Below the pieces are notes generated by a model. It ran no database searches. It had not been told where the DNA came from and was given only the letters and a program-made list of their open reading frames with translations. The position numbers were made by a program, and so were the translations under genes. A stretch of DNA of 64,000 bases from a virus (Duplodnaviria; Caudoviricetes), in the IMG/VR virus record IMGVR_UViG_3300033074_001674, positions 64,001-128,000 of that record, one strand, 5' to 3'. Shown piece by piece: positions 1 to 64,000 of this stretch. Positions within the stretch are counted from its first letter, which is position 1. Every line of letters starts with the position of its first letter.

Positions 1-11
1 TACATGTCATT

Positions 12-353
12 TTAATCAACCTCAATTGGAAATGAAGCAAACTTCTTAAAATCTGCATCAGCTATTCGCGCCAACACATCTCCATGACAAATTTGTGGCT
101 TACACCAACAGCCAAGCACCTTGCCCTTTAACTCAGTATGTATTCGCGCAAACAACTTCTTGCCTTCTTCTGAAGAAACTAGCCAGTAAAAATACCTATC
201 AACAGCCTCATCTCTGCTGCCAACTACAAATTCAGCTTTAGTACCTTTTTTATGAGAGAAAGGATTGCCCCACTTGGATGGACGGCCGATGTATACATCA
301 TATGGTTCTTTTTTACAATGAACTACGCGAGTTTTCAAGTGGTCGCCCCACAT
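12..353 (-). CDS. DUF4326 family protein
   Basis: Motifs VYIGRPSKWGNPF and LKGKVLGCWCKPQICHGDVL are typical of DUF4326. Confidence 0.85.
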   Translation of the reverse strand: MWGDHLKTRVVHCKKEPYDVYIGRPSKWGNPFSHKKGTKAEFVVGSRDEAVDRYFYWLVSSEEGKKLFARIHTELKGKVLGCWCKPQICHGDVLARIADADFKKFASFPIEVD

Positions 354-604
354 TTACAGCCGGGATATGTGCAATCGCCACCGTTCTTTAATTTGCAACA
401 CTCGCCATCTAGCTGAACATAGAAATATTCTAAAAATTTCTCTTCTGACCAATCAAATGTAAGCCAATTTACTGTGCAACCTCGTATACCTCCAACCCAA
501 ATAGCTATTTTTTCTTCAAATGGAAGCCAAGCAGTAATTTGGAATACATCATTCTTTTTAAATATATCCCAATCTTCTTTTATAATCGCTAGCCCATGAT
601 TCAT
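335..604 (-). CDS. hypothetical protein with Cys-rich C-terminus
   Basis: ORF coupled to its neighbours; CCxxxxxxCxxxxCxC tail. Confidence 0.6.
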   Translation of the reverse strand: MNHGLAIIKEDWDIFKKNDVFQITAWLPFEEKIAIWVGGIRGCTVNWLTFDWSEEKFLEYFYVQLDGECCKLKNGGDCTYPGCKCGATT

Positions 605-795
605 TAATCACACTCCCTATGTGGGACGCCTTTATCACACAAATCACATGAATTAGCCTTCTTTCTCTTCTTAAGAGATTGATTTTTATTATTATAGAGA
701 ATAGTCTTGCTTAATACCATTTTTACTATATTTTCTATTGTTTCTTGACATGCATTACAAGTACATGCTGAATGACGGTCGATGTTATGAAACAT
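604..795 (-). CDS. small putative zinc-binding protein
   Basis: CxCxxC and CxxC...H..C motifs; stop overlaps the next start. Confidence 0.55.
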   Translation of the reverse strand: MFHNIDRHSACTCNACQETIENIVKMVLSKTILYNNKNQSLKKRKKANSCDLCDKGVPHRECD

Positions 796-916
796 ATTTC
801 CTCTTAGCCTCTTCTAATTTGAATAACTTCCACTGATGATGTAGCTCCAAGTATTCTTTCATTTCCCTATCATATTGTTCATCTAGAAGATTTCCGCCAA
901 TTATTTTAAGCGCCAT
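785..916 (-). CDS. small hypothetical protein (43 aa, not in ORF track)
   Basis: Manual translation MALKIIGGNLLDEQYDREMKEYLELHHQWKLFKLEEAKRKYVS; fills a gap and overlaps the next start. Confidence 0.45.
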   Translation of the reverse strand: MALKIIGGNLLDEQYDREMKEYLELHHQWKLFKLEEAKRKYVS

Positions 917-1081
917 TAATATTCAACCCTAACTACTATATCTGGAAACTCAGTATTCATATCTAAAGGTCCGAAAAATATAGCTTCTTGATTATTTGAT
1001 AGAATATATCCGTATCCATCGCCGCATTCATTAGCATGCGCGGCAAATTATCTTTAATGATTTCGCTCATGACTATCTATA

Positions 1082-1393
1082 TCATCTCCTATCAATCTGT
1101 CTGTGCAAATCTTCATTTTCTAGTTGCAGAAATTCTATATGCTCATCAAGTTGTGCAATAGTTTTTTCTGATTGTTCTAGTTCTTGCTCTAAAGTTTCAA
1201 TTTGCGACTTGAGAGATTTGTTCTGTCTTTCTAACTCATCAATTCTTAAATCTTCTGGCAGCTTGACTGGAGGACCAATCGTCATAATTAATTCTCCAGA
1301 GGCACTTTTAACTCTAAAGGTTTTGCCAGACCCAATTAGGTCGGTGGGATTTTTACTGAATTCCTCACTAGTAACTTCCACTACATCATTCAT
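1082..1393 (-). CDS. hypothetical coiled-coil protein
   Basis: Heptad-rich C-terminal half; AGGGG SD-like sequence and promoter upstream. Confidence 0.7.
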   Translation of the reverse strand: MNDVVEVTSEEFSKNPTDLIGSGKTFRVKSASGELIMTIGPPVKLPEDLRIDELERQNKSLKSQIETLEQELEQSEKTIAQLDEHIEFLQLENEDLHRQIDRR

Positions 1394-1411
1394 TATCTTT
1401 TGCCCCTATAA

Positions 1412-1440
1412 ATTATAACTCATTCGTATTTAGCCTTCAA
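1412..1440 (-). promoter_or_regulatory. sigma70-type promoter
   Basis: Minus strand TTGAAG (1440-1435), 17-nt spacer, TATAAT (1417-1412), just upstream of gene 1082..1393. Confidence 0.65.
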
Positions 1441-1863
1441 CTTCTTTAGTTGAGCCTTTTCTAGTCTCTCAGCATTGGCCTTTTCTTCATCATCCCATTG
1501 TTTCTTTAGCTCATGCCATTCCTTAAGTCGAATCTCATGCTCTTGTTTTTCCTTAAGCCATTTATCCATATCCTTTAGATATGCATTCATTTCGCGCTTT
1601 AAGGTTAGTGGCTTCTTTTGTTTAACTTCTGTTTTGTACAAAACTATGTCTGAAGATGAAAAAGAATCATATGGGTCATACTGTTTTTCAATTTCAAGAA
1701 AATCAAAATCCACATCCATTAGGCTAGCTTTAGTTCTCCTATCAAAATCTGGAATTATGTCAACCTTATGATAAACTTCAAAAGTCGGAAGTGGTTTTTG
1801 GGGCTCTGGTCTTAAATATGGTTGGCTGTAATATGAAAACCACTTTGGATACTTTTTCTTCAT
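1420..1863 (-). CDS. hypothetical protein
   Basis: ORF track gives 1420..1941; ATG at 1863 (MKKKYPKW) is more likely because a separate small ORF ends at 1871. Confidence 0.6.
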   Translation of the reverse strand: MKKKYPKWFSYYSQPYLRPEPQKPLPTFEVYHKVDIIPDFDRRTKASLMDVDFDFLEIEKQYDPYDSFSSSDIVLYKTEVKQKKPLTLKREMNAYLKDMDKWLKEKQEHEIRLKEWHELKKQWDDEEKANAERLEKAQLKKLKAKYE

Positions 1864-1870
1864 ATTTATA

Positions 1871-2038
1871 TCATCTCTCCAAATTCCAATTTGTCTTATG
1901 CCATCCATCTCCAAATAACACATACTTGGTTTGTTTTGCACAAAATCTACAATATGAATAACAATATTGATAATCGTGCTCTCTTCTATATTCCTTCTTG
2001 TAAAGATGGAGGCCGATATAACAGAGGGGACTTATCAT
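1871..2038 (-). CDS. small Cys/His putative zinc-binding protein (55 aa, not in ORF track)
   Basis: Manual translation MISPLCYIGLHLYKKEYRREHDYQYCYSYCRFCAKQTKYVLFGDGWHKTNWNLER; CxxGxH...CxxC pattern common in small phage proteins. Confidence 0.55.
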   Translation of the reverse strand: MISPLCYIGLHLYKKEYRREHDYQYCYSYCRFCAKQTKYVLFGDGWHKTNWNLER

Positions 2039-2042
2039 ACCA

Positions 2043-3947
2043 TTACATCCTCATTCCTGGAAACACAGTTCTTTTATAGAGGTAATTATCCTTAACTATT
2101 GTATCAAATATCTTGCAGTCAAGACCTAAATCTTCCGCCAATTTCATAAGCGCTTTAGAATCCTTTGGAAGACAATTATGAACTGTAAATCCAACAGTAA
2201 CATAACTGTTATCCTCTTCTATTTCTAGGTTAAAGACTTTTCCAGTATATTGAAAAACTTGAACTGATTTAACTGGCGCGATAATACCTTCTCCAAAATT
2301 GAAGGAGGGCGAACGTTCTAGCTTAAGCTCTATATCCTTTTTAGGATAACCAGTTATCTCGCACAGTTTGTAATAGGTTGCCTTATCTCCTAGTTTAATA
2401 TAATAAGCTTTTCGATGATATACATCATCTCTGCCTCTTCTTGGTTGTGATATTTTGGTTGTGTGAGGAAGTCCTAACACATAAAACATTTGCTTAACAG
2501 CATAAAATAAATCTTCAGAAACAGTCGCCAATGTCATTGACCTGGGACCGAAATGACCATCTCCCATTAAATAACCTAAAAGGAATTTTGCAATAATATT
2601 TTTAGGAGATTGTAGTAATGTTGAACTTAATTTTTTAGCCCAAGAATATTTACCACAATGCTCAAACATAATTTTTTTAGCATCTGCGCTAGAAAATCTA
2701 ACTTGACAACCTAAGCCATCTTTGGCAGATAAGTGTGTTGTAACTCCAAATTGTTCTTTTGCAATTCTCTTAATTTCGTTCTGTAAGAATTCTTCCTTTA
2801 TATGCAATGCGAAAGATATTCTATTGCTTATCGCATTATCATCGTTTTCAATACTTCCTTCGGCGGCATACAACCCCAAAAGAAAAGCTATATCTTCATT
2901 AATTTCAGAATCAATATTCAAAGTTTTAAATGTTGGAACAAATACATAATCTCCCTTGTTGATATTTGAAGCATTTGTCCAATTTAAAGCTATTTTATCT
3001 ATTTTAGCATTCTGAAATTTAAGTTTACCATTTGTCGTGCTATAAAATCTATTTGTAGATTGCGAATAAACTGGATGCTCGCCAGTTAAATAAATTTCAT
3101 CCCCACCTTGGGGTTTAATACCATAAACCCGCTCATTTTTAACTGTTCTTACTAAAACATCAGTTACTTTTCGTAGTGCTCCGGTATGGCTGTAAACCTC
3201 ATCTCCAATATTAATTTGGTCAATTCTCTTAACCCCATCTTTAGTATAAATTAGAGTCTCTGGAACCAAACAGTACCCGGCATATCCTCTAAATGATTCA
3301 TTGACATCCAAATAACAATCCACATGAGCTGGCTGTTTAACTACAGCATTCTTTATCTTTGTATAGTTGGCTCCTAACTTCTTACATATTTCATAGAATC
3401 CATTGGCGTAAACAACTCTCATGGCATTGAATACATTATGAAAATATTTTGCCAATTCTGATTCTGTTGGAGTCAACCTGATTATATTCTTTGGATAATT
3501 GCCGTGCGCTTTTACTATTAGGTCAAAAGCGACATCCGAGTGTGTCCCTATTACAAGAATATGGTGCCCTTCGACAAAGTCGTGAAACGAGTGTCTCTCT
3601 CTAAGCCATTCTGGACAATGTGAAATTGACGCAAAAGGATTAACGCTTTCATCTATTAGAGATTGCGTAAAACCAGGGGTCGTAGTACTTTTTATTACTA
3701 TATGACCTTTATAACCCAACTTTTCTAAATCTTTAACGCATTGACAAACAATTGACGTGTCACATTCTCCATCATTTTTTGATGGGGTAGGAACACATAT
3801 AAAAATTAACGAAGCTGGCAACAGGTTATCTATTCTTGACCCTTCAATGACTATATCGTGCTCGAGAATTTCATGGCCCAATTTTGAGAAGCCGTATTTA
3901 AGAGCCTCACCTAATATACCTCGACTTCCACAGATGCCTATTTTCAT
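2043..3947 (-). CDS. ugd: UDP-glucose/GDP-mannose dehydrogenase family protein, intein-containing
   Basis: Rossmann start, CVPTP, IKSTTTPG, PEWLRE, ELAKYFHN; catalytic GYAGY/CLPKD is restored after intein removal (268-aa extein). Confidence 0.9.
   Translation of the reverse strand: MKIGICGSRGILGEALKYGFSKLGHEILEHDIVIEGSRIDNLLPASLIFICVPTPSKNDGECDTSIVCQCVKDLEKLGYKGHIVIKSTTTPGFTQSLIDESVNPFASISHCPEWLRERHSFHDFVEGHHILVIGTHSDVAFDLIVKAHGNYPKNIIRLTPTESELAKYFHNVFNAMRVVYANGFYEICKKLGANYTKIKNAVVKQPAHVDCYLDVNESFRGYAGYCLVPETLIYTKDGVKRIDQINIGDEVYSHTGALRKVTDVLVRTVKNERVYGIKPQGGDEIYLTGEHPVYSQSTNRFYSTTNGKLKFQNAKIDKIALNWTNASNINKGDYVFVPTFKTLNIDSEINEDIAFLLGLYAAEGSIENDDNAISNRISFALHIKEEFLQNEIKRIAKEQFGVTTHLSAKDGLGCQVRFSSADAKKIMFEHCGKYSWAKKLSSTLLQSPKNIIAKFLLGYLMGDGHFGPRSMTLATVSEDLFYAVKQMFYVLGLPHTTKISQPRRGRDDVYHRKAYYIKLGDKATYYKLCEITGYPKKDIELKLERSPSFNFGEGIIAPVKSVQVFQYTGKVFNLEIEEDNSYVTVGFTVHNCLPKDSKALMKLAEDLGLDCKIFDTIVKDNYLYKRTVFPGMRM
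2175..3272 (-). mobile_element. intein with LAGLIDADG homing endonuclease (366 aa) in Ugd
   Basis: Starts CLVPETLIYT, block B LTGEHPV, LAGLIDADG blocks FLLGLYAAEG and FLLGYLMGDG, ends VFNLEIEEDNSYVTVGFTVHN before Cys. Confidence 0.93.
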
Positions 3948-4462
3948 TGCAGAACTCCCTTAATGATGCTCAAAAGATTGCCAGCGGCATATTCATCACC
4001 ACTAATGTTGAAATAATAAACACCGAATACTTCCAACACATGTTTCATTCCAGAATCAACCTCTAGAGCCTCTTTTTCTGTTTGAAGCCTGCCAACTTCT
4101 TGATATTTCTTGGTTCTATTTATCCATACATTTAAGTTATTCATTTCGTTGTGAACATCCACAACCAGTCTCTTGAAAGAATCCGGCATATGAGAGCCGT
4201 AATAAACGCCCAGCAAAATCGGCGCGTCTGTCACTATAACATCCACTTTATTTAGCAATCTATGCATTCTATGGTATTGTTTACCAAAAATATAAATTTG
4301 GTCAGATAAACAATCTAGGTGATTATCCCAAACGCGGTCTTTTGCATATTCTCCGACAAGCTCGCAATTTATTCCTTCCTGTTTTAGAAGGGCGAAGGTG
4401 TGTGCGGCAGTCGTGCTTTTCCCCGCACCTGGTCCGGCAAATAGATTAACTACTAATGTCAT
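3944..4462 (-). CDS. P-loop NTPase/nucleotide kinase (NadR-like AAA_28 family)
   Basis: Walker A GPGAGKST, EYAKD, VIVTDAP, GRLQ motifs. Confidence 0.75.
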   Translation of the reverse strand: MTLVVNLFAGPGAGKSTTAAHTFALLKQEGINCELVGEYAKDRVWDNHLDCLSDQIYIFGKQYHRMHRLLNKVDVIVTDAPILLGVYYGSHMPDSFKRLVVDVHNEMNNLNVWINRTKKYQEVGRLQTEKEALEVDSGMKHVLEVFGVYYFNISGDEYAAGNLLSIIKGVLQ

Positions 4463-4785
4463 ATCATGTCCTTCATATATTTATCTGTTACATCTTTACA
4501 GAGAGAAGTTCTACAGTGACAGGACATAGGACATTCACATATGTCTACATTACGGAGGAGATGACCACAAATTCTAATTTGTCCTGCTCCAAAATCTACA
4601 GGGATGCTACAATACCATTCGAGAGGTTTATGTCCTATCGTGCATGGACACTTGCTTACAAATGGAGAGACTCCGCCGCCACAGGCGGGACACAGCCAGC
4701 CATAAAGAACTGGTTTAACGTATAAGTGGCATTCTGGAAAATGGTCTCCACAATATGCAGAACTTTCTTGGCATTTACATTTCAT
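4459..4785 (-). CDS. Cys-rich hypothetical protein
   Basis: GWLCPACG..SPFVSKCPC zinc-ribbon motif plus further Cys clusters. Confidence 0.6.
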   Translation of the reverse strand: MKCKCQESSAYCGDHFPECHLYVKPVLYGWLCPACGGGVSPFVSKCPCTIGHKPLEWYCSIPVDFGAGQIRICGHLLRNVDICECPMSCHCRTSLCKDVTDKYMKDMI

Positions 4786-4985
4786 TTTTGGCCATCCAGT
4801 TCTTGGATTTCTCTTCTTAGCAATTCCATCTTTTTCTGATTTTCAACCCATTCAACATTATCTACAAGTGCATTTGTCCAAAAATTATTTACATATTTCT
4901 CAGTAATACTTCCAACAAGTACCGCGCCGATTATAGCTCCTGCCATAAATACGCATATGTCTAAAAACATACTATCGCTACGCAT
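4782..4985 (-). CDS. small membrane protein
   Basis: Likely start at ATG 4985, overlapping the upstream stop; one hydrophobic segment. Confidence 0.55.
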   Translation of the reverse strand: MRSDSMFLDICVFMAGAIIGAVLVGSITEKYVNNFWTNALVDNVEWVENQKKMELLRREIQELDGQK

Positions 4986-5472
4986 ATTGATTCTTCCATT
5001 CTTCTTTCCAAATATTGTATACTTGGATACCTTTTTCGTGCGCGTATTCAACACACGATGCAGTTCCTCCTTCTTTATCCCCGTTCCAGCAACATACAAG
5101 GGCTACCGAATTATTTACCATATATTTATTGCGGTAATGAAATTTCCAATTTGCGAATCCTCCCTCCGTCATAATATTTACTTTGACTAGAGGATTATTG
5201 AGCATGTCTATATATCTAGCCTGTGCCTTTTGGCTCCACTTAGATTCTTGACCTTCATAGGGAATACATGCCTCTATTGGGATTCCGCGAAGCAACGCGA
5301 CTTTTGCTGCAATCTGGTCAAATCCTAATGCCATCCCGTTCAAGATTTTAGTGGGCTTTAGCTCATCAAACGCATCTGCAACCTCTGTCATAATTTCCCA
5401 TGACATCGGGCCATCCATATCCCATTCCTTATTGAGACGATTTGGGCGATGGCCAGTTAGTGCCAATATCAT
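4978..5472 (-). CDS. SLOG/YspA-like (DUF1273) nucleotide-binding protein
   Basis: ALTGHRP, GMALGFDQ, RNKYMV, GGTASCV motifs. Confidence 0.85.
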   Translation of the reverse strand: MILALTGHRPNRLNKEWDMDGPMSWEIMTEVADAFDELKPTKILNGMALGFDQIAAKVALLRGIPIEACIPYEGQESKWSQKAQARYIDMLNNPLVKVNIMTEGGFANWKFHYRNKYMVNNSVALVCCWNGDKEGGTASCVEYAHEKGIQVYNIWKEEWKNQYA

Positions 5473-5690
5473 TAGCTGCCGCTCCCTGGCTCAACATAAT
5501 CCTGAGCATCTCTAATATGGATTAGAGCACTATCAATTGCATTGACTATATCATTGTAGTCGGGGTCCGCTAAATCATTATCAATATCCACCAATTCTGA
5601 TGAATATAGAATGTCCCAGGCATCTGTTAATTTAGAACGAACCTCTTTAAGCAACTTGGATACTTTTTTGTACTTATTTTTCTTTGTCAT
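5472..5690 (-). CDS. hypothetical protein
   Basis: ORF coupled to its neighbours. Confidence 0.6.
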   Translation of the reverse strand: MTKKNKYKKVSKLLKEVRSKLTDAWDILYSSELVDIDNDLADPDYNDIVNAIDSALIHIRDAQDYVEPGSGS

Positions 5691-6077
5691 TTAGATTCTC
5701 CCTTCTACTAATATCTTTCCAGGAACTCCCATATCAAAGCCATGTGAATAATAGCCATTATGGCTGTTGTAGAGAGTTAGGAATAGTTCCTTGTCGCCAT
5801 TTGTCAATCTAAATACAGCCGCGCCACCCCCGTCGAATAGGCTTGTATCTTCCAATTCCTTAAAGTATTCCTTATCAAATACGTAGGATTCTAAATCTTC
5901 TGGAGCATTTATATTTGGATGCTCTCCACCGCAAAATTCATAATTGCTGAAATTTGGAAATGTCTGACTATAAAAGTATCCAAAATTCTCACAACAACTT
6001 CCTTGATTGTCGAATCCGACCAATACATCATTATTATCAATGAAATTGATTTTATAACCAGATGTAAATTCTCTCAT
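5691..6077 (-). CDS. conserved phage hypothetical protein
   Basis: Q.SCCE and YNSHNGYYSH motifs seen in a common phage family. Confidence 0.65.
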   Translation of the reverse strand: MREFTSGYKINFIDNNDVLVGFDNQGSCCENFGYFYSQTFPNFSNYEFCGGEHPNINAPEDLESYVFDKEYFKELEDTSLFDGGGAAVFRLTNGDKELFLTLYNSHNGYYSHGFDMGVPGKILVEGRI

Positions 6078-6080
6078 ATG

Positions 6081-6299
6081 TCAACTCACACACGCTATAG
6101 TAATTAGGGATGTTTGAATTATACAGTAGAGAATAAAGAGTATCCAAGTAAAAACTACGCAGACATCTCTTGTTTCCCTATCTACACTTTCTGCACTGCA
6201 ATACAATAACCATCCCCAAAACGCCATTACAAGCGCGCCAAAGAAAAATGCCGCGCTTAATGCTCCGGCACTAAAACCTTTAATTGCTTCTACTTCCAT
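6081..6299 (-). CDS. two-TM membrane protein
   Basis: Two hydrophobic segments. Confidence 0.6.
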   Translation of the reverse strand: MEVEAIKGFSAGALSAAFFFGALVMAFWGWLLYCSAESVDRETRDVCVVFTWILFILYCIIQTSLITIACVS

Positions 6300-6306
6300 T
6301 CGTTAC

Positions 6307-6705
6307 CTACTTTGGCCAATAATAAGGTATTAAAGAGCATACATCCCAATTATATTTCCCGTAGTATATTGGGTCTTTTCTTAAAAGATTTCCTCTATGA
6401 GATTCATGAATTGCACCACCAATCCAATCCGGCATCACAATTTCTTCATCTATAAATGCCAGCTTCATATTGTTTTTATATCCTCGCTTCATCCATTCTA
6501 ATATGCATACATTCATATAGTGTGAAAGAGCCGCTCTGTGGCCTCTCCACATTCGAGCCGCAGGATGATTTCTCCATCCCCTTTTATAGTCTGGCTGGAT
6601 TGCATTTAAAAGCTGTTTTGCCTCTAAGCGCTGCTTGCCCAACCTTCTATAATCAAGGCATGCCGCTGATTCTTCAGAAGAAATATATGGTAAGAAAGTT
6701 TGCAT
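6307..6705 (-). CDS. pyrimidine dimer DNA glycosylase/endonuclease V-like (MSMEG_6728 family)
   Basis: MQTFLPY, LDYRRLGKQRLEAKQ, GWRNHPAARMW, SHRGNLLRKDP.YY. Confidence 0.85.
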   Translation of the reverse strand: MQTFLPYISSEESAACLDYRRLGKQRLEAKQLLNAIQPDYKRGWRNHPAARMWRGHRAALSHYMNVCILEWMKRGYKNNMKLAFIDEEIVMPDWIGGAIHESHRGNLLRKDPIYYGKYNWDVCSLIPYYWPK

Positions 6706-7577
6706 TAGTCTAATCCGTATTTAGCTAATCTTTCATGAGCAACATTAATCCAGGGGATTCCATCTTCTCTATCAAATAAATCCCCACCTACAAATTTACG
6801 CCCATTCTTAATTGCTGCCACAAGACTTGTTCCACTTCCCAGAAATGGGTCAACAACCAATCCGCCATGCGGAGCGAAACATTTTACAGCATCTTCTGCC
6901 AATCTGAGCGCAAACACAGCTCCATGTTTGGTAGCGCTCGCATGAGGACAATCATGACCAAAACCAACAGTTCCATAATCCCAAACAGTTCCTCTGTGTC
7001 TTAAATTTTTCTCTGTCATAGGACCAGATGCAGGTCTATTGAAGAATGTTCCATCAGTTTTTCGGACAGCTACATTCTTTCCTATTTTAGTGTATTTGGC
7101 TGGCTCGGCCAATTCTTCCTTATTAAAATAGGGATAAATTCCTTTTTGTGGTGGTTTTTGCGCCCAAATTACAATTTCTGTGTCACACCGCCAGCGACCG
7201 CCGTATGCCCCAGGCGCCCCCCTTCTTTTATAGTAAAGAATATCTGGAATGCGCAATTCAACTCTTTTTGCCCAATCTAAAATAACTTCTTGAATATAAA
7301 GCCCGCGCTCTGTCCCAAATCCCTTTCTCCAATTTCTAACTGGCGCCCCTATTACGACAAAAGCGTTGCCATCTGGAGCTAGCGCCAGTTTGATATAATC
7401 GCCAAGTTCTTGATAGTCTTTAAAAGTCCAAGATACTTCATTCCCATATGTTCTAGCATCTGCGTATGGCGGGCTAGTAAGAACTAGCTGTGCTAGCCCT
7501 TCGACTCTAGCTAAATTATCTTGATAAGATTCTTTAAATAAAGAATATCTATAATCACCAGATATGATTTCTGTCAT
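6705..7577 (-). CDS. beta-class DNA methyltransferase (probably N4-cytosine)
   Basis: Catalytic TSPPY precedes SAM-binding DPFLGSGT. Confidence 0.85.
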   Translation of the reverse strand: MTEIISGDYRYSLFKESYQDNLARVEGLAQLVLTSPPYADARTYGNEVSWTFKDYQELGDYIKLALAPDGNAFVVIGAPVRNWRKGFGTERGLYIQEVILDWAKRVELRIPDILYYKRRGAPGAYGGRWRCDTEIVIWAQKPPQKGIYPYFNKEELAEPAKYTKIGKNVAVRKTDGTFFNRPASGPMTEKNLRHRGTVWDYGTVGFGHDCPHASATKHGAVFALRLAEDAVKCFAPHGGLVVDPFLGSGTSLVAAIKNGRKFVGGDLFDREDGIPWINVAHERLAKYGLD

Positions 7578-8296
7578 ATTAAACCTTTATTGAAATTGAA
7601 ATTATAAACTCTTTTAATCCAAGTTAAAAACTTGGACTTAGTCATGCGTCTTTTTGCATAATTACAATCGCCACAACATGAAACACAATTATTTATTTCA
7701 TAGCCAATATTATTATCAACTCTATCTATGCCGTTGGCAATAAGATAAACACCCGATGGTTTGCGCGATTTTTTAATCGTAGGCTCAATGCCACAATAAG
7801 CACAATTATTCATTATTAGTAATTCAAATTGTTCCATACTTAGGGAGAACATCAATTTTCGTTTTTCTGCACCTTTAATATAACTATCGTAGTGTTGTCT
7901 AAGCAAAGATTCATGTGAAGTTTTCTCATAATTAGTACATCCACAACTTTTAATATTGCCTCTTTGTAAGGCGCTAACTGGATGATAAACAATATTCCCA
8001 CAATCACATTTGAACTCATATACAGTTCTATTATTAGAGCCTTCTTTTCTCATTAAAGTTTGATTGCCTGTATATCTTAATTTACCAAAACTAACATTGT
8101 TTTCTATTGAATGTTTAATTCTTCTACAACCACAATTAGTTGATAACTTATTATTCAAATTCTTCCCTGAAACAAGTTTTGTTGTTCCACATTCACAAGT
8201 ACATTCCCAATAAATCCTATTATTTTTAATCTGATATTTATCGCTTACCATCCATGCTTCAATTTTTTTATTACTTAAATCTATAAATCTTGGCAT
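7574..8296 (-). CDS. free-standing HNH homing endonuclease
   Basis: Two CxCG...SCGC DNA-binding repeats plus CAYCG...GIDRVDNNIGY...NCVSCCGDCNYAK; AT-rich. Confidence 0.8.
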   Translation of the reverse strand: MPRFIDLSNKKIEAWMVSDKYQIKNNRIYWECTCECGTTKLVSGKNLNNKLSTNCGCRRIKHSIENNVSFGKLRYTGNQTLMRKEGSNNRTVYEFKCDCGNIVYHPVSALQRGNIKSCGCTNYEKTSHESLLRQHYDSYIKGAEKRKLMFSLSMEQFELLIMNNCAYCGIEPTIKKSRKPSGVYLIANGIDRVDNNIGYEINNCVSCCGDCNYAKRRMTKSKFLTWIKRVYNFNFNKGLI

Positions 8297-8300
8297 TTGC

Positions 8301-9086
8301 CTAAGCCCCGCTCCTGCTTAAATGATAAGTTGTACTGCTGCCACAAATTCTGATTGGTATGCCGGCATTTCTATATCTCATCATTAAAGTTATATCGCCG
8401 GTCCCATACTCCATACGCGGAAGCATTGGGCCAAACTTCCTGTACAATTCTTTACTTTGAAGCCATGAGCAACCATCGGCCGAACCATTCATTGGACATC
8501 CGGGGATATCTTTAGGCGCACTCCAATATTTATTAGCCTTTTCGAAATCACAAATATCCGCCACTTCATTTTTGTTGCACCACGCCTGAAATTCATCCTC
8601 CTTAAACGTATCCCACGAATGTCCAAATGGCTCTAATATATGCCTAGATAGAGGCACGTTCTCTTTTGATTCTATGCAATTGTGAAATAATACCAAATCT
8701 TTCGTTGCCCAATGAACATCATCCCAACATTCTAGCATATTCTTGAATGCGCCTTGACCAAAGGCTTGGTCAGAGCCTGCCCTCATATTAAGCGGCGAAC
8801 TTCCTATTGTTTGGCACCTGTCCCAGCAACGATAAAGATTATGAAGGAATGTTTCATAATCATCGCCTTCTACTTCATAATACATCTCTGTTTTAATTTG
8901 ATTATCGGCAGCTATCTTGAGTATTGCATTAGTTATCTCATCTGAGATTTTACTATTCTTATAGATAATCGTATAAAACTCCCACATTGAGCGGTCTAAA
9001 CCGGCATTTCTTAGAACATTATCAACATGCGCGGCATATCTATCTGGATGCTTACCAGCAACTGTACAGTAATCAAATCTAATCAT
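8301..9086 (-). CDS. putative glycosyltransferase (divergent GT-A fold)
   Basis: GSD at the DxD position, late GD motif and terminal TYH; similar to gene 10489..11226 (ES..V.L...I...FG....F....F). Confidence 0.5.
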   Translation of the reverse strand: MIRFDYCTVAGKHPDRYAAHVDNVLRNAGLDRSMWEFYTIIYKNSKISDEITNAILKIAADNQIKTEMYYEVEGDDYETFLHNLYRCWDRCQTIGSSPLNMRAGSDQAFGQGAFKNMLECWDDVHWATKDLVLFHNCIESKENVPLSRHILEPFGHSWDTFKEDEFQAWCNKNEVADICDFEKANKYWSAPKDIPGCPMNGSADGCSWLQSKELYRKFGPMLPRMEYGTGDITLMMRYRNAGIPIRICGSSTTYHLSRSGA

Positions 9087-9253
9087 AACATCACCGCATC
9101 AAGCGATACAACAATCTTATCATCCCTAATAAATAATCTATCTTCTTTCATAGCATCATCATATAATTTAGCAACCCCAAGAGCTTCAATGGCAGGCAGT
9201 TCTACCACCTCTCTAGTTCCATCCGAATAATCAAATATCACATCAATGGTCAT
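9083..9253 (-). CDS. small hypothetical protein
   Basis: Likely start at ATG 9253, overlapping the upstream stop. Confidence 0.5.
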   Translation of the reverse strand: MTIDVIFDYSDGTREVVELPAIEALGVAKLYDDAMKEDRLFIRDDKIVVSLDAVML

Positions 9254-10466
9254 TGAATTTTTCTCCCCAATTATGTCCACCATGTATTGTTGAACTATTC
9301 AACAATCTCATATGAATTAACGGCCTACCTATATAGGTAGAACTTATATCTTTGTGAGAGTATTCGAGTAAAGGCTTGATATGTTCTGGATTTCTCATAT
9401 ATGTTGTTTTGAAGTAGCCGCGCGATATTCCAAGCTCAAACCATGCCACAGTAAACCCATGCTCTATTTGGAGCGTGAGCGCCCTGCCAGAAATATAGTC
9501 AGAGCATTGCTTCATTAGCTCAGTTCTCATCATTGAGATTGGAAACTCCACAAACCAGTTATTTCTAAAACTATCATTCCTAATCCATAGGACATCTTCA
9601 TTATTAATAGGCACAAATGATTCTTGTTTCCTAACTTCCCAATCTATTCTTTCTCTATGTGCCTCTATATTATATCCTCCGGCCATGAATGATAAAATGC
9701 CAATATACCTTCCACAATGCTCTAATTCGTTTATTTTTTGCATGTCTTGCAATGTTGGTAATTTGTCAACCGTAGCATCATCTTCTGAATAAAGCACCCA
9801 TGGGGTTTTTACTAGACTTAACGCATCTCGCTGATTTTTTACCATTCCTCTACGTTTGGCAGCTATAATTACCCAATTATTACTCAATGCATATGTCACG
9901 AGGGACGCCGGAACACCTTCTCCAAAGTCATCTAAAGATAATATCTTATCACCAAAAACATCGGTTAGTGCAGCATCTATATTTGTCAAGACCTTGTTGA
10001 GATTATCCAGTCTGTTCGGTAAAGTCGTACCAATTACAACTATGCTGGCCATTTTAGCCTGGTTTTGAGATTCTCTACCAACGATATATTGAAATTCCGG
10101 CGAATACACATGAAATACTAGGGATTGCGGAACATATTTGCCAGCAGCAATCTCCCTATATTTAGAGAGGTTAGCCATATGTTTTGAAAGGTCATCTTTA
10201 GAGCGGATTCCTATTTTTGCATAGGCTCTAAGGCCAGCCCCTTTATCTACGAAATACACAAAAGATTTTGCAAATTGCACATCTTCTGATGTGGCAGGCT
10301 GATAATCTGCTATGTCAATACCTATTAAATTGCGGTACTCCCATATGCGCTTAGATTCTAGGCATAGTTCGTCAAAAGAAAGCCCAAGTTCTCTTTGATA
10401 ATCTGACGGCGGCGCCCCTGTGTCATATAAATGTACGAAGAGCCTAGCCCAATCTTTGCTATCCAT
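9243..10466 (-). CDS. putative glycosyltransferase (GT-A) with N-terminal tandem repeat
   Basis: LSLDD, GMVKNQRDAL, WVLYSEDD GT2-like motifs in the C-terminal 270 aa. Confidence 0.6.
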   Translation of the reverse strand: MDSKDWARLFVHLYDTGAPPSDYQRELGLSFDELCLESKRIWEYRNLIGIDIADYQPATSEDVQFAKSFVYFVDKGAGLRAYAKIGIRSKDDLSKHMANLSKYREIAAGKYVPQSLVFHVYSPEFQYIVGRESQNQAKMASIVVIGTTLPNRLDNLNKVLTNIDAALTDVFGDKILSLDDFGEGVPASLVTYALSNNWVIIAAKRRGMVKNQRDALSLVKTPWVLYSEDDATVDKLPTLQDMQKINELEHCGRYIGILSFMAGGYNIEAHRERIDWEVRKQESFVPINNEDVLWIRNDSFRNNWFVEFPISMMRTELMKQCSDYISGRALTLQIEHGFTVAWFELGISRGYFKTTYMRNPEHIKPLLEYSHKDISSTYIGRPLIHMRLLNSSTIHGGHNWGEKFNDH

Positions 10467-10468
10467 TT

Positions 10469-10483
10469 CTCCCTACTAGGGAG
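10469..10483 (-). promoter_or_regulatory. hairpin sequestering the Shine-Dalgarno of gene 9243..10466
   Basis: Perfect inverted repeat CTCCCTA-G-TAGGGAG between the upstream stop and the ATG. Confidence 0.45.
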
Positions 10484-10488
10484 TAGAT

Positions 10489-11226
10489 TCACTTGAGGTC
10501 ATCTGACTCGGCAGATTCTCCTCTTTGGAGATGATATACAATTGAATCGTTGACCATTATATGTTTAAGTCCAAATTTTTCCCACAACTTATAAAAAGTT
10601 ATCCTATCTCCTGGTATGCCATTAGTATTCTTGGTCCATCCCCCAACAGACTTAAGAATATCTGTCTGGAACAAACTAGGCATGTATGCTCCAACGCCAA
10701 TAGAGTAGCTCTCCTCAGAGATGCCAGCAGCAAATTCCTCGAAATCATCTTTTCTGAAAGACTTGATTGTTTGACCAAAATTTTTGCCTATTAGCCCTGG
10801 TAAAGATGGCATTCTTTCGCTCTCAACTAGCCTGCTGGTTGGTATTACTAAATCTAATGGATACTTATTTAAGTTGTCAAGCCATGAATGAGTAAACGCC
10901 ATATCGCTGTTAACAAAGCAGATACGCTCTGTTTTACATTCATTTAAGGCTCTGTTCCATGCGTTATATACATTTTGTATCCACCAATCATTAGGGTTCT
11001 CATTCCTATGTACTACAACACGGATGTTGGCTCGTGCAGCTATCGCATTATTCCACGCATCGCTATTTAAGTAATCAACAACACAATCCCATGGGTCATT
11101 TGCTACAACAAGATATTCTACTTTTTTATCCTCAGCAACACGATTCCATACTCCTAACAATGAATTGAATACAAATTCTAAATATTTAGGATTAGCATAA
11201 ATTAGAGTAGCGACAGTAATTTTCAT
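10489..11226 (-). CDS. glycosyltransferase family 2
   Basis: LVVAND, AWNRAL, CFVNSD, VGGW, GD, VYH motifs. Confidence 0.75.
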   Translation of the reverse strand: MKITVATLIYANPKYLEFVFNSLLGVWNRVAEDKKVEYLVVANDPWDCVVDYLNSDAWNNAIAARANIRVVVHRNENPNDWWIQNVYNAWNRALNECKTERICFVNSDMAFTHSWLDNLNKYPLDLVIPTSRLVESERMPSLPGLIGKNFGQTIKSFRKDDFEEFAAGISEESYSIGVGAYMPSLFQTDILKSVGGWTKNTNGIPGDRITFYKLWEKFGLKHIMVNDSIVYHLQRGESAESDDLK

Positions 11227-11420
11227 AGGTTATCCCAATCTCTACTTACAACTTCAGCATGGGCTTTATCCATATATAGGATAGCTGCTTGAATACACAA
11301 GAAACATCTCTTCCAATATTTTCTTTCCTCTTCAGAATCCACGCAAATAGACATGGAGCGGGCTCTTACAAAAGAATCCAGCAGTTTGTCTTCAAGAACA
11401 GTCGTATATCTCACGCCCAA
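11223..11420 (-). CDS. small hypothetical protein
   Basis: ORF overlapping both neighbours. Confidence 0.5.
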   Translation of the reverse strand: MGVRYTTVLEDKLLDSFVRARSMSICVDSEEERKYWKRCFLCIQAAILYMDKAHAEVVSRDWDNL

Positions 11421-12556
11421 TTACTCCTAATAAATCGATTATGCCAAGGCTCTAAATCTCTATCGAAATCTCTATCAAGTCTTGCCAATAGGTCATCTAT
11501 GATTCTTTCAGATGCCCTGCCATCTCCTAGAGAATAACCCTTCACAGGATATTTGCCCCAAACCTTATCTGCTGCGCTTTCAATATCTAAGTCTTGCATC
11601 GCTACAATGCCGCTCTTAAATGTCTCAGGTCGCTCGGTGCACGGCCTAATCACAACGCAAGGAACGCTTAGTAGTGTGGAAGTCTCTTGATTAGTGCCGG
11701 AATCTGTGAATTCGATTGCCGCACCGGCTTCCAATGAAATAAATTCAAAAAATGGCAGCGGCTCTGTAAAAATAAACACGTCATCAAATCTGTGAAATTG
11801 CCCTTCCATTATTTGTTTAAGTCTTGGCATTACAGGCAAAACACACTTCATATTGTGCATTCTGCACCAATCTCGAACTCTTCCTATTGCGATTGGAGCC
11901 ACATCTCCTCTCATATTGGAATCTCTGTGTAATGTCATGAGGGCATATTTCTTGTATGGCAGGTGATATTTGCCACAGGCCATTAGTGGCTTAATTTTCT
12001 GTCCGTAGTGTTGTATCACATCAACTATTGTATTGCCAACCACGACTATCTTGGTGGGGCAAATACCCTCTTGAACAAGTCTACATTTGTGGTCATTATG
12101 ATATACATAGTAAACAGAGCTTATCCTATCTATGATAATTCTATTTTGCTCCTCTGGCATATCTAAATCATAAGACCTCATTCCTCCCTCTATATGACAA
12201 ATTGGTATTCTCATTTTCCATGGGACTAATGCTCCAATTACCGCATTAGTATCTCCTAAAAACAAACATGCATCCGGCCTGTCTTTAATAAAGACGTCTT
12301 CTAATTGAGAGATAATGCGTGAATGCTGGCTACAATGAGTGTTGCCACCGCAATCCAAAATAATATCAGGTCTTGTAACTCCCATTTCTTCAAAGAAGAT
12401 ATCCTTTAAATTATTATCATAATGCTGATTTGTATAAATGAACTGTAAGTCAATAAACTTATTATTTCTTAATTTATTAAGGATTAAAGAACATCTAACA
12501 ATATCTGGACGAGTACCTATAATCATGGCTAATCTAAACTTTTTAGACATTCCCAT
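11411..12556 (-). CDS. wecB: UDP-N-acetylhexosamine 2-epimerase (WecB/WbjD-like, non-hydrolysing)
   Basis: GTRPD, QHYD, LGDTN, HIEGGMRSYD..MPEEQNR, TLHR, TDSG..QE, TERPE, GDGRASERI. Confidence 0.9.
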   Translation of the reverse strand: MGMSKKFRLAMIIGTRPDIVRCSLILNKLRNNKFIDLQFIYTNQHYDNNLKDIFFEEMGVTRPDIILDCGGNTHCSQHSRIISQLEDVFIKDRPDACLFLGDTNAVIGALVPWKMRIPICHIEGGMRSYDLDMPEEQNRIIIDRISSVYYVYHNDHKCRLVQEGICPTKIVVVGNTIVDVIQHYGQKIKPLMACGKYHLPYKKYALMTLHRDSNMRGDVAPIAIGRVRDWCRMHNMKCVLPVMPRLKQIMEGQFHRFDDVFIFTEPLPFFEFISLEAGAAIEFTDSGTNQETSTLLSVPCVVIRPCTERPETFKSGIVAMQDLDIESAADKVWGKYPVKGYSLGDGRASERIIDDLLARLDRDFDRDLEPWHNRFIRSNWA

Positions 12557-13209
12557 TTTCTCCTTAAGTATAAATCTGTATCACTAATTAGGTAGTATCC
12601 TAATTCTTTAGATTTCTTTGCAATTCTCAAAGAATAACATCCAGATGGCTTAGTTATTTTACATCTAAAATTAGTATTCATCACCTTTGATATGAATAAT
12701 AAAAACATACTTAATGTTTCTTTTGTTCCTAAGATTTCTATTACTGGAACATGCGGAACATTTCTATCTTTTCTTATCTTGCTATAAACATGGACACATC
12801 CATCTCCATCTATATAGCCCCTTAAGAAATGTCTCATATTTTCATCATCTAAATTTGGGGCCACATATGTAAATGTCTTTCTTGGCGTTATATTAAAATT
12901 ATCGAAAAGGTCATTTATCAATCTATTAGAAAAAAGAACAATTTGACAACTCTCTGTAAATTTTACTATCCCTTTTTTAATGGATGAATAACTTTTTTGT
13001 TTTCTAATTTTAATTGGATGATTAGCTTCTATCTGCTTCTTAAATAATTCTAAGTGTTCAATGTCTTTTGTTGAAATCTTAAGTTTAAGAGCCTTCCTAT
13101 CAGACAGGATACATCCATCAGCCGCTATAAAACCTGCCCAATATGAAGAAATTGGATTTACATTTAAAAAAAATAATTCGTTAAATTTATATTTTCTTTT
13201 ATCTTTCAC
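12529..13209 (-). CDS. free-standing LAGLIDADG homing endonuclease
   Basis: YWAGFIAADG and FLRGYIDGDG motifs; AT-rich; overlaps both neighbours. Confidence 0.85.
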   Translation of the reverse strand: MKDKRKYKFNELFFLNVNPISSYWAGFIAADGCILSDRKALKLKISTKDIEHLELFKKQIEANHPIKIRKQKSYSSIKKGIVKFTESCQIVLFSNRLINDLFDNFNITPRKTFTYVAPNLDDENMRHFLRGYIDGDGCVHVYSKIRKDRNVPHVPVIEILGTKETLSMFLLFISKVMNTNFRCKITKPSGCYSLRIAKKSKELGYYLISDTDLYLRRKWECLKSLD

Positions 13210-14030
13210 AGAGTGCTCGCATATGGCGCTACTTCAGATAACATTTTATCTATATCTGATGGCTTCAGCCATTCTTGCCACTTTTTAATCGTTCTTAGAG
13301 TTCTATCACATGCTTCGGCAGCCATTGTAGGATGAACTTCTACATTCAAGTCAAATGCTGTTGCCATTTTAACCAATAAGTTATACTTATCGACATCTGT
13401 TGAATAAAGATTAAAATTATCAAATTGATACAGGTCTTGCTCGATAATCTTATCTATGCACTTTGCAAGCTCTAAGGTGGTAAGCCCGTTCCATTTGTGG
13501 TTCATAAAACCATCGACCTTGTTGCCGGCTTTACCAATGAGCCACTCCATTAATGAGCGCTTATTGCCATGCCATTCTGGTCCAATGATGCTTGTGCGAA
13601 TTACTAGGGAATTTTCTGGCTCTCCCAGACTTTTGCTCTTGCCGTATTCGTCTGTAGCGTTGTGCGGAATATTTTCCGTATACTTGCCGCGTAATCCGTC
13701 ATAAACACAGTCAGTCGTGATATGAATCAACTTTAGCTTTTGCTGTTCGCATTGGTCCGCTAATTTGCGAGGAAAAACCGCATTTGTATAGATGCTTAGT
13801 AGCATTTGGTCAAGACTTTTGAACTTCGGCTTGATTGCGCCAATACAGTTAAGAACATAATCTCCGGCAGACAATCCATATATCGCCACTCCAGCATCAT
13901 TTGGACTGTTGTAGTGCGCTCTAAAATTGTTCCCATTAAACCCTTGTACATCATATTTATCAAGGCTACGGAAGTAGCGCTCTGCCATTCCACCTAGCAT
14001 GCCTCCTGTGCCTATAATTCTGACTTTCAC
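13206..14030 (-). CDS. rmlD: RmlD-like NDP-4-keto-6-deoxysugar reductase
   Basis: GTGGMLG, NCIG, HITTDCVYDG, YGKSK, RTSIIG. Confidence 0.85.
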   Translation of the reverse strand: MKVRIIGTGGMLGGMAERYFRSLDKYDVQGFNGNNFRAHYNSPNDAGVAIYGLSAGDYVLNCIGAIKPKFKSLDQMLLSIYTNAVFPRKLADQCEQQKLKLIHITTDCVYDGLRGKYTENIPHNATDEYGKSKSLGEPENSLVIRTSIIGPEWHGNKRSLMEWLIGKAGNKVDGFMNHKWNGLTTLELAKCIDKIIEQDLYQFDNFNLYSTDVDKYNLLVKMATAFDLNVEVHPTMAAEACDRTLRTIKKWQEWLKPSDIDKMLSEVAPYASTL

Positions 14031-14461
14031 CTAAGCCTCACTATGCTATCATTTGATAATTTAATTCGTCCAGCCCTATTTGAAAATGTCCACCACCCCA
14101 TCACCGTTCCATGAATCATGTGTGGAATGGTCTTTTTAAATTCCTTGCCCCACATCTTGTATTTAATGCCATCTAAAATAGATATAAATGTAGCCTCTAT
14201 ACCTCCTCTTAGTTGGGAATATGAGACAAATTTTAAACAATCAAAAAATATACTATTACTTACATACTTAACTGTTCTTTTATCTCCCCACCAGGTTGAT
14301 GTAACATATGAATTATTTACTTCATCGAAGACAATGTTTAATTCCTTTTTTGGTGGCTTTTGACCAAAAGTTCTTCTAATCGCATGACCTAAATTGGCGA
14401 TATCAGCTTCCGACAATGAAGACCTTGCGATTCTCTCTAGTTCTTGTAGCTTTAAATCCAC
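14027..14461 (-). CDS. hypothetical protein (paralog of 14461..14955)
   Basis: ORF with similarity to the adjacent gene at both ends. Confidence 0.6.
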   Translation of the reverse strand: MDLKLQELERIARSSLSEADIANLGHAIRRTFGQKPPKKELNIVFDEVNNSYVTSTWWGDKRTVKYVSNSIFFDCLKFVSYSQLRGGIEATFISILDGIKYKMWGKEFKKTIPHMIHGTVMGWWTFSNRAGRIKLSNDSIVRLR

Positions 14462-14955
14462 TACTTCTCCATTACTAGCGATTGTACCCCGCCAGATTTT
14501 GTGATTGTAAATTTGCCAATAAGTATGCCGCTTCTAAAATAGCTTAGTAGTTTAAAAATATAAGCAGGAGTCAAAGCGTACATATCACCATCTACTATTG
14601 ATGTAGCGACTGCGAATGGGCTCCCTCCCCTACACCTCTCTAATTTTGGAGCTATCTCCACAGCATCGTAAAACGAAAAATTTTCTACCTCTCTAGCATT
14701 TTGAAATTCAAGACTGTTTCTTTTTAGAAAGGTCTTCTTTCTTCTGTACAGTGAGAATTCCCATTGTAGCTGGTTTAAATTTATTTGTCTTGGCACAAAA
14801 TTACCAACAACACATATACGTGGATATTTCTCGTGAAGAGAAGATGGCATTTGTTTACCATAATTTCTTCTTAGAAGATTAATATAAACTACAGCATCTT
14901 CTCTATTGCCTGAAAGCATAAATTGTCGCTCAGCCAATCGCACCTTTTCATCCAT
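14461..14955 (-). CDS. hypothetical protein (paralog of 14027..14461)
   Basis: ORF with similarity to the adjacent gene at both ends. Confidence 0.6.
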   Translation of the reverse strand: MDEKVRLAERQFMLSGNREDAVVYINLLRRNYGKQMPSSLHEKYPRICVVGNFVPRQINLNQLQWEFSLYRRKKTFLKRNSLEFQNAREVENFSFYDAVEIAPKLERCRGGSPFAVATSIVDGDMYALTPAYIFKLLSYFRSGILIGKFTITKSGGVQSLVMEK

Positions 14956-15383
14956 TATCTATTCCTGACTCCCCAAATTCCACTTGTAATATCCCACGGC
15001 AGCCGACCGTCATCCTGCTTGGCCTCTTCAAATGTTAATGTTGAAAGAACCAACAACTTTGTGTTATCCGTTAAACTTTCTGCACCATTCGCCCATCCTG
15101 CAGGAACTTTAAATAGACGCGGCCTCCTCGCACTTAAGATACCGGTAATACACTCATCAACATTAGAAAGATTAAGTCCGCCACACTTGACAGCGCCAAC
15201 AACACAATGTAGGTATGTATCTCCTCTAAGGTGTCCATGCCATGCGCGAACTTGACCACGGGAAAAATTTTCAACCATGTAGAGCCGTCTGATTCCAAAA
15301 TCCCCGATTCTATCAAGGATGCAATGTACGCTTCCCCTATCATCTTCATGTAGCGCCAATTCTATAAATTGAGGTTTATCCAC
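14955..15383 (-). CDS. RmlC/FdtA-like cupin, NDP-sugar epimerase/isomerase
   Basis: HEDDRG, VRAWHGH, VPAGWANG cupin motifs. Confidence 0.85.
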   Translation of the reverse strand: MDKPQFIELALHEDDRGSVHCILDRIGDFGIRRLYMVENFSRGQVRAWHGHLRGDTYLHCVVGAVKCGGLNLSNVDECITGILSARRPRLFKVPAGWANGAESLTDNTKLLVLSTLTFEEAKQDDGRLPWDITSGIWGVRNR

Positions 15384-16362
15384 CTGCCATCTCCTTGGCT
15401 ATTGTAGCATTATGAAATTTACTTAACCATGGATTTTTAATCCTGCCGCTCTGCAACATATCTCTCATTGTTCGAATGCCTTCTCGCAATGTTCTATTGG
15501 CGAACAGACCAAGGGATTTCGCCTTACTATTATCTACGCGATAATTTCTCAAATCCTCAAACTTACTATCTATAAGGGCAACTTCTGAGCCAGGTATTTC
15601 TTCAAGAATAATATCCGCAACCTCTTTGATTGTATAGTTCCCATGGGAAATTAAAACTACGCCTTTAAAATCTGAGAATACAGACTTTGTCATTAATTGC
15701 GCCACATCCAGCACATGTATAAGTGGTCTCCACTGTTCTCCGCCGAACACTGTTATTGGCTGTGCCTGACATGCCTTAAATGTTAATATATTAACTACAA
15801 GGTCGGCTCTTATTCTACCATAAGAAGTTGATGAGCCAAATAGAGTCCCTAACCTAAAAATTGCCCAATTAGTTAGTGATGATGATTTAATGGCATCTTC
15901 TGCGTTTAATTTTGTGCCAGCGTATAAACTTAGAGGCCTTACAGGACTAAGCTCATTTACGGTATCTGGAGATTCCCCGTATACAGATGCAGTTGACGCA
16001 AAAACTAGCCGCACATCCGGCTTACGCTTTTCAAGAAAGGTTACTAGTTTTTTTACAAAATTCTCGTTTGTTTCAACGGTTAGCTCAGGAAGCGCTTGAC
16101 AAGCGCCATCTCCAACTATTGCAGCTAGATGCACTATCGCACAAATATTATCAATTTCCTTGTCAAGCATGTTAAAAAAAGCATCACTATTTATATCAAT
16201 AAGACGAAAATCTATATTTGGTCTTAGATATACATCTTGATATAAAAGATTATCAATTGCTATCAGCTCATTTTTTTCACAAATGTCATTAAGAAATGCA
16301 CAAACGGCGTCACCGATGTACCCAGCCGCTCCAGTAACTAATATTCTTCTACCCTTCAACAT
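15376..16362 (-). CDS. NAD-dependent epimerase/dehydratase (extended SDR)
   Basis: TGAAGYIG, HLAA, FASTASVYG, YAGTK (YxxxK), WRPLIHV.D. Confidence 0.9.
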   Translation of the reverse strand: MLKGRRILVTGAAGYIGDAVCAFLNDICEKNELIAIDNLLYQDVYLRPNIDFRLIDINSDAFFNMLDKEIDNICAIVHLAAIVGDGACQALPELTVETNENFVKKLVTFLEKRKPDVRLVFASTASVYGESPDTVNELSPVRPLSLYAGTKLNAEDAIKSSSLTNWAIFRLGTLFGSSTSYGRIRADLVVNILTFKACQAQPITVFGGEQWRPLIHVLDVAQLMTKSVFSDFKGVVLISHGNYTIKEVADIILEEIPGSEVALIDSKFEDLRNYRVDNSKAKSLGLFANRTLREGIRTMRDMLQSGRIKNPWLSKFHNATIAKEMAGG

Positions 16363-16541
16363 GGTTTGCCTCTTAAAAAATACATGGCTCGCCTCTCATA
16401 ATATAATTTAGATTGATGATATATATTCTCGTCAGCTTTTATTATTTTTACAGGCCCATCGCAATAGCAAATTTTTTCTGATAATGGCATTATTTCTTTA
16501 CATGAACCGCATTGTTTAACGCGAAGAGCCATTAAGCACAC
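16356..16541 (-). CDS. small zinc-ribbon protein
   Basis: CxxC...CxC motif. Confidence 0.45.
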   Translation of the reverse strand: MCLMALRVKQCGSCKEIMPLSEKICYCDGPVKIIKADENIYHQSKLYYERRAMYFLRGKPC

Positions 16542-17313
16542 AGTAAATCAGCATTATAATCCCTAACATAAAGACGCTTGCGCTAAAATAAAACATTAAT
16601 GATTTTGCGGCAGCGACTTCTTCTCTCTTAGAGAGAAGATTAAGAACACCATTTTTCTCTAGCTCTTTCTTAATATCTCCCATAGAGATATATTCAGACC
16701 ATGATTGCGAAATAACCCCATCATTAACACGCGCTTCAACGACCATGCCAACTATCTCGCAATTAGCGTTAAATACTGCTGAACCACTAGCTCCAACCTC
16801 TATTGGCATAGAAGCTCTTTGTAGATTCTTTCTTTCCCCATATGACTGTAGCCCGAAATAAATATGTGGCTTATCACTTGCCAAAGGATGTCCTATAGAA
16901 TAAAGAGGGGCTCCAGCTCGCTCATTCTCAAATGACAGGCTTGAATGTATCCCTTTATAGGGCGTGTGGATAATTGCAATATCCATACTAGTGACGGATG
17001 CTGTCGTTGGCCATAACACTTGTGATGGATAGAAATAATCATTTGCGTACACCAACACGTATCGTTCAGATTCTGAAATTAGACCATCCTCATTAAGGTC
17101 TACAACGTGCTTGGCAGTCAATACATTTCCGCTCGGCAATATTATTCCAGACCCAGAGCTAATCGGCGTGTCTATTTTACACGTATTGCTTGTGGCCCTT
17201 GCAAAATCAAATATCTTATTTGAAGATAAATGTTTGTCGGCCAACATAGCCAAAATTAGGCATACTATCAAAGTTGAAAACACTGTAATTAGAAAAATCT
17301 TAACTGATTTCAT
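16516..17313 (-). CDS. membrane-anchored trypsin-like serine protease
   Basis: GSG, LTAKH (His), MDIAII (Asp), GASGS (Ser); hydrophobic N- and C-terminal segments. Confidence 0.85.
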   Translation of the reverse strand: MKSVKIFLITVFSTLIVCLILAMLADKHLSSNKIFDFARATSNTCKIDTPISSGSGIILPSGNVLTAKHVVDLNEDGLISESERYVLVYANDYFYPSQVLWPTTASVTSMDIAIIHTPYKGIHSSLSFENERAGAPLYSIGHPLASDKPHIYFGLQSYGERKNLQRASMPIEVGASGSAVFNANCEIVGMVVEARVNDGVISQSWSEYISMGDIKKELEKNGVLNLLSKREEVAAAKSLMFYFSASVFMLGIIMLIYCVLNGSSR

Positions 17314-18112
17314 TTGGTATCATCTCTTCTATTGGTGTTGCAAACACAGACCAAAAATCATCATCTGGAAGTTTGTATGAAAACCATTCCTGTTTTGATT
17401 TGGCCAACTTAAGAGTACTTTCATCTATTAGACGGTTAAGAGCCCAGCCATTTTGGCCATGCTTTTTATACATAATATACTTATCTATGATAGATTGATT
17501 TGATGAAAATCCCCAATGTATTATTTCTCCAGGAGCAAAAATTTCATTATCTGTAGCTCCTACTGGATAGTTTGTTAAATGTAGTCCTGGCTGAACATTA
17601 AAATGAAGTCCAGGAGTTAATTTCCACAATCTATTGAATACGACATCATTATATCCATTATCTACACGATAATATAACGGACTGCGCCACAAATTAATTG
17701 TGTGGAATGCGAAACTATTACTTGGAGCATTTAAACACATATCGTGTATTTTAGGAACCAAACTCTCATCTAGTGTCTCATCGGCATCAATCCGTAAAAC
17801 CCAATCGACCCCGTGCTGCTTGCACTTATCCAATTGTATTTGCTTGTGCGCCAATTCGTTTTTAAAATCGTTGCGCTCGCCAGCTATATAGTAAATTTCT
17901 CGCAGCTTTGCATCTACAGGAAAATCTGCTTCTATATATCTTCCTTTTGTCCACGCATCCCAGACATCAAAGATATAATCCCTAGTGCCATCAGTACTCC
18001 CATCATCATAAATACATATACTGTCGCAGTAATTAGCAATATGTCGCATATACCGTGGAAGGTTTCCATTTTGCAACTCCTGATATGTTTGAAGCATCGC
18101 ACAAAGATTCAT
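17300..18112 (-). CDS. glycosyltransferase family 2
   Basis: YDDGSTDGT, WVLRIDADE. Confidence 0.85.
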   Translation of the reverse strand: MNLCAMLQTYQELQNGNLPRYMRHIANYCDSICIYDDGSTDGTRDYIFDVWDAWTKGRYIEADFPVDAKLREIYYIAGERNDFKNELAHKQIQLDKCKQHGVDWVLRIDADETLDESLVPKIHDMCLNAPSNSFAFHTINLWRSPLYYRVDNGYNDVVFNRLWKLTPGLHFNVQPGLHLTNYPVGATDNEIFAPGEIIHWGFSSNQSIIDKYIMYKKHGQNGWALNRLIDESTLKLAKSKQEWFSYKLPDDDFWSVFATPIEEMIPNEIS

Positions 18113-18114
18113 TA

Positions 18115-18843
18115 TTAAATCCTAGTCTTAATAGGTGCGGATGGTATTTCTCCAAGCGGATGACGACCGAACCATTCAGGCTTGCTTTTCCCTAGAGTAA
18201 GACCGTTCTCGTCTATTAGCCTATTTAACTCCCAGCCGCTCTGTCCATGGCTCTTATATGTGTGATATTTGTCAATAATACTATTGTCGCTGACAAAGCC
18301 ATAATGTAAAACCAACAAATCACTATCTTTAACCGTGTTTATGCCGTCTGGATACTGACGATGATGTAGCCCATTCTTTACGTTGTAATGAAGCTTTCCA
18401 TTGTTGCGCCATAGCCTAGTAAAGATTCCGTCACCATATTGGTTATCTAATCTAAAATAAGCTTCTGACCTCCACAAGTTAATTTGTGGGAATGTGTACG
18501 CGTCACAATCCATATTCGCAGCGAGCTCTCTAATTAAATTATTATCCTCTACTCTTTTTTCAAAAACTTCATCTGCATCCAGCCAAAGTATATGTGATGG
18601 GTCGCATTCTAAAACATGGTTAAGAAGAAATTGTTTATGCTCTATTTCCTTGCCAAACTCATTCTTAGACCCAGGAAATACAGACACGCCCTTATAAGAT
18701 GCAGCAACATCTACACTGTTATCTGTTGAGCCATCATCATATATAAATACGTGGTCAACTATCTTAGTGAATGAATCAAGGAACCTGCGCAAATTTCCTT
18801 TTGATTCCTCATTGTAGACCTGGCAAAATCCTACCGTAAACAT
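18115..18843 (-). CDS. glycosyltransferase family 2
   Basis: VYNEE, YDDGSTDNS, LWLDADE. Confidence 0.85.
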   Translation of the reverse strand: MFTVGFCQVYNEESKGNLRRFLDSFTKIVDHVFIYDDGSTDNSVDVAASYKGVSVFPGSKNEFGKEIEHKQFLLNHVLECDPSHILWLDADEVFEKRVEDNNLIRELAANMDCDAYTFPQINLWRSEAYFRLDNQYGDGIFTRLWRNNGKLHYNVKNGLHHRQYPDGINTVKDSDLLVLHYGFVSDNSIIDKYHTYKSHGQSGWELNRLIDENGLTLGKSKPEWFGRHPLGEIPSAPIKTRI

Positions 18844-19747
18844 CTATTACCTCATCTATATTGCGATATATTGCTTCTGGATGTTTTGTGAATGGAAATA
18901 AAATATAGTTAGGCCAAAATTTCATTCCATAACTCATTCTGGAAATGTTGCTCTCGGATATAATTGGCCATTGCTTTTCTAGACCTGAGACTCGTGGGTC
19001 TGCCATTTCATTCCCTTCGCCTGTCCAAATCCTACCTTTTTCAAGCTTCTTGGCCATAGGCCGCGCCCAGCCGTAATGAACAATATCTTCGTCATGATTA
19101 CCTATACAGACTCTTGTTTTTGTTGGATGATGTATATCTTCTCCGGGCCCTGTTCCTTTTGCCTCATCTGTCCATTTCCCTACAGACAATGCTCCATCTG
19201 TAAGATATATTCTTGCGTGCCCATATGAACCATCAAAGCGATTTGGAAAACTTCTAATAGATGGGTCGCCACCAGGCGGCATCCTCATACATAAAAATGG
19301 ATTACTATCTCTTTTTCGTAAAGACTCTAACCAATCAGTCGTAGAGTACAATTGATTCTGATAAAGCTCCCAATGATTAATTGTAAATAGGGTTACATCG
19401 TTATTCAGTTCTCTAGCTGTGTTCGCAGCCTTCCATGCTCCAGCATCATAGAACACATCATCGCCATCAAGACGGATAAATCTATCGCAGCCCAATTTTC
19501 TAAGCAAATCAATTGCGGCATTCTTTGGCTTACTTATATCATAATCTGGAAGCGGGCCATATTCTATTAGGTGTAATTTCCCATCAGTTATTTCATGACT
19601 GAAAATCTCTTTAATTAACTGAGTAGTTCCATCTGTAGAACCACTATCCACCAATACATAGTGGTCAACATGCTCTATTAAAGAATCTATAGTAAAAACT
19701 ATTGTCGCCACCTCATTAAGTGTGGCAGTTAATGCACCTATCTTCAT
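18809..19747 (-). CDS. glycosyltransferase family 2
   Basis: LNE, VDSGSTDGT, IRLDGDD, VHYG. Confidence 0.85.
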   Translation of the reverse strand: MKIGALTATLNEVATIVFTIDSLIEHVDHYVLVDSGSTDGTTQLIKEIFSHEITDGKLHLIEYGPLPDYDISKPKNAAIDLLRKLGCDRFIRLDGDDVFYDAGAWKAANTARELNNDVTLFTINHWELYQNQLYSTTDWLESLRKRDSNPFLCMRMPPGGDPSIRSFPNRFDGSYGHARIYLTDGALSVGKWTDEAKGTGPGEDIHHPTKTRVCIGNHDEDIVHYGWARPMAKKLEKGRIWTGEGNEMADPRVSGLEKQWPIISESNISRMSYGMKFWPNYILFPFTKHPEAIYRNIDEVIDVYGRILPGLQ

Positions 19748-19938
19748 GATATAAAAAGATATGCTCCCTCAAGTGCTCCTGAATTTTCGGTACAATCGCA
19801 ATCTTTACGCTGCTTTGCACAAGATAAACATCTGCAATACCAACACAGATGAGATGTAACTGAAAAACCAAAACGTCCAGAGCCACAATGGTTTCTTATT
19901 ATAATCAAGCCTGTATCTCGACATTGTTGGCACTTCAT
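19744..19938 (-). CDS. small Cys-rich protein
   Basis: CQQCRDTG...CWYC.C..C. Confidence 0.5.
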   Translation of the reverse strand: MKCQQCRDTGLIIIRNHCGSGRFGFSVTSHLCWYCRCLSCAKQRKDCDCTENSGALEGAYLFIS

Positions 19939-20519
19939 GGAGCGCCTCTAGGAAAATCACTTGTAATTGTACTTTCCATTAGACGTTTGACGTTCTTAGT
20001 ATCAAAGCCTCTGCCAGCTTTTCTTTTAATTAGCTCATAAACAACCCCCATGGTCGGATGTGGATGCGTAAAACATTGGACTAAATCATCTGATTCTATT
20101 GGTTCATCTGTAGTAAATGTGGCATATTTATTCTTTTTCCATAATTCCATAGTGGCCGCCACATCGTTGACTGCGTATGCTAAATGATGGATGTTGTTTC
20201 CGTGCTTTTCAACCCACTTATCTACAAGTGACCCAGGCGTTCCCTGTGAAACAAATATATCCGGAGCCATATGGTACTGTAAATGGTTATACTCGTGCCT
20301 GGTAATTGATGGAGCATCCATTATGCCGCAGCGCTCAATAGGAACAAGTGAGTAGCATTGTGCAAATTCCTTCTTTTCATCATCAAAGAAGATTAGAAAT
20401 GATTCATCTATTTTATAGCCAAACGCATCGCATAAAAATTTGGCCGCCGCATCTCTATCTTTAACGCGATATGCAATGTGGTCTAATCTCATGGGAATAT
20501 TGCTCTCTGCTCTTGCCAA
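19935..20519 (-). CDS. VOC/glyoxalase superfamily metalloenzyme (HPPD/methylmalonyl-CoA epimerase-like)
   Basis: LDHIAYRV, IHHLAYAVNDV, YELIKR: His/His/Glu metal triad. Confidence 0.8.
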   Translation of the reverse strand: MARAESNIPMRLDHIAYRVKDRDAAAKFLCDAFGYKIDESFLIFFDDEKKEFAQCYSLVPIERCGIMDAPSITRHEYNHLQYHMAPDIFVSQGTPGSLVDKWVEKHGNNIHHLAYAVNDVAATMELWKKNKYATFTTDEPIESDDLVQCFTHPHPTMGVVYELIKRKAGRGFDTKNVKRLMESTITSDFPRGAP

Positions 20520-21286
20520 GATTGTGCAGTTTTAACTAACCAAGGGACAGCTTGATAGCTATATCTTTCCATATATTTACGAGTATAGCTTGGATGCCAA
20601 TCTACTTCTGGAAATTTTCTAAATGATGGCATAGACCAACTAGTGTCGTCCAACCTTCCCCATTTTGTCTGAATCCATGGTCCGTTATTTTTGCCATCCC
20701 ATGGCTTTGCCTTATATGAATATTTCAGATGATTAACGAAATGTCCAACTTCAATATCTCCATCTCTTTTAATAAAATCATGAGACCTGTCTATATAATC
20801 TTTTAAGCCAGCCTCACTAATTCTGAGCTGGCTGTCAACGTCCTCGAATCCGCCTCCAGTAAACCTTTCGTCAAACCATCCATGCTCAAGAATAAATTGT
20901 TTAGACAAACACATCGCACCATAATGGAACAAATGTATCATCAGATACTTCTGACTTGCAATCATATCTTCTAGATATTCTAACCAATTAGGATTAAAAG
21001 TAATATCATCATTACATATTAAAACCCATTCTGTTGGTGCGGTCATAATGCACCAATTCCAAAGTTCTGCCAAACCAGACTTATCTGGAAGCCAAACACT
21101 TCTTAAATGCAACGAAGCATTCTCATCACACAATTTCATTGAATCATCATAGGAATCTGGGCTATCATGCAAAACAGTAACAACCGGCGACTTGCTTTGA
21201 GCAGTAGACATAATGCTTTTTAAAAAAGCTTCAAGGCATTTAGGCCTATGTCTTGACGGCACAGCTATACTAATCTTATCGTGCAT
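20489..21286 (-). CDS. glycosyltransferase family 2
   Basis: SIAVPSRHR, WN, ICNDD, GWFDERFTGGGFED. Confidence 0.85.
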   Translation of the reverse strand: MHDKISIAVPSRHRPKCLEAFLKSIMSTAQSKSPVVTVLHDSPDSYDDSMKLCDENASLHLRSVWLPDKSGLAELWNWCIMTAPTEWVLICNDDITFNPNWLEYLEDMIASQKYLMIHLFHYGAMCLSKQFILEHGWFDERFTGGGFEDVDSQLRISEAGLKDYIDRSHDFIKRDGDIEVGHFVNHLKYSYKAKPWDGKNNGPWIQTKWGRLDDTSWSMPSFRKFPEVDWHPSYTRKYMERYSYQAVPWLVKTAQSWQEQRAIFP

Positions 21287-22061
21287 CTTCCACCAGAATT
21301 GGATTGTACTGTTTCACAATCTTAATCTCTCCATATTTCCCAGAATTCAGGAGTTGCTTAGCCTTTGTTTTGCACGCATCAGATGCCGCCTTTTCTCTGT
21401 CCTTATTAGAACCAGTAATCTGGTTGCCATGAACGCGAAAAGCCGCCAATATTGCCCTGACTAGCCCGAAATGGGTAAACTGCGCGGCGCGCACCGCAAA
21501 ATCAAAGTCCTCACATATTTCGTTCCAATATAAACCAGTTTTTCTCCACAAGTTAGCTGTGTACATAAACGACATCCCAAGGTCGTATCCATTAACAAGG
21601 TCTTCTCTCGTCTGTGGCTTCTGATGAATAACATCGTGTATCCGACGATTGTTTTCATCTATATAGGTAAAATCGCTGTAGACAAATTCTACTGGAGCCC
21701 CTTGTTGTTCGCATTGATGTAGAGCGTTTGCAAGTTCAGCCACGAAGTTTGGAAAATAAATATTATCAGCACTACACCAAGTTATATATTTGCCTCTAGC
21801 CAGAGAATGGCCTGTATTTAAAGCGCTGCCTGTGCCACCATTTTGCTTTGAAATGTACCGCAATCTTCTATCAAAGAAGAAATTTCTAACAACAGAATCT
21901 GTATTATCTGTAGAACCATCATTAACTACTATAATCTCTATAGATGGAAATGTTTGCTTTGTAAGACTATCTAGTGTCGCAGCTATAAACCTCTGCGCAT
22001 TATATGCTGGAACAACAATTGAAACTAACGGCGCTTCATCTTTAACTATTAAGTGTTTCAT
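21276..22061 (-). CDS. glycosyltransferase family 2
   Basis: VSIVVPAYN, NDGSTDNT, ALNTG, SADN, EDFDF. Confidence 0.92.
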   Translation of the reverse strand: MKHLIVKDEAPLVSIVVPAYNAQRFIAATLDSLTKQTFPSIEIIVVNDGSTDNTDSVVRNFFFDRRLRYISKQNGGTGSALNTGHSLARGKYITWCSADNIYFPNFVAELANALHQCEQQGAPVEFVYSDFTYIDENNRRIHDVIHQKPQTREDLVNGYDLGMSFMYTANLWRKTGLYWNEICEDFDFAVRAAQFTHFGLVRAILAAFRVHGNQITGSNKDREKAASDACKTKAKQLLNSGKYGEIKIVKQYNPILVEDAR

Positions 22062-22399
22062 GTGTTTGCCTGACTTCTACGTCTATTCTCGCTATCTATA
22101 TATTCAAATAATCTAGAAACATGATTATCGCATATTGGAACTAGGTCATTCCACCCGTGTTTACATTCCTGTGACGTTTGACAATCATTACAGTAAATAT
22201 CAGCTCGACTACCAGCGGGGATAGTCTGCGAAGGCCACTCGCAATTATTATTGTATACGCACTTATATTGAGAATGAATTACAGGCCAACATCTTTCACA
22301 AATTGGCAACTTGTTACTATTTTCTTCATCTGGGAAGAAATTAAGCCAGCGGACTGCAAATATCATTGGATACTGACACCAGCGACATTTAATAGACAT
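22058..22399 (-). CDS. Cys-rich hypothetical protein
   Basis: Repeated CxxC / CxxH modules. Confidence 0.55.
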   Translation of the reverse strand: MSIKCRWCQYPMIFAVRWLNFFPDEENSNKLPICERCWPVIHSQYKCVYNNNCEWPSQTIPAGSRADIYCNDCQTSQECKHGWNDLVPICDNHVSRLFEYIDSENRRRSQANT

Positions 22400-22776
22400 T
22401 ATCTCCTCACATTATGTGATGAAACTAGACTATCTAGTAAAATTAGTCTTTTGCGTTTTTTAGCCAACCATTTTAATGCTATCGACAGATGCGCTTCACA
22501 AGTTGAGACTTCAGGTAAATAATATGCAGCATATGCCCATGCACAATAATCACATGTGTATCTATAGCCTTTACAACCATTAAAACAATGAGCAAAAACC
22601 ATATCAAACCAATAAATCATTGCAGGATATTTACAATTTCCATCTCCAAAATAACAAGTATTTCTATTTACTTTTTCTCTATAATGTTCATGACATAGAT
22701 ATGCTGGGCTATAGCCAATCTTGCTACAGTCAACTAAATATCCTTCTTTTTTACAATCATAAAATTGGCATTCCAT
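22399..22776 (-). CDS. Cys-rich hypothetical protein
   Basis: Repeated CxxC / CxxH modules. Confidence 0.55.
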   Translation of the reverse strand: MECQFYDCKKEGYLVDCSKIGYSPAYLCHEHYREKVNRNTCYFGDGNCKYPAMIYWFDMVFAHCFNGCKGYRYTCDYCAWAYAAYYLPEVSTCEAHLSIALKWLAKKRKRLILLDSLVSSHNVRR

Positions 22777-23378
22777 TATTGCCTCTCAAATATAAAAACA
22801 GCTCTAGTCCTATGATTGGTAGAACGCTGAATCCCTATTCCTCCAACCTGCTTAAACCATTCCTTTTTATATTGAGGTAATACTTCGTCTAACCACACAA
22901 GAAATCCGCCACGGTTAAGTAATAGATAGCATTGTTCCATTACCTTTTTCCTATTTATCATTGGATATCCATATTTTTCAGCATCTTTAGCAGAATATGG
23001 ACAGTCTGCCAAAATCAAATCAAATTTTCTATCAATAAGCACGCTGGCATTTTGTGCATCTCCGCAAAAATCTGGCTTTAATTTTGGATTAATATCAAAT
23101 GTTAATCCTGGAAAATCTTCCATCCAGCTTTTATTGGATTCAAAACCGGGACTTAATGAACCACTAAACAAATGTAATGTTTGTTCTTTACCAAACTCTG
23201 GAAACATTGTTCTAATTCTTTTAAGATACCCATAAGGATAAGCGCCATACCAATTTGGTCCTGTATAACAGGCTCCAATACTCCAATATCCTACTATCCA
23301 ATTATTGCTAAATTGAATTTTAGGCCATTTTGGAAATGCCAAATTGTACAAATCTACCCTATCTTCAAGGCTTAACAT
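22776..23378 (-). CDS. small putative DNA amino-methyltransferase
   Basis: GAYP, HLFSGS (SAM-binding), DIN...PD...DA, DLILADCPY (DPPY-like). Confidence 0.7.
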   Translation of the reverse strand: MLSLEDRVDLYNLAFPKWPKIQFSNNWIVGYWSIGACYTGPNWYGAYPYGYLKRIRTMFPEFGKEQTLHLFSGSLSPGFESNKSWMEDFPGLTFDINPKLKPDFCGDAQNASVLIDRKFDLILADCPYSAKDAEKYGYPMINRKKVMEQCYLLLNRGGFLVWLDEVLPQYKKEWFKQVGGIGIQRSTNHRTRAVFIFERQ

Positions 23379-23379
23379 A

Positions 23380-24396
23380 TTAAGCTGGATTGTAGACCGG
23401 CGCCATTCTGGCTGATGCCCAGGGCCAATTTAGCATCCATTGAGGAATTGTAGGCAAATTAGGATGCAATGAGTAATACGGAGATTTCTTCCAGTGTTTA
23501 ATTTTTGCCGCTACATCCTCTTTTGTGTAAAAATCACATATATCCTTATATGCTGGATGTTCTTTTAAAGAAGATGGATGATTCCCGTCGAATTCGAGAA
23601 CGGTATTTAAATCCTCTGTAAAGCCCACAAACTCTTTAAGCTTCTCATCAAAGGCATCTGCGGCAGACTTTCCTTCGCCAGCCGGGAATCTCTTAAGTTC
23701 GCTTTCGTAAAATTCTCTCTTCATCTCGTGAAATTTTACTCCCTTTGCATGGCCATAATGATATATGAAAATAGGAGTAACATATCGAAACTGTTGAATT
23801 TGCGGATGAAAATACGTGCAGACTCCATCAGCCTGGGTAGCAACTGGATGTGTATGATATCTAAGTCCTGGGCGCCACCTCAGGATTCTCTGATGAGAGC
23901 AGACCCACTCTGGTCCAAAATCTCGCACATGCTTAAAATCTCTATAAAAGTGCAAAAATGTGACCATTAATTCGCTTGCCAACGGCCTCTTGTAAATATA
24001 CTGACGAAGCTTCTCTATATCTCCGTCCATATAAAATTCATCGCAGTCTACAATAAATATCCAATCGCCATCACGAGATGAATCAAGAAAGACCTGCTTT
24101 TGTTCCTCAAGACTCTTGAACGGCCTATCTAATTGAATAAATTCTATTTTGTTTGCGGGGTCTGGAAAGTTCTTAATAAGTTCAATTGTCTTATCAGTTG
24201 AGTGTCCATCATGTGTCGAGCCAGGCCTGCCTTCTACTGCTCCCTCTACAATGCGGATTACATCCCACTCATCGTAGCAATTACGCAAATTATACTCTAT
24301 CCAGCCTTCTTCGTTGTGCGCTGCAACGCACTTGACTAGACGGATTTTATCTTTTGGATAATTGGTCTCAGAAAGTATGTAATCTATTTGTCTCAT
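23380..24396 (-). CDS. glycosyltransferase family 2
   Basis: HNEE, HSTDKT, WIFIVDCDEF, IYHYGH. Confidence 0.8.
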   Translation of the reverse strand: MRQIDYILSETNYPKDKIRLVKCVAAHNEEGWIEYNLRNCYDEWDVIRIVEGAVEGRPGSTHDGHSTDKTIELIKNFPDPANKIEFIQLDRPFKSLEEQKQVFLDSSRDGDWIFIVDCDEFYMDGDIEKLRQYIYKRPLASELMVTFLHFYRDFKHVRDFGPEWVCSHQRILRWRPGLRYHTHPVATQADGVCTYFHPQIQQFRYVTPIFIYHYGHAKGVKFHEMKREFYESELKRFPAGEGKSAADAFDEKLKEFVGFTEDLNTVLEFDGNHPSSLKEHPAYKDICDFYTKEDVAAKIKHWKKSPYYSLHPNLPTIPQWMLNWPWASARMAPVYNPA

Positions 24397-25481
24397 TGAT
24401 TTATTTCTTCCAATACCTTAATAATCTTTGACGCCCCATTATCCCAAGAGAATTTTTTGGCTGTCTCTACCCCGCTCTTATTGAAGAGAAGCTTTCCGCT
24501 CTGCTTCTCACTGTGTATCTTGCGCATCTCATCTACCAGTTGGTCTAGGTTAAATGTTGACCATGCACCCTGTCCATAGAACCACTTGCCATCCTTCGCG
24601 ACTTCCATTCCAGTAACATCTAGTAATCTGGCATTTCTATCATGCATATATTCTGTGTGGCCAGAATAATTAGTTGCTATTATATGTGCTCCGCAGGCCA
24701 TCATCTCTAGTGGCTCAAGATTAAATCCTTCTGCTTTTGCAGGAAAAACACCAACATCAATTTGTGCGAATATCTTTCTTATCTCAGCATGATTATCAAC
24801 TCTATCAAAAAACTTTACCTTATTGCCCATGGTAGATAGAGCATACTTCTTCCGCCACTCGAAATTTTCATGGCCGATAAATGGGTTATCGTTCATCATC
24901 CACAACTCAACATCATCTGTTGGTGAAAATGCGGCGTTAAATGCTGCGCATAGCTCTTCGTGGCCTTTTCTTACTTCCCACTTACCAACATTCATGAATA
25001 TTGTAGAATTTCTATTCCAATATTGTCTTTGATTGTGCCCGTCCGGCTCGTAGAAAAACTTATCATTATCAACGCCTAGTGGAACAACAAATGTCGGAAC
25101 CTGAATATTATTAGATTCAATAACTCGCTTCGCCCATTCAGAGCAAACAAATATATAATCTAAAGAATTTAGATGATGCTTTTCCTTATCTGAAAACTTA
25201 TCAAGTTCGAATATTGGAAATCCAATCCTAATATTGCTTGGATACATATCTAGTTCAAATTGATGCCAAATTCTAATTGAAGGGGCCTTATGATTAAAGG
25301 TCTCCTTTGACTTTAAGGCAAAATCTAAAATCCGCGTGCTTTCATCTGTCTTTGGCCACGATACATTGCCTATTGGGAATAATGCAACTTTATGTCCAGC
25401 ACCAATTAGAGATTTAAGTAAATTATATGAAGCTACTCCATATCCCAACTGACCTATTGGTCCAACCCAATTAATGTCCAT
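24393..25481 (-). CDS. glycosyltransferase family 4 (GT-B)
   Basis: LGYG, GKWEVRKG, EGFNLEPLEMMACG; likely start at ATG 25481. Confidence 0.9.
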   Translation of the reverse strand: MDINWVGPIGQLGYGVASYNLLKSLIGAGHKVALFPIGNVSWPKTDESTRILDFALKSKETFNHKAPSIRIWHQFELDMYPSNIRIGFPIFELDKFSDKEKHHLNSLDYIFVCSEWAKRVIESNNIQVPTFVVPLGVDNDKFFYEPDGHNQRQYWNRNSTIFMNVGKWEVRKGHEELCAAFNAAFSPTDDVELWMMNDNPFIGHENFEWRKKYALSTMGNKVKFFDRVDNHAEIRKIFAQIDVGVFPAKAEGFNLEPLEMMACGAHIIATNYSGHTEYMHDRNARLLDVTGMEVAKDGKWFYGQGAWSTFNLDQLVDEMRKIHSEKQSGKLLFNKSGVETAKKFSWDNGASKIIKVLEEINQ

Positions 25482-26646
25482 TTCTGACCTTCCAAGCACA
25501 ATAATGAGATAAAATTGTTTCCTTCATTAAATTCCCTATATAATCATAGTTATATTTAGAAGGAGTAGATATGGCGGTATTTATCTTTCGTCTCCATGGA
25601 GAATCTTCGCCGCCAACCAATTTACTAATTGACCATTCGTTGTAAGCAGACCTAAGAGCCCCTCTTAGTGAGAGGATATCTGGTTCTGCCCAATTGTCTG
25701 CGGCCGTATACATAAAAGGATGTGGGTGTGGCATCGAATGACATGGTGTCATCGTGTAATCAACTAGCCATCCGGCATCGTTTGTTAAGAACTCTTTTGT
25801 CCCGCCACAATTAAGTCCAATTGCCGGCAGTCCATATCCAAGAGCATCAAAATGTGTAATTGAGAAGCCTTCGCCGCGGCTAGGGAGTGCATACAAATCG
25901 CATGTCTTGTATAGCTTTGCTATAGAATCTTCTCCTGTAACACCATGTATTAGCTTAATCTTAGGATAAGCTCCACTTTGTAATCTAAGCGCAGATTTAA
26001 TCCCGTTGATTTGATTAATCAGAGAGTTTCTCTCATTATCTCCATCATTAGGCCCAAAATAAACCTTTAAGACCAATACGACATTATCATTTGCTGTAAA
26101 TTCATTTAGATATGAAAATAGCAATGAGTCAACACCCTTTTTCTTGGATATCTGACAAATAGATAATATCTTGAAGTGCTCTTCAAAACCAGGCATATCA
26201 TATGGCTGAACAGGCTTTTTGTATTGTTCCTCGCTAAATGTGTGCGGCACCTTAACAACTGGAGGCTTGACACCAGCGACTGTGCACGCGATAACATTAT
26301 CGTCGCATGGGACCATAATGAGGTCCATCTGATTTAATTGTCTAACCCACTCTTGAGGGACTCTATCTGTCTCCCATGCAAAATAACATGCATTAAAACA
26401 GCCGTCTTTTCTGCCCATCTCATTTGGGGTTGTATGAGCAAGAATAATATCTACATTAGATGTATCCTTGTCTGCAAGGTGCTTCTCTCTATCTGATAAG
26501 ATAGCGCTACCGCCATCATATCTTAATGGCCTAGTTACTATATCACATCCTACAGAATCTAGCGCTCTAACATAATTCCTTGCGGCAGTGGCATATCCTG
26601 AGAAATCTAGCAATGGGGCTATATACAATATCTTTGGATTTTTCAT
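25471..26646 (-). CDS. glycosyltransferase family 4 (GT-B)
   Basis: SGYATAAR, WET, KKG, PSRGEGFSITHFDALGYG. Confidence 0.9.
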   Translation of the reverse strand: MKNPKILYIAPLLDFSGYATAARNYVRALDSVGCDIVTRPLRYDGGSAILSDREKHLADKDTSNVDIILAHTTPNEMGRKDGCFNACYFAWETDRVPQEWVRQLNQMDLIMVPCDDNVIACTVAGVKPPVVKVPHTFSEEQYKKPVQPYDMPGFEEHFKILSICQISKKKGVDSLLFSYLNEFTANDNVVLVLKVYFGPNDGDNERNSLINQINGIKSALRLQSGAYPKIKLIHGVTGEDSIAKLYKTCDLYALPSRGEGFSITHFDALGYGLPAIGLNCGGTKEFLTNDAGWLVDYTMTPCHSMPHPHPFMYTAADNWAEPDILSLRGALRSAYNEWSISKLVGGEDSPWRRKINTAISTPSKYNYDYIGNLMKETILSHYCAWKVRNGH

Positions 26647-28277
26647 ATAACAGGTCCAACTAACAAATTGCTTGAAATTCTAATTGGATTATTCTGATGA
26701 CCCATCATTTGCATGGCGCGTGAGAATCTTATAGATTCAAACCTGTTATGGGCATCTATTTCTCCCTTGAAATAATTCTCAACATCTTCCTTTGACATTC
26801 CTTTGGCCAGTGATGAAGTCCAGTGTTGGAATCCTGCCGGGTCTGGCTCTCGCATCAGAAGAGCTCTATAGCATGTCATTACAAATTGGTCATTTGGAAG
26901 ATTCTTATCTATTGTATAAGGAGGCATAAGCTTGAAATCAGGCAATTTTTCCCATGAGACTTTTCTGTCTAGGATTGCAATATTGTCGATTACATCTTCA
27001 AATGTCTTTCCGACACCTTGCCAGGTATGCATTTTCTCTGCACACGCTCTTGCCCTTTTAGCTAATTCTAATCTTTCTTTCTTCTCGTAAATCATGCGCT
27101 TCATAAGGCCTGCTAGACAATCAACATCAGAGAATGTTCTAACGGCCATAGTTTCTGCTTCTGTGTATCTTCTGTCTATATCTATTGGAAGTGTCCCGCC
27201 ATTCTCAACATGGTCCTCTAGCGCGGAATAATTAGAGCACAAAACTGGCAGTCCACACGCCTTAGCTTCGACAACCGGAACTCCCCACCCCTCACAAATC
27301 GCGACCTGACAGTATACATCCATTAAGTTATAAATTTCTGCCAGCTCACTTTCACTCACTGAGTTATGTGTATTTGGCATATGTGCAGCATGTTGCCCGC
27401 AGAAAATACATTGTCCCATCCCAGCCTGATTACAGGGCAGGAACCATGAAAAAAATACCTTTGTACAGGCATCACATTTGTATGTGAATATTACATGTCT
27501 ATTAAGGGAATTTCTTCTAAGAAGCTCTGGTATATCCCAACCAACGTCTGGATATGAGGTATGACATAGTAGGACGCTATGCTCTACTTCTTTAGAGCCA
27601 GCATATCTTTTCCTTAATAGTGAGAAGGCTTCAAACAGGTCTGAAAATAGCTTTCGCTTTTGATTGCGCATCACTGTTCCAAAAATAAACAGTGACTTAT
27701 TGAGTCCCCAATCATCTCTTAGTTTGATTTTATCCATTGGTCTAAATGTATCTAGGTCAACTCCTGGACTTGTGACTGCTGCAACCTTTAGTCCTTGCGC
27801 ATTTAAGGTTCTTCTTCCAAATCTACTATAAGTAGTGAGTATATCAGCCTTGCTAAAAATCTCATCTACCCATTCCTGCTTTTGGGGAGCAGAATCTACA
27901 GTAGGAGTTAGCAACACCTTATAATTGCCTCTAAATCTAGATTTTACTAGATGAGGCATCATCCATGGGTCTAAAAACGACATTACTATGTCTGGCTGAA
28001 AATCTGCTACCACAGCATCAAATTTATATGCGCCAAATTGATTTATAGGATTAGAATTATAAATTCTTCCCTCTTCGTCATTTAGAGGGAGGACGCCGTA
28101 GAACCGCCAGGGAAGTGCGGCGGCCTGCGGCGCGTCTTGTCTACCATAATTACCCATTTCAGCTATCTCATATTTGCCAGTGGCATAGAGATACTTAATG
28201 ACTTCCCGGTTAAATTTAGCAAAGCCAGTCGCCAACCAACTGGCCTCGCCACAAAATAGTAGACGCTTCTTGCCCAT
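26643..28277 (-). CDS. glycosyltransferase family 4 (GT-B) with zinc-ribbon insertion and DUF4214-like C-terminus
   Basis: TGFA, RNQKRK, EGWGVPVVEAKACG; CDAC...CIFC insert; YRALLMREPDPAGFQHW. Confidence 0.88.
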   Translation of the reverse strand: MGKKRLLFCGEASWLATGFAKFNREVIKYLYATGKYEIAEMGNYGRQDAPQAAALPWRFYGVLPLNDEEGRIYNSNPINQFGAYKFDAVVADFQPDIVMSFLDPWMMPHLVKSRFRGNYKVLLTPTVDSAPQKQEWVDEIFSKADILTTYSRFGRRTLNAQGLKVAAVTSPGVDLDTFRPMDKIKLRDDWGLNKSLFIFGTVMRNQKRKLFSDLFEAFSLLRKRYAGSKEVEHSVLLCHTSYPDVGWDIPELLRRNSLNRHVIFTYKCDACTKVFFSWFLPCNQAGMGQCIFCGQHAAHMPNTHNSVSESELAEIYNLMDVYCQVAICEGWGVPVVEAKACGLPVLCSNYSALEDHVENGGTLPIDIDRRYTEAETMAVRTFSDVDCLAGLMKRMIYEKKERLELAKRARACAEKMHTWQGVGKTFEDVIDNIAILDRKVSWEKLPDFKLMPPYTIDKNLPNDQFVMTCYRALLMREPDPAGFQHWTSSLAKGMSKEDVENYFKGEIDAHNRFESIRFSRAMQMMGHQNNPIRISSNLLVGPVI

Positions 28278-28711
28278 TAGAAAGGAAGACCTGCTGCTCT
28301 CTCATTTAGATTGCCGCTATTGCTTCTGCCTCTGCGCGCAGGGGGAGACTGTCGCTCGGTCTGCTCTTGCTCGTCCTTAGATGACTGCTTGCCAGTAAGA
28401 AGAAGATAATCATTTAGAGTTACCTTAATCTTGCTGCGCTTCTTGCCGTCCTGCTCCCACTCATCAGTAGTAAGTCTACCACTGACATAAATAGGAGTTC
28501 CCTTTGCAACGTTGGCCGCCAAAGACTCAGCCAATCTTCCCCAAGCCTCACAGTCAACAAACGTAGCCTGTTCCTGCCACTCGTCATTCTTATCCTTATA
28601 AGAACGAGAACTGGCTACACGAACTGTGGCCACAGTATTACTTCCAACTTGACGAGTCTCAACATCCGCACAAGCTCTGCCAGAAAGACTAACCTGATTT
28701 ATATTACTCAC
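28277..28711 (-). CDS. ssb: single-stranded DNA-binding protein
   Basis: INQVSLSGR, FVDCEAWGRLAE, VSGRL, terminal LPF. Confidence 0.95.
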   Translation of the reverse strand: MSNINQVSLSGRACADVETRQVGSNTVATVRVASSRSYKDKNDEWQEQATFVDCEAWGRLAESLAANVAKGTPIYVSGRLTTDEWEQDGKKRSKIKVTLNDYLLLTGKQSSKDEQEQTERQSPPARRGRSNSGNLNERAAGLPF

Positions 28712-28720
28712 AAAATACTC

Positions 28721-29224
28721 CTAAACATTAACTAAAGTTAAAAACGGTTCTAAAACATCATGTTCCTGCGCTAACAGAATCATATCTTCTGTTAGATTAT
28801 TATTATTTCCCAAATACTTAAGATATAAATGAATTAAACATTTTCTTTTATCTTCATAAATTGGAGTCTGTGCTCCAAGACTCTTTGGATGAAATGAGAT
28901 TATATCTATCATTCTTCCCAACTGGTCAACAAAGACGATATTGTCAGTATCTATCCCATTACTAGACACATAATGACCAATTTCCATTACTATAAATGCT
29001 TCTGCCGCCAATGGATGAACCGGCAATATTATATCATCTCCTATATCTATTCCTTCTGGGCTATCTGACCAACACCACTGCAACTTATCTCCATCATATG
29101 TTAGTGTAACTATACAATTGTCCTCATTAACAACCACAACGCACTTTTTAAGTGGTGCCTTCATCGCAGCCGGCTTGAGCTTACTAATGTCATCATCCAA
29201 ATATTTGCGTATTCTATTATTCAT
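28721..29224 (-). CDS. hypothetical protein
   Basis: ORF within the replication module. Confidence 0.6.
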   Translation of the reverse strand: MNNRIRKYLDDDISKLKPAAMKAPLKKCVVVVNEDNCIVTLTYDGDKLQWCWSDSPEGIDIGDDIILPVHPLAAEAFIVMEIGHYVSSNGIDTDNIVFVDQLGRMIDIISFHPKSLGAQTPIYEDKRKCLIHLYLKYLGNNNNLTEDMILLAQEHDVLEPFLTLVNV

Positions 29225-30828
29225 ATTGCCTCGATATTATTTACGTGTAAGCTTCCATCTTTTTTTCTCCCGCTAATTAAGACTATGTTTCCTTCCTCCA
29301 AAAACATTGAAACTTTCTGATATGCAGACGCAAAAACTACCACGCCATCTAATAAATATGTGTCATCTCTAATTCTAAGAAACGCCATATAATTGCCATT
29401 TTTATCTTTAAATGCCTTTACTTCTTCAAGGAATGCGGCTATATCACATTTAGATTTGTCTTTAAGTCTTAGAAAATCTCTACAGGAAGTATTGGCCTTT
29501 GGACTACTATACATATCTACTTCATTTCCACTAAATGGCATTCCTAAATAGTGTTTCTCCCAAGCTATGTTGCTGGCTGACCCACTGCCTATCAATTTGC
29601 GCAAATCTTCTATTGCCAGGTTCATTTTCTCTACGCGCTTATCTAAAGGTCTTGGTATTTTTGCTTCTATAAGTGCAGGAATCCAATCATAGACAGATTT
29701 ATCTACATTGCCACTTTTAATCAGCCAGGACCTTTCTCTATCAGTAAGAGAGCATAACATTTTATATCTAGCCAACATTCTGCCGCGACGCTTGTCTATC
29801 GAATCTAATGCCCCACTTTTAATTAGCGCCTCAACAACATCCTTCTTGTATAAGATGTTATTTTCTTCATTAGTTTGCTGACAAAATGAACATTTATCTT
29901 TGGGGTGTTCGAAAATTTTCTCAAATAATTCAGATTCATTAGAAACATCAGATAAATGGTCTAGTCCATTAATCGCTGAATCTCCAATCCCTTTAATATG
30001 ACCTAATCCGAATATTATTGTTTTTTCATCTATAATCGAAAAATCCCTCTTGGAAAATCTAATATCTGGAATATTAACGTCTATATTAAAAAGACGAGCC
30101 TCATATATTAGCTCTTTAACCTCATCTGCCTTATCTATATTCGCATCTCCTCTGGCATGAGTAAGTGCAGATTTAAAAAAATGTGCTGGGAAATGCACTT
30201 TTGCATACGCTGTTTGGTATCCATTAATAGCGTATGATACTGCATGAGACAAATTAAAGCCATAACCAGAAAATTTCTCAATCCACGAAAATACCTCTTC
30301 TGCTATATATTTATCTCTGCCAAGAGCAATGGCACCATCCACAAACTTCTTACGAAGCGAATTCACAACATCTTCCTTCTTTTTGCCAACGCCCTTTCTT
30401 AGGTCATCTGCTTCCTTAAGATTAAAACCAGCAAATATCTCAGCAATTTTCATTAATTGCTCTTGATAGATTGGCACGCTATATGTGTCTTTAAAAATAG
30501 GTTCTAGACAACTGTCAATATATTCTGGCTTTAATATACCATCTCTAACTGCTACATAAGTATCTGAAATAGAGTATTTCTTGCCGCTTTCAATATCTTC
30601 TCTAAAAGTAGCTTTAAGGCAACCTGGCCTAATTAAACTAATTACATCGGCCATTTCTCTAATATTCTTTGGTTTAACGCTTTGACACCATCTCTTGCCA
30701 AGAGACTTTTCTAACTGAAAAACGCCCTTAGTCAGACCAGCAGAAAGAAGCTCATAAACTGCAGGACAATTAAGTGGGATATTATCCCAATCTAATTTAT
30801 CCATTCTACAACCACAACTAAATCTCAT
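29221..30828 (-). CDS. dnaE: DNA polymerase III alpha subunit, C-terminal half (fingers, HhH, OB)
   Basis: GVFQLE, LIRPG, IYQEQLM, ADDLRK, YGFNLSHAVSYA, GLGHIKGIG, EALIKSGALD, DKNGNYMAF. Confidence 0.92.
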   Translation of the reverse strand: MRFSCGCRMDKLDWDNIPLNCPAVYELLSAGLTKGVFQLEKSLGKRWCQSVKPKNIREMADVISLIRPGCLKATFREDIESGKKYSISDTYVAVRDGILKPEYIDSCLEPIFKDTYSVPIYQEQLMKIAEIFAGFNLKEADDLRKGVGKKKEDVVNSLRKKFVDGAIALGRDKYIAEEVFSWIEKFSGYGFNLSHAVSYAINGYQTAYAKVHFPAHFFKSALTHARGDANIDKADEVKELIYEARLFNIDVNIPDIRFSKRDFSIIDEKTIIFGLGHIKGIGDSAINGLDHLSDVSNESELFEKIFEHPKDKCSFCQQTNEENNILYKKDVVEALIKSGALDSIDKRRGRMLARYKMLCSLTDRERSWLIKSGNVDKSVYDWIPALIEAKIPRPLDKRVEKMNLAIEDLRKLIGSGSASNIAWEKHYLGMPFSGNEVDMYSSPKANTSCRDFLRLKDKSKCDIAAFLEEVKAFKDKNGNYMAFLRIRDDTYLLDGVVVFASAYQKVSMFLEEGNIVLISGRKKDGSLHVNNIEAI

Positions 30829-31052
30829 TTGACACCTGGCAATAAATCGTTTCCAGTCTCATTCTTATACCAGTCATTTAACGTGCGCTTCTTTATTTTA
30901 ACACCAGAATGACCTATTATGCGTCGCTCCATTGATGTGATTGAGCAGTGCTCGCACAAAAGAGCCTGTCTAGGGTCTGACGATATAGGCAGAACAACAA
31001 TCTCTTCATGTTTACATTCGAAACATCTATATAAGTAGGCTGGCACGGTCAA
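30825..31052 (-). CDS. FmdB-type zinc ribbon protein
   Basis: P.Y.Y.CxxC.H...CxxC...M.R.I. Confidence 0.75.
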   Translation of the reverse strand: MTVPAYLYRCFECKHEEIVVLPISSDPRQALLCEHCSITSMERRIIGHSGVKIKKRTLNDWYKNETGNDLLPGVK

Positions 31053-31518
31053 CCTCTATAGTAAGGAATGAGAGTTTACTAATATTCGACACTGGCGAAA
31101 GCGCCATCGTAAATTTCTTTTTATCGCCACCATTAACTATTCTGACCATCGCTGAATTGCTGGAATCAACTAAATAATCTTTAAGAACATCTTTTAGAAA
31201 TAAATAAACAACAAATCCACCTTTATTATTTAGAACGTACGCGATAACATCGGCCTTAGTAGCCATAATGCCTGTAAGCTTGCCTTTTCCATTCGCAAAT
31301 TCAAAACACATATTGCCTGTATCTTCTGCCAATATATCGTATTTTACCTCTATATTAATTGGAGTTTCTCCATCAATTAGTTGGAAATCTCCATATTCTT
31401 GGGATGGAGGCTGACTATGTGATTTCTTGAATCTGTCATGAGACAACAACGCTTGATATGCTATACTTTCGCCACGCTGTCCATCTTTTAAATCTCGTAT
31501 AAATTTATAGTGAGCCAT
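31027..31518 (-). CDS. putative PD-(D/E)XK nuclease, phage family
   Basis: G..GE, D, IEVKYD...TGN.CFE, GI.ATKAD. Confidence 0.6.
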   Translation of the reverse strand: MAHYKFIRDLKDGQRGESIAYQALLSHDRFKKSHSQPPSQEYGDFQLIDGETPINIEVKYDILAEDTGNMCFEFANGKGKLTGIMATKADVIAYVLNNKGGFVVYLFLKDVLKDYLVDSSNSAMVRIVNGGDKKKFTMALSPVSNISKLSFLTIEVDRASLLI

Positions 31519-31955
31519 TACTTAATGCCTGTTGAGCCGAGACCGCCAAGACCTCTATCTGTATTTTCATCTACTTTAGAGACTTGTACAAATGATACTT
31601 TTGGAACATGTCTTAGAGCCAACTGTGCTAATCTATCTCCAGTTTTAAACTCAAACGGTTTATCTCCTGCATTATGCAATATTATCTTAATTTCATTTCT
31701 ATATGCAGAATCTATTGTTCCAGGAGAATTTAACACAAATACACTGTTCTTTGCGGCCAAGCCAGACCTGGACCTTACTAATAATTCATAATCTGGAGCC
31801 ATTGCAACTTTAATTCCAGTACTAATTATTTTGGTTTCGCCAGGTCTAATTGCGCCAGATTCAACACACGATAAATCTGCACAAGCATCAGTCTCATGTG
31901 CGAACTTGGGCAATTTTGCATCTGGATGTATTAATTCAACGTGAATTTCTGGCAT
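31518..31955 (-). CDS. dut: trimeric dUTPase
   Basis: DACADL, RSRSGLA, NSPGTIDSAYR, GDRLAQL, RGLGGLGSTG. Confidence 0.96.
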   Translation of the reverse strand: MPEIHVELIHPDAKLPKFAHETDACADLSCVESGAIRPGETKIISTGIKVAMAPDYELLVRSRSGLAAKNSVFVLNSPGTIDSAYRNEIKIILHNAGDKPFEFKTGDRLAQLALRHVPKVSFVQVSKVDENTDRGLGGLGSTGIK

Positions 31956-33819
31956 CTTTAATCTCCTTATTAATCGCTATAGCTATATCATTTAAAATAT
32001 CTAGAGTTTCTATTCCCAAAATATCAACCTTCAAATATCCTAACTTATCTAAAGTTTCTCCATCCCACTCAGTTATTTGAATCTTATTCTTAGTATCCCA
32101 TCTTAATGGGATTGAGCCTATATCAAATGGTTCATCGCTAATAATAATACCAGCGGCATGTTTACCAGAACTTCTGGGACATCCTTCTAATTTCTTAGCA
32201 ATATCAAATAATCTAGGATTATTATCCTGATATTTTTTAAGTTCATCACTTCTTTCAACGGCATCACTTATATCTTTTGGTTTATCTGGGACAAATCTAG
32301 TCATTACATTTCTATCATCTGCAGATGGTATCCCTTTACTGCCTAAAATTTTTGCAGCATCTTTAAGAGCTGCTTTTGGCGCCATCGTGTTGTACGTAAC
32401 CATTTGTGCAACGCGATTTTCGCCAAATCTATTTCTCATATAATTAAGAACATCGTCTCTTCTAGAGGCAGCAAAATCTAAATCTATATCTGCTAAAGAA
32501 CCAACACGTCCAGCGTTATAAAATCTTTCCCAAATTAGGCCGTACTCTATTGGATTAATGTTTGTGATTTTAAGGCAGTATGAGACTAACGACCCCGCGG
32601 CGCTACCTCTTCCAGGACCTATTGGTATACCTTCGGACCTAGCCCAACTAACTATATCCCACACTATTAGAAAATAGTCCGCAAGCTTGGCCAGTTTTAT
32701 ATCTCCCATCTCTTTTTCAATTCTTTCCCTATACTCTTGGGTCGCATTAAAAAATTGATGACCAAACCTGTCCTCATACCCATCGATTACTAATTGCATT
32801 AGATAATTAAACGATGTAAGGTCTTCTGTATGTCCATGCACTTCAGTTTCTATATGACAATTTGTCTCGCATCCATTTGCAATCTCTGGCACAAATTCGT
32901 AGCGAGGAAGATGCATTTTCCCATCTATGGCAACTGGCTTACAACGCTCAGCAATTATCTGAGACATTTCTAGCTCGCTCTGTAGTAATGTAGTGGAGCG
33001 CTTCTCTCCACCCTGAGAAGTTAGAGGCTCATTTAATATTTGCTCAATGGACTTAAGCCAATATTCCTTGGTAGAGTAATATGGACGAAATTCTTTTCCT
33101 TTACCGTATCCAACCGGCTTGTCGAATGTATCTCCCGTACGAATTGCCCATAACGCTTCGTGGGCCTCAACATCATTTCTGTCAACGTAGTGTGCATCCT
33201 GACAACCAACAATTTGTATATCTAGGTGCTTTCCTATCGTTCGCATAATCTCATTAACCTTGGGCTGTATATCTAATCCTCCATCTTGGGTCTCAAGATA
33301 AAAACGGTCGCCAAAAATAGACTTTAATCTTCTAGCGTGGAGTGCTGCCTCTTCATAATTTTCAATCGCTATATTGTGTGGCACTATGCCTTTTAGGCAT
33401 GCTGTTAGACAAATTAGACCATTGCTATACTTCTCTAAGTCCTTATAGTCTATTCGTGGGACATAGTAGAATTTCTTATTTGCCTCAGTATTTAGAATTT
33501 TAAGATTTTTCCATCCCTCATCATCCATAGCCAAAAGGATTAAATGGTGTGCGGTTTTCTTCCCGGTGCCTTCCGCTGCCTCTTCTTTATGCTCAGAAGC
33601 ATCTGGTACAAAGTAAAACTCCTCTGCTGGAATTGCTTGTATCCCAGCCTTTTTGCATTCCATATAGAATTCTGGGGCTGAGGCCATATTCCCATGTTCA
33701 GTGAGTGATGCCTGTTTAGCGCCATGTTCCTTTAATCTCTTCACTATATCGGATACCTTGCTTATAGAATCCAATATAGAGTATGATGAATGCATATGTA
33801 AGTGGGTAAAATTACTCAT
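31936..33819 (-). CDS. dnaE: DNA polymerase III alpha subunit, N-terminal half (PHP, palm, thumb)
   Basis: HLHMHSSYS.LD, EHGN, DAHY, GPGRGSAAGSLV, DIDLD, KHAAGII, LKVDILG. Confidence 0.93.
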   Translation of the reverse strand: MSNFTHLHMHSSYSILDSISKVSDIVKRLKEHGAKQASLTEHGNMASAPEFYMECKKAGIQAIPAEEFYFVPDASEHKEEAAEGTGKKTAHHLILLAMDDEGWKNLKILNTEANKKFYYVPRIDYKDLEKYSNGLICLTACLKGIVPHNIAIENYEEAALHARRLKSIFGDRFYLETQDGGLDIQPKVNEIMRTIGKHLDIQIVGCQDAHYVDRNDVEAHEALWAIRTGDTFDKPVGYGKGKEFRPYYSTKEYWLKSIEQILNEPLTSQGGEKRSTTLLQSELEMSQIIAERCKPVAIDGKMHLPRYEFVPEIANGCETNCHIETEVHGHTEDLTSFNYLMQLVIDGYEDRFGHQFFNATQEYRERIEKEMGDIKLAKLADYFLIVWDIVSWARSEGIPIGPGRGSAAGSLVSYCLKITNINPIEYGLIWERFYNAGRVGSLADIDLDFAASRRDDVLNYMRNRFGENRVAQMVTYNTMAPKAALKDAAKILGSKGIPSADDRNVMTRFVPDKPKDISDAVERSDELKKYQDNNPRLFDIAKKLEGCPRSSGKHAAGIIISDEPFDIGSIPLRWDTKNKIQITEWDGETLDKLGYLKVDILGIETLDILNDIAIAINKEIKDARNSR

Positions 33820-34760
33820 TATTCCTCCACCATGGGCAACTTTCTTCCTCTATCTTTCTTCGTGGCAGGTGGTGGCATAATAAAATTGCCATCCTTGTTC
33901 AAAAAGGTTTCGCGCATTTTCCCGCAGCGGTCATATCCAACGCACCAATTACACTTGAATGACTTAATTCGCGGAGGGTCTTTACTATCCTTTATTTTCT
34001 CGAAAAGCTCAGTAATGTACGAGAGCGTCTTGGCATCATCTTCTGGGCCAAATATTACTGATACTGGAGCTTTTCTGAGATAATCTAGAGTCATTACTAC
34101 ATGCGTATACTGAGGAAAGACGGTTTTTGCAGCTAAACTATACATCCGCATTTGCAAGTCACTTATCGCATCTATGGTTTCTTTCGCGTAATTACCACTC
34201 TTGTAATCTCGAACTTCTATAATATCCTCAGATATCTCTGTAACAAGGTCCATAAAGCCATGTATTTTAAGCTCTCCAAACATTAAATCAAAAGGAACCT
34301 CTGTTCCAATTAATTTTCTCTTAAATACATCGCTATTTCTTTCTATGGCTATTTCGGTATATTTCCAATCATCATCAAAATTAGGTCCTGGACAACCATC
34401 AAAATCATTTGTATCTTTTTTGGCTATTTGACAAAAAAAGCCAGTCTTATTCTTGCTGGCCCACTTACAATTAGCGCAATCTTTATTGACTGGATGCTTC
34501 CATCCTTTTCCTGGCTTTCTATCATCTAACTTCCAAAGCTCTGTGCTAGCATAGTAAGATACTAGTTTTTGAAGTGCTATATCTTTAGATAAACCATTCT
34601 TGACATAGTGCTCTAATGCATAGTGAACAGCAGACCCCTTCTGCGCAGCTATGCTATCTGCATTTAGCTCATCTAGGTCCATATGATATTTTAAGAAGTA
34701 CTTAAATGGACAACTTACAAAAAGGTCAGCTCTTGATGCACTTAGGTAATCTATAATCAT
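33819..34760 (-). CDS. PD-(D/E)XK RecB/AddB/Cas4-like exonuclease with Fe-S cysteines
   Basis: LSAS, CPFKY, GSAVH, GFMDLV, RDYKSG, QMRMY, CNWC....C; likely start at ATG 34760. Confidence 0.85.
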   Translation of the reverse strand: MIIDYLSASRADLFVSCPFKYFLKYHMDLDELNADSIAAQKGSAVHYALEHYVKNGLSKDIALQKLVSYYASTELWKLDDRKPGKGWKHPVNKDCANCKWASKNKTGFFCQIAKKDTNDFDGCPGPNFDDDWKYTEIAIERNSDVFKRKLIGTEVPFDLMFGELKIHGFMDLVTEISEDIIEVRDYKSGNYAKETIDAISDLQMRMYSLAAKTVFPQYTHVVMTLDYLRKAPVSVIFGPEDDAKTLSYITELFEKIKDSKDPPRIKSFKCNWCVGYDRCGKMRETFLNKDGNFIMPPPATKKDRGRKLPMVEE

Positions 34761-34873
34761 TGTACAAACCATATATAAATAAGTAGACTAATACAAAATG
34801 CCATTATACATCCAATTAAGAAGCCACAGGAAAACAATGTTTTAAAACATAAATCAAAGTCATCGCTGCCCAT
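34757..34873 (-). CDS. small membrane peptide (38 aa, not in ORF track)
   Basis: MGSDDFDLCFKTLFSCGFLIGCIMAFCISLLIYIWFVQ; TAATG overlap upstream and ATGA overlap downstream. Confidence 0.55.
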   Translation of the reverse strand: MGSDDFDLCFKTLFSCGFLIGCIMAFCISLLIYIWFVQ

Positions 34874-36693
34874 TATTGGCATTCTCCATTAAACGTTTTC
34901 CTATATTGTAACCATCCTCTAAAATTGCCACTCCAATCCATTTCGGTCATTTCATCTATAGCAAATGCTGGATGCTCCATAGGGGACCAATGACCATGGC
35001 CACTACCTGATAGTAGTCGTTGAAATAGCTCACAATCGGCTTTAATATTTCTTATTCCATCGTGTGTTAAATAAGAAACCCTCGCGCATCTAGCGGATGA
35101 AATCCCGGCCAAAAATTCTAATGCAGGTCGTTTTTCATAGAAATGTTTATCGCCTATAATTTGATAATTTTCTAATGCCTCAAAATCAGTAGTATCTTCT
35201 GGTCTAATATAAGGCAAATGAACATCACGCTCAACTGGAACAGATTTATTCTGAGCTTCTTTCATTAATCTTGCCAAATACGCTATTTCTGGCTGTGCAT
35301 CTTTATGGTCTCTCAGCGCAAAGAAATTAGACCATTCTGTAGCAGTACATATTACGGTATGCCATAACCATGGCTCAAGAACTCTATTTGTAATTTGCTT
35401 ATGTATTCCATTCGCTTTCATTAATAGCGCAGTAGCTACTGCATTATCCCTGCCTGCCAACCACGCTTCTTTGGCTTTTTCAATATCTTCTACTTGTTCT
35501 GATGCAGCCATGCCTTTCTGATTTTTCCCCCAATAGATAGGCATTGCCGGGTTATCTTGTGCCATCTTAATTGTTTTATCTATAGGGATGGCTCTAGATG
35601 ACGCAGAGTTTCGGGAAAACATTCTATGGGTCATGACCTCAGAATTGCCAGATATGTGAACAATGCCATTTCTTCTTACCATAATTAGCCCGGTAGAAAC
35701 AGTGCAACAATATATTTTTCCATCATAACTAACTAATTTAGCCTTATGCCTATCTTTTCTAATTAATGGTTCTGGTTGAGAAATGCATTGTCTAAATTTA
35801 AACATTATTCTATCATTAGATATATGTCTTCTTAGATTAAAGACCATTCCGTTTAATGCTGCGATTGCTTGTATCTGATTGGCCAACTCAGAGCTGCTAG
35901 TGTTATATTCCCAACTTTCGTTGACCAAATTCCCATCAGAATTCTTAAGACCATCAAATAATGCTAATATATATTTTGTTGAAACCTGTGTTAAAATATA
36001 AGGAATTCTTTTCTCCTTATCTTTGTTATAACAAAGCTTTAATGTTTCAATAATATGTTTTGTTTTAACATTTACTGTTCCATCAGCATAATTAACACAA
36101 GACCATTCCGCGTTTATTCTATCTAAAATACCACAGAGATAATCTATTTTTCTCTGCTTCTTTAAATGAAAGATGGCTTGATTACCAGAAATTGTTCCAT
36201 CTCCTATAAAAAATCCTAATAATTTCATTTCATCTTCAGACAGCCATGTATCCCCATACTTAGCGCAATATGCAGATTTCTTAAATCTTACATTGACTTG
36301 ATTGTTAAACCAGTCTTTGGCATAGATAATTGAATCTTTATTCCATCCATTTTGAGTCCTGTTTTTAACATATAAACGATGATTTGGAGTCACACTAAAT
36401 GATATTTGTTGTTCATCTAGTTCAATCATATCTCCATTATATGACTCATTAATCCATGAAACAGGCCTTTCCCAGAAAATTTTGTCGTGCTCTCTAGAAT
36501 AAGCAGCAACTTCATAATTTTTATCCTTAGCCTCAGAAAAAGATAAAAATTTAGGGCCGCTCTCTGTCCTGCACATTATTTCTGTTTTATCATCAAAACA
36601 ATGGATAAAACGTGGATATGTCAATTCCATAGTTATAAGACGTACACCATTGTATGGATTAAGTGAATCTAAAATTACTTCTGCTTTAAACAT
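34873..36693 (-). CDS. thyX: flavin-dependent thymidylate synthase, intein-containing
   Basis: After intein removal YPRFIH/SEVMTHRMFSRNSASSRAIP, HKQITNRVLEP, FFALR, AQPEI, SARCARVSY, HWSPMEH. Confidence 0.9.
   Translation of the reverse strand: MFKAEVILDSLNPYNGVRLITMELTYPRFIHCFDDKTEIMCRTESGPKFLSFSEAKDKNYEVAAYSREHDKIFWERPVSWINESYNGDMIELDEQQISFSVTPNHRLYVKNRTQNGWNKDSIIYAKDWFNNQVNVRFKKSAYCAKYGDTWLSEDEMKLLGFFIGDGTISGNQAIFHLKKQRKIDYLCGILDRINAEWSCVNYADGTVNVKTKHIIETLKLCYNKDKEKRIPYILTQVSTKYILALFDGLKNSDGNLVNESWEYNTSSSELANQIQAIAALNGMVFNLRRHISNDRIMFKFRQCISQPEPLIRKDRHKAKLVSYDGKIYCCTVSTGLIMVRRNGIVHISGNSEVMTHRMFSRNSASSRAIPIDKTIKMAQDNPAMPIYWGKNQKGMAASEQVEDIEKAKEAWLAGRDNAVATALLMKANGIHKQITNRVLEPWLWHTVICTATEWSNFFALRDHKDAQPEIAYLARLMKEAQNKSVPVERDVHLPYIRPEDTTDFEALENYQIIGDKHFYEKRPALEFLAGISSARCARVSYLTHDGIRNIKADCELFQRLLSGSGHGHWSPMEHPAFAIDEMTEMDWSGNFRGWLQYRKTFNGECQ
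35644..36600 (-). mobile_element. intein with LAGLIDADG domain (319 aa) in ThyX
   Basis: Starts CFDDKTEI, block B VTPNHRL, LLGFFIGDG, ends IYCCTVSTGLIMVRRNGIVHISGN before Ser. Confidence 0.92.
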
Positions 36694-37063
36694 TTAGTTT
36701 AGACTCCAAATATACTATTGCATTAATGTTAAACACAACAGCAGCCCAGTGGTCCTCGTCTTTTTCCCCAGACATTGCCTGAATAAAATGCCTCATAGCA
36801 GAGGCCTTAAATCTATCAAGTTCTTCTGCACTATTTGCTTTTTCCCAGTTCCGAGTGCCATATTTAACGGCCCCTCTAGTCAAAAGTGCTGCCCATCTAT
36901 AAAGAAGAGTCTCATTGTATGGTTGAGACTCTGGAAGGATTAAGTCAAATCTTGGCTTATTATCTTGAGTGTCTCTGACCATGCCAGATGAAAACTCTGC
37001 ACGTTTACCGCTATCTAGTGTTATCCAGCCAGAGCCATCATCAATTAAAACATCTTGTTCCAT
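36686..37063 (-). CDS. dATP/dGTP diphosphohydrolase domain protein (DUF5664)
   Basis: F.SG.VRD....KPRFDLI, GAVKYG.RNWEK, A.RH, EDH.AA..FN. Confidence 0.8.
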   Translation of the reverse strand: MEQDVLIDDGSGWITLDSGKRAEFSSGMVRDTQDNKPRFDLILPESQPYNETLLYRWAALLTRGAVKYGTRNWEKANSAEELDRFKASAMRHFIQAMSGEKDEDHWAAVVFNINAIVYLESKLNV

Positions 37064-37689
37064 TAATACAACTCCTCAAGTAAGTCATCCCATGAATGAA
37101 ATCTAAACATTCTACCATTATCGTAATGGTCCAACACACTTCTGTTGTACGGAGCATCCATTATATATACTGTTGTATTTGTATTTTTTGCTATATCTAG
37201 TATATGATGAGGCGCATCCTCTATAAAGACATCCACGCCATGCTTTAAGATTTCTTTAGATTTATCTCCTCCTCTACAAAATGTAATTTTATCATCTCTA
37301 ACGGGGCCAAAGTTCCTTTGTAGCCAGACTATTGTATCATCGTATGTATAATCTGGCCTGCTTGTAATAAAATGGTAATCGTGCTTATTAAGCAGTATTG
37401 GTACTGCCGATTTTGCCCCGCGCAGCGCAGGAAACTTTCTATAATATCCTTCTAGGCCAAATTCATCGAAATGCTTCCAAAAATCTCCCTCAGATAAACC
37501 TGTAAAACACTTCCACCAACTATAATCTGTTATGCGCTCTTTGGCTACTTTTTCGCCGGTCTTTTTAAAGAGATAATCATTAAATGGAGTTAAGAAATCT
37601 GCCAAAACACCATCTATATCATATCCTATTTTAAGTTGTGACGGCGGAGAAAATTTCGCGCAATTGTTCAACCGTAGCATCCCCTGCAT
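37063..37689 (-). CDS. HAD-family 5'(3')-deoxyribonucleotidase
   Basis: DIDGVLAD, ITSR, T..WL, K, FIED, PYN. Confidence 0.85.
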   Translation of the reverse strand: MQGMLRLNNCAKFSPPSQLKIGYDIDGVLADFLTPFNDYLFKKTGEKVAKERITDYSWWKCFTGLSEGDFWKHFDEFGLEGYYRKFPALRGAKSAVPILLNKHDYHFITSRPDYTYDDTIVWLQRNFGPVRDDKITFCRGGDKSKEILKHGVDVFIEDAPHHILDIAKNTNTTVYIMDAPYNRSVLDHYDNGRMFRFHSWDDLLEELY

Positions 37690-38623
37690 CCTTTACTGGT
37701 AGTTTAATTTGTTCAACAGAAAAGAAACTCGAAGCAGTTCTATTTGCGTTATCTGCTCCAGATTGTCCAGCAACATCACTATCAAATGCCACAAATAATT
37801 TATTGCATCCAGTAGTTAAAAGTTGTCCTATCTGTGCATTGTGCAGTTTCCTACCTAAAACTGCGACACAGTTTTCTATGCCTGCCTGTACTAACCTTAA
37901 AACATCAAACGGTCCCTCTACGAGTATTGCTGCATCGGCTTCTTGTATATGCTTCTTGGCTCGGTCTAAATTAAAAAGGAAGTTTGTTTTTACAAAACCC
38001 TTACTATCGCACCATTTAGGAATTCCTCTCACCTTCCAATCTTCAAATATTGTGCGACCTGAAAATCCGACTATGGCACCATCTATATCTCGAATAGGAA
38101 CAATTACCCTGTTCGACATGTATGAATAGCCATTCCCCACGAAACCAATGTGATAGGATTCTATCAATTCTCTTGGATATCCTCTTCCTTCTAAATATGT
38201 ATGATAAGTAAAATTTTGTAGCACGGCCTCATCATATTTAACGATTTGTTTTACTGACTCAGTAAAATTTTTATTTATCTGATTCTCTCTATACTGTGTT
38301 ATTTCTTTTGGGTCGATTTTATTACCCTCAAAAAGCTTCTCTAACATAGCTAGAGCTGCACCCTTTGAGCAATCTAAGATTCCGCAAATTAATCCATATA
38401 TATCTATGCCATGTTTTTCATGGCATCCCTTTGAGAAACACTTCCAAATTCCTGCCTCGATATGCCAAGAAAATGCATCCGCCCTATCTCCATTATGTAC
38501 AGGACATGGACCATTTATATATTTATATCTCTCAGTATAAGTTATTCCTAAAGCATCGAAAATAACAGTTGGATATTTATTTGCCAATAACTTGTACTCA
38601 AGGAACTTATTCCTCACGGACAT
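37631..38623 (-). CDS. dnaG: DNA primase (zinc finger + TOPRIM)
   Basis: CPVHNGD..WKCF..C, YLEGRG, RVIVPI, GFSGR, VEGPFD, FDSDVAG, KDAGD. Confidence 0.92.
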   Translation of the reverse strand: MSVRNKFLEYKLLANKYPTVIFDALGITYTERYKYINGPCPVHNGDRADAFSWHIEAGIWKCFSKGCHEKHGIDIYGLICGILDCSKGAALAMLEKLFEGNKIDPKEITQYRENQINKNFTESVKQIVKYDEAVLQNFTYHTYLEGRGYPRELIESYHIGFVGNGYSYMSNRVIVPIRDIDGAIVGFSGRTIFEDWKVRGIPKWCDSKGFVKTNFLFNLDRAKKHIQEADAAILVEGPFDVLRLVQAGIENCVAVLGRKLHNAQIGQLLTTGCNKLFVAFDSDVAGQSGADNANRTASSFFSVEQIKLPVKDAGDATVEQLREIFSAVTT

Positions 38624-40034
38624 CTGATAGCCTCGCTATTCTTGCAGACCCTTCGTCATATAAATCCCTTACAATTTTGACGGTCGTGACAACATCTGTG
38701 CTTCTTTTATCTTCTTTAAACTGACCGCATGACTTGTCAAAAAATAGATTTACCCACTCATTAAAAGAGTGCCCTGGTCCATGTCTGCAGTATTTAACTT
38801 CCAGTACGTGAGTACCTCTATCTGGACCATCCTCTTCCATTTCTTCTCTTTTCTTTGGCCTAAGAATAGTGGCTGAATCCACGTTCTCTACAATCCTTCT
38901 GATTCCTATATCTTCTTGTTTATTCAATTGTCCAAGAGCTATAATAGGGATATTGTGTTTTGCGGCGCAGTCGTGCAACTGCGAAAGCAATATGCCTATC
39001 AACTGATATTCTTGTACGTTCTTTGACAAATCTCCAAGGTCCATTAGTTTGATATAATCATACACAACCAAACCTTTTGGCTTATCTCCAATGACTTTGC
39101 CACCCAAATATTGATAGACAAACTTTCTAATCGTAGGTATTACTCCATGCACAGATAATCCTGCTATGTTTTTATAATATAGCGGGGCTCCCTTTACTAT
39201 GCTAAAGGCTTCTTTTAATCTATCTATCATAGCCCTAGAATTTTTCCATTCGCCGCTTTCTATAACGTTGTAAGGTATTCCAGTTATAATGCCACATAAC
39301 CTCATCTGCTGTTGTCTTGGCTGAAGTTCTGTATCTAAATACAGAGATGGCAATCTCTGTATAATCGCCGTTCTGAACGCCGCGTGCATTGACAATTGAC
39401 TCTTACCTACCTTGGTAGAGGCAAAAATGCCAGTAATCGCACCGTTCCTTATATGACCTATATCTTCTTGCCAAAGCGGCAGCCCGATATCAATTCCAAA
39501 ATCACCAGCATGATTCGCATATTCGTTAATCGTCTGTTCGAAATCATCTGACAAAGATATGATATCTTTCTCTCCAGCATCTATCCTGTCTAATGTGCCA
39601 ACAATTGAATTTTCCACCATATCACGAAGCTCGATTGGCGAGCCAGTATGATTCTCTATTTCGTCCTTTATATCATCACATTTAGATATTAAACTTCTTT
39701 TGATAGAAGCACATTTAATATCGGCAGCATATTTGTCTAAATTTGCCGGATTTGGCCTGTTAAGTACAATGGCACTTACAAATTCCCCATTCAATGTATG
39801 GCGAAGGAAATCTTGAACACCTATTCTTTCTGCTTCTGCCATAATCACATGGGTATCTATCACATCTCTATCGCCAGATGTGATTAGCCCCTTGATTACT
39901 CCAAATACTAGAGACGCGGCAAGACTTGAAAAATCTCCCTCATCGATTATATCATTAACAGTGAAATATTTATCTGGGTGATGACATAGGATTGATAATA
40001 ATGACCTCTCAGCCCCGAATGTTTCTAAGCTCAT
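38607..40034 (-). CDS. dnaB: replicative DNA helicase
   Basis: AERSLL N-terminus, Walker A ASTKVGKS, LDTE, VYDYIKL, GQLN. Confidence 0.88.
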   Translation of the reverse strand: MSLETFGAERSLLSILCHHPDKYFTVNDIIDEGDFSSLAASLVFGVIKGLITSGDRDVIDTHVIMAEAERIGVQDFLRHTLNGEFVSAIVLNRPNPANLDKYAADIKCASIKRSLISKCDDIKDEIENHTGSPIELRDMVENSIVGTLDRIDAGEKDIISLSDDFEQTINEYANHAGDFGIDIGLPLWQEDIGHIRNGAITGIFASTKVGKSQLSMHAAFRTAIIQRLPSLYLDTELQPRQQQMRLCGIITGIPYNVIESGEWKNSRAMIDRLKEAFSIVKGAPLYYKNIAGLSVHGVIPTIRKFVYQYLGGKVIGDKPKGLVVYDYIKLMDLGDLSKNVQEYQLIGILLSQLHDCAAKHNIPIIALGQLNKQEDIGIRRIVENVDSATILRPKKREEMEEDGPDRGTHVLEVKYCRHGPGHSFNEWVNLFFDKSCGQFKEDKRSTDVVTTVKIVRDLYDEGSARIARLSDVREE

Positions 40035-40386
40035 ATGATTTCCTTATTTGTTTATCGTAGATTTTACGCATTACATCTATTTTGTTTTTAATTCCTTCAA
40101 TTACTGGTCTAAGTATGGCTATTTTTGATTTCTCCATCTTAAGTAAATCTTGGTCTATTTGCGCTCCAGACCTTAACTCATCAAGTAGATAACTAATTCT
40201 GCCAGAAATTAGTCCTTCTTGATATTTTAAGAACATATAGTAATTAGAAAGGACTAGAATTGGCTTATCATAATCTACATCTTCTTCAGATTCAAAATCT
40301 GAATTAAGCATCTCAATAATTATTTCAGGCTGAGGTCTTTTAATCTCACCGAATTTTAGCTCATCAATCCAATCTTTAATGCTCAT
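40009..40386 (-). CDS. hypothetical protein
   Basis: ORF with coiled-coil C-terminus, between endonuclease and helicase. Confidence 0.6.
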   Translation of the reverse strand: MSIKDWIDELKFGEIKRPQPEIIIEMLNSDFESEEDVDYDKPILVLSNYYMFLKYQEGLISGRISYLLDELRSGAQIDQDLLKMEKSKIAILRPVIEGIKNKIDVMRKIYDKQIRKSYELRNIRG

Positions 40387-40784
40387 CTGGATAACTTTCT
40401 GATTATTTCAGAATCATCGTCATTATATTCTATGCAAATTAATTTAATACAATTCAGTTTGCACCATTCAATTTTTCTAGTGTCTCTCATGAGAGAATTT
40501 TTGAATGCTTCCTTGGAACCATGAAAAAAATCACTATATGACGAATGCTGTACTCCATTTGCTTCTACAGCCAATTGTCGCATTGGTAGATAGAAATCTA
40601 TATAAAGACCTTCTCCTGGAACATAAAAGTCTTCTAAGATATTATCTCTTGGATAGAGAGACTTAACTTTTTGTCCTATGCGCCATTGAAACTTGCTTTT
40701 ACAATTATTTTCATCTTTTACAGGATACTTTGAAGGCCTAATATCAATAGAATATATTCTACCATTTAAACCTTTAAATTTCAT
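40383..40784 (-). CDS. Vsr/DUF559-like endonuclease
   Basis: SKFQ, IDFYLP...AVEANGVQH, RD..K..WC..N.I.L. Confidence 0.75.
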   Translation of the reverse strand: MKFKGLNGRIYSIDIRPSKYPVKDENNCKSKFQWRIGQKVKSLYPRDNILEDFYVPGEGLYIDFYLPMRQLAVEANGVQHSSYSDFFHGSKEAFKNSLMRDTRKIEWCKLNCIKLICIEYNDDDSEIIRKLSR

Positions 40785-41794
40785 CCTTTTATGCCATTAA
40801 TCTTAGATATTAGTTTATTTCTAAGTTCTAAATCAGAAGACAGCAATTCTTTCAATTCATCCGGTCTCATCTTTTTGCCCTCTGTTCCATCGTCGTTTGG
40901 AATGTTGACCCAACCACCATTTTTAACTACAAAGCCCAACTCTTGTGCAAAATCCATTAACTCTGAATCAGAATCAATGCCCTTACCATAGATAATTGGA
41001 AAGAAAACTTCTATATATGGCGCATTTACATTATTTTTAACTATTGTAGCTCGAACATTTTGTCCAATCTTTTTATCGCCAACTTTGATTGCATCCCCCG
41101 CAAGAGCAGCCAATTGAATTCTCTGGGCAGCACGATTTTTAATCGCGTTTCCTCCATGAGTTGTATCTTTCTGTCCATACATGGCCATTGTTGCTGTAAG
41201 GTGGTTAAGGAAAATTAACAAACACTTATTCCTTGCTGCAATTCCAGTAATTTTTCTTACAAGCTTGTGAAGGATTCTTGGAACAACTGCCATTCCAACA
41301 TTCGAGTAATCTTGAGCATCTTCCACTTCTGGAAGAAGTCCTCCAATTGAGTCTAAAACAATAACACATCCTGGAAAATCTGTAACTATTTTTTGCATCA
41401 TATTTAAGCAATCTTCGGCGGTATCTGGATAGATAATGTTGAACTTATCCCTAATGAAGTTCTTAATCATTTTAATTTGTGCTTCGCGCAGCTTAAACTC
41501 TAGGTCAAAATAAAACACATCTTTATCCATTGCCATAGCATTGCTACAAATACTAAGCGCCAATGTTGTTTTTCCGACACCTGCTGGAGCAAATATCTCA
41601 ACCATTGACCCCTCAAGACATGGAAGCCCAAGCGCCCAATCTAACTTGATTGAACCAGTAGAAATTGCTTTATAATCAGAATCTTTAAAATCAACACCCC
41701 TTTTTATTTTGCTTCCAAGCTGTTTCTGCAATTCGTCTGCTGACATCCCAACGATATCATCTACTTCTTCTGATGCACTTTTCTTTCTAGCCAT
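40781..41794 (-). CDS. recA: RecA/UvsX recombinase
   Basis: ISTGSIKLDWALG, VEIFAPAGVGKTTLAL, VLDSIG, FLNH, GGNAIK, IVKN. Confidence 0.93.
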   Translation of the reverse strand: MARKKSASEEVDDIVGMSADELQKQLGSKIKRGVDFKDSDYKAISTGSIKLDWALGLPCLEGSMVEIFAPAGVGKTTLALSICSNAMAMDKDVFYFDLEFKLREAQIKMIKNFIRDKFNIIYPDTAEDCLNMMQKIVTDFPGCVIVLDSIGGLLPEVEDAQDYSNVGMAVVPRILHKLVRKITGIAARNKCLLIFLNHLTATMAMYGQKDTTHGGNAIKNRAAQRIQLAALAGDAIKVGDKKIGQNVRATIVKNNVNAPYIEVFFPIIYGKGIDSDSELMDFAQELGFVVKNGGWVNIPNDDGTEGKKMRPDELKELLSSDLELRNKLISKINGIKG

Positions 41795-42218
41795 TTATCA
41801 TCCTATCCAGTTTAGTGAAGAGAGATTCTTTTGCGGCCGGAATCTCCGTGCGCAAATCCTCTATATTGTTATTTATCTTGACTTCGTGCTTAGATGTATC
41901 TTTTGGTTTCCTAAGACGTTCTAATGACGCTATATCGTTCTGTATATAGAACTCCGCAGAAGCATAATCGCTCATCGATGTTAATTTCTTATTGTCCAAT
42001 ATAGCGCGAACAACTGGACCTTCGCCATATTTTTTAATGAACTTTGATACAGATTTTATCTCTGCCGCAAACTTGAATTTATATTTTGGGAGTTTCCAGA
42101 ATTCACTAGGCAAATTGAATCCGAACTGTCTAATACATAATGTTTCTGCGAGCCAAGCTCTTAGTTGCATTACATGTGAAGGAGTTGTCCTTGACATAAG
42201 TGGTATCTTCTTTGCCAT
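41787..42218 (-). CDS. hypothetical protein
   Basis: ORF upstream of recA, coupled to it. Confidence 0.65.
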   Translation of the reverse strand: MAKKIPLMSRTTPSHVMQLRAWLAETLCIRQFGFNLPSEFWKLPKYKFKFAAEIKSVSKFIKKYGEGPVVRAILDNKKLTSMSDYASAEFYIQNDIASLERLRKPKDTSKHEVKINNNIEDLRTEIPAAKESLFTKLDRMING

Positions 42219-42349
42219 CTATCTGTACTCAGTGCTTTCTAGTCTTGGATGTTTTGGTCTTAACCGTAAAACCTTTCACTACCCAGGTACATGTACAGCA
42301 GTTAAAATGGCCATATAAATTACTTTTGGAATGTGCTTAACTTTTACGT

Positions 42350-42673
42350 TTAGCCAATTCTAATATACCTAATAGTGTTATCAATCTTACACTTAGCGAA
42401 ATCTCCATCATTATGACAGTGATTTCTTACAGCATCTAATTTTGCCAATGTAATATCTCTTGGCTCATTTGTTTTAATGGCCATTTTCCTAATTCTAGAG
42501 AGCGTTATTTTAACTCTCTCATCCCATGAAATATCTGATGCTAATCTACTTGGGGCGAATTGGATTAACTTAATTTCTGGTTCATTTGCGAGGGCAGCCT
42601 GCCCATCTTCCGCAGCTTTTTTGATGGCCTTAATCGCTGCAGTTTTATCTCCTCATTTACGCTTAATCTTCAT
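42350..42673 (-). CDS. unannotated 107-codon ORF with one in-frame UGA (codon 7); possible selenoprotein/readthrough, or pseudogene
   Basis: ATG AAG ATT AAG CGT AAA TGA GGA GAT... continues open for 100 more sense codons and fills the gap; the ATG overlaps the upstream gene end. Confidence 0.5.
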
Positions 42674-44462
42674 GTGACTGACAGTTTCCATATTGAGTAT
42701 TTGTAGAACCAGGAGCTCCGCCTCCACAGGCAGGAATAGTAACACTATCTGGTTGACAGCAAGGTGCTTCAAGTTGAATTTCAGAACATGCTGTGGCACA
42801 GTCAAGACTAGGAAGAGGAGAGAACACCACAGGGCATGGGTCAACTACATATGTGCTAGGAGGTGCAGGAATGCCGGCTTGACCTTGCAGTCTTGGCTCA
42901 AGCACTCCCAACGGACAATCACAAGCGGCCAATGCTGCATTAATTTGCTGAACAAGCATATGGATTATTTTTTCCATTCGTAAAGTTAGGTTAATTTCTA
43001 ACTTTGCAATGTTATTGCCCAAACTAAGTATGCCCGCATCTGTATAAGCTGCAAGCTCAGCTATTTCGGTATTTAAGCAATCAATAGCATCCTTAACCTC
43101 ATCAAAATTAGCTGCGGCAGCAGTAGCAAATGATGATGTGAATGTTGTTATAGAAGTACATGTATTAGCTAGACTGGTAGCTATTTGGATGTCATTGTTG
43201 ACGAGTTTCAAAAAGTGCGCACCAACAAGCTCACACTCATCAATCTGCACGGCTGGCACCCATTTACCTCTTTCGCCTGCATCTGGAGTATTTACAGCAA
43301 TACCAATTGTGTTTCCTCCCAAAGTCCCAGCACACACATCTTGGTCTGCATCCATAAAAATCATTTTGCCGGCGAAAAATTTATTATTGGATGGCTTGCA
43401 ACATACATCTAGTTCTGATGCTTTCTTATAAAAGAAAATAGGACCATCTAGTCCTTTTTCTTTGTGAAAGTGTGCATCAGTCCTAATATCTAGATTATCA
43501 CTAGAGCCGGTAATCTCATTTCCTAATGTATTTTCATCTCCTTTGACATGAAACGTGTCATCAGTAGCATTAGTGTGTGGCACTATAAAAACGCTACTTA
43601 GCTTAGCTGCACCATTTTCAGATTCATCGAATAGTTTAGTATCCAAATGAATCATTAGCTGTCCTGTTTTAATCCCCTCTTTTGTACCATCAGTCCCAGC
43701 TAAATCTTTTGGTTGTCGCACCCAAAATACATCTTCTAGTTTTCCACGTAAAAAAGGATAACCCTTATCCGTATCGTTGTTTGTTCCAAACACCCATGTT
43801 CCAAGTTCAGAATCGTAATGGTCCTCTATAAGTTCATTATATGCAGTCCATGAGCCTTTTCTATAATCCCACCTAAATTCTATAGGACCATTTTTCCATG
43901 TCTCTCTAGCCAACTTGTGCTCATCGTCGTTTTTCCGCGGGTCTTGAGGATTTGGGTCAGTCGGTAATCCGTCTATTGTTCTGCCCCATCCACCTGCTAT
44001 AGATGGTATTCTAAATCCTATTCCTCTTACCTCAGAAATATCGCCGTATTTTTCTGTAGCCTCACTAGCGGCGTTTAGCTTATCTTTGCTAGCTAAGTAG
44101 TGGATTTGTTGAATATCTCCTGGCAATAGCTTCCATATATTATTATCTGAGATTGTGAATGAGCCATCCTTATAAATCCCTCCAAGCCTCATTTCGTTTT
44201 CTGACTGTTGGAGTTTAATGCCATTTATTAAGGCAAAACCTGTATCTAATGAAGCGCTATAATTTCTTGTCCATTCAATATCTGATTTAATACCTAATGC
44301 AGGAGATTGATTAGATATAAAAAATGGGGGGCCAGAGGTTGGTTTTTTACCATTCACCTCTGGCAAGGATGGTTTAACCTGGGCGCCAGTAAAAGTAAAA
44401 GATAGTACGCTAGCCGGAGGCTTTGGAACTACTACGTCATTATCTATTGGATAATCAGCCAA
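42663..44462 (-). CDS. putative tail tip/virion protein with coiled coil and Cys-rich C-terminus
   Basis: Last large gene of the tail module; likely TTG start at 44462 with GGAGG SD; WKNGPIEFRWD motif, heptad region, many Cys. Confidence 0.6.
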   Translation of the reverse strand: MADYPIDNDVVVPKPPASVLSFTFTGAQVKPSLPEVNGKKPTSGPPFFISNQSPALGIKSDIEWTRNYSASLDTGFALINGIKLQQSENEMRLGGIYKDGSFTISDNNIWKLLPGDIQQIHYLASKDKLNAASEATEKYGDISEVRGIGFRIPSIAGGWGRTIDGLPTDPNPQDPRKNDDEHKLARETWKNGPIEFRWDYRKGSWTAYNELIEDHYDSELGTWVFGTNNDTDKGYPFLRGKLEDVFWVRQPKDLAGTDGTKEGIKTGQLMIHLDTKLFDESENGAAKLSSVFIVPHTNATDDTFHVKGDENTLGNEITGSSDNLDIRTDAHFHKEKGLDGPIFFYKKASELDVCCKPSNNKFFAGKMIFMDADQDVCAGTLGGNTIGIAVNTPDAGERGKWVPAVQIDECELVGAHFLKLVNNDIQIATSLANTCTSITTFTSSFATAAAANFDEVKDAIDCLNTEIAELAAYTDAGILSLGNNIAKLEINLTLRMEKIIHMLVQQINAALAACDCPLGVLEPRLQGQAGIPAPPSTYVVDPCPVVFSPLPSLDCATACSEIQLEAPCCQPDSVTIPACGGGAPGSTNTQYGNCQSHED

Positions 44463-46893
44463 CTCTATTACCTCCGCCAAATAAAGCACGATTGCTAGAT
44501 TGGCTGACAAATTGTTTAGTCACATTTACACGGGAATTTTCAACGAAACCAATCTGATTTTGAGGAAGGACTCTTGGCCCGGCACCATTGGTAAGTAATG
44601 CAAATCTCGCCCAATCTTCTTTAGAGAATTCTCCAAATTTCCTTGTAAAAGTTTGAAGTCCATAACTAGTAGTTAATCCCCCGCCACCAAAAGATATAGA
44701 TGTTGAAGTTATATTGGCATTTTTCTCTAGACTATCTCCTAAATTCATTTCTGGATAGCCTTCAATTGTTATATTGGCGCTAAACACTTCTCTTTGAAGA
44801 GAAGTTGCATTGTCTACTTTTAATTGCATCGCTCCACTCATTAGCGCTAGCCCTCCAAATTCCCAAGGAGCGAATCCATCATCTTGTAATATTTCTAACT
44901 TGCCTTGAGTTTCACCATCTAGTTCAGAAGAAAAAACAGGACCATATCTTCTATATCTAGACCTTGTTGGTATATATGCTTGAGCGGGTTGATAGCATTT
45001 TGCCGCTATTTCAAACAATGATGTCCCATAATATCTTCGCAACAAGCTTTCTAGATAATCATTCACTGTCAAAGCATTGCCATCTGCATCAGTTTTTGCA
45101 TCATTGCCGGCGTTGTCATTCTCTTGATTGTATGCATCAATCGCCATTTGCATTAGCTCTTCTGCTGTAGGAATCTTCTCAATTACAGGGCATGGTAGCG
45201 TCAATACCCCATCTTTATCTACTGTGCATGCCATATATAGCTTTGTTCTAAAGGATTCAGTATAAGGATTCTCGCTATCATTGTACACATAGTTGGCGCG
45301 GTCAGTATTAAATGTGGCGCCAGAAGGCGCAAAATTATCTTTAAGTTCGACAACTAAAATTGAGCCATTTTGGCCAGGTTCACCAGGAAGGATTGTTGAG
45401 AAAGTTGTGCCAAATTTAGTAACATTCCTAAATACATCTTGACTTCCAAACAGGCTTGTTAAATTAGATAAGCCTAAACTAAATGCTCCTCCGGCCCCTT
45501 CATTGTTAAACTCAACAAATGCCCGTGTACGGCCATCTTTCTGTTGAAAATACTCATATGGGTCGTCATTGCCAACTATGGCACCTCTTGTCCATGCAGA
45601 GTCTATTATCTCATCGAATATATCATCATGAACCCAACGTTTCCCATAAGTTGCTTCCGCGTGAGCATGTAGCTTTTCAAATAGCTGGCCAGCGTTAGAA
45701 TAACGCGCATCTTGCACGCCCAATAAATAATTGGCCTTGCGTTCTTTGTTTTTTGGTATATTGCCATTTCCATCTAGAACATTTTGGGCAAAAAGAGAAT
45801 CTAAAACAAAAAGAGGATTAATATCTGTATCCAGCAATGTTCCACCATATCTACTAAATCCTCCACCGCCACCATATTCTTGTGGTATCCCAAGCCATAT
45901 TTCCCATCCAAGTTTGCCGCCAAGAACAACGCGCATTTCTGTTTCTGTCATTAAATATTTATGATTGCCACTTTCAGAAGAAAGGTCTAAAGGCTCATTG
46001 GCTAGCCCTTTCACAGCTACACGAGTTAATTGTTCTACAGGGGCGCCTAATAGCGCCAAACATGCAACATCATTTCTAAGTTCGATACCAGATGTACAAG
46101 ATACCACTTTGCCGTTGTGATTGTTTAGAAATGTAGGCAAGTTAATTGTGGTTTGGTCTCTACTTCTGTCTATTAAACTAATAGAAACATCTATAACTCC
46201 ATCAGAGGCCCTTTCCGAATTGACAAACCAATCAAAAGAGTGTCTAGATGATAAATCCTCCACTATATTAGAAATGGGCACCAAATTTGTATTAATTCTA
46301 TATTCTGGGTCCACTCTATCTAGAAGCGCCGTGAAGTTGAACCTGTAACGCTCTCCGAACGCGTTGGCTATTTGCTGACCAATAGGTACGTGTGTTGACC
46401 CAAAGAGAATATTGTCGCCATGCAGAGCATTAAGGATTCGCTTGAACTGCATGCCTGCTTGTGTCCAGCCCGACAAATTTATGACACCACCTTCTACATA
46501 GAAAGCGCTAAAAATGTCAATACAAGAGCATTGAGTGTTTCTAACCTTCATTGTAACGGCCTCGTACCCTGGAGACAAAATCACAGGGATTGACCGCATT
46601 ATATCTCTAACATCATACATCGTTATATTTATTTGTCTGCCACCAATATTCCTTATGTCTTTTTCGTATCTTTTTATTATGCCTGAGAATTTCCAAGTAG
46701 GACCAATTTCTATTGTGTGGTAAGACCCTACAATTGGCTCCTCAAAAAATGCACTTGTAAGAGGGTCTTCAACGACAGTAATTGTGCATGAGCTTGGATT
46801 TGTAGATAAGCCTAAAGATGTGCTAATGTTTTTAACATATGCTCCAAGGAATTTTGCCGGCTGGCCGTTTAATCCAAGATTAGTTGTAGTCAT
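44455..46893 (-). CDS. putative baseplate hub/tail tip protein
   Basis: Position downstream of the tape measure; beta-rich N- and C-termini resembling gp27/Tal-like hubs. Confidence 0.55.
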   Translation of the reverse strand: MTTTNLGLNGQPAKFLGAYVKNISTSLGLSTNPSSCTITVVEDPLTSAFFEEPIVGSYHTIEIGPTWKFSGIIKRYEKDIRNIGGRQINITMYDVRDIMRSIPVILSPGYEAVTMKVRNTQCSCIDIFSAFYVEGGVINLSGWTQAGMQFKRILNALHGDNILFGSTHVPIGQQIANAFGERYRFNFTALLDRVDPEYRINTNLVPISNIVEDLSSRHSFDWFVNSERASDGVIDVSISLIDRSRDQTTINLPTFLNNHNGKVVSCTSGIELRNDVACLALLGAPVEQLTRVAVKGLANEPLDLSSESGNHKYLMTETEMRVVLGGKLGWEIWLGIPQEYGGGGGFSRYGGTLLDTDINPLFVLDSLFAQNVLDGNGNIPKNKERKANYLLGVQDARYSNAGQLFEKLHAHAEATYGKRWVHDDIFDEIIDSAWTRGAIVGNDDPYEYFQQKDGRTRAFVEFNNEGAGGAFSLGLSNLTSLFGSQDVFRNVTKFGTTFSTILPGEPGQNGSILVVELKDNFAPSGATFNTDRANYVYNDSENPYTESFRTKLYMACTVDKDGVLTLPCPVIEKIPTAEELMQMAIDAYNQENDNAGNDAKTDADGNALTVNDYLESLLRRYYGTSLFEIAAKCYQPAQAYIPTRSRYRRYGPVFSSELDGETQGKLEILQDDGFAPWEFGGLALMSGAMQLKVDNATSLQREVFSANITIEGYPEMNLGDSLEKNANITSTSISFGGGGLTTSYGLQTFTRKFGEFSKEDWARFALLTNGAGPRVLPQNQIGFVENSRVNVTKQFVSQSSNRALFGGGNRVG

Positions 46894-48885
46894 TTAGCTA
46901 GCAGTATATGTCCACGTTGTATCTCTCGAAAATACCATTGTATCTCTATCAAAGTTATAGCTATCGGCGATTTTAAACGCTCCTTGAGCTTGAGGTTTCT
47001 CACCTCTATTATTTATGGCAGGAGTGTTATTGATTAAAATGTTTGATTCAGCCAATGCGGCGAGTTCAAGCAAACTATATTGAGATGATGTTAGGGCTTC
47101 ACAAAGACTATTGCCGCTTTGCATAGTATATTGAATTTTAATATTTTTCTCATAGGCCGTGACAGTCTCCTGGTCCTGCAATATTGGGCCATCTGTCTTG
47201 CCTGGAATTTGTATATTCGCAATAACATCTGCCGGCAATTTATAACTAACTGTAATCTTTTCATTAGAAATTAATGGATTGTCAGTTATATGTCTATTAT
47301 CAAAAGTCTGACTATACGTAATTATCCCGTTTAGGAAATTGTAGCCCAGATTACTTCTAATTGGTCTTGTTGAAACACAAGTCCCACTCGGTGCGATTAA
47401 AAGTGCCCTGTCTCTTATCCTGCTCTCAATAGAGCCGAAATATGCGCCAGATGCGCTAGAAAATCTAACTTGTGTGGCCGTTCCAGTCTCAGAGGCCAGA
47501 CCAACGACTGAGCCATTGACAGTTATCGTTGTTAGGGCATTTTCCGAGCTAGTATCTCTAGATACCTGATATTCTTCTCTCCATAGGGGTTGACCTTGCT
47601 CTCTAAAGCCTCTTGTTACAGTACAGCTTTTTCTAATAGAATCAAGTTGAATGGATACTGATTCTATGTTGCCAGATAGAGATGCATCGAAAAACGGCTC
47701 AACATAGTGTGAAATTGGATAATTATTGGCCCAACAATACTCAATAGCATGCTCTATACCAGAAGCACTTCCAGGCCTAATCGTGGCCGTACTAGTTACA
47801 TTTTGTGTTACAGTGCCATCTTCGTTCCTATTTAGCGAACGTTGCACAGACCTATCTTGGAATGGATTTTCTTGAGATATATCAAATGTTATTGAGTAAG
47901 TTACAGTTCCGGCATATCTATTATCTGAGCGTTGACGATTTACAATGCCAGTAGGAGAATTATAATTTATTTCTGGGACTACTACTGTGGTAAATGCATT
48001 TACAGCATTTGTAAATCTCTCAAATGTAGTATCTCCAAATCCCTGCACTGTGCCGTTTATTGATACTTGTTCAACTAATTCGTTAAGTTCATTTAAATTA
48101 GCGGCAGTCTGGACAGTTCTATCATCTTTATAATTGCCAGATGCCATTACCCATGTTTCGGTTAACGAGTATTGGCTCGCTGTTATATTAGATACTTCTT
48201 GTCTTGTGTGATTATATTCTGAATAGCCGTCCAAATCGACCAGTGTGCCAACAAACGGCTGCTTCAAAAATCTATATTGAGTTCTATCTAGGGAGTTAGA
48301 CCTAGCCAAGACAAATGAGCGCGCATTTTCCAAGGCTCCAGTGCCCGCAGGGTAATTGTGTACACCCACTGCGCTAATCTGATGGGATACATTTACTGTG
48401 TCGTCTGGCTGGCTTGAGAAGTCCCAATTGTTCTCAAAAGAACGTATTTTTGAACCGTCCTCAAATTCATCATCGTATTCAAATACTATAGAATAATCTC
48501 TTTTAACAACCATTTGACTATTATCAAAATCTCTACCAACAACTCGTGGGTAGACACTTATTACAGGATATCCAGAAGAGTCAACGATTAGAAGGTTGCC
48601 ATAATCTTCAGATAGGGCGGCTTTTAATTGGTCGCTCTTCCTATCTAATAATTCAAGACAAGTGGCATCTGGATTAACTCCGCTTAAAGCTGGAGTATCT
48701 GGCAATAATGTGCCTGCGAACGTAAGTCTTGTAGTTATACCAAGTTTAGTATCTGCATCGGCTACATTAGAACGCAGTATTTCATTTGTTTCAGCTATAA
48801 ATGGAACTGGACTAAAACAATAGGCTAATCCATCGGATTGCCTTATGTAATACATTCTTGTTCCTGCGTTAGGATTAGCGCCCAT
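46894..48885 (-). CDS. putative distal tail/baseplate protein with internal repeats
   Basis: Recurrent V.VNG.V.G ... G.ITYS.TFD modules; position in the tail module. Confidence 0.55.
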   Translation of the reverse strand: MGANPNAGTRMYYIRQSDGLAYCFSPVPFIAETNEILRSNVADADTKLGITTRLTFAGTLLPDTPALSGVNPDATCLELLDRKSDQLKAALSEDYGNLLIVDSSGYPVISVYPRVVGRDFDNSQMVVKRDYSIVFEYDDEFEDGSKIRSFENNWDFSSQPDDTVNVSHQISAVGVHNYPAGTGALENARSFVLARSNSLDRTQYRFLKQPFVGTLVDLDGYSEYNHTRQEVSNITASQYSLTETWVMASGNYKDDRTVQTAANLNELNELVEQVSINGTVQGFGDTTFERFTNAVNAFTTVVVPEINYNSPTGIVNRQRSDNRYAGTVTYSITFDISQENPFQDRSVQRSLNRNEDGTVTQNVTSTATIRPGSASGIEHAIEYCWANNYPISHYVEPFFDASLSGNIESVSIQLDSIRKSCTVTRGFREQGQPLWREEYQVSRDTSSENALTTITVNGSVVGLASETGTATQVRFSSASGAYFGSIESRIRDRALLIAPSGTCVSTRPIRSNLGYNFLNGIITYSQTFDNRHITDNPLISNEKITVSYKLPADVIANIQIPGKTDGPILQDQETVTAYEKNIKIQYTMQSGNSLCEALTSSQYSLLELAALAESNILINNTPAINNRGEKPQAQGAFKIADSYNFDRDTMVFSRDTTWTYTAS

Positions 48886-48893
48886 ATCTTAAC

Positions 48894-51800
48894 CTATGCA
48901 AATGGATTATAAAAATTACTTGGTAAAGTAACAGAAGGAACTGGCTGTAACTGATAGTTATGAGAAGGACATGCCGTTACACTATTGATACCGCTCGTAA
49001 TTCCTATCAGAGTCCCTAAAATAGTAGAATCGATTCCATTATCTCCAGTTAAAACTCCATAAATTCTACTCTCCTCTATCCCGCTTACACCAAAGAGATA
49101 ACCGTTAATCTCAGTTGGCAGCCAATAAATTCCACTTAGATAACCGTGGATTCCCGTTCCGGCAACATCGTGACCCTTACTATAAGCATACACTGTTCCT
49201 TCATCTGCACCAGACAGCACGTATCCCAATATTTCAGAAGTGCCTCCAGGAGGTGCATGCACATATCCTTTAATTATCTGCTCGCCCGTCTCTCCTTTTA
49301 CAATTCCCCATATCCAGTTAGTGCCATCTACGACATTTGATGTAGATGAGCTGCCTGCTCCTGGACCGCCGCCAACGCTACCGCCACCACTAGCAACCAA
49401 GCCCTCACTACCCAAGTAGCCAAGAATATTGCTTGTTGGAAGTTGCGCAAGAGCATAGCCAAATATATTGCCGCTAACGGGTGCCTTGGCAGCAACAAAT
49501 CCATAAATCATTGGCTGATTTACAGAAAAGTAATCTGGAGAACCTTCCCACCCTTGCGTCATAGCATTGATTGTTGAAGTTAAGCCGCTCGTGGTCGATA
49601 CAAAGCCATAAATTACCTGGGCACCATCGCCATGCTGCGCATTTACAAGCCCAAGTATATTGCTTGCAGGAGCCCCTCCGCTGCCACCAACAACTCCTAA
49701 AATCGATGATGCTGCGTCGATTCCATAGACATAGCCTAAAATTCTTTGGTCACCAGAAACTTCTGGGTTTGTTACACCAGCATCTCCTATATCGCCAAAG
49801 CCTCTTAAATAACCAAGAATCGATGTGCCCCAATCTCCTTCTACGTAACCATAAATTTGAGATGGTCCAGAGCCAGTTGGAACAGAGACAAAGCCTTTTA
49901 TATAACCTGTTGGATAAGTGGTTTCATCAACTCCACTAGTGGCATATACGAAGCCTAACACAGATGATTCGTAATTGCCAAGAACGACGCCAAAAATACT
50001 AGACATCACATCTGCCATAACAGAAGAATCTGTATATCCATATATGTTGGATATCGCGGTATCTTTACTGCCAGATGCATATCCGTATATTTCTGCATTT
50101 ATATGCTTAGATTCAACAAAACCATTAATGTATCCTGTATCGTATGCTAAAGCTGTTTGGACATATCCCTGAATAGAGCCAGGCGGAGCTCCAGAAACAC
50201 CATGGAGATTGTCTATCCACACTGCACCATAACAGAATGGATTGGTTGTTGGGCCTCTCTTATATGTCCATCTTAGTTTCCAATCTCCTGCAGCGAGATA
50301 ATATCTGTATGGTTCCCAATCTTGTAAAATGCCGCTTCTTTGATATCTGATATATCCTGTAGGAGATGTTGCTGCTGCATATTCTCCTGCACTCGGATAT
50401 CCGAGTGGGAATCCTGCATCTCCATCTCCTCCAGCAGTTGAATAGTGAGTTGAAAATGTCAATATATCATTAGGATGCATATCCCCGCGCATCATAAAAG
50501 AAATATAATCGCCACTTCTAGATGCGCCAGTGTTATCGTAGTAATTTGGATATACAGATATATCTACCTCTAGAACTCCACTTGTATTGGGCGTATTCGC
50601 ATTCTGTTCTTCAGTTGAAACCATGACAGAGAAGCCGTCATCATATCCGTTTCCTGCGTTAAACAAACTGAATATGCCACTAGGAACTTTTCCTTCATAT
50701 TCATCTGGTCTAGCTACTCCAGGAATTTCATGAGACGTTGTATATTTTCCAGACGCAGCTATGCCCCATCTGAAATCTCCTCTAGTTATAAAACCTGGTG
50801 GTAAAGTGCCTTTCTCGTGTCTAAATTTTTCAGTTCTTGGCAAACTTTGTCTTAATAGCCACCCATTATACTTGAATAGAGAAGATGTTTTTGAGTCAGT
50901 GGACGGCCTTACATGTCGTCCAAAAGAAGTATGTCCTTGGCCAAATATCTTAATATCTGTGGGGCTATTAAAATTGCTTGTGGGGGCAAATGCATAATCC
51001 CATTCTAGAATTAAATACTTAGCTACACATGGCTTTACAAAAGTAAACATCGATTGATTTGATGGTGTTTGCCATCTTTGAGCTATTGGATATGTAGCTG
51101 GGTCAGCGGCAAGACCTTTGACCATAAATGTAGTGTTTACTACTCCCGATGGTATTTTGCCCCAATCATAGTATGTAGCGTCATCTATTGAGCCAGATAC
51201 CCTAATTGCTCCACAATCCCCTCCATTAGGAAATGTAGAGTTCATGGTTAAATCTAATCGTTCTAGCTTAATTGGTCGAGCAAATTCCAATTTTAGAAGT
51301 GAGCCGGACTGGACTACAGCAAAGCTTGATGTATTAGTGCTTAAGCTATCCAGCTCTGTATGTCCACCTATTTCCCATGGTGGATTAGTCGCTCCATCAA
51401 ATAGGTTATGTGGATTTGTTATTTTGAATGTTTGAGCTATACCATTAAATATAGTCCCAGACGACCTGGTATAATCTATTAAATAATGTGGGAGCTTGAA
51501 TCTATCTAGCGCGGCGGATGCTGTAGGGTCCCAAACAACAAGAGCAGAGCCGCTATCTGCAGTTGGAGGAGTTGTTACAGTAACAAGCCTCTCAAGCTTA
51601 GCAGGTGCTCCAGAAGTTGGCTGAGTGCAGTGTTTTAGGCATCTGAAATTTTCTATATGAGGAATGCCCCTGTTGCCCCCAGCTATATCTGAACCAGGCT
51701 CTACTACGTATTGGTACCCAGACGGATAATTTTCTATATCACTCATCAGAAAACGAGTATAGTCTGCTGGAGGTTCTCTATTTCTTCCCAAGAATCTTAC

Positions 51801-52943
51801 TATATGCTCTCGTCCCCACTTATCTTCTTTTAGCATATAGAAGACAAAATCTCTATTTTCATTAAATGAAATATCTACTAATGAGCCAGATTCAGCAAGG
51901 TCAAATATGCCTGTTCTAGGAACAGATTCAGTAAATTGAACCCTATAGTTTACTGAGCTTTCTTGAAAAACTCCAGTTACGTGTCCAAGCTCATCTATAA
52001 TCTCACATCGTCTTCTAATGGCGTCTATGCCATAACCATGAGCCCCAAATTGATTTGTTGCCCCTGCGAATATGTCAATGTTCATTAGAACTTCTGGATG
52101 CTTTGTTGGGGCAGTAAATAGCATAAAATTAATGTAGCCTATACCGCTTGTCCACCCAGCGTTCTGCGTAGGCATTGCTCTAATATGACTAGATAGCGAT
52201 GATGTCTGAGCGAACTGTTCTCGTGTAAGCGAACCATCCCCGGGCTGATTCGACCCTGCAGATAAAACAGTCAGCAAATATCCAGGAGGTTCAGTTCCAG
52301 TTCCAGCCATGCCGACAAATGGACCAACACCATTTTCATTTGAGTCATATGTGTAGTCTGGATAGTCAGATGGGAACCCTGGAAAGAATGATAAACCAGA
52401 CGGTGTGCCCTTAAAAGGCGTATGTAGTGTGAATATATTAACCTTTGTTCCAGACGCCTTTAAGAATATAGCAACCTTCGGACACGGATTCTCTGTATAT
52501 GGAAATCCAAGGGATTCTGTTTGTTCTCCCTCCATTACTACCATGGAGCCGCAAATATCTCTAGCGTAAGGAGATGTGGCGTCTACATCAACAAATCCTT
52601 GAGGAGCATCTTCTCCAGATGTTTTTGTCCAAGTATTTCCGTTTTTACCAAGGAACTGGTAGCAGCCGCTACTATTATATCTGAAGAGACAGTGTACGTG
52701 GCCTCTTGGGTCCATAAATGTGTCGAAGTTCCAGTGTGTAGAGAAATCATCTACTGGAGCAACATCTACTGCAGGGCCCCAACTATTACCGCTATCTGCT
52801 GAAGATTTGAATACTAGGGCATTGTTGCCTGTTACATATGCTAAGAATAGATTGCCATCATTTGGGTCTTGCCAGAAGCACCTGCCCCATTTAGGTAGAT
52901 GAATTTTGTATGGTTCAAAATGAACTATGCTTCTGTATGTCAC
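48894..52943 (-). CDS. large virion protein, putative tail fibre/receptor-binding protein
   Basis: Asp-box SADSGNSW, discoidin-like segment, about 25 I-x-G-[YFV] repeats at the C-terminus, Ser-Gly rich. Confidence 0.65.
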   Translation of the reverse strand: MTYRSIVHFEPYKIHLPKWGRCFWQDPNDGNLFLAYVTGNNALVFKSSADSGNSWGPAVDVAPVDDFSTHWNFDTFMDPRGHVHCLFRYNSSGCYQFLGKNGNTWTKTSGEDAPQGFVDVDATSPYARDICGSMVVMEGEQTESLGFPYTENPCPKVAIFLKASGTKVNIFTLHTPFKGTPSGLSFFPGFPSDYPDYTYDSNENGVGPFVGMAGTGTEPPGYLLTVLSAGSNQPGDGSLTREQFAQTSSLSSHIRAMPTQNAGWTSGIGYINFMLFTAPTKHPEVLMNIDIFAGATNQFGAHGYGIDAIRRRCEIIDELGHVTGVFQESSVNYRVQFTESVPRTGIFDLAESGSLVDISFNENRDFVFYMLKEDKWGREHIVRFLGRNREPPADYTRFLMSDIENYPSGYQYVVEPGSDIAGGNRGIPHIENFRCLKHCTQPTSGAPAKLERLVTVTTPPTADSGSALVVWDPTASAALDRFKLPHYLIDYTRSSGTIFNGIAQTFKITNPHNLFDGATNPPWEIGGHTELDSLSTNTSSFAVVQSGSLLKLEFARPIKLERLDLTMNSTFPNGGDCGAIRVSGSIDDATYYDWGKIPSGVVNTTFMVKGLAADPATYPIAQRWQTPSNQSMFTFVKPCVAKYLILEWDYAFAPTSNFNSPTDIKIFGQGHTSFGRHVRPSTDSKTSSLFKYNGWLLRQSLPRTEKFRHEKGTLPPGFITRGDFRWGIAASGKYTTSHEIPGVARPDEYEGKVPSGIFSLFNAGNGYDDGFSVMVSTEEQNANTPNTSGVLEVDISVYPNYYDNTGASRSGDYISFMMRGDMHPNDILTFSTHYSTAGGDGDAGFPLGYPSAGEYAAATSPTGYIRYQRSGILQDWEPYRYYLAAGDWKLRWTYKRGPTTNPFCYGAVWIDNLHGVSGAPPGSIQGYVQTALAYDTGYINGFVESKHINAEIYGYASGSKDTAISNIYGYTDSSVMADVMSSIFGVVLGNYESSVLGFVYATSGVDETTYPTGYIKGFVSVPTGSGPSQIYGYVEGDWGTSILGYLRGFGDIGDAGVTNPEVSGDQRILGYVYGIDAASSILGVVGGSGGAPASNILGLVNAQHGDGAQVIYGFVSTTSGLTSTINAMTQGWEGSPDYFSVNQPMIYGFVAAKAPVSGNIFGYALAQLPTSNILGYLGSEGLVASGGGSVGGGPGAGSSSTSNVVDGTNWIWGIVKGETGEQIIKGYVHAPPGGTSEILGYVLSGADEGTVYAYSKGHDVAGTGIHGYLSGIYWLPTEINGYLFGVSGIEESRIYGVLTGDNGIDSTILGTLIGITSGINSVTACPSHNYQLQPVPSVTLPSNFYNPFA

Positions 52944-55900
52944 TTATTGCCGAGTTGGACCAATAAACGGCTGAGATGTGAGCGATTCTATATCAAAAAC
53001 ACTAACCGCCGATGGGTCTCTCTCGCTTTCCTTTCTTAACAGTTTTAGAACTATTGTCTTAAGCCTTTCAGCTTCCGCCCTATTGCCACCAGCTATTTCA
53101 AGGAAGAGAGCATTAAGCTCCTCTGACGCATTGATTGTCTGGTCAAGCTTCGCCTGAACCTCAACTAGTATATTACTACCATTTACAGAGATTCCTTTAT
53201 TAATTAATTCTTCTATTTTTTCAGATACAGGTTTAAGTGCTAAAACGGTCCTATCTAGGCTGGTGGCTTGAGCCTCAACTAGCCTATCTACAAGCTCTCT
53301 AGCTACATCTGGAGATAATTGAAGGTCTGGAACTTTAATTTCAAGTTTTGTTGGCTCTGAACTTCTCTGTGACGCTTCCTGATTTATAGACTTTAGTTGA
53401 TTTAAACTTTCATTTAGATTTATAATTCCCTCACCTATCTTTGAAATTGACGCTGCTTGTTCATTCGCGAATTGTTTTGTTGCAGATGTTGTTTCTTTTT
53501 GAGCACCTGCGGATACCTGCTGGGGGTCTTGCAGAAGTGGTAGTTGCGGCAAAACTGTCAGTCTAGATATTGCATCAACTATCCTTGTCACACCATCAGA
53601 ATATTGGCTATTGGTCAGCACGTTTGACAGGTTAGGTGCAACATTGGCTAGCGCTGGTCCCAAAAGAGCTAGCGATTCATTAGCCCTAGATGATATTAAG
53701 AGGGCATTTGTTAAATTTTCTTGTATTGATATTTGCTGATTTTCAGCACCAACTGCTCTAGCATCTTTAAGTTGTCTCACGGCTTCTTGTATTTCTGTTT
53801 GTATTTTTACTAATGCCTTTTCATCTCCAGCAGCTCCAGCTATTTTGTTTATAGATTCAGATATTTTTTCATCTATATTAGCGATATTGGCTACTGCTTC
53901 TTGTGTTTTTGCTCCTCTTCCACCTAATGTTGCTAAGGCTATATTTCTAAATTCTTCTGGGCTAAAAGCTTTAGATAATCTAATATTTTGTTGTACTGCA
54001 GCTTCAATGCCTTGGGTTAATTTTTGAATTCCAGCAAAATTTAATTTGCCTTGAAGTTGTTTGATTCTATCAGAAATCAATCTAGCGGCAACTTCTGGGT
54101 CTTCTACATTTGCGGCATTTCTAAAAATACCTCTTGCACTTATGACATCTCTAATTTCTTTTATTGCAGTTTGTGGGTCATCTATTAATCTTTTAGCTCG
54201 TTCTGCCTCTATCGCAATAATATTTTTTTCGGCGTTAGCTCTATCTTGCAAAACATTGATTAAATCTCTTTCACTTTGAGCTTTAGCCTGCACTCTTTTA
54301 ATTTCTAAATCAACAACATCTTGTGCAATCTCAGCCCTAACATTAGCTTCGTTTACCAATTCCTCAATTGCGAATTTTCTAAATTGAGATTCTTCAGATG
54401 CCACATCAGAAGTATCACTAAGGACTCTTACTAGTTCCGCGGATATTTTAGATATCTCACCAATTAAAACTCCGCCAATATCTGACCCAAAGTCAAAGTT
54501 TCCGCCAATAGAATTCTCTATTGAATCACCTATGGCATTTGTTATCCTCTGCACAGCTAATGATGGACCTCGCAGAGGCCCTTCAGCGAATGGTCCAGCA
54601 GGAGTTAAATCTCCTCTAACTGGGATAGCTCTCAATAGAGATTGCCTTTGTAAGTCAAAATTTGATATAGTCTCATCTAATTTTGCAGGAATAATCTCTA
54701 GAGATGCAGTTAGTGCATCCTTTATATCTTGTATAGACCTGTCTATACCAAATCTTATAGAGTTAGCTGTTTTTTTTCTAAAATCTTCTAGGTCTATTAT
54801 TTGAATTCGTATTTCAGATTCTTTATCTAAGTTTTCAGAAATCTTCTTTTGAATTTCAAAAATATCTTTAAATCTATCTACGAACTCTTTGGCAGCACCT
54901 GACCAGGCAGATATTAATCTTTGCGAATCTTTTTGTGCTGCGGATTGAAGTCTTATTATTGCATCTGCACCAAGCTCGATTCCTTTTTGTGTTGTTGTGG
55001 CAATTTGCTCAGTTATCTTTTCAACTTCTTCTTTGAGAGCAACAACGCTTGCCGAGCTTCCTCCAATATCCTCCAATAGTTGAATCCTATCCTTTTTTGC
55101 TCCCAATTGTGAATTTAATGAGTTTAATTCATTTTGAATTTGCTGTCTATCGAAAGATATTTTTAATTCTTCAATTGCAAATTCACTTTGTGTTTGCTGC
55201 TTAAGTTGTTCAATCGCAACTCTTTGAGATAAAGCTATGCCTCTACTTAATCTTTCGCTTTCAGCCTTTGCCTTGACTATTTCTTTTTCGAATCTTGCTG
55301 TTTCAGAAGCATTAAATCTCTCAATCTCACCAAGCGAAGATAATGTTTGTTGTAATGCAATTCTTTTTTGTCGTTGTCTAGCAATTAATGTTTCTGTTTG
55401 TAATCCTTTAGATTCTGCCTCTTGTATATCTACAGCAAGTAGCTCGAGTTCTTTAGTTAATTCAATAGAATGTAGTTTTGCTTTATTTTGATTATCAATA
55501 GTCTTTAGTTCTTCTAAAGCTGCGGCGTTAATTCTTTCCCTCTCAAATGCGGCAGCTTTTTCTATTGTAGCAAGTTGCTGAGCCCTATCTTTTGCTTCTT
55601 TTGCTATTCTATCTGTAGCTGATTCGAATGTGCTAAAACCAGAAGCAATACCGGATATGGCTGCGCCAAGGACTGCACCTATTGCAGTGCCAAGTCCAGG
55701 AGCTATCGCTGAACCTATTGCTGCGCCTAATGTCCCTCCAAGAGTGCCGCCAGAAATACCGCTTTCTACACCTTCTCCAACGGCGGTTCCAAACTTTTCG
55801 CCAACCTTTCTTCCAATTGGCTCAGAGAATAACAGTCCTGCAGTTACAGCAACCCCACCAATTGCTGCCCCCACCTGTCTCCTTGCTGCGCCAGAAAAAC

Positions 55901-58900
55901 CCCCTATTATAGTTTTGCTTGCCTCAGCAGATATTTGTCTACGGATAGCTAATTCTCTAGAGAGCGTCCGTTCTTCATCCAACTCAAGAAGATTAATTTT
56001 TCTTTGTATGGCCTCCATCTCTGCCGCAGATGATACTTCGCTCTTTTTAAGTATATTAAGCTGAGATTGTAGTGCTTGCTTTCTACTAACTATTGCATTT
56101 TCTTCAATAGATATTTTTAGTAGCTCTTTTTCGAACTGAAGCGCTACTCTAGATGATATAGCGCCTTCTCTCTTGGCTACTGCAATTTGTTGTTGAGTAG
56201 AAGCTTCCTTTTTAGATGTAGATAGAAGAATCTGGCGACTCTGCTCACTAACTTGAGCCCCTAATGTTCCTGCAACGAATCCAGTTAGTGCAGTTCCTCC
56301 AAATTGTAAGGCTTTTGCAATACCAACTCCTGCCAAGGCAGTCAGAATTCCCTTTAGTACATTCGAACTTTCTGACAATTGAGAAACTAATCTAATGACA
56401 GCAGATAAAGAATTAACGCTTTGTGTTCCAAAATCAAGAATAGATTTGCGCAAATCATTAATGCCCTGGCTGTCGGCAAGTGCGACAAGAGATGTTCTAA
56501 AGCGTCTAAAGGATGCATCTGTTCCTTCTGCAACAACTTGCGCGCCGCCAGAAAGAACTGTCAATTCCTCTATCGCTCTGGAGCCATCTTTGGTAGATTT
56601 TCTAACATCATCTAGTTCTGTTTTTAGCTGAGAATATGCGTTAGCCATAGAGAATATGCCGGCTATTTGGTCTCTATCAACTCCTAAATCTGCAAGTTGT
56701 CTCGCGGCCTCAGTTCTTCCTAAATCTTTAATTGCTTTTAGAAGCTCTTGAAATCCATCTATGCCAGATATAAGACCATCTTCATTAATAATTTCAATGC
56801 CACTTCTTTTTTCAATTTCCTTTCCAAACTGAACAGAAACGCTAGATAGTGTTTTAAGTAACGTTCCTAGCTGTGAAGCATTTCTTGTTCCAGCAATGCT
56901 GCTTATGGTCGCAGCAAATCTTGTTACCTCAGTAAAATCTGCTCCCTGCAAGGCTATAAATGATGGTAAAGCTCTGTTTACTACAGATACAAAATCGTTG
57001 AAATTAAATCTAGCATTAGCGGCTTCTCTTGCTAGATTGGCTGCAAAGACAGCACTGTTTTCAAGGCTTCGAGCAAGTGTATCAGCATCAGGGGATGATT
57101 GTCTAATTGTTTGGAAAAGTCCCTCCACTATATCATCTGTATTTGCAGATTCCCCTTCAATTAGCTTAATAGCCTCAACCGCCTTTAAGAAAGGCGTTGC
57201 CACACCTCCCTCAAATGCAGCAGTTCCAACCTTTTCAGCAGCTAGTGCTGCGTCTTGTATAGCCTTAACCGCCAAGCCTGACCGCTGAGCTTCCTCAATC
57301 AGTCCGGTTATGTTTGCGCCAACCTTCTCCCTAATTAGGGATGTTGCCCTATCAAACGTAGCCACTCCTCCTTCAAGACCTCTAGAAGAAGTTTGGAAGA
57401 ATGCTAATCTTCTTGCAGCAGTATCAACATCTTCTAATGTTCGTGCAGCTTCCTGAAGCGCTATTACTGCTCTAAACAAAAATGTAGATGGCGCTGCCCA
57501 CGCCAACAATCTAGAAGCGGCATCAGAAGTTGCAAAACCAAATTGAAAAGCAGCCTTTGTTCCACTTCTCATGCTGCCAGTCAGCCTATCTACAAGAGCA
57601 GTGCCTTTAGCTATGCTGCCATTGTGTGAGCGCATTGTAACATTTAGTTTTTTGAACGCCTCATCTTGTTGTCTAATTATCCTTATAAATTTTTGAGCTT
57701 GGTCGGATGGCAACGCAGATACTATGCCTGGAGCTTGTGCCAAACTAGTTAATTGTATCGCCCTTTTACCTTTGCCCTTTATATTCTGTTCTTGGAGTTG
57801 TTGATTTATAGCCCGTAATTTTTGTCTTTCAAGTGCTTCAGATTGTTCTTGTATAGAAATAATCCTTCTTCTTAAATCACCCTCCTTTTTTGCCAATACA
57901 AGGTCTTGTTCTATCTCGCGATTTGTCTCTTTTCTAATAGCTTCGGCTTCTCTTGTGGCATCAGATTTGCGTTTTTCTTCAGCTCTTATTCTTTTATTTT
58001 CATCTTGACGTAGAATCCTATCTGTTTCTTCTCTAATTGCCTGGGCCTCTTTAATTCTGGCAGCAGCCACATCTTTGCGTGCATTTTCCTCAGCAATCCT
58101 TTCTTTTTCTATTGCTACTGCTTCTTTAACTCTAGAATTCCTAGTTCGGTCAATCGCCTCAGAGGCTTTTCTCGCACCTGCTAGTGCCGCTTTTTCTTCT
58201 TTAAGTCGCTCATTTTCTATTGCTGCGGCCTCGGCTAATCTGGCAACTCTTTCCTTGTCCAGCTTAATGAATCTTCTGTCAGCTTCTCTCTGAAGCTCCC
58301 TATCAGTTTCCTCTTTAATCGCCTGAGCTTGTTTTAATCTCTCGTTTCTTACTCTATCTATTGCGTCAGATTCTTCTTTGGCTAACCTAAATCTCTTTTT
58401 TGTTTCAGCCTCGAATTCTTTAGCGGTCTCTTGTTCGATTAGAGAAGCTTCTTTTAATCTCTTGTTCCTGATATCATCTATTGATTTGGATTTCTTATCT
58501 GCAGCTCTTTGTAAAATTTTACTTGTTTCTTCTTGAATTAGAGCGGCCTGCTGCTCTCTGAATCTGCGCAAATTATCAATAGCATCAGATTCTTTCTTTG
58601 CTATCTTAATTTTATCTTTAAGTACACGCTCTTCTTCTTTTCTTGAGCTTTCTAATTTTTTAAGAGATTCTTCTGCCACATCTGATGATAGCTTCTTAAA
58701 CGAAGCTTCAACTTTTAATCTCGCTCTAACAATTACTGAATTTAGAGCATCTAGAGATGATTGAATTTTAGTAGGGTCATCTATAGTCAATCTAGCTATT
58801 TCTTGAGCTTCAACTGCAATTTGTCCAGCAAGCTTATCAAATTGGGCCAAAGCTTTTTGTAAAGATTGACCTGCGGCAATGGCACTTGCAGCTATTTCCT

Positions 58901-59426
58901 CTGGAATGAATTTCTTAAAACGCTCCGCTATCTCTATATTAGTCCTACCGACAACAGATTTTAATACATCAAAAGCCTTTCTGCTGTCAGCGATTTGAGA
59001 CTTTAATCTATCAAATTCCTTTTTGTCGGAATCTATAGATGTCTCTGTTTTTTTAATCTGTTTTTCTAAACTTCTAACCTGTTGAGCTGTAGAATCTGCA
59101 GCATCCAATAATCCTTCAAGCTCAGCATTAAGTCTATCAAGTCTAGATGTGCCATCAATAAGCTTTACGGCCTGTTTTGACATTGCCGACTGTAAATTTT
59201 GAGTTTCTTGGTTTAATTTATTCAATATTTGTTTTTGGCCCTGTAGTCTTTCTGCAGGTGCCGAACCAAAAGTGCTCGCCAAAGCAGTAGACACTTTTGT
59301 TCCATCTATCTTAGGAGTAATATTTACCCCAGCAGCCCTAAGCTCGTTCTCTATTTGTTTTTTAATATTGCGTAAAGATTGAGGATTAATCTCAAGGCCA
59401 ACGCTAAATTTAACATCGTCTGCCAA
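52944..59426 (-). CDS. tail tape measure protein
   Basis: 2160 aa, helical/coiled-coil, Ala/Gly-rich hydrophobic glycine-zipper segments; follows the tail tube and chaperone-like genes; TTG start with AGGAG SD. Confidence 0.88.
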   Translation of the reverse strand: MADDVKFSVGLEINPQSLRNIKKQIENELRAAGVNITPKIDGTKVSTALASTFGSAPAERLQGQKQILNKLNQETQNLQSAMSKQAVKLIDGTSRLDRLNAELEGLLDAADSTAQQVRSLEKQIKKTETSIDSDKKEFDRLKSQIADSRKAFDVLKSVVGRTNIEIAERFKKFIPEEIAASAIAAGQSLQKALAQFDKLAGQIAVEAQEIARLTIDDPTKIQSSLDALNSVIVRARLKVEASFKKLSSDVAEESLKKLESSRKEEERVLKDKIKIAKKESDAIDNLRRFREQQAALIQEETSKILQRAADKKSKSIDDIRNKRLKEASLIEQETAKEFEAETKKRFRLAKEESDAIDRVRNERLKQAQAIKEETDRELQREADRRFIKLDKERVARLAEAAAIENERLKEEKAALAGARKASEAIDRTRNSRVKEAVAIEKERIAEENARKDVAAARIKEAQAIREETDRILRQDENKRIRAEEKRKSDATREAEAIRKETNREIEQDLVLAKKEGDLRRRIISIQEQSEALERQKLRAINQQLQEQNIKGKGKRAIQLTSLAQAPGIVSALPSDQAQKFIRIIRQQDEAFKKLNVTMRSHNGSIAKGTALVDRLTGSMRSGTKAAFQFGFATSDAASRLLAWAAPSTFLFRAVIALQEAARTLEDVDTAARRLAFFQTSSRGLEGGVATFDRATSLIREKVGANITGLIEEAQRSGLAVKAIQDAALAAEKVGTAAFEGGVATPFLKAVEAIKLIEGESANTDDIVEGLFQTIRQSSPDADTLARSLENSAVFAANLAREAANARFNFNDFVSVVNRALPSFIALQGADFTEVTRFAATISSIAGTRNASQLGTLLKTLSSVSVQFGKEIEKRSGIEIINEDGLISGIDGFQELLKAIKDLGRTEAARQLADLGVDRDQIAGIFSMANAYSQLKTELDDVRKSTKDGSRAIEELTVLSGGAQVVAEGTDASFRRFRTSLVALADSQGINDLRKSILDFGTQSVNSLSAVIRLVSQLSESSNVLKGILTALAGVGIAKALQFGGTALTGFVAGTLGAQVSEQSRQILLSTSKKEASTQQQIAVAKREGAISSRVALQFEKELLKISIEENAIVSRKQALQSQLNILKKSEVSSAAEMEAIQRKINLLELDEERTLSRELAIRRQISAEASKTIIGGFSGAARRQVGAAIGGVAVTAGLLFSEPIGRKVGEKFGTAVGEGVESGISGGTLGGTLGAAIGSAIAPGLGTAIGAVLGAAISGIASGFSTFESATDRIAKEAKDRAQQLATIEKAAAFERERINAAALEELKTIDNQNKAKLHSIELTKELELLAVDIQEAESKGLQTETLIARQRQKRIALQQTLSSLGEIERFNASETARFEKEIVKAKAESERLSRGIALSQRVAIEQLKQQTQSEFAIEELKISFDRQQIQNELNSLNSQLGAKKDRIQLLEDIGGSSASVVALKEEVEKITEQIATTTQKGIELGADAIIRLQSAAQKDSQRLISAWSGAAKEFVDRFKDIFEIQKKISENLDKESEIRIQIIDLEDFRKKTANSIRFGIDRSIQDIKDALTASLEIIPAKLDETISNFDLQRQSLLRAIPVRGDLTPAGPFAEGPLRGPSLAVQRITNAIGDSIENSIGGNFDFGSDIGGVLIGEISKISAELVRVLSDTSDVASEESQFRKFAIEELVNEANVRAEIAQDVVDLEIKRVQAKAQSERDLINVLQDRANAEKNIIAIEAERAKRLIDDPQTAIKEIRDVISARGIFRNAANVEDPEVAARLISDRIKQLQGKLNFAGIQKLTQGIEAAVQQNIRLSKAFSPEEFRNIALATLGGRGAKTQEAVANIANIDEKISESINKIAGAAGDEKALVKIQTEIQEAVRQLKDARAVGAENQQISIQENLTNALLISSRANESLALLGPALANVAPNLSNVLTNSQYSDGVTRIVDAISRLTVLPQLPLLQDPQQVSAGAQKETTSATKQFANEQAASISKIGEGIINLNESLNQLKSINQEASQRSSEPTKLEIKVPDLQLSPDVARELVDRLVEAQATSLDRTVLALKPVSEKIEELINKGISVNGSNILVEVQAKLDQTINASEELNALFLEIAGGNRAEAERLKTIVLKLLRKESERDPSAVSVFDIESLTSQPFIGPTRQ

Positions 59427-59442
59427 TTATTGCTCCTATTAA

Positions 59443-59482
59443 AAAGGCCATGGATAGTTATAAATTACTATTCATGGCCTTT
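59443..59482 (-). terminator. intrinsic terminator-like hairpin upstream of the tape measure gene
   Basis: 16-bp inverted repeat AAAGGCCATGAATAGT/ACTATCCATGGCCTTT (one mismatch) with 8-nt loop, ending in a U run. Confidence 0.7.
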
Positions 59483-59504
59483 ATTACCCTATTTTATTAA
59501 TACA

Positions 59505-60176
59505 CTATGTATTTTGTGCTTTTCTGGACCGCTTCTTTGGTGAAGCGCTGACGGGTTGCGACTTCTGCATACTGTCTAACCACAAATCTTCAGGATATTC
59601 TTTATTTAAACCTTCTGGTAAATCCCTTCCTAGCGCTAACTCATAATTTACAATAACTGCCTGACGATAACAATCTAATGACAATATATCGTCAAACTTC
59701 TTTCTAAAATCTTCAATATCCTTAAAAACTTTCCGCATGCCATCTTTAAAATAAGAGCATTCTGCGGCATAGAATTGTATTCTAACCTCGGATGCTACAG
59801 ATTCGGCTGTATTGTTGTTTATAGTTGAATAAATAGAAGTAAGTGAATCTAAGTCATCTCTTAGGGACTTTAATTTAATCCTATTAATAGTTCCATCATC
59901 AAAATTAAAGGAATTATCTCTAAATAAAGTCTCCAATTCTGAGATTTGCTTTCTTAGAGATAATTCCTGCTCATCAAGCTCATGTGTCCAAATATTCCTA
60001 TCTTTTAGCAACTTAGACGCTTCTGCATTTGTAAGAAGTCCCTCTCTAATTGCTTCAGAGAAATATTTGCGGAATATAAAATCTCCACGCATTATTTGAG
60101 ACTGGCTGGGTCTTTTAAAGACTAAATCAATTTTATTGCCATCCTTGTCCATCGAAGAAAATTCCCTATCCTTCAC
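59505..60176 (-). CDS. putative tail assembly chaperone
   Basis: Between tube and tape measure; likely GTG start at 60176 after AGGGAGG; paralogous to 60480..61700. Confidence 0.55.
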   Translation of the reverse strand: MKDREFSSMDKDGNKIDLVFKRPSQSQIMRGDFIFRKYFSEAIREGLLTNAEASKLLKDRNIWTHELDEQELSLRKQISELETLFRDNSFNFDDGTINRIKLKSLRDDLDSLTSIYSTINNNTAESVASEVRIQFYAAECSYFKDGMRKVFKDIEDFRKKFDDILSLDCYRQAVIVNYELALGRDLPEGLNKEYPEDLWLDSMQKSQPVSASPKKRSRKAQNT

Positions 60177-60480
60177 AGTCGCCTCCCTTAAGTAGTCTAA
60201 ATTCAATATGATATGGAATATACTCTATATTGTACTTTTCGAGCTCTGCTTCCATATTTCTTATTTGGTCATTGCCATTTCCCAAAATCCTCTTACGAAC
60301 AGCATTCATGAATTTTGCGCGCTCTTCAGGCGTAAAATCCCAATGCGATAATTCTCTCTCGACTGCATCAAGTGCGCCGACGAACGTTCGTTTAATCTTA
60401 TGGCGCATTGCAGCCTTAAGTTTTTCTCGTGAGCCAGCAGAATATTTGTCTGTCTTCTTATCTAAATGTTCCCGTAACAT
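60166..60480 (-). CDS. conserved phage hypothetical protein
   Basis: KI.RTFVGAL..VE and RKRILGNGNDQIR motifs; in the tail module. Confidence 0.6.
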   Translation of the reverse strand: MLREHLDKKTDKYSAGSREKLKAAMRHKIKRTFVGALDAVERELSHWDFTPEERAKFMNAVRKRILGNGNDQIRNMEAELEKYNIEYIPYHIEFRLLKGGDCEG

Positions 60481-61700
60481 TAAACTCTCCTGCCTGAGAT
60501 GGTGCCGCCTGGCAGTAGCTTATCTACATGTTTATGCGGCAGACCATCTCTTCCTCTCTTGATTGAAATAACAGCATCATTTGAGCCTATTACACGCCGC
60601 GAATCATTATCTGACCGCAAGTCTTCCTCATTAATATAGCCGCCAGCCTGCCTTATCTTCCTGTCCTGATGAGCTAAGAATTTCTTGCTCAGCTCGTTGT
60701 TTAATTCAGATATTTCTTGTTTAGATGGAAGTTTGTTATCTACAACTAGCCGCGGGTCATTAACTGGCCCAAGGCCTCCCTCAGTTACAACAAATATCTC
60801 TCCATGTCTACTTATCCTGTCCGAAATTCCGCTGCGCCTTCTAGCGTGTTTATCTGCATAAGTCTTTTTGGCCTCAGCATTTGCCTTTTTAGATTGACTG
60901 TCAAGCCATTCGTCTAATTTTTCATCATCATCTATAACTTCCTGTGGAGGCCTCTCATAAGCATCATATACACTATCATATATTTGTGACCAATAAACCA
61001 ACATAGTCTGCTCATCGGAGAGGTCAAGAACGCTTTTACCAAAAAGATTATCAATAGATTTTGCCGCTAACCATTTATGTCTCCACTGGCCAGAACGAGC
61101 AATCGCTCGCAATTCTTTTATAGTTATTTCTTTTGGTTTGTTGAATGTTATTTCTTTTATTAAATTATCTATGAATTTAGTATCCTGGAACTCGCTAAAA
61201 TGCTTCCACGTCCTCCATAATTTTTGACCTTCTTCATCTAGAATAGATATGTAAATAAATGCTTTAACTTTAGATTCTTCTGCATATCGCTCTGCGCTTG
61301 TAGATAACAGCATTGCTCTTTTACTTGAAAGCTCATTTAATTGAGATAAGATTGAATCTCTTAATTTAGATAGCTTTCTATCTTCTCTCTTAGATGCCCC
61401 ATCAATCCTGGATGGAATTTTATCTAATTCATCTTTTAGAGTCTTTATTAGATTGTCATCAGATTTGGTCCAGATTTCTTTTTGGCCCAAATCTTTTAAT
61501 ATTTCCTGTTCCGTCATTAGACCATCTCTAATGGCCCTGTCTAATTCCAAATTATAGATATAATCTATCCACGCGCGAGCCTTTGGCGTTATTGGCTCTA
61601 CCATCAATATTTGTTCTATTCCTTCACCATCTTGCACACAGATGAAGCGGCGGCCATAACCTATGCGGGCTATGGCCGACTCAATTTGTTCTGGTGTCAA
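60480..61700 (-). CDS. putative tail assembly chaperone (long paralog)
   Basis: Directly after the tail tube; likely TTG start at 61700 after GGAGAAGG; LRAIARS..W, YDSVYD..ERP..EVIDDD..LD.W. Confidence 0.55.
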   Translation of the reverse strand: MTPEQIESAIARIGYGRRFICVQDGEGIEQILMVEPITPKARAWIDYIYNLELDRAIRDGLMTEQEILKDLGQKEIWTKSDDNLIKTLKDELDKIPSRIDGASKREDRKLSKLRDSILSQLNELSSKRAMLLSTSAERYAEESKVKAFIYISILDEEGQKLWRTWKHFSEFQDTKFIDNLIKEITFNKPKEITIKELRAIARSGQWRHKWLAAKSIDNLFGKSVLDLSDEQTMLVYWSQIYDSVYDAYERPPQEVIDDDEKLDEWLDSQSKKANAEAKKTYADKHARRRSGISDRISRHGEIFVVTEGGLGPVNDPRLVVDNKLPSKQEISELNNELSKKFLAHQDRKIRQAGGYINEEDLRSDNDSRRVIGSNDAVISIKRGRDGLPHKHVDKLLPGGTISGRRV

Positions 61701-61746
61701 ATCCTTCTCCGCCCACATTAGTGGGCCAAATCAGCCAGCCTGAATA

Positions 61747-62889
61747 TTAAGTGAAAGTTCTATGTGTAATAGTTAGGTCGTTAAAGTTCTGGTAGTTATA
61801 CGTAATGGTCATGTTGCCGCCGCCGGCCTCACCACCGCCCATCTCGACGCTAGTCAATCTGTTCTTGGTGCCAAGGTTCAATATAAGACCATCACAAATT
61901 TCCAGAATGATTTCCTCATTGACGGTGTTCTGCTGTCTTGTGCAGCCAAGGTCATCGAATGCAACCGCATTCACGAAATCTCCCTGAGAGGTAATAACCT
62001 CTATAGAGCACGAAACCTCAATCGGGAATGTAACGAACTTGGTGAAGGGGCGCTTCTTGCCCAGCTCGAAGATATCCTCTCTACCAAGGTCAGTTGAGAC
62101 GGTAATTGTCTGGAGGTGCTCAACAATTCCTTCTAGTGTCCCAGAAGAAGAAACGCCTGGAATTTGGACTGGCAAACGGCAGCGGTCCAATCGCAAACTC
62201 TCGCGTCTCTGAATACCAGAACCGATTGTTCTGGCATCTTCGAGGTTCTCGAATTGAGTTCCAGAGGGGAAACCAACTGGAACCGCATCTGTGCCAATTA
62301 GGAAACCTGTAGCTCCTGTAGCTGCTGGGAACTGGTCAGCGGCACCAGTCACGCCCTCAAAATCTGCCCAAATCTTATCGTTTCCAACTAGAGTAATTGA
62401 CTCTGTAAAGTTACCATCAACTGGGAAGGTATAGGTTACAGAGCTCAAATACATGCCTGAGCCAAGCATCATAGAGATTGGCTCACCGGTTGCACGAGTT
62501 TTAGTGTCAGAATAAATCATTACAGCCACATCTGTCTTGTATGTGGCAGTTCTATCGGTCAATGACGTAGCACCTCTGCTGGTGGTCATAAACCATAGAG
62601 GCTTAGTGCCGTCAAGAACCTTTTCGATTGTAAATTCAATCTCTGGCTCTGACTCAATGAACTCATAAATTTCGAGCTGGCCTAGTTCGAACACCTGCTC
62701 AAAGTTAAATGTGGTGGTCGCGCCAACGGACTGAACTCCTCGCGCCACCTCCCAAATTCGGGTGTTTTTAAAGCCGGTTGGAACAACATCGACGCCCGGC
62801 TGAATTACAACTACCTCATTGGTAGCAGGGGCACTATTGTCTTTAAAAGCAACGCTGTGGATAGCGTAGTATACGCGATTATTTGCCAT
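61747..62889 (-). CDS. major tail tube protein
   Basis: GVQSVG.TT.F..EQVFELGQLEIY repeated as LQTI.VSTDLGREDIFELG; codon bias consistent with high expression; position before chaperones and tape measure. Confidence 0.75.
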   Translation of the reverse strand: MANNRVYYAIHSVAFKDNSAPATNEVVVIQPGVDVVPTGFKNTRIWEVARGVQSVGATTTFNFEQVFELGQLEIYEFIESEPEIEFTIEKVLDGTKPLWFMTTSRGATSLTDRTATYKTDVAVMIYSDTKTRATGEPISMMLGSGMYLSSVTYTFPVDGNFTESITLVGNDKIWADFEGVTGAADQFPAATGATGFLIGTDAVPVGFPSGTQFENLEDARTIGSGIQRRESLRLDRCRLPVQIPGVSSSGTLEGIVEHLQTITVSTDLGREDIFELGKKRPFTKFVTFPIEVSCSIEVITSQGDFVNAVAFDDLGCTRQQNTVNEEIILEICDGLILNLGTKNRLTSVEMGGGEAGGGNMTITYNYQNFNDLTITHRTFT

Positions 62890-62986
62890 TTTAAATCCTC
62901 TTCTCCCAGCTACTTAAGTTTTTCAGCCCTTGTTTGGAATCTCAAAGCAATATTATGCTTCATTCATCTAAGTAAATACACCATAG

Positions 62987-63913
62987 CTAGAAATTCGGGT
63001 AAACTCTAATTGTAAAGTTAATACGGCTCCGCTCGATATTCATTAGAGGGGGGACCTGAACAAGTCGTAACTCATCTATATATATGCGCTTATAAAAATG
63101 TTCTCCCCATTCGTTCGCCAAATTACCATAGCTAGTATACGAAGGATTCTTATCCCCATAAAAATCAAGTGGTTGTGGAGCAGTATTAAAATCTATTCCA
63201 ATTAATACAACATGTTCTTGCTGAGATATCAAATCATTTAATGTATCTAGAAGATATGGTTCTCTTGTCCATATCTGGAATGCGCCATTAAGAACGGCCA
63301 CATTTGATGCAGAACCAAGCTCGTATGCGTCATTCTGCCTTCCAACCATATTAATTAGGACCATTGGCAAAGTGCGCTGATTTTTTGTTGGATATGATAA
63401 CACTCCTGTTTGATATGGATTATCTTTATGAGATGTTTCTATATATAGGTCTTTGCTCTCGTTCTCATACGAATTTGCAAATTCAACTGTTACAGTTTTA
63501 TGACTGAATGCAACTTGCATTCCGCTGCTTGTAGAAAGAGGAGTATCTAAGATTACGCGTCCATTTGGAAAATCAAAGTGATGAGATAATGCGGCCACAT
63601 ATTGTGGATGTGAAGAATCTTGGGGATAGAATGTGCCTGCCACGACTATTCCAGTTGGCAAAATAGGAGGAACTATGCCAGTATCGCTAGGGATTATTCC
63701 ACTTTCATGAACCCAAGATTTGAAATGGCTTTGCCATACGCACCCATCTGCGAAATCCTCGTCTGACACCGGAGTTAGCTGGCTAAGGTCTTGACCGTAG
63801 ATATCTGTTTCTCCTAAAGATATTGTGTGAAATAGTCCATCCTTTAAAAAAAGGTCATTTAGCCATAGGTCCAAATTACTTTTAACTATAGATGTTACTC
63901 TTTGTCTAGACAT
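62987..63913 (-). CDS. putative neck/tail completion protein
   Basis: Immediately upstream of the tail tube; LP.V.I...YELGS...beta-sandwich pattern like tail terminators. Confidence 0.5.
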   Translation of the reverse strand: MSRQRVTSIVKSNLDLWLNDLFLKDGLFHTISLGETDIYGQDLSQLTPVSDEDFADGCVWQSHFKSWVHESGIIPSDTGIVPPILPTGIVVAGTFYPQDSSHPQYVAALSHHFDFPNGRVILDTPLSTSSGMQVAFSHKTVTVEFANSYENESKDLYIETSHKDNPYQTGVLSYPTKNQRTLPMVLINMVGRQNDAYELGSASNVAVLNGAFQIWTREPYLLDTLNDLISQQEHVVLIGIDFNTAPQPLDFYGDKNPSYTSYGNLANEWGEHFYKRIYIDELRLVQVPPLMNIERSRINFTIRVYPNF

Positions 63914-64000
63914 TTAACACTCTTCTAATCACTTCTCTAAAATCTTTTCTAAAGTTTTGACTAGAGAGTCTGCGTTTAATGGCAGTTCCAATTTTAGGAA
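63906..64000 (-). CDS. 3' end of an upstream gene (partial)
   Basis: Frame ...PKIGTAIKRRLSSQNFRKDFREVIRRVLNV* overlapping the next start. Confidence 0.4.
   Translation of the reverse strand, partial: PKIGTAIKRRLSSQNFRKDFREVIRRVLNV

Follow-up and report, generated by a model that had tools for sequence, protein, structure and literature searches.

A replisome-adjacent glycosyltransferase island in a large uncultured tailed phage

Among eukaryotic giant viruses, chloroviruses and mimiviruses encode soluble GT-A and GT-B glycosyltransferases as well as enzymes that modify NDP-sugars, and they lack genes for lipid carriers or export (NY-2A B736L, PDB 3oy2; the PBCV-1 capsid glycan enzymes), and their capsid or fibril glycans have been shown experimentally. 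Chlorovirus glycans combine a conserved core with variable decoration. Among tailed phages, the glycosylated mycobacteriophages are not known to encode more than a few transferases or a pathway for sugar nucleotides. In the Che8-type ones, as far as the summary in PMC12619734 goes, the phage's own soluble transferases glycosylate capsid and tail-tube subunits (Freeman et al. 2023). Larger inventories are represented by cyanophage P-SSM2 with its 24 sugar genes (PMC1079782), a T4-like myovirus whose clusters, which P-SSM4 lacks, are accessory and specific to the strain, and four glycosyltransferase orthogroups are found in the core genome of the Moraphages, large uncultured aquatic phages (PMC12619734) that have a family B polymerase and T4-like contractile-tail genes. 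Phages also glycosylate DNA, as seen with the T4 alpha- and beta-GT, the MT- and TET-dependent 5hmC glycans, and the ThyA-homologue-dependent arabosyl-5-hydroxycytosine of RB69 and DLP3. Such systems rely on GT-B enzymes of GT4-like type, in some cases encoded one after another, and make their sugar nucleotides with phage enzymes; they need a base hydroxylase or hydroxymethylase, and their known glycans are mono- to trisaccharides (10.1101/2023.12.21.572611; PMC13326640).

Here we describe an island (positions 8301-28277) in a window of 64,000 nucleotides that covers positions 64,001 to 128,000 of the IMG/VR record IMGVR_UViG_3300033074_001674, a contig of 166 kb with an estimated completeness of ~74%. 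It resembles the chlorovirus and mimivirus machinery in its soluble GT-A, GT-B and NDP-sugar-modifying enzymes, and the Che8-type phages in that a tailed phage encodes its own soluble transferases, but unlike both it is known from its genes alone; actinophage transferases show only weak similarity to it (22-24% identity). The first-pass annotation had seen in it a glycobiology of giant-virus scale in a tailed phage. At the level of gene inventories this has a precedent, tailed-phage sugar islands this large being on record since P-SSM2 (PMC1079782). The clusters of P-SSM2, however, are accessory, whereas part of the present island belongs to the core genes of a lineage and is tied to the replisome genes. 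The split PolIII-alpha found here, against the family B polymerase of the Moraphages, indicates a separate lineage.

Gene content and setting of the island

The island lies inside a genuine tailed-phage genome, with all of its genes densely packed on the minus strand (Table 1), which agrees with the co-orientation noticed at first sight. It is bordered by ssb and a split PolIII-alpha at one end and by a DNA methylase at the other (Pfam), and the contig also encodes terminase, portal and capsid proteins. With such flanks the island belongs to the phage and is not a host LPS locus, which the first-pass annotation had named as a setting that would count against its reading. The transferases and sugar-modifying enzymes come directly after the DNA-replication genes. 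The cluster adjoins these and not the virion genes, and such a position is just as compatible with DNA as the target. No cultured relative was found in the INPHARED phage collection.

Table 1. Features of the island and its surroundings, from the replication genes downwards (positions in the window).
Position	Strand	Feature	Evidence and remarks
28277..28711	-	ssb, upstream anchor of the island	PF00436; PolIII-alpha lies beyond ssb
26643..28277	-	Core GT-B (GT4-like), 544 aa, first gene after ssb	Pfam Glycos_transf_1 and DUF4214
25471..26646	-	Second core GT-B, 391 aa	Pfam Glycos_transf_1; tblastn matches in 73 related loci; protein cluster 5 (69 loci)
24393..25499	-	Third GT-B, 368 aa, paralogue of the 391-aa gene	Pfam Glyco_trans_1_4 and Glycos_transf_1; same cluster as 25471-26646; EX7E at residue 257
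23380..24396	-	GT-A (GT2), 338 aa	PF00535 24.6 bits; DCD at residue 117; 40% identical homologue in related locus L034
22058..23378	-	Three orphan ORFs, 200, 125 and 113 aa	The 125-aa (11 Cys) and 113-aa (10 Cys) products are Cys-rich
21276..22061	-	GT-A (GT2), 261 aa	PF00535 103.5 bits, top GT2 score of the island; cluster 16, common to 26 related loci
20489..21286	-	GT-A (GT2), 265 aa	PF00535 32.1 bits
19935..20519	-	VOC/glyoxalase-fold protein, 194 aa, methylmalonyl-CoA epimerase-like	PF13669, PF00903; partial match to TIGR03081; 40-42% identical homologues in related loci L041, L042 and L068
17300..19747	-	Three successive GT-A (GT2), 270, 242 and 312 aa (17300-18112, 18115-18843, 18809-19747)	PF13704, PF00535; DxD at the expected place (DAD 109, DAD 89, DGD 94)
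16516..17313	-	Trypsin-like serine peptidase, 265 aa	PF13365; Kyte-Doolittle segments 6-24 and 242-260
15376-16362	-	SDR dehydratase/epimerase, deoxy-sugar module	PF01370/PF16363
14955-15383	-	FdtA/RmlC-like cupin, deoxy-sugar module	PF05523
14461-14955, 14027-14461	-	Two basic orphan paralogues within the deoxy-sugar module	
13206-14030	-	RmlD-like reductase, deoxy-sugar module	PF04321
12529..13209	-	Free-standing LAGLIDADG homing endonuclease inside the sugar operon	PF14528, PF00961
11411..12556	-	Non-hydrolysing UDP-GlcNAc 2-epimerase, WecB type, 381 aa	PF02350 240.8 bits; TIGR00236 210.2 bits (cut-off 210.15)
8301..11226	-	Three divergent GT-A-fold proteins	245 aa (10489-11226), 407 aa (9243-10466), 261 aa (8301-9086)
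2043..3947	-	Short UDP-glucose/GDP-mannose-dehydrogenase-family protein, outside the island	N-terminal and central domains only (Pfam, NCBIfam)

The count of about twelve transferases, nine GT-A and three GT-B, made by the first-pass annotation is borne out by Pfam and predicted structures. Six of the GT-A genes reach the curated threshold for the GT-A Rossmann-like domain (PF00535 and relatives). A seventh (10489-11226) stays under it (PF00535 16.8 bits, threshold 23.3), and two were assigned by predicted structure models: 8301-9086 falls among GT2 families (TM 0.63-0.69 by query), and residues ~135-407 of 9243-10466 are GT2-like (TM 0.42-0.47 by query, 0.55-0.78 by target), an assignment made weaker by the pLDDT of 0.58 of this model. 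A motif scan placed a DxD at the expected position in four of the nine and found none at all in the three divergent proteins, which may be inactive or unusual. Of the three GT-B enzymes, two have the EX7E motif; the second core gene lacks it.

The first annotation had also proposed an SDR, an RmlC-like cupin, an RmlD-like reductase and a WecB-type 2-epimerase, and Pfam and NCBIfam recovered every one of them, with all NCBIfam equivalog scores for the deoxy-sugar module (13206..16362) far under cut-off. A Gmd and a second SDR are located just upstream of the window. Yet the pathway is not "self-contained", as had been claimed. No sugar-1-phosphate nucleotidyltransferase (NTP_transferase, PF00483) was detected in the contig, whereas a control search was positive in each of 14 genomes, and the phage therefore has to begin with NDP-sugars of the host. 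The presumed UDP-glucose dehydrogenase is a short form: of the NAD-binding, central and C-terminal UDP-sugar (PF03720) domains by which we define a UDP-glucose 6-dehydrogenase, it has no counterpart of the third, which is absent from all six frames of the contig. Its gene is split by an intein carrying a LAGLIDADG endonuclease, and the homologues in relatives are intein-free and equally short (279-290 aa).

The remaining genes, namely the LAGLIDADG endonuclease, the serine peptidase, the VOC/glyoxalase-fold protein and several orphan ORFs, do not belong to glycan synthesis. The serine peptidase is probably membrane-anchored, judging from its hydrophobic segments, and a part in glycosylation is doubtful. 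The three orphan ORFs have no match in Pfam or the PDB and no homologue in the relatives; by its FSGS...DCPY motifs, the 200-aa product looks like a methyltransferase.

A Kyte-Doolittle scan found no membrane segment in any of the twelve transferases, confirming that they are soluble, and no protein with more than three segments in the whole contig. Neither a multi-pass protein nor the initiating transferase Bac_transf is encoded there, and hence no lipid-carrier or export gene of a Wzx/Wzy, ABC-dependent or GtrABC pathway, in line with the earlier observation on the window. The GT2/GT4 enzymes of O-antigen and capsule loci are themselves mostly peripheral, act on host Und-PP intermediates and have no membrane segments. 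The solubility of the proposed assembly line is thus retained, but its independence of lipids does not follow from it.

Two GT-B genes conserved beside ssb

The most informative fact about the island, absent from the first-pass annotation, is the status of its first two genes. Homologues of the 544-aa GT-B occur in all 80 viral loci that were retrieved, and its family comprises at least 1900 metagenome proteins. The core GT-B genes directly follow PolIII-alpha/ssb in 72 of 75 related viral contigs; at most four genes upstream of the core GT-B stand PolIII-alpha in 72 of these loci and a gene of the ssb cluster in 65. At least four recognisable transferase genes are present in 53 of the 55 loci with sufficient downstream sequence. 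The rest of the island is variable among the relatives, unlike this pair, and FkbM methyltransferases lie between the core GT-B genes of relatives. Two members of the family carry an intein at the same conserved motif of the N-domain, a placement typical of indispensable phage genes.

No cellular orthologue of the core GT-B was found in 185,579 species genomes, where the best match is 27% identical, and the Gmd is at most 57% identical to that of any bacterium, so that these genes are not recent imports from host LPS loci. By these sequence comparisons, the pair of GT-B genes next to ssb is specific to viruses and part of the core of a lineage whose complete genomes measure ~140-175 kb. The AF2 model of the 544-aa protein (pLDDT 90) is a GT-B with an inserted Zn ribbon (C268, C271, C291, C294) and a C-terminal three-helix DUF4214 module. 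Its best fold match in the PDB is the chlorovirus enzyme B736L (3oy2; E 3.8e-20, TM 0.81 by target) at only 16% identity, and the ribbon and the DUF4214 tail are extra to that enzyme. MshA, BshA, GlgM, PimB' and ManT, which are small-molecule, lipid and polysaccharide enzymes, are also among the matches, and therefore the fold does not name the acceptor. We tentatively regard the island as an enlarged and variable form of a glycosylation system characteristic of this whole PolIII-alpha-encoding lineage of uncultured phages.

Candidate acceptors of the glycan

Our best guess for the glycosylated target, held with some reserve, is one or more virion proteins. In the cytoplasm, two or three soluble GT-B enzymes, virus-specific and encoded right after ssb, would attach an inner glycan of conserved make-up to a macromolecule produced by the phage. 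The changeable GT-A set would extend this glycan with rare sugars derived by phage enzymes from NDP-sugars of the host: a 6-deoxyhexose by the SDR, cupin and reductase, ManNAc by WecB, and a GDP-6-deoxyhexose by Gmd and the second SDR. The result would be a glycan coat with a conserved core and a variable periphery, comparable to those of chloroviruses, mimiviruses and the glycosylated mycobacteriophages. The pair of features expected of virus-encoded virion glycosylation, soluble transferases and NDP-sugar-modifying enzymes, is present; the structural proteins show no Ser/Thr-rich acceptor tracts and no obvious tails.

The transferases could instead dock on the host membrane from the cytoplasmic side and add sugars to undecaprenyl-linked intermediates of the host, leaving the host's initiating transferase, flippase or ABC exporter, and ligase to complete a surface glycan, so that the altered cell might exclude superinfecting phages or keep progeny from sticking to debris. 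Enzymes devoid of membrane segments fit such a remodelling too, a sugar set with WecB, Gmd and a 6-deoxyhexose module is typical of O-antigen and capsule loci, and this is how the 24 genes of P-SSM2 have been read (PMC1079782). We nevertheless find it unlikely: the core transferases are virus-specific and keep a fixed position across a deep lineage, unlike host-derived auxiliary genes; the contig encodes no Gtr-type or other membrane component; and no tyrosine integrase was found in it or in nine near-complete relatives, which argues against lysogenic serotype conversion. The placement of the GT-B genes behind PolIII-alpha/ssb would fit phage DNA, which they would glycosylate after replication, with the variable transferases making its glycan diverse enough to counter restriction and type IV defence systems. 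The Zn ribbon in the core GT-B and a T4 gp1-like dNMP kinase kept in the replication module of 51 relatives would suit this reading, and the best folds of the phage DNA arabinosyl- and glucosyl-transferases, GT4-like GT-B enzymes themselves, are BshA, MshA, PimA and sucrose-phosphate synthase (PMC13326640), which recur for the core GT-B. However, the contig has none of the known routes to a base that accepts a sugar. The first-pass annotation had seen no cytosine hydroxymethylase and no TET/JBP gene in the window, and this extends to all 166 kb of the ~74% complete contig, where the ThyA family (PF00303), TET/JBP (PF12851) and the C5-methylase (PF00145) are absent; ThyA is likewise absent from 15 of 16 long relatives, including eight of the nine that are at least 90% complete, and TET/JBP from all 16, in a search that had no positive control. 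This weakens a DNA target, as do the small size of known DNA glycans, far below the product of twelve transferases, an only 2OG oxygenase that is ALKBH8/ALKBH6-like and not TET-like, and, as weak evidence, the mildly acidic pI (5-6.4) of most transferases, and we consider it quite improbable.

Least of all do we expect a soluble cytoplasmic product that alters host physiology during infection, be it an oligo- or polysaccharide in free form or a small molecule bearing sugar, such as a methylated storage-type polysaccharide or the glycoside of a thiol or compatible solute. The best PDB sequence match, 7qsg, is a methylmannose-polysaccharide mannosyltransferase (PMC13326640), small-molecule GT4 enzymes abound among the fold matches (MshA, BshA, GlgM, sucrose-phosphate synthase, OtsA), and the relatives have the FkbM methyltransferases mentioned above. 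Against this, twelve different transferases imply a complex heteroglycan and not a homopolymer or single glycoside, such a product is without precedent in phages, and there is no hint of a primer or acceptor.

Possible consequences for the lineage

A more far-reaching reading, in two versions, seems to us rather doubtful. In one version the core would reach DNA by an acceptor chemistry without ThyA- or TET-type enzymes. In the other, a widespread lineage of uncultured virulent phages would depend on a virus-specific core, a Zn-ribbon/DUF4214 GT-B and partner GT-B enzymes encoded with the replisome, for a heteroglycan on the virion. These phages would wear a "serotype" coat in which a conserved core carries a fast-changing periphery, much as the LPS core carries the O-antigen. 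Such a coat would be assembled in the cytoplasm without lipid carriers, each phage building a complex heteroglycan of its own.

Setting and gene content of the island

The virus record, of which the window takes up bases 64001-128000, is a single contig of 165,893 bases with a completeness of 74% (CheckV). Just outside the window, genes for the large terminase, the portal and the major head protein, the last at genome 131117-132109, mark it as a real tailed phage. Within the window, where the minus strand carries all substantial ORFs and GC content is even (35-42%), we found very large tail-region proteins, UvsX, DnaB, a primase, an intein-bearing ThyX, a PD-(D/E)XK nuclease, PolIII-alpha as two ORFs, and SSB. 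The island starts directly downstream of ssb and ends at a PacI-like HNH endonuclease, which had been considered as a further transferase and is ruled out as such, and an N6/N4 DNA methylase; a GDP-mannose 4,6-dehydratase (Gmd) and a second SDR gene lie just upstream of the window. Since it is flanked by genes for phage replication and structure, the island belongs to the phage, as the first-pass annotation had proposed, and its reading as a host LPS or capsule locus is closed; the core transferase without cellular orthologue and a Gmd at most 57% identical to that of any bacterium also speak against a host origin. Megablast and tblastn searches against 50,697 phage records recovered no close cultured relative (best protein identity 22-36%), and a promoter and terminator scan of the island stayed at chance level.

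Pfam assigned GT2-type domains to six island genes, with one more below threshold, and GT4/GT-B domains to three. Two genes without Pfam match have a GT-A fold in the Atlas's own structure models, so the annotated count of nine GT-A and three GT-B transferases stands. Family matches bear out the sugar genes as well (WecB, an SDR, an FdtA/RmlC-like cupin and an RmlD-like reductase), WecB scoring just at its equivalog cut-off and every other sugar gene far below its own. A simple hydropathy scan placed no membrane segment in any transferase, in agreement with the annotation, and detected no protein with more than three such segments in the whole contig, from which Bac_transf is also absent. The island had further been described as self-contained, but the contig lacks a sugar-1-phosphate nucleotidyltransferase, and the phage must therefore use host UDP-, GDP- or dTDP-sugars. 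The presumed UDP-glucose dehydrogenase consists of NAD-binding and central domains only, split by an intein; as the C-terminal UDP-sugar domain was found in no frame of the contig, the activity of this gene is uncertain. Its short form is common to related phages, in which it is intein-free and 279-290 aa long.

Besides sugar genes, the island encodes a LAGLIDADG homing endonuclease, a trypsin-like peptidase, a VOC-fold protein and several orphan ORFs. The four Cys-rich orphans contain CxxC pairs, are probably zinc-binding, and have no homologue in the related loci and none in Pfam. The motifs of the 200-aa orphan resemble motifs I and IV of amino-methyltransferases (DPPY/NPPY type), Cys replacing Pro; because neither Pfam nor PDB sequences gave a match, we take this methyltransferase-like reading as a motif lead only. 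The two basic proteins have no detectable homologue. The orphans were also compared with the conserved cluster genes of the relatives as possible diverged copies, which was rejected at hhalign probabilities below 6%. Three metabolic genes carry inteins or endonuclease-like inserts, free-standing homing endonucleases recur along the contig, and the genome as a whole bears a heavy load of selfish elements.

Features of the island and its surroundings (window coordinates unless prefixed; L002 and L003 are other stretches of sequence)
Feature	Coordinates	Observation
Short dehydrogenase-family gene	2043-3947	intein and LAGLIDADG
PacI-like HNH endonuclease	7574-8296	free-standing homing endonuclease
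GT-A transferase	8301-9086	no Pfam match
GT-A transferase	9243-10466	no Pfam match; weaker fold support (model pLDDT 0.58, TM by query 0.42-0.47)
LAGLIDADG endonuclease	12529-13209	free-standing homing endonuclease
Two adjacent very basic proteins	14027-14955	144 and 164 aa, pI ~9.8, faintly paralogous; between cupin and RmlD-like reductase
Four small Cys-rich orphans	22058-22776, 19744-19938, 16356-16541	10, 11, 9 and 6 Cys in 113, 125, 64 and 61 aa
Trypsin-like serine peptidase	16516-17313	both termini strongly hydrophobic; sole predicted membrane protein of the island
200-aa orphan	22776-23378	FSGS motif, then DLILADCPY
GT-B(391)	25471-26646	partner of the core GT-B
Core GT-B(544)	26643-28277	beside ssb
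ssb	28277-28711
PolIII-alpha, two ORFs	29221-30828, 31936-33819	~1.1 kb apart, three small ORFs in the gap
ThyX	34873-36693	LAGLIDADG-like insert
Tail-region proteins	42663-59426	very large
Tail-region protein, 1349 aa	48894-52943	Ser-Gly excess
AlkB-family 2OG-Fe(II) oxygenase	L002:15042-15587 (genome 61042-61587)	~2.4-3.0 kb before window start, flanked by the two GDP-sugar genes
GIY-YIG endonuclease	L002:16976-17779	free-standing homing endonuclease
Ribonucleotide reductase, 1172 aa	L003:14531-18049	endonuclease-like insert

The core GT-B and its conserved place in the relatives

The core GT-B belongs to a family of at least 1900 metagenome members (~545-575 aa, on contigs of up to ~180 kb), its closest homologues there being 69-87% identical and lying on contigs of up to 177 kb. 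No orthologue turned up when 185,579 species genomes of bacteria and archaea were scanned with a profile; the best cellular match, on a 7-kb MAG contig, is 27% identical. In the AF2 model (pLDDT 90), the protein folds as a GT-B whose C-terminal lobe holds an inserted Zn ribbon with four cysteines; the DUF4214 tail at the C-terminus comprises three helices. Among PDB entries, the chlorovirus NY-2A transferase B736L matches this structure best, followed by GlgM, MshA, PimB', BshA, sucrose-phosphate synthase and the methylmannose-polysaccharide mannosyltransferase, and the closest predicted viral structures are transferases of phages and giant viruses. Two metagenome homologues, P0001 (87% identical) and P0071 (51%), are interrupted at one shared site by an intein that contains a LAGLIDADG endonuclease. 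The site corresponds to residues 98-100 of the core GT-B and lies beside the invariant D103 and W105, within a D-I-x-D-x-W motif that is conserved in the acceptor-side domain. Inteins favour conserved, indispensable sites.

A scan of IMG/VR with the core GT-B matched 92 viral contigs, 80 of which were fetched (31-52% identical in this protein, many of them 100-173 kb long), and their gene order was established by tblastn and all-against-all ORF clustering. The order is fixed: DnaB, primase, (dNMP kinase), PD-(D/E)XK nuclease, PolIII-alpha N-part, RNase T-like exonuclease, PolIII-alpha C-part and SSB are followed by GT-B(544), (FkbM methyltransferase), GT-B(391), a further GT-B, and then transferase-like and unknown genes. 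Of 75 loci, 72 have PolIII-alpha at most four genes upstream of the core GT-B, and nearly all loci with enough downstream sequence (53 of 55) have at least four recognisable transferase genes. The two halves of PolIII-alpha, an N-part and a finger/HhH/OB part, are also separate in the relatives, where the gene between them is usually the RNase T/DnaQ-like exonuclease (72-80 loci). Of the island studied here, the relatives widely share just the GT-B pair and one GT2; counterparts of its remaining GT-A genes, of the orphan ORFs and of most sugar genes are scarce or lacking in them, and the variable GT-A genes have no close relatives in IMG/VR. The island therefore consists of a conserved anchor and a variable extension, and this extension is unusually long in this phage.

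Candidate acceptors of the glycan

Tentatively, we favour virion proteins as the recipients of the sugars, as the first-pass annotation had suggested. The enzymes are soluble, virus-specific and kept across a deep lineage, a conserved core with a variable periphery suits a surface glycan under diversifying selection, and a giant-virus enzyme is the closest match in structure. The lineage also appears to be virulent, since a tyrosine integrase is absent from this contig and from nine near-complete relatives. Yet the structural proteins show no Ser/Thr-rich acceptor tracts, and the cluster adjoins replication genes rather than virion genes. The only acceptor-like trace is the Ser-Gly excess of the 1349-aa tail-region protein, which our recount confirmed (32 Ser-Gly versus 16 Gly-Ser, with ~15.5 such dipeptides expected from composition and 292 versus 234 genome-wide) and which hints at a candidate glycosylation sequon. 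Alternatively, the phage enzymes could glycosylate the host envelope through host lipid carriers; O-antigen synthesis, too, generally relies on peripheral GT2 and GT4 enzymes that lack membrane segments. A role of this kind was proposed for the 24 sugar genes of P-SSM2 (PMC1079782), but a virus-specific core at a fixed position speaks against recently acquired host genes, and we regard such a role as unlikely.

Glycosylation of the phage DNA seems to us rather improbable, even if the place after ssb and the Zn ribbon are suggestive and the known DNA arabinosyltransferases are GT4-like (PMC13326640). All known routes to an acceptor base are missing in this contig: extending the annotated absence of base hydroxylases to the rest of the incomplete contig, we found no ThyA-family, TET/JBP (searched without positive control for TET) or C5-methylase gene. 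Of 16 long relatives, 15 lack ThyA. The sole 2OG oxygenase, upstream of the window, is closest to ALKBH8 and ALKBH6, which rules it out as a TET-like base hydroxylase. ALKBH8 and ALKBH6 are tRNA- or nucleic-acid-modifying enzymes. Moreover, no known DNA glycan exceeds three sugars (10.1101/2023.12.21.572611; PMC13326640). That the enzymes make a free cytoplasmic glycan or glycoside, to which the fold matches and the FkbM methyltransferases of the relatives point and nothing else does, is very unlikely.

Precedents and implications

Virus-encoded glycosylation clusters are known from chloroviruses, mimiviruses, mycobacteriophages and cyanophages. The moraphages, large aquatic phages, were recently reported to have four transferase orthogroups in their core (PMC12619734); they use PolB, whereas the lineage described here has PolIII-alpha, which rules out that the two are the same. 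Given these clusters and the moraphage core transferases, the gene inventory alone has precedent, and the uniqueness suggested for it is not established. Three features appear to be new: a virus-specific GT-B family that has a Zn ribbon and a DUF4214 tail, the constant position of this family behind the replisome genes throughout a large uncultured lineage, and the very long variable extension that this phage has.

Whatever the acceptor, the core GT-B, with its intein-targeted motif, Zn ribbon and DUF4214 tail, is a handy marker gene for the lineage and the obvious first choice for expression and assay. A glycan on DNA would imply a new route to sugar-modified bases. If the glycan instead coats the virion, the island would serve glyco-engineering as a compact, lipid-free assembly line for glycans, and a common environmental lineage of tailed phages would carry complex, strain-variable glycan coats, which would affect how these phages adsorb, stick to mucus or particles, are recognised by grazers or immune systems, and compete with other phages.
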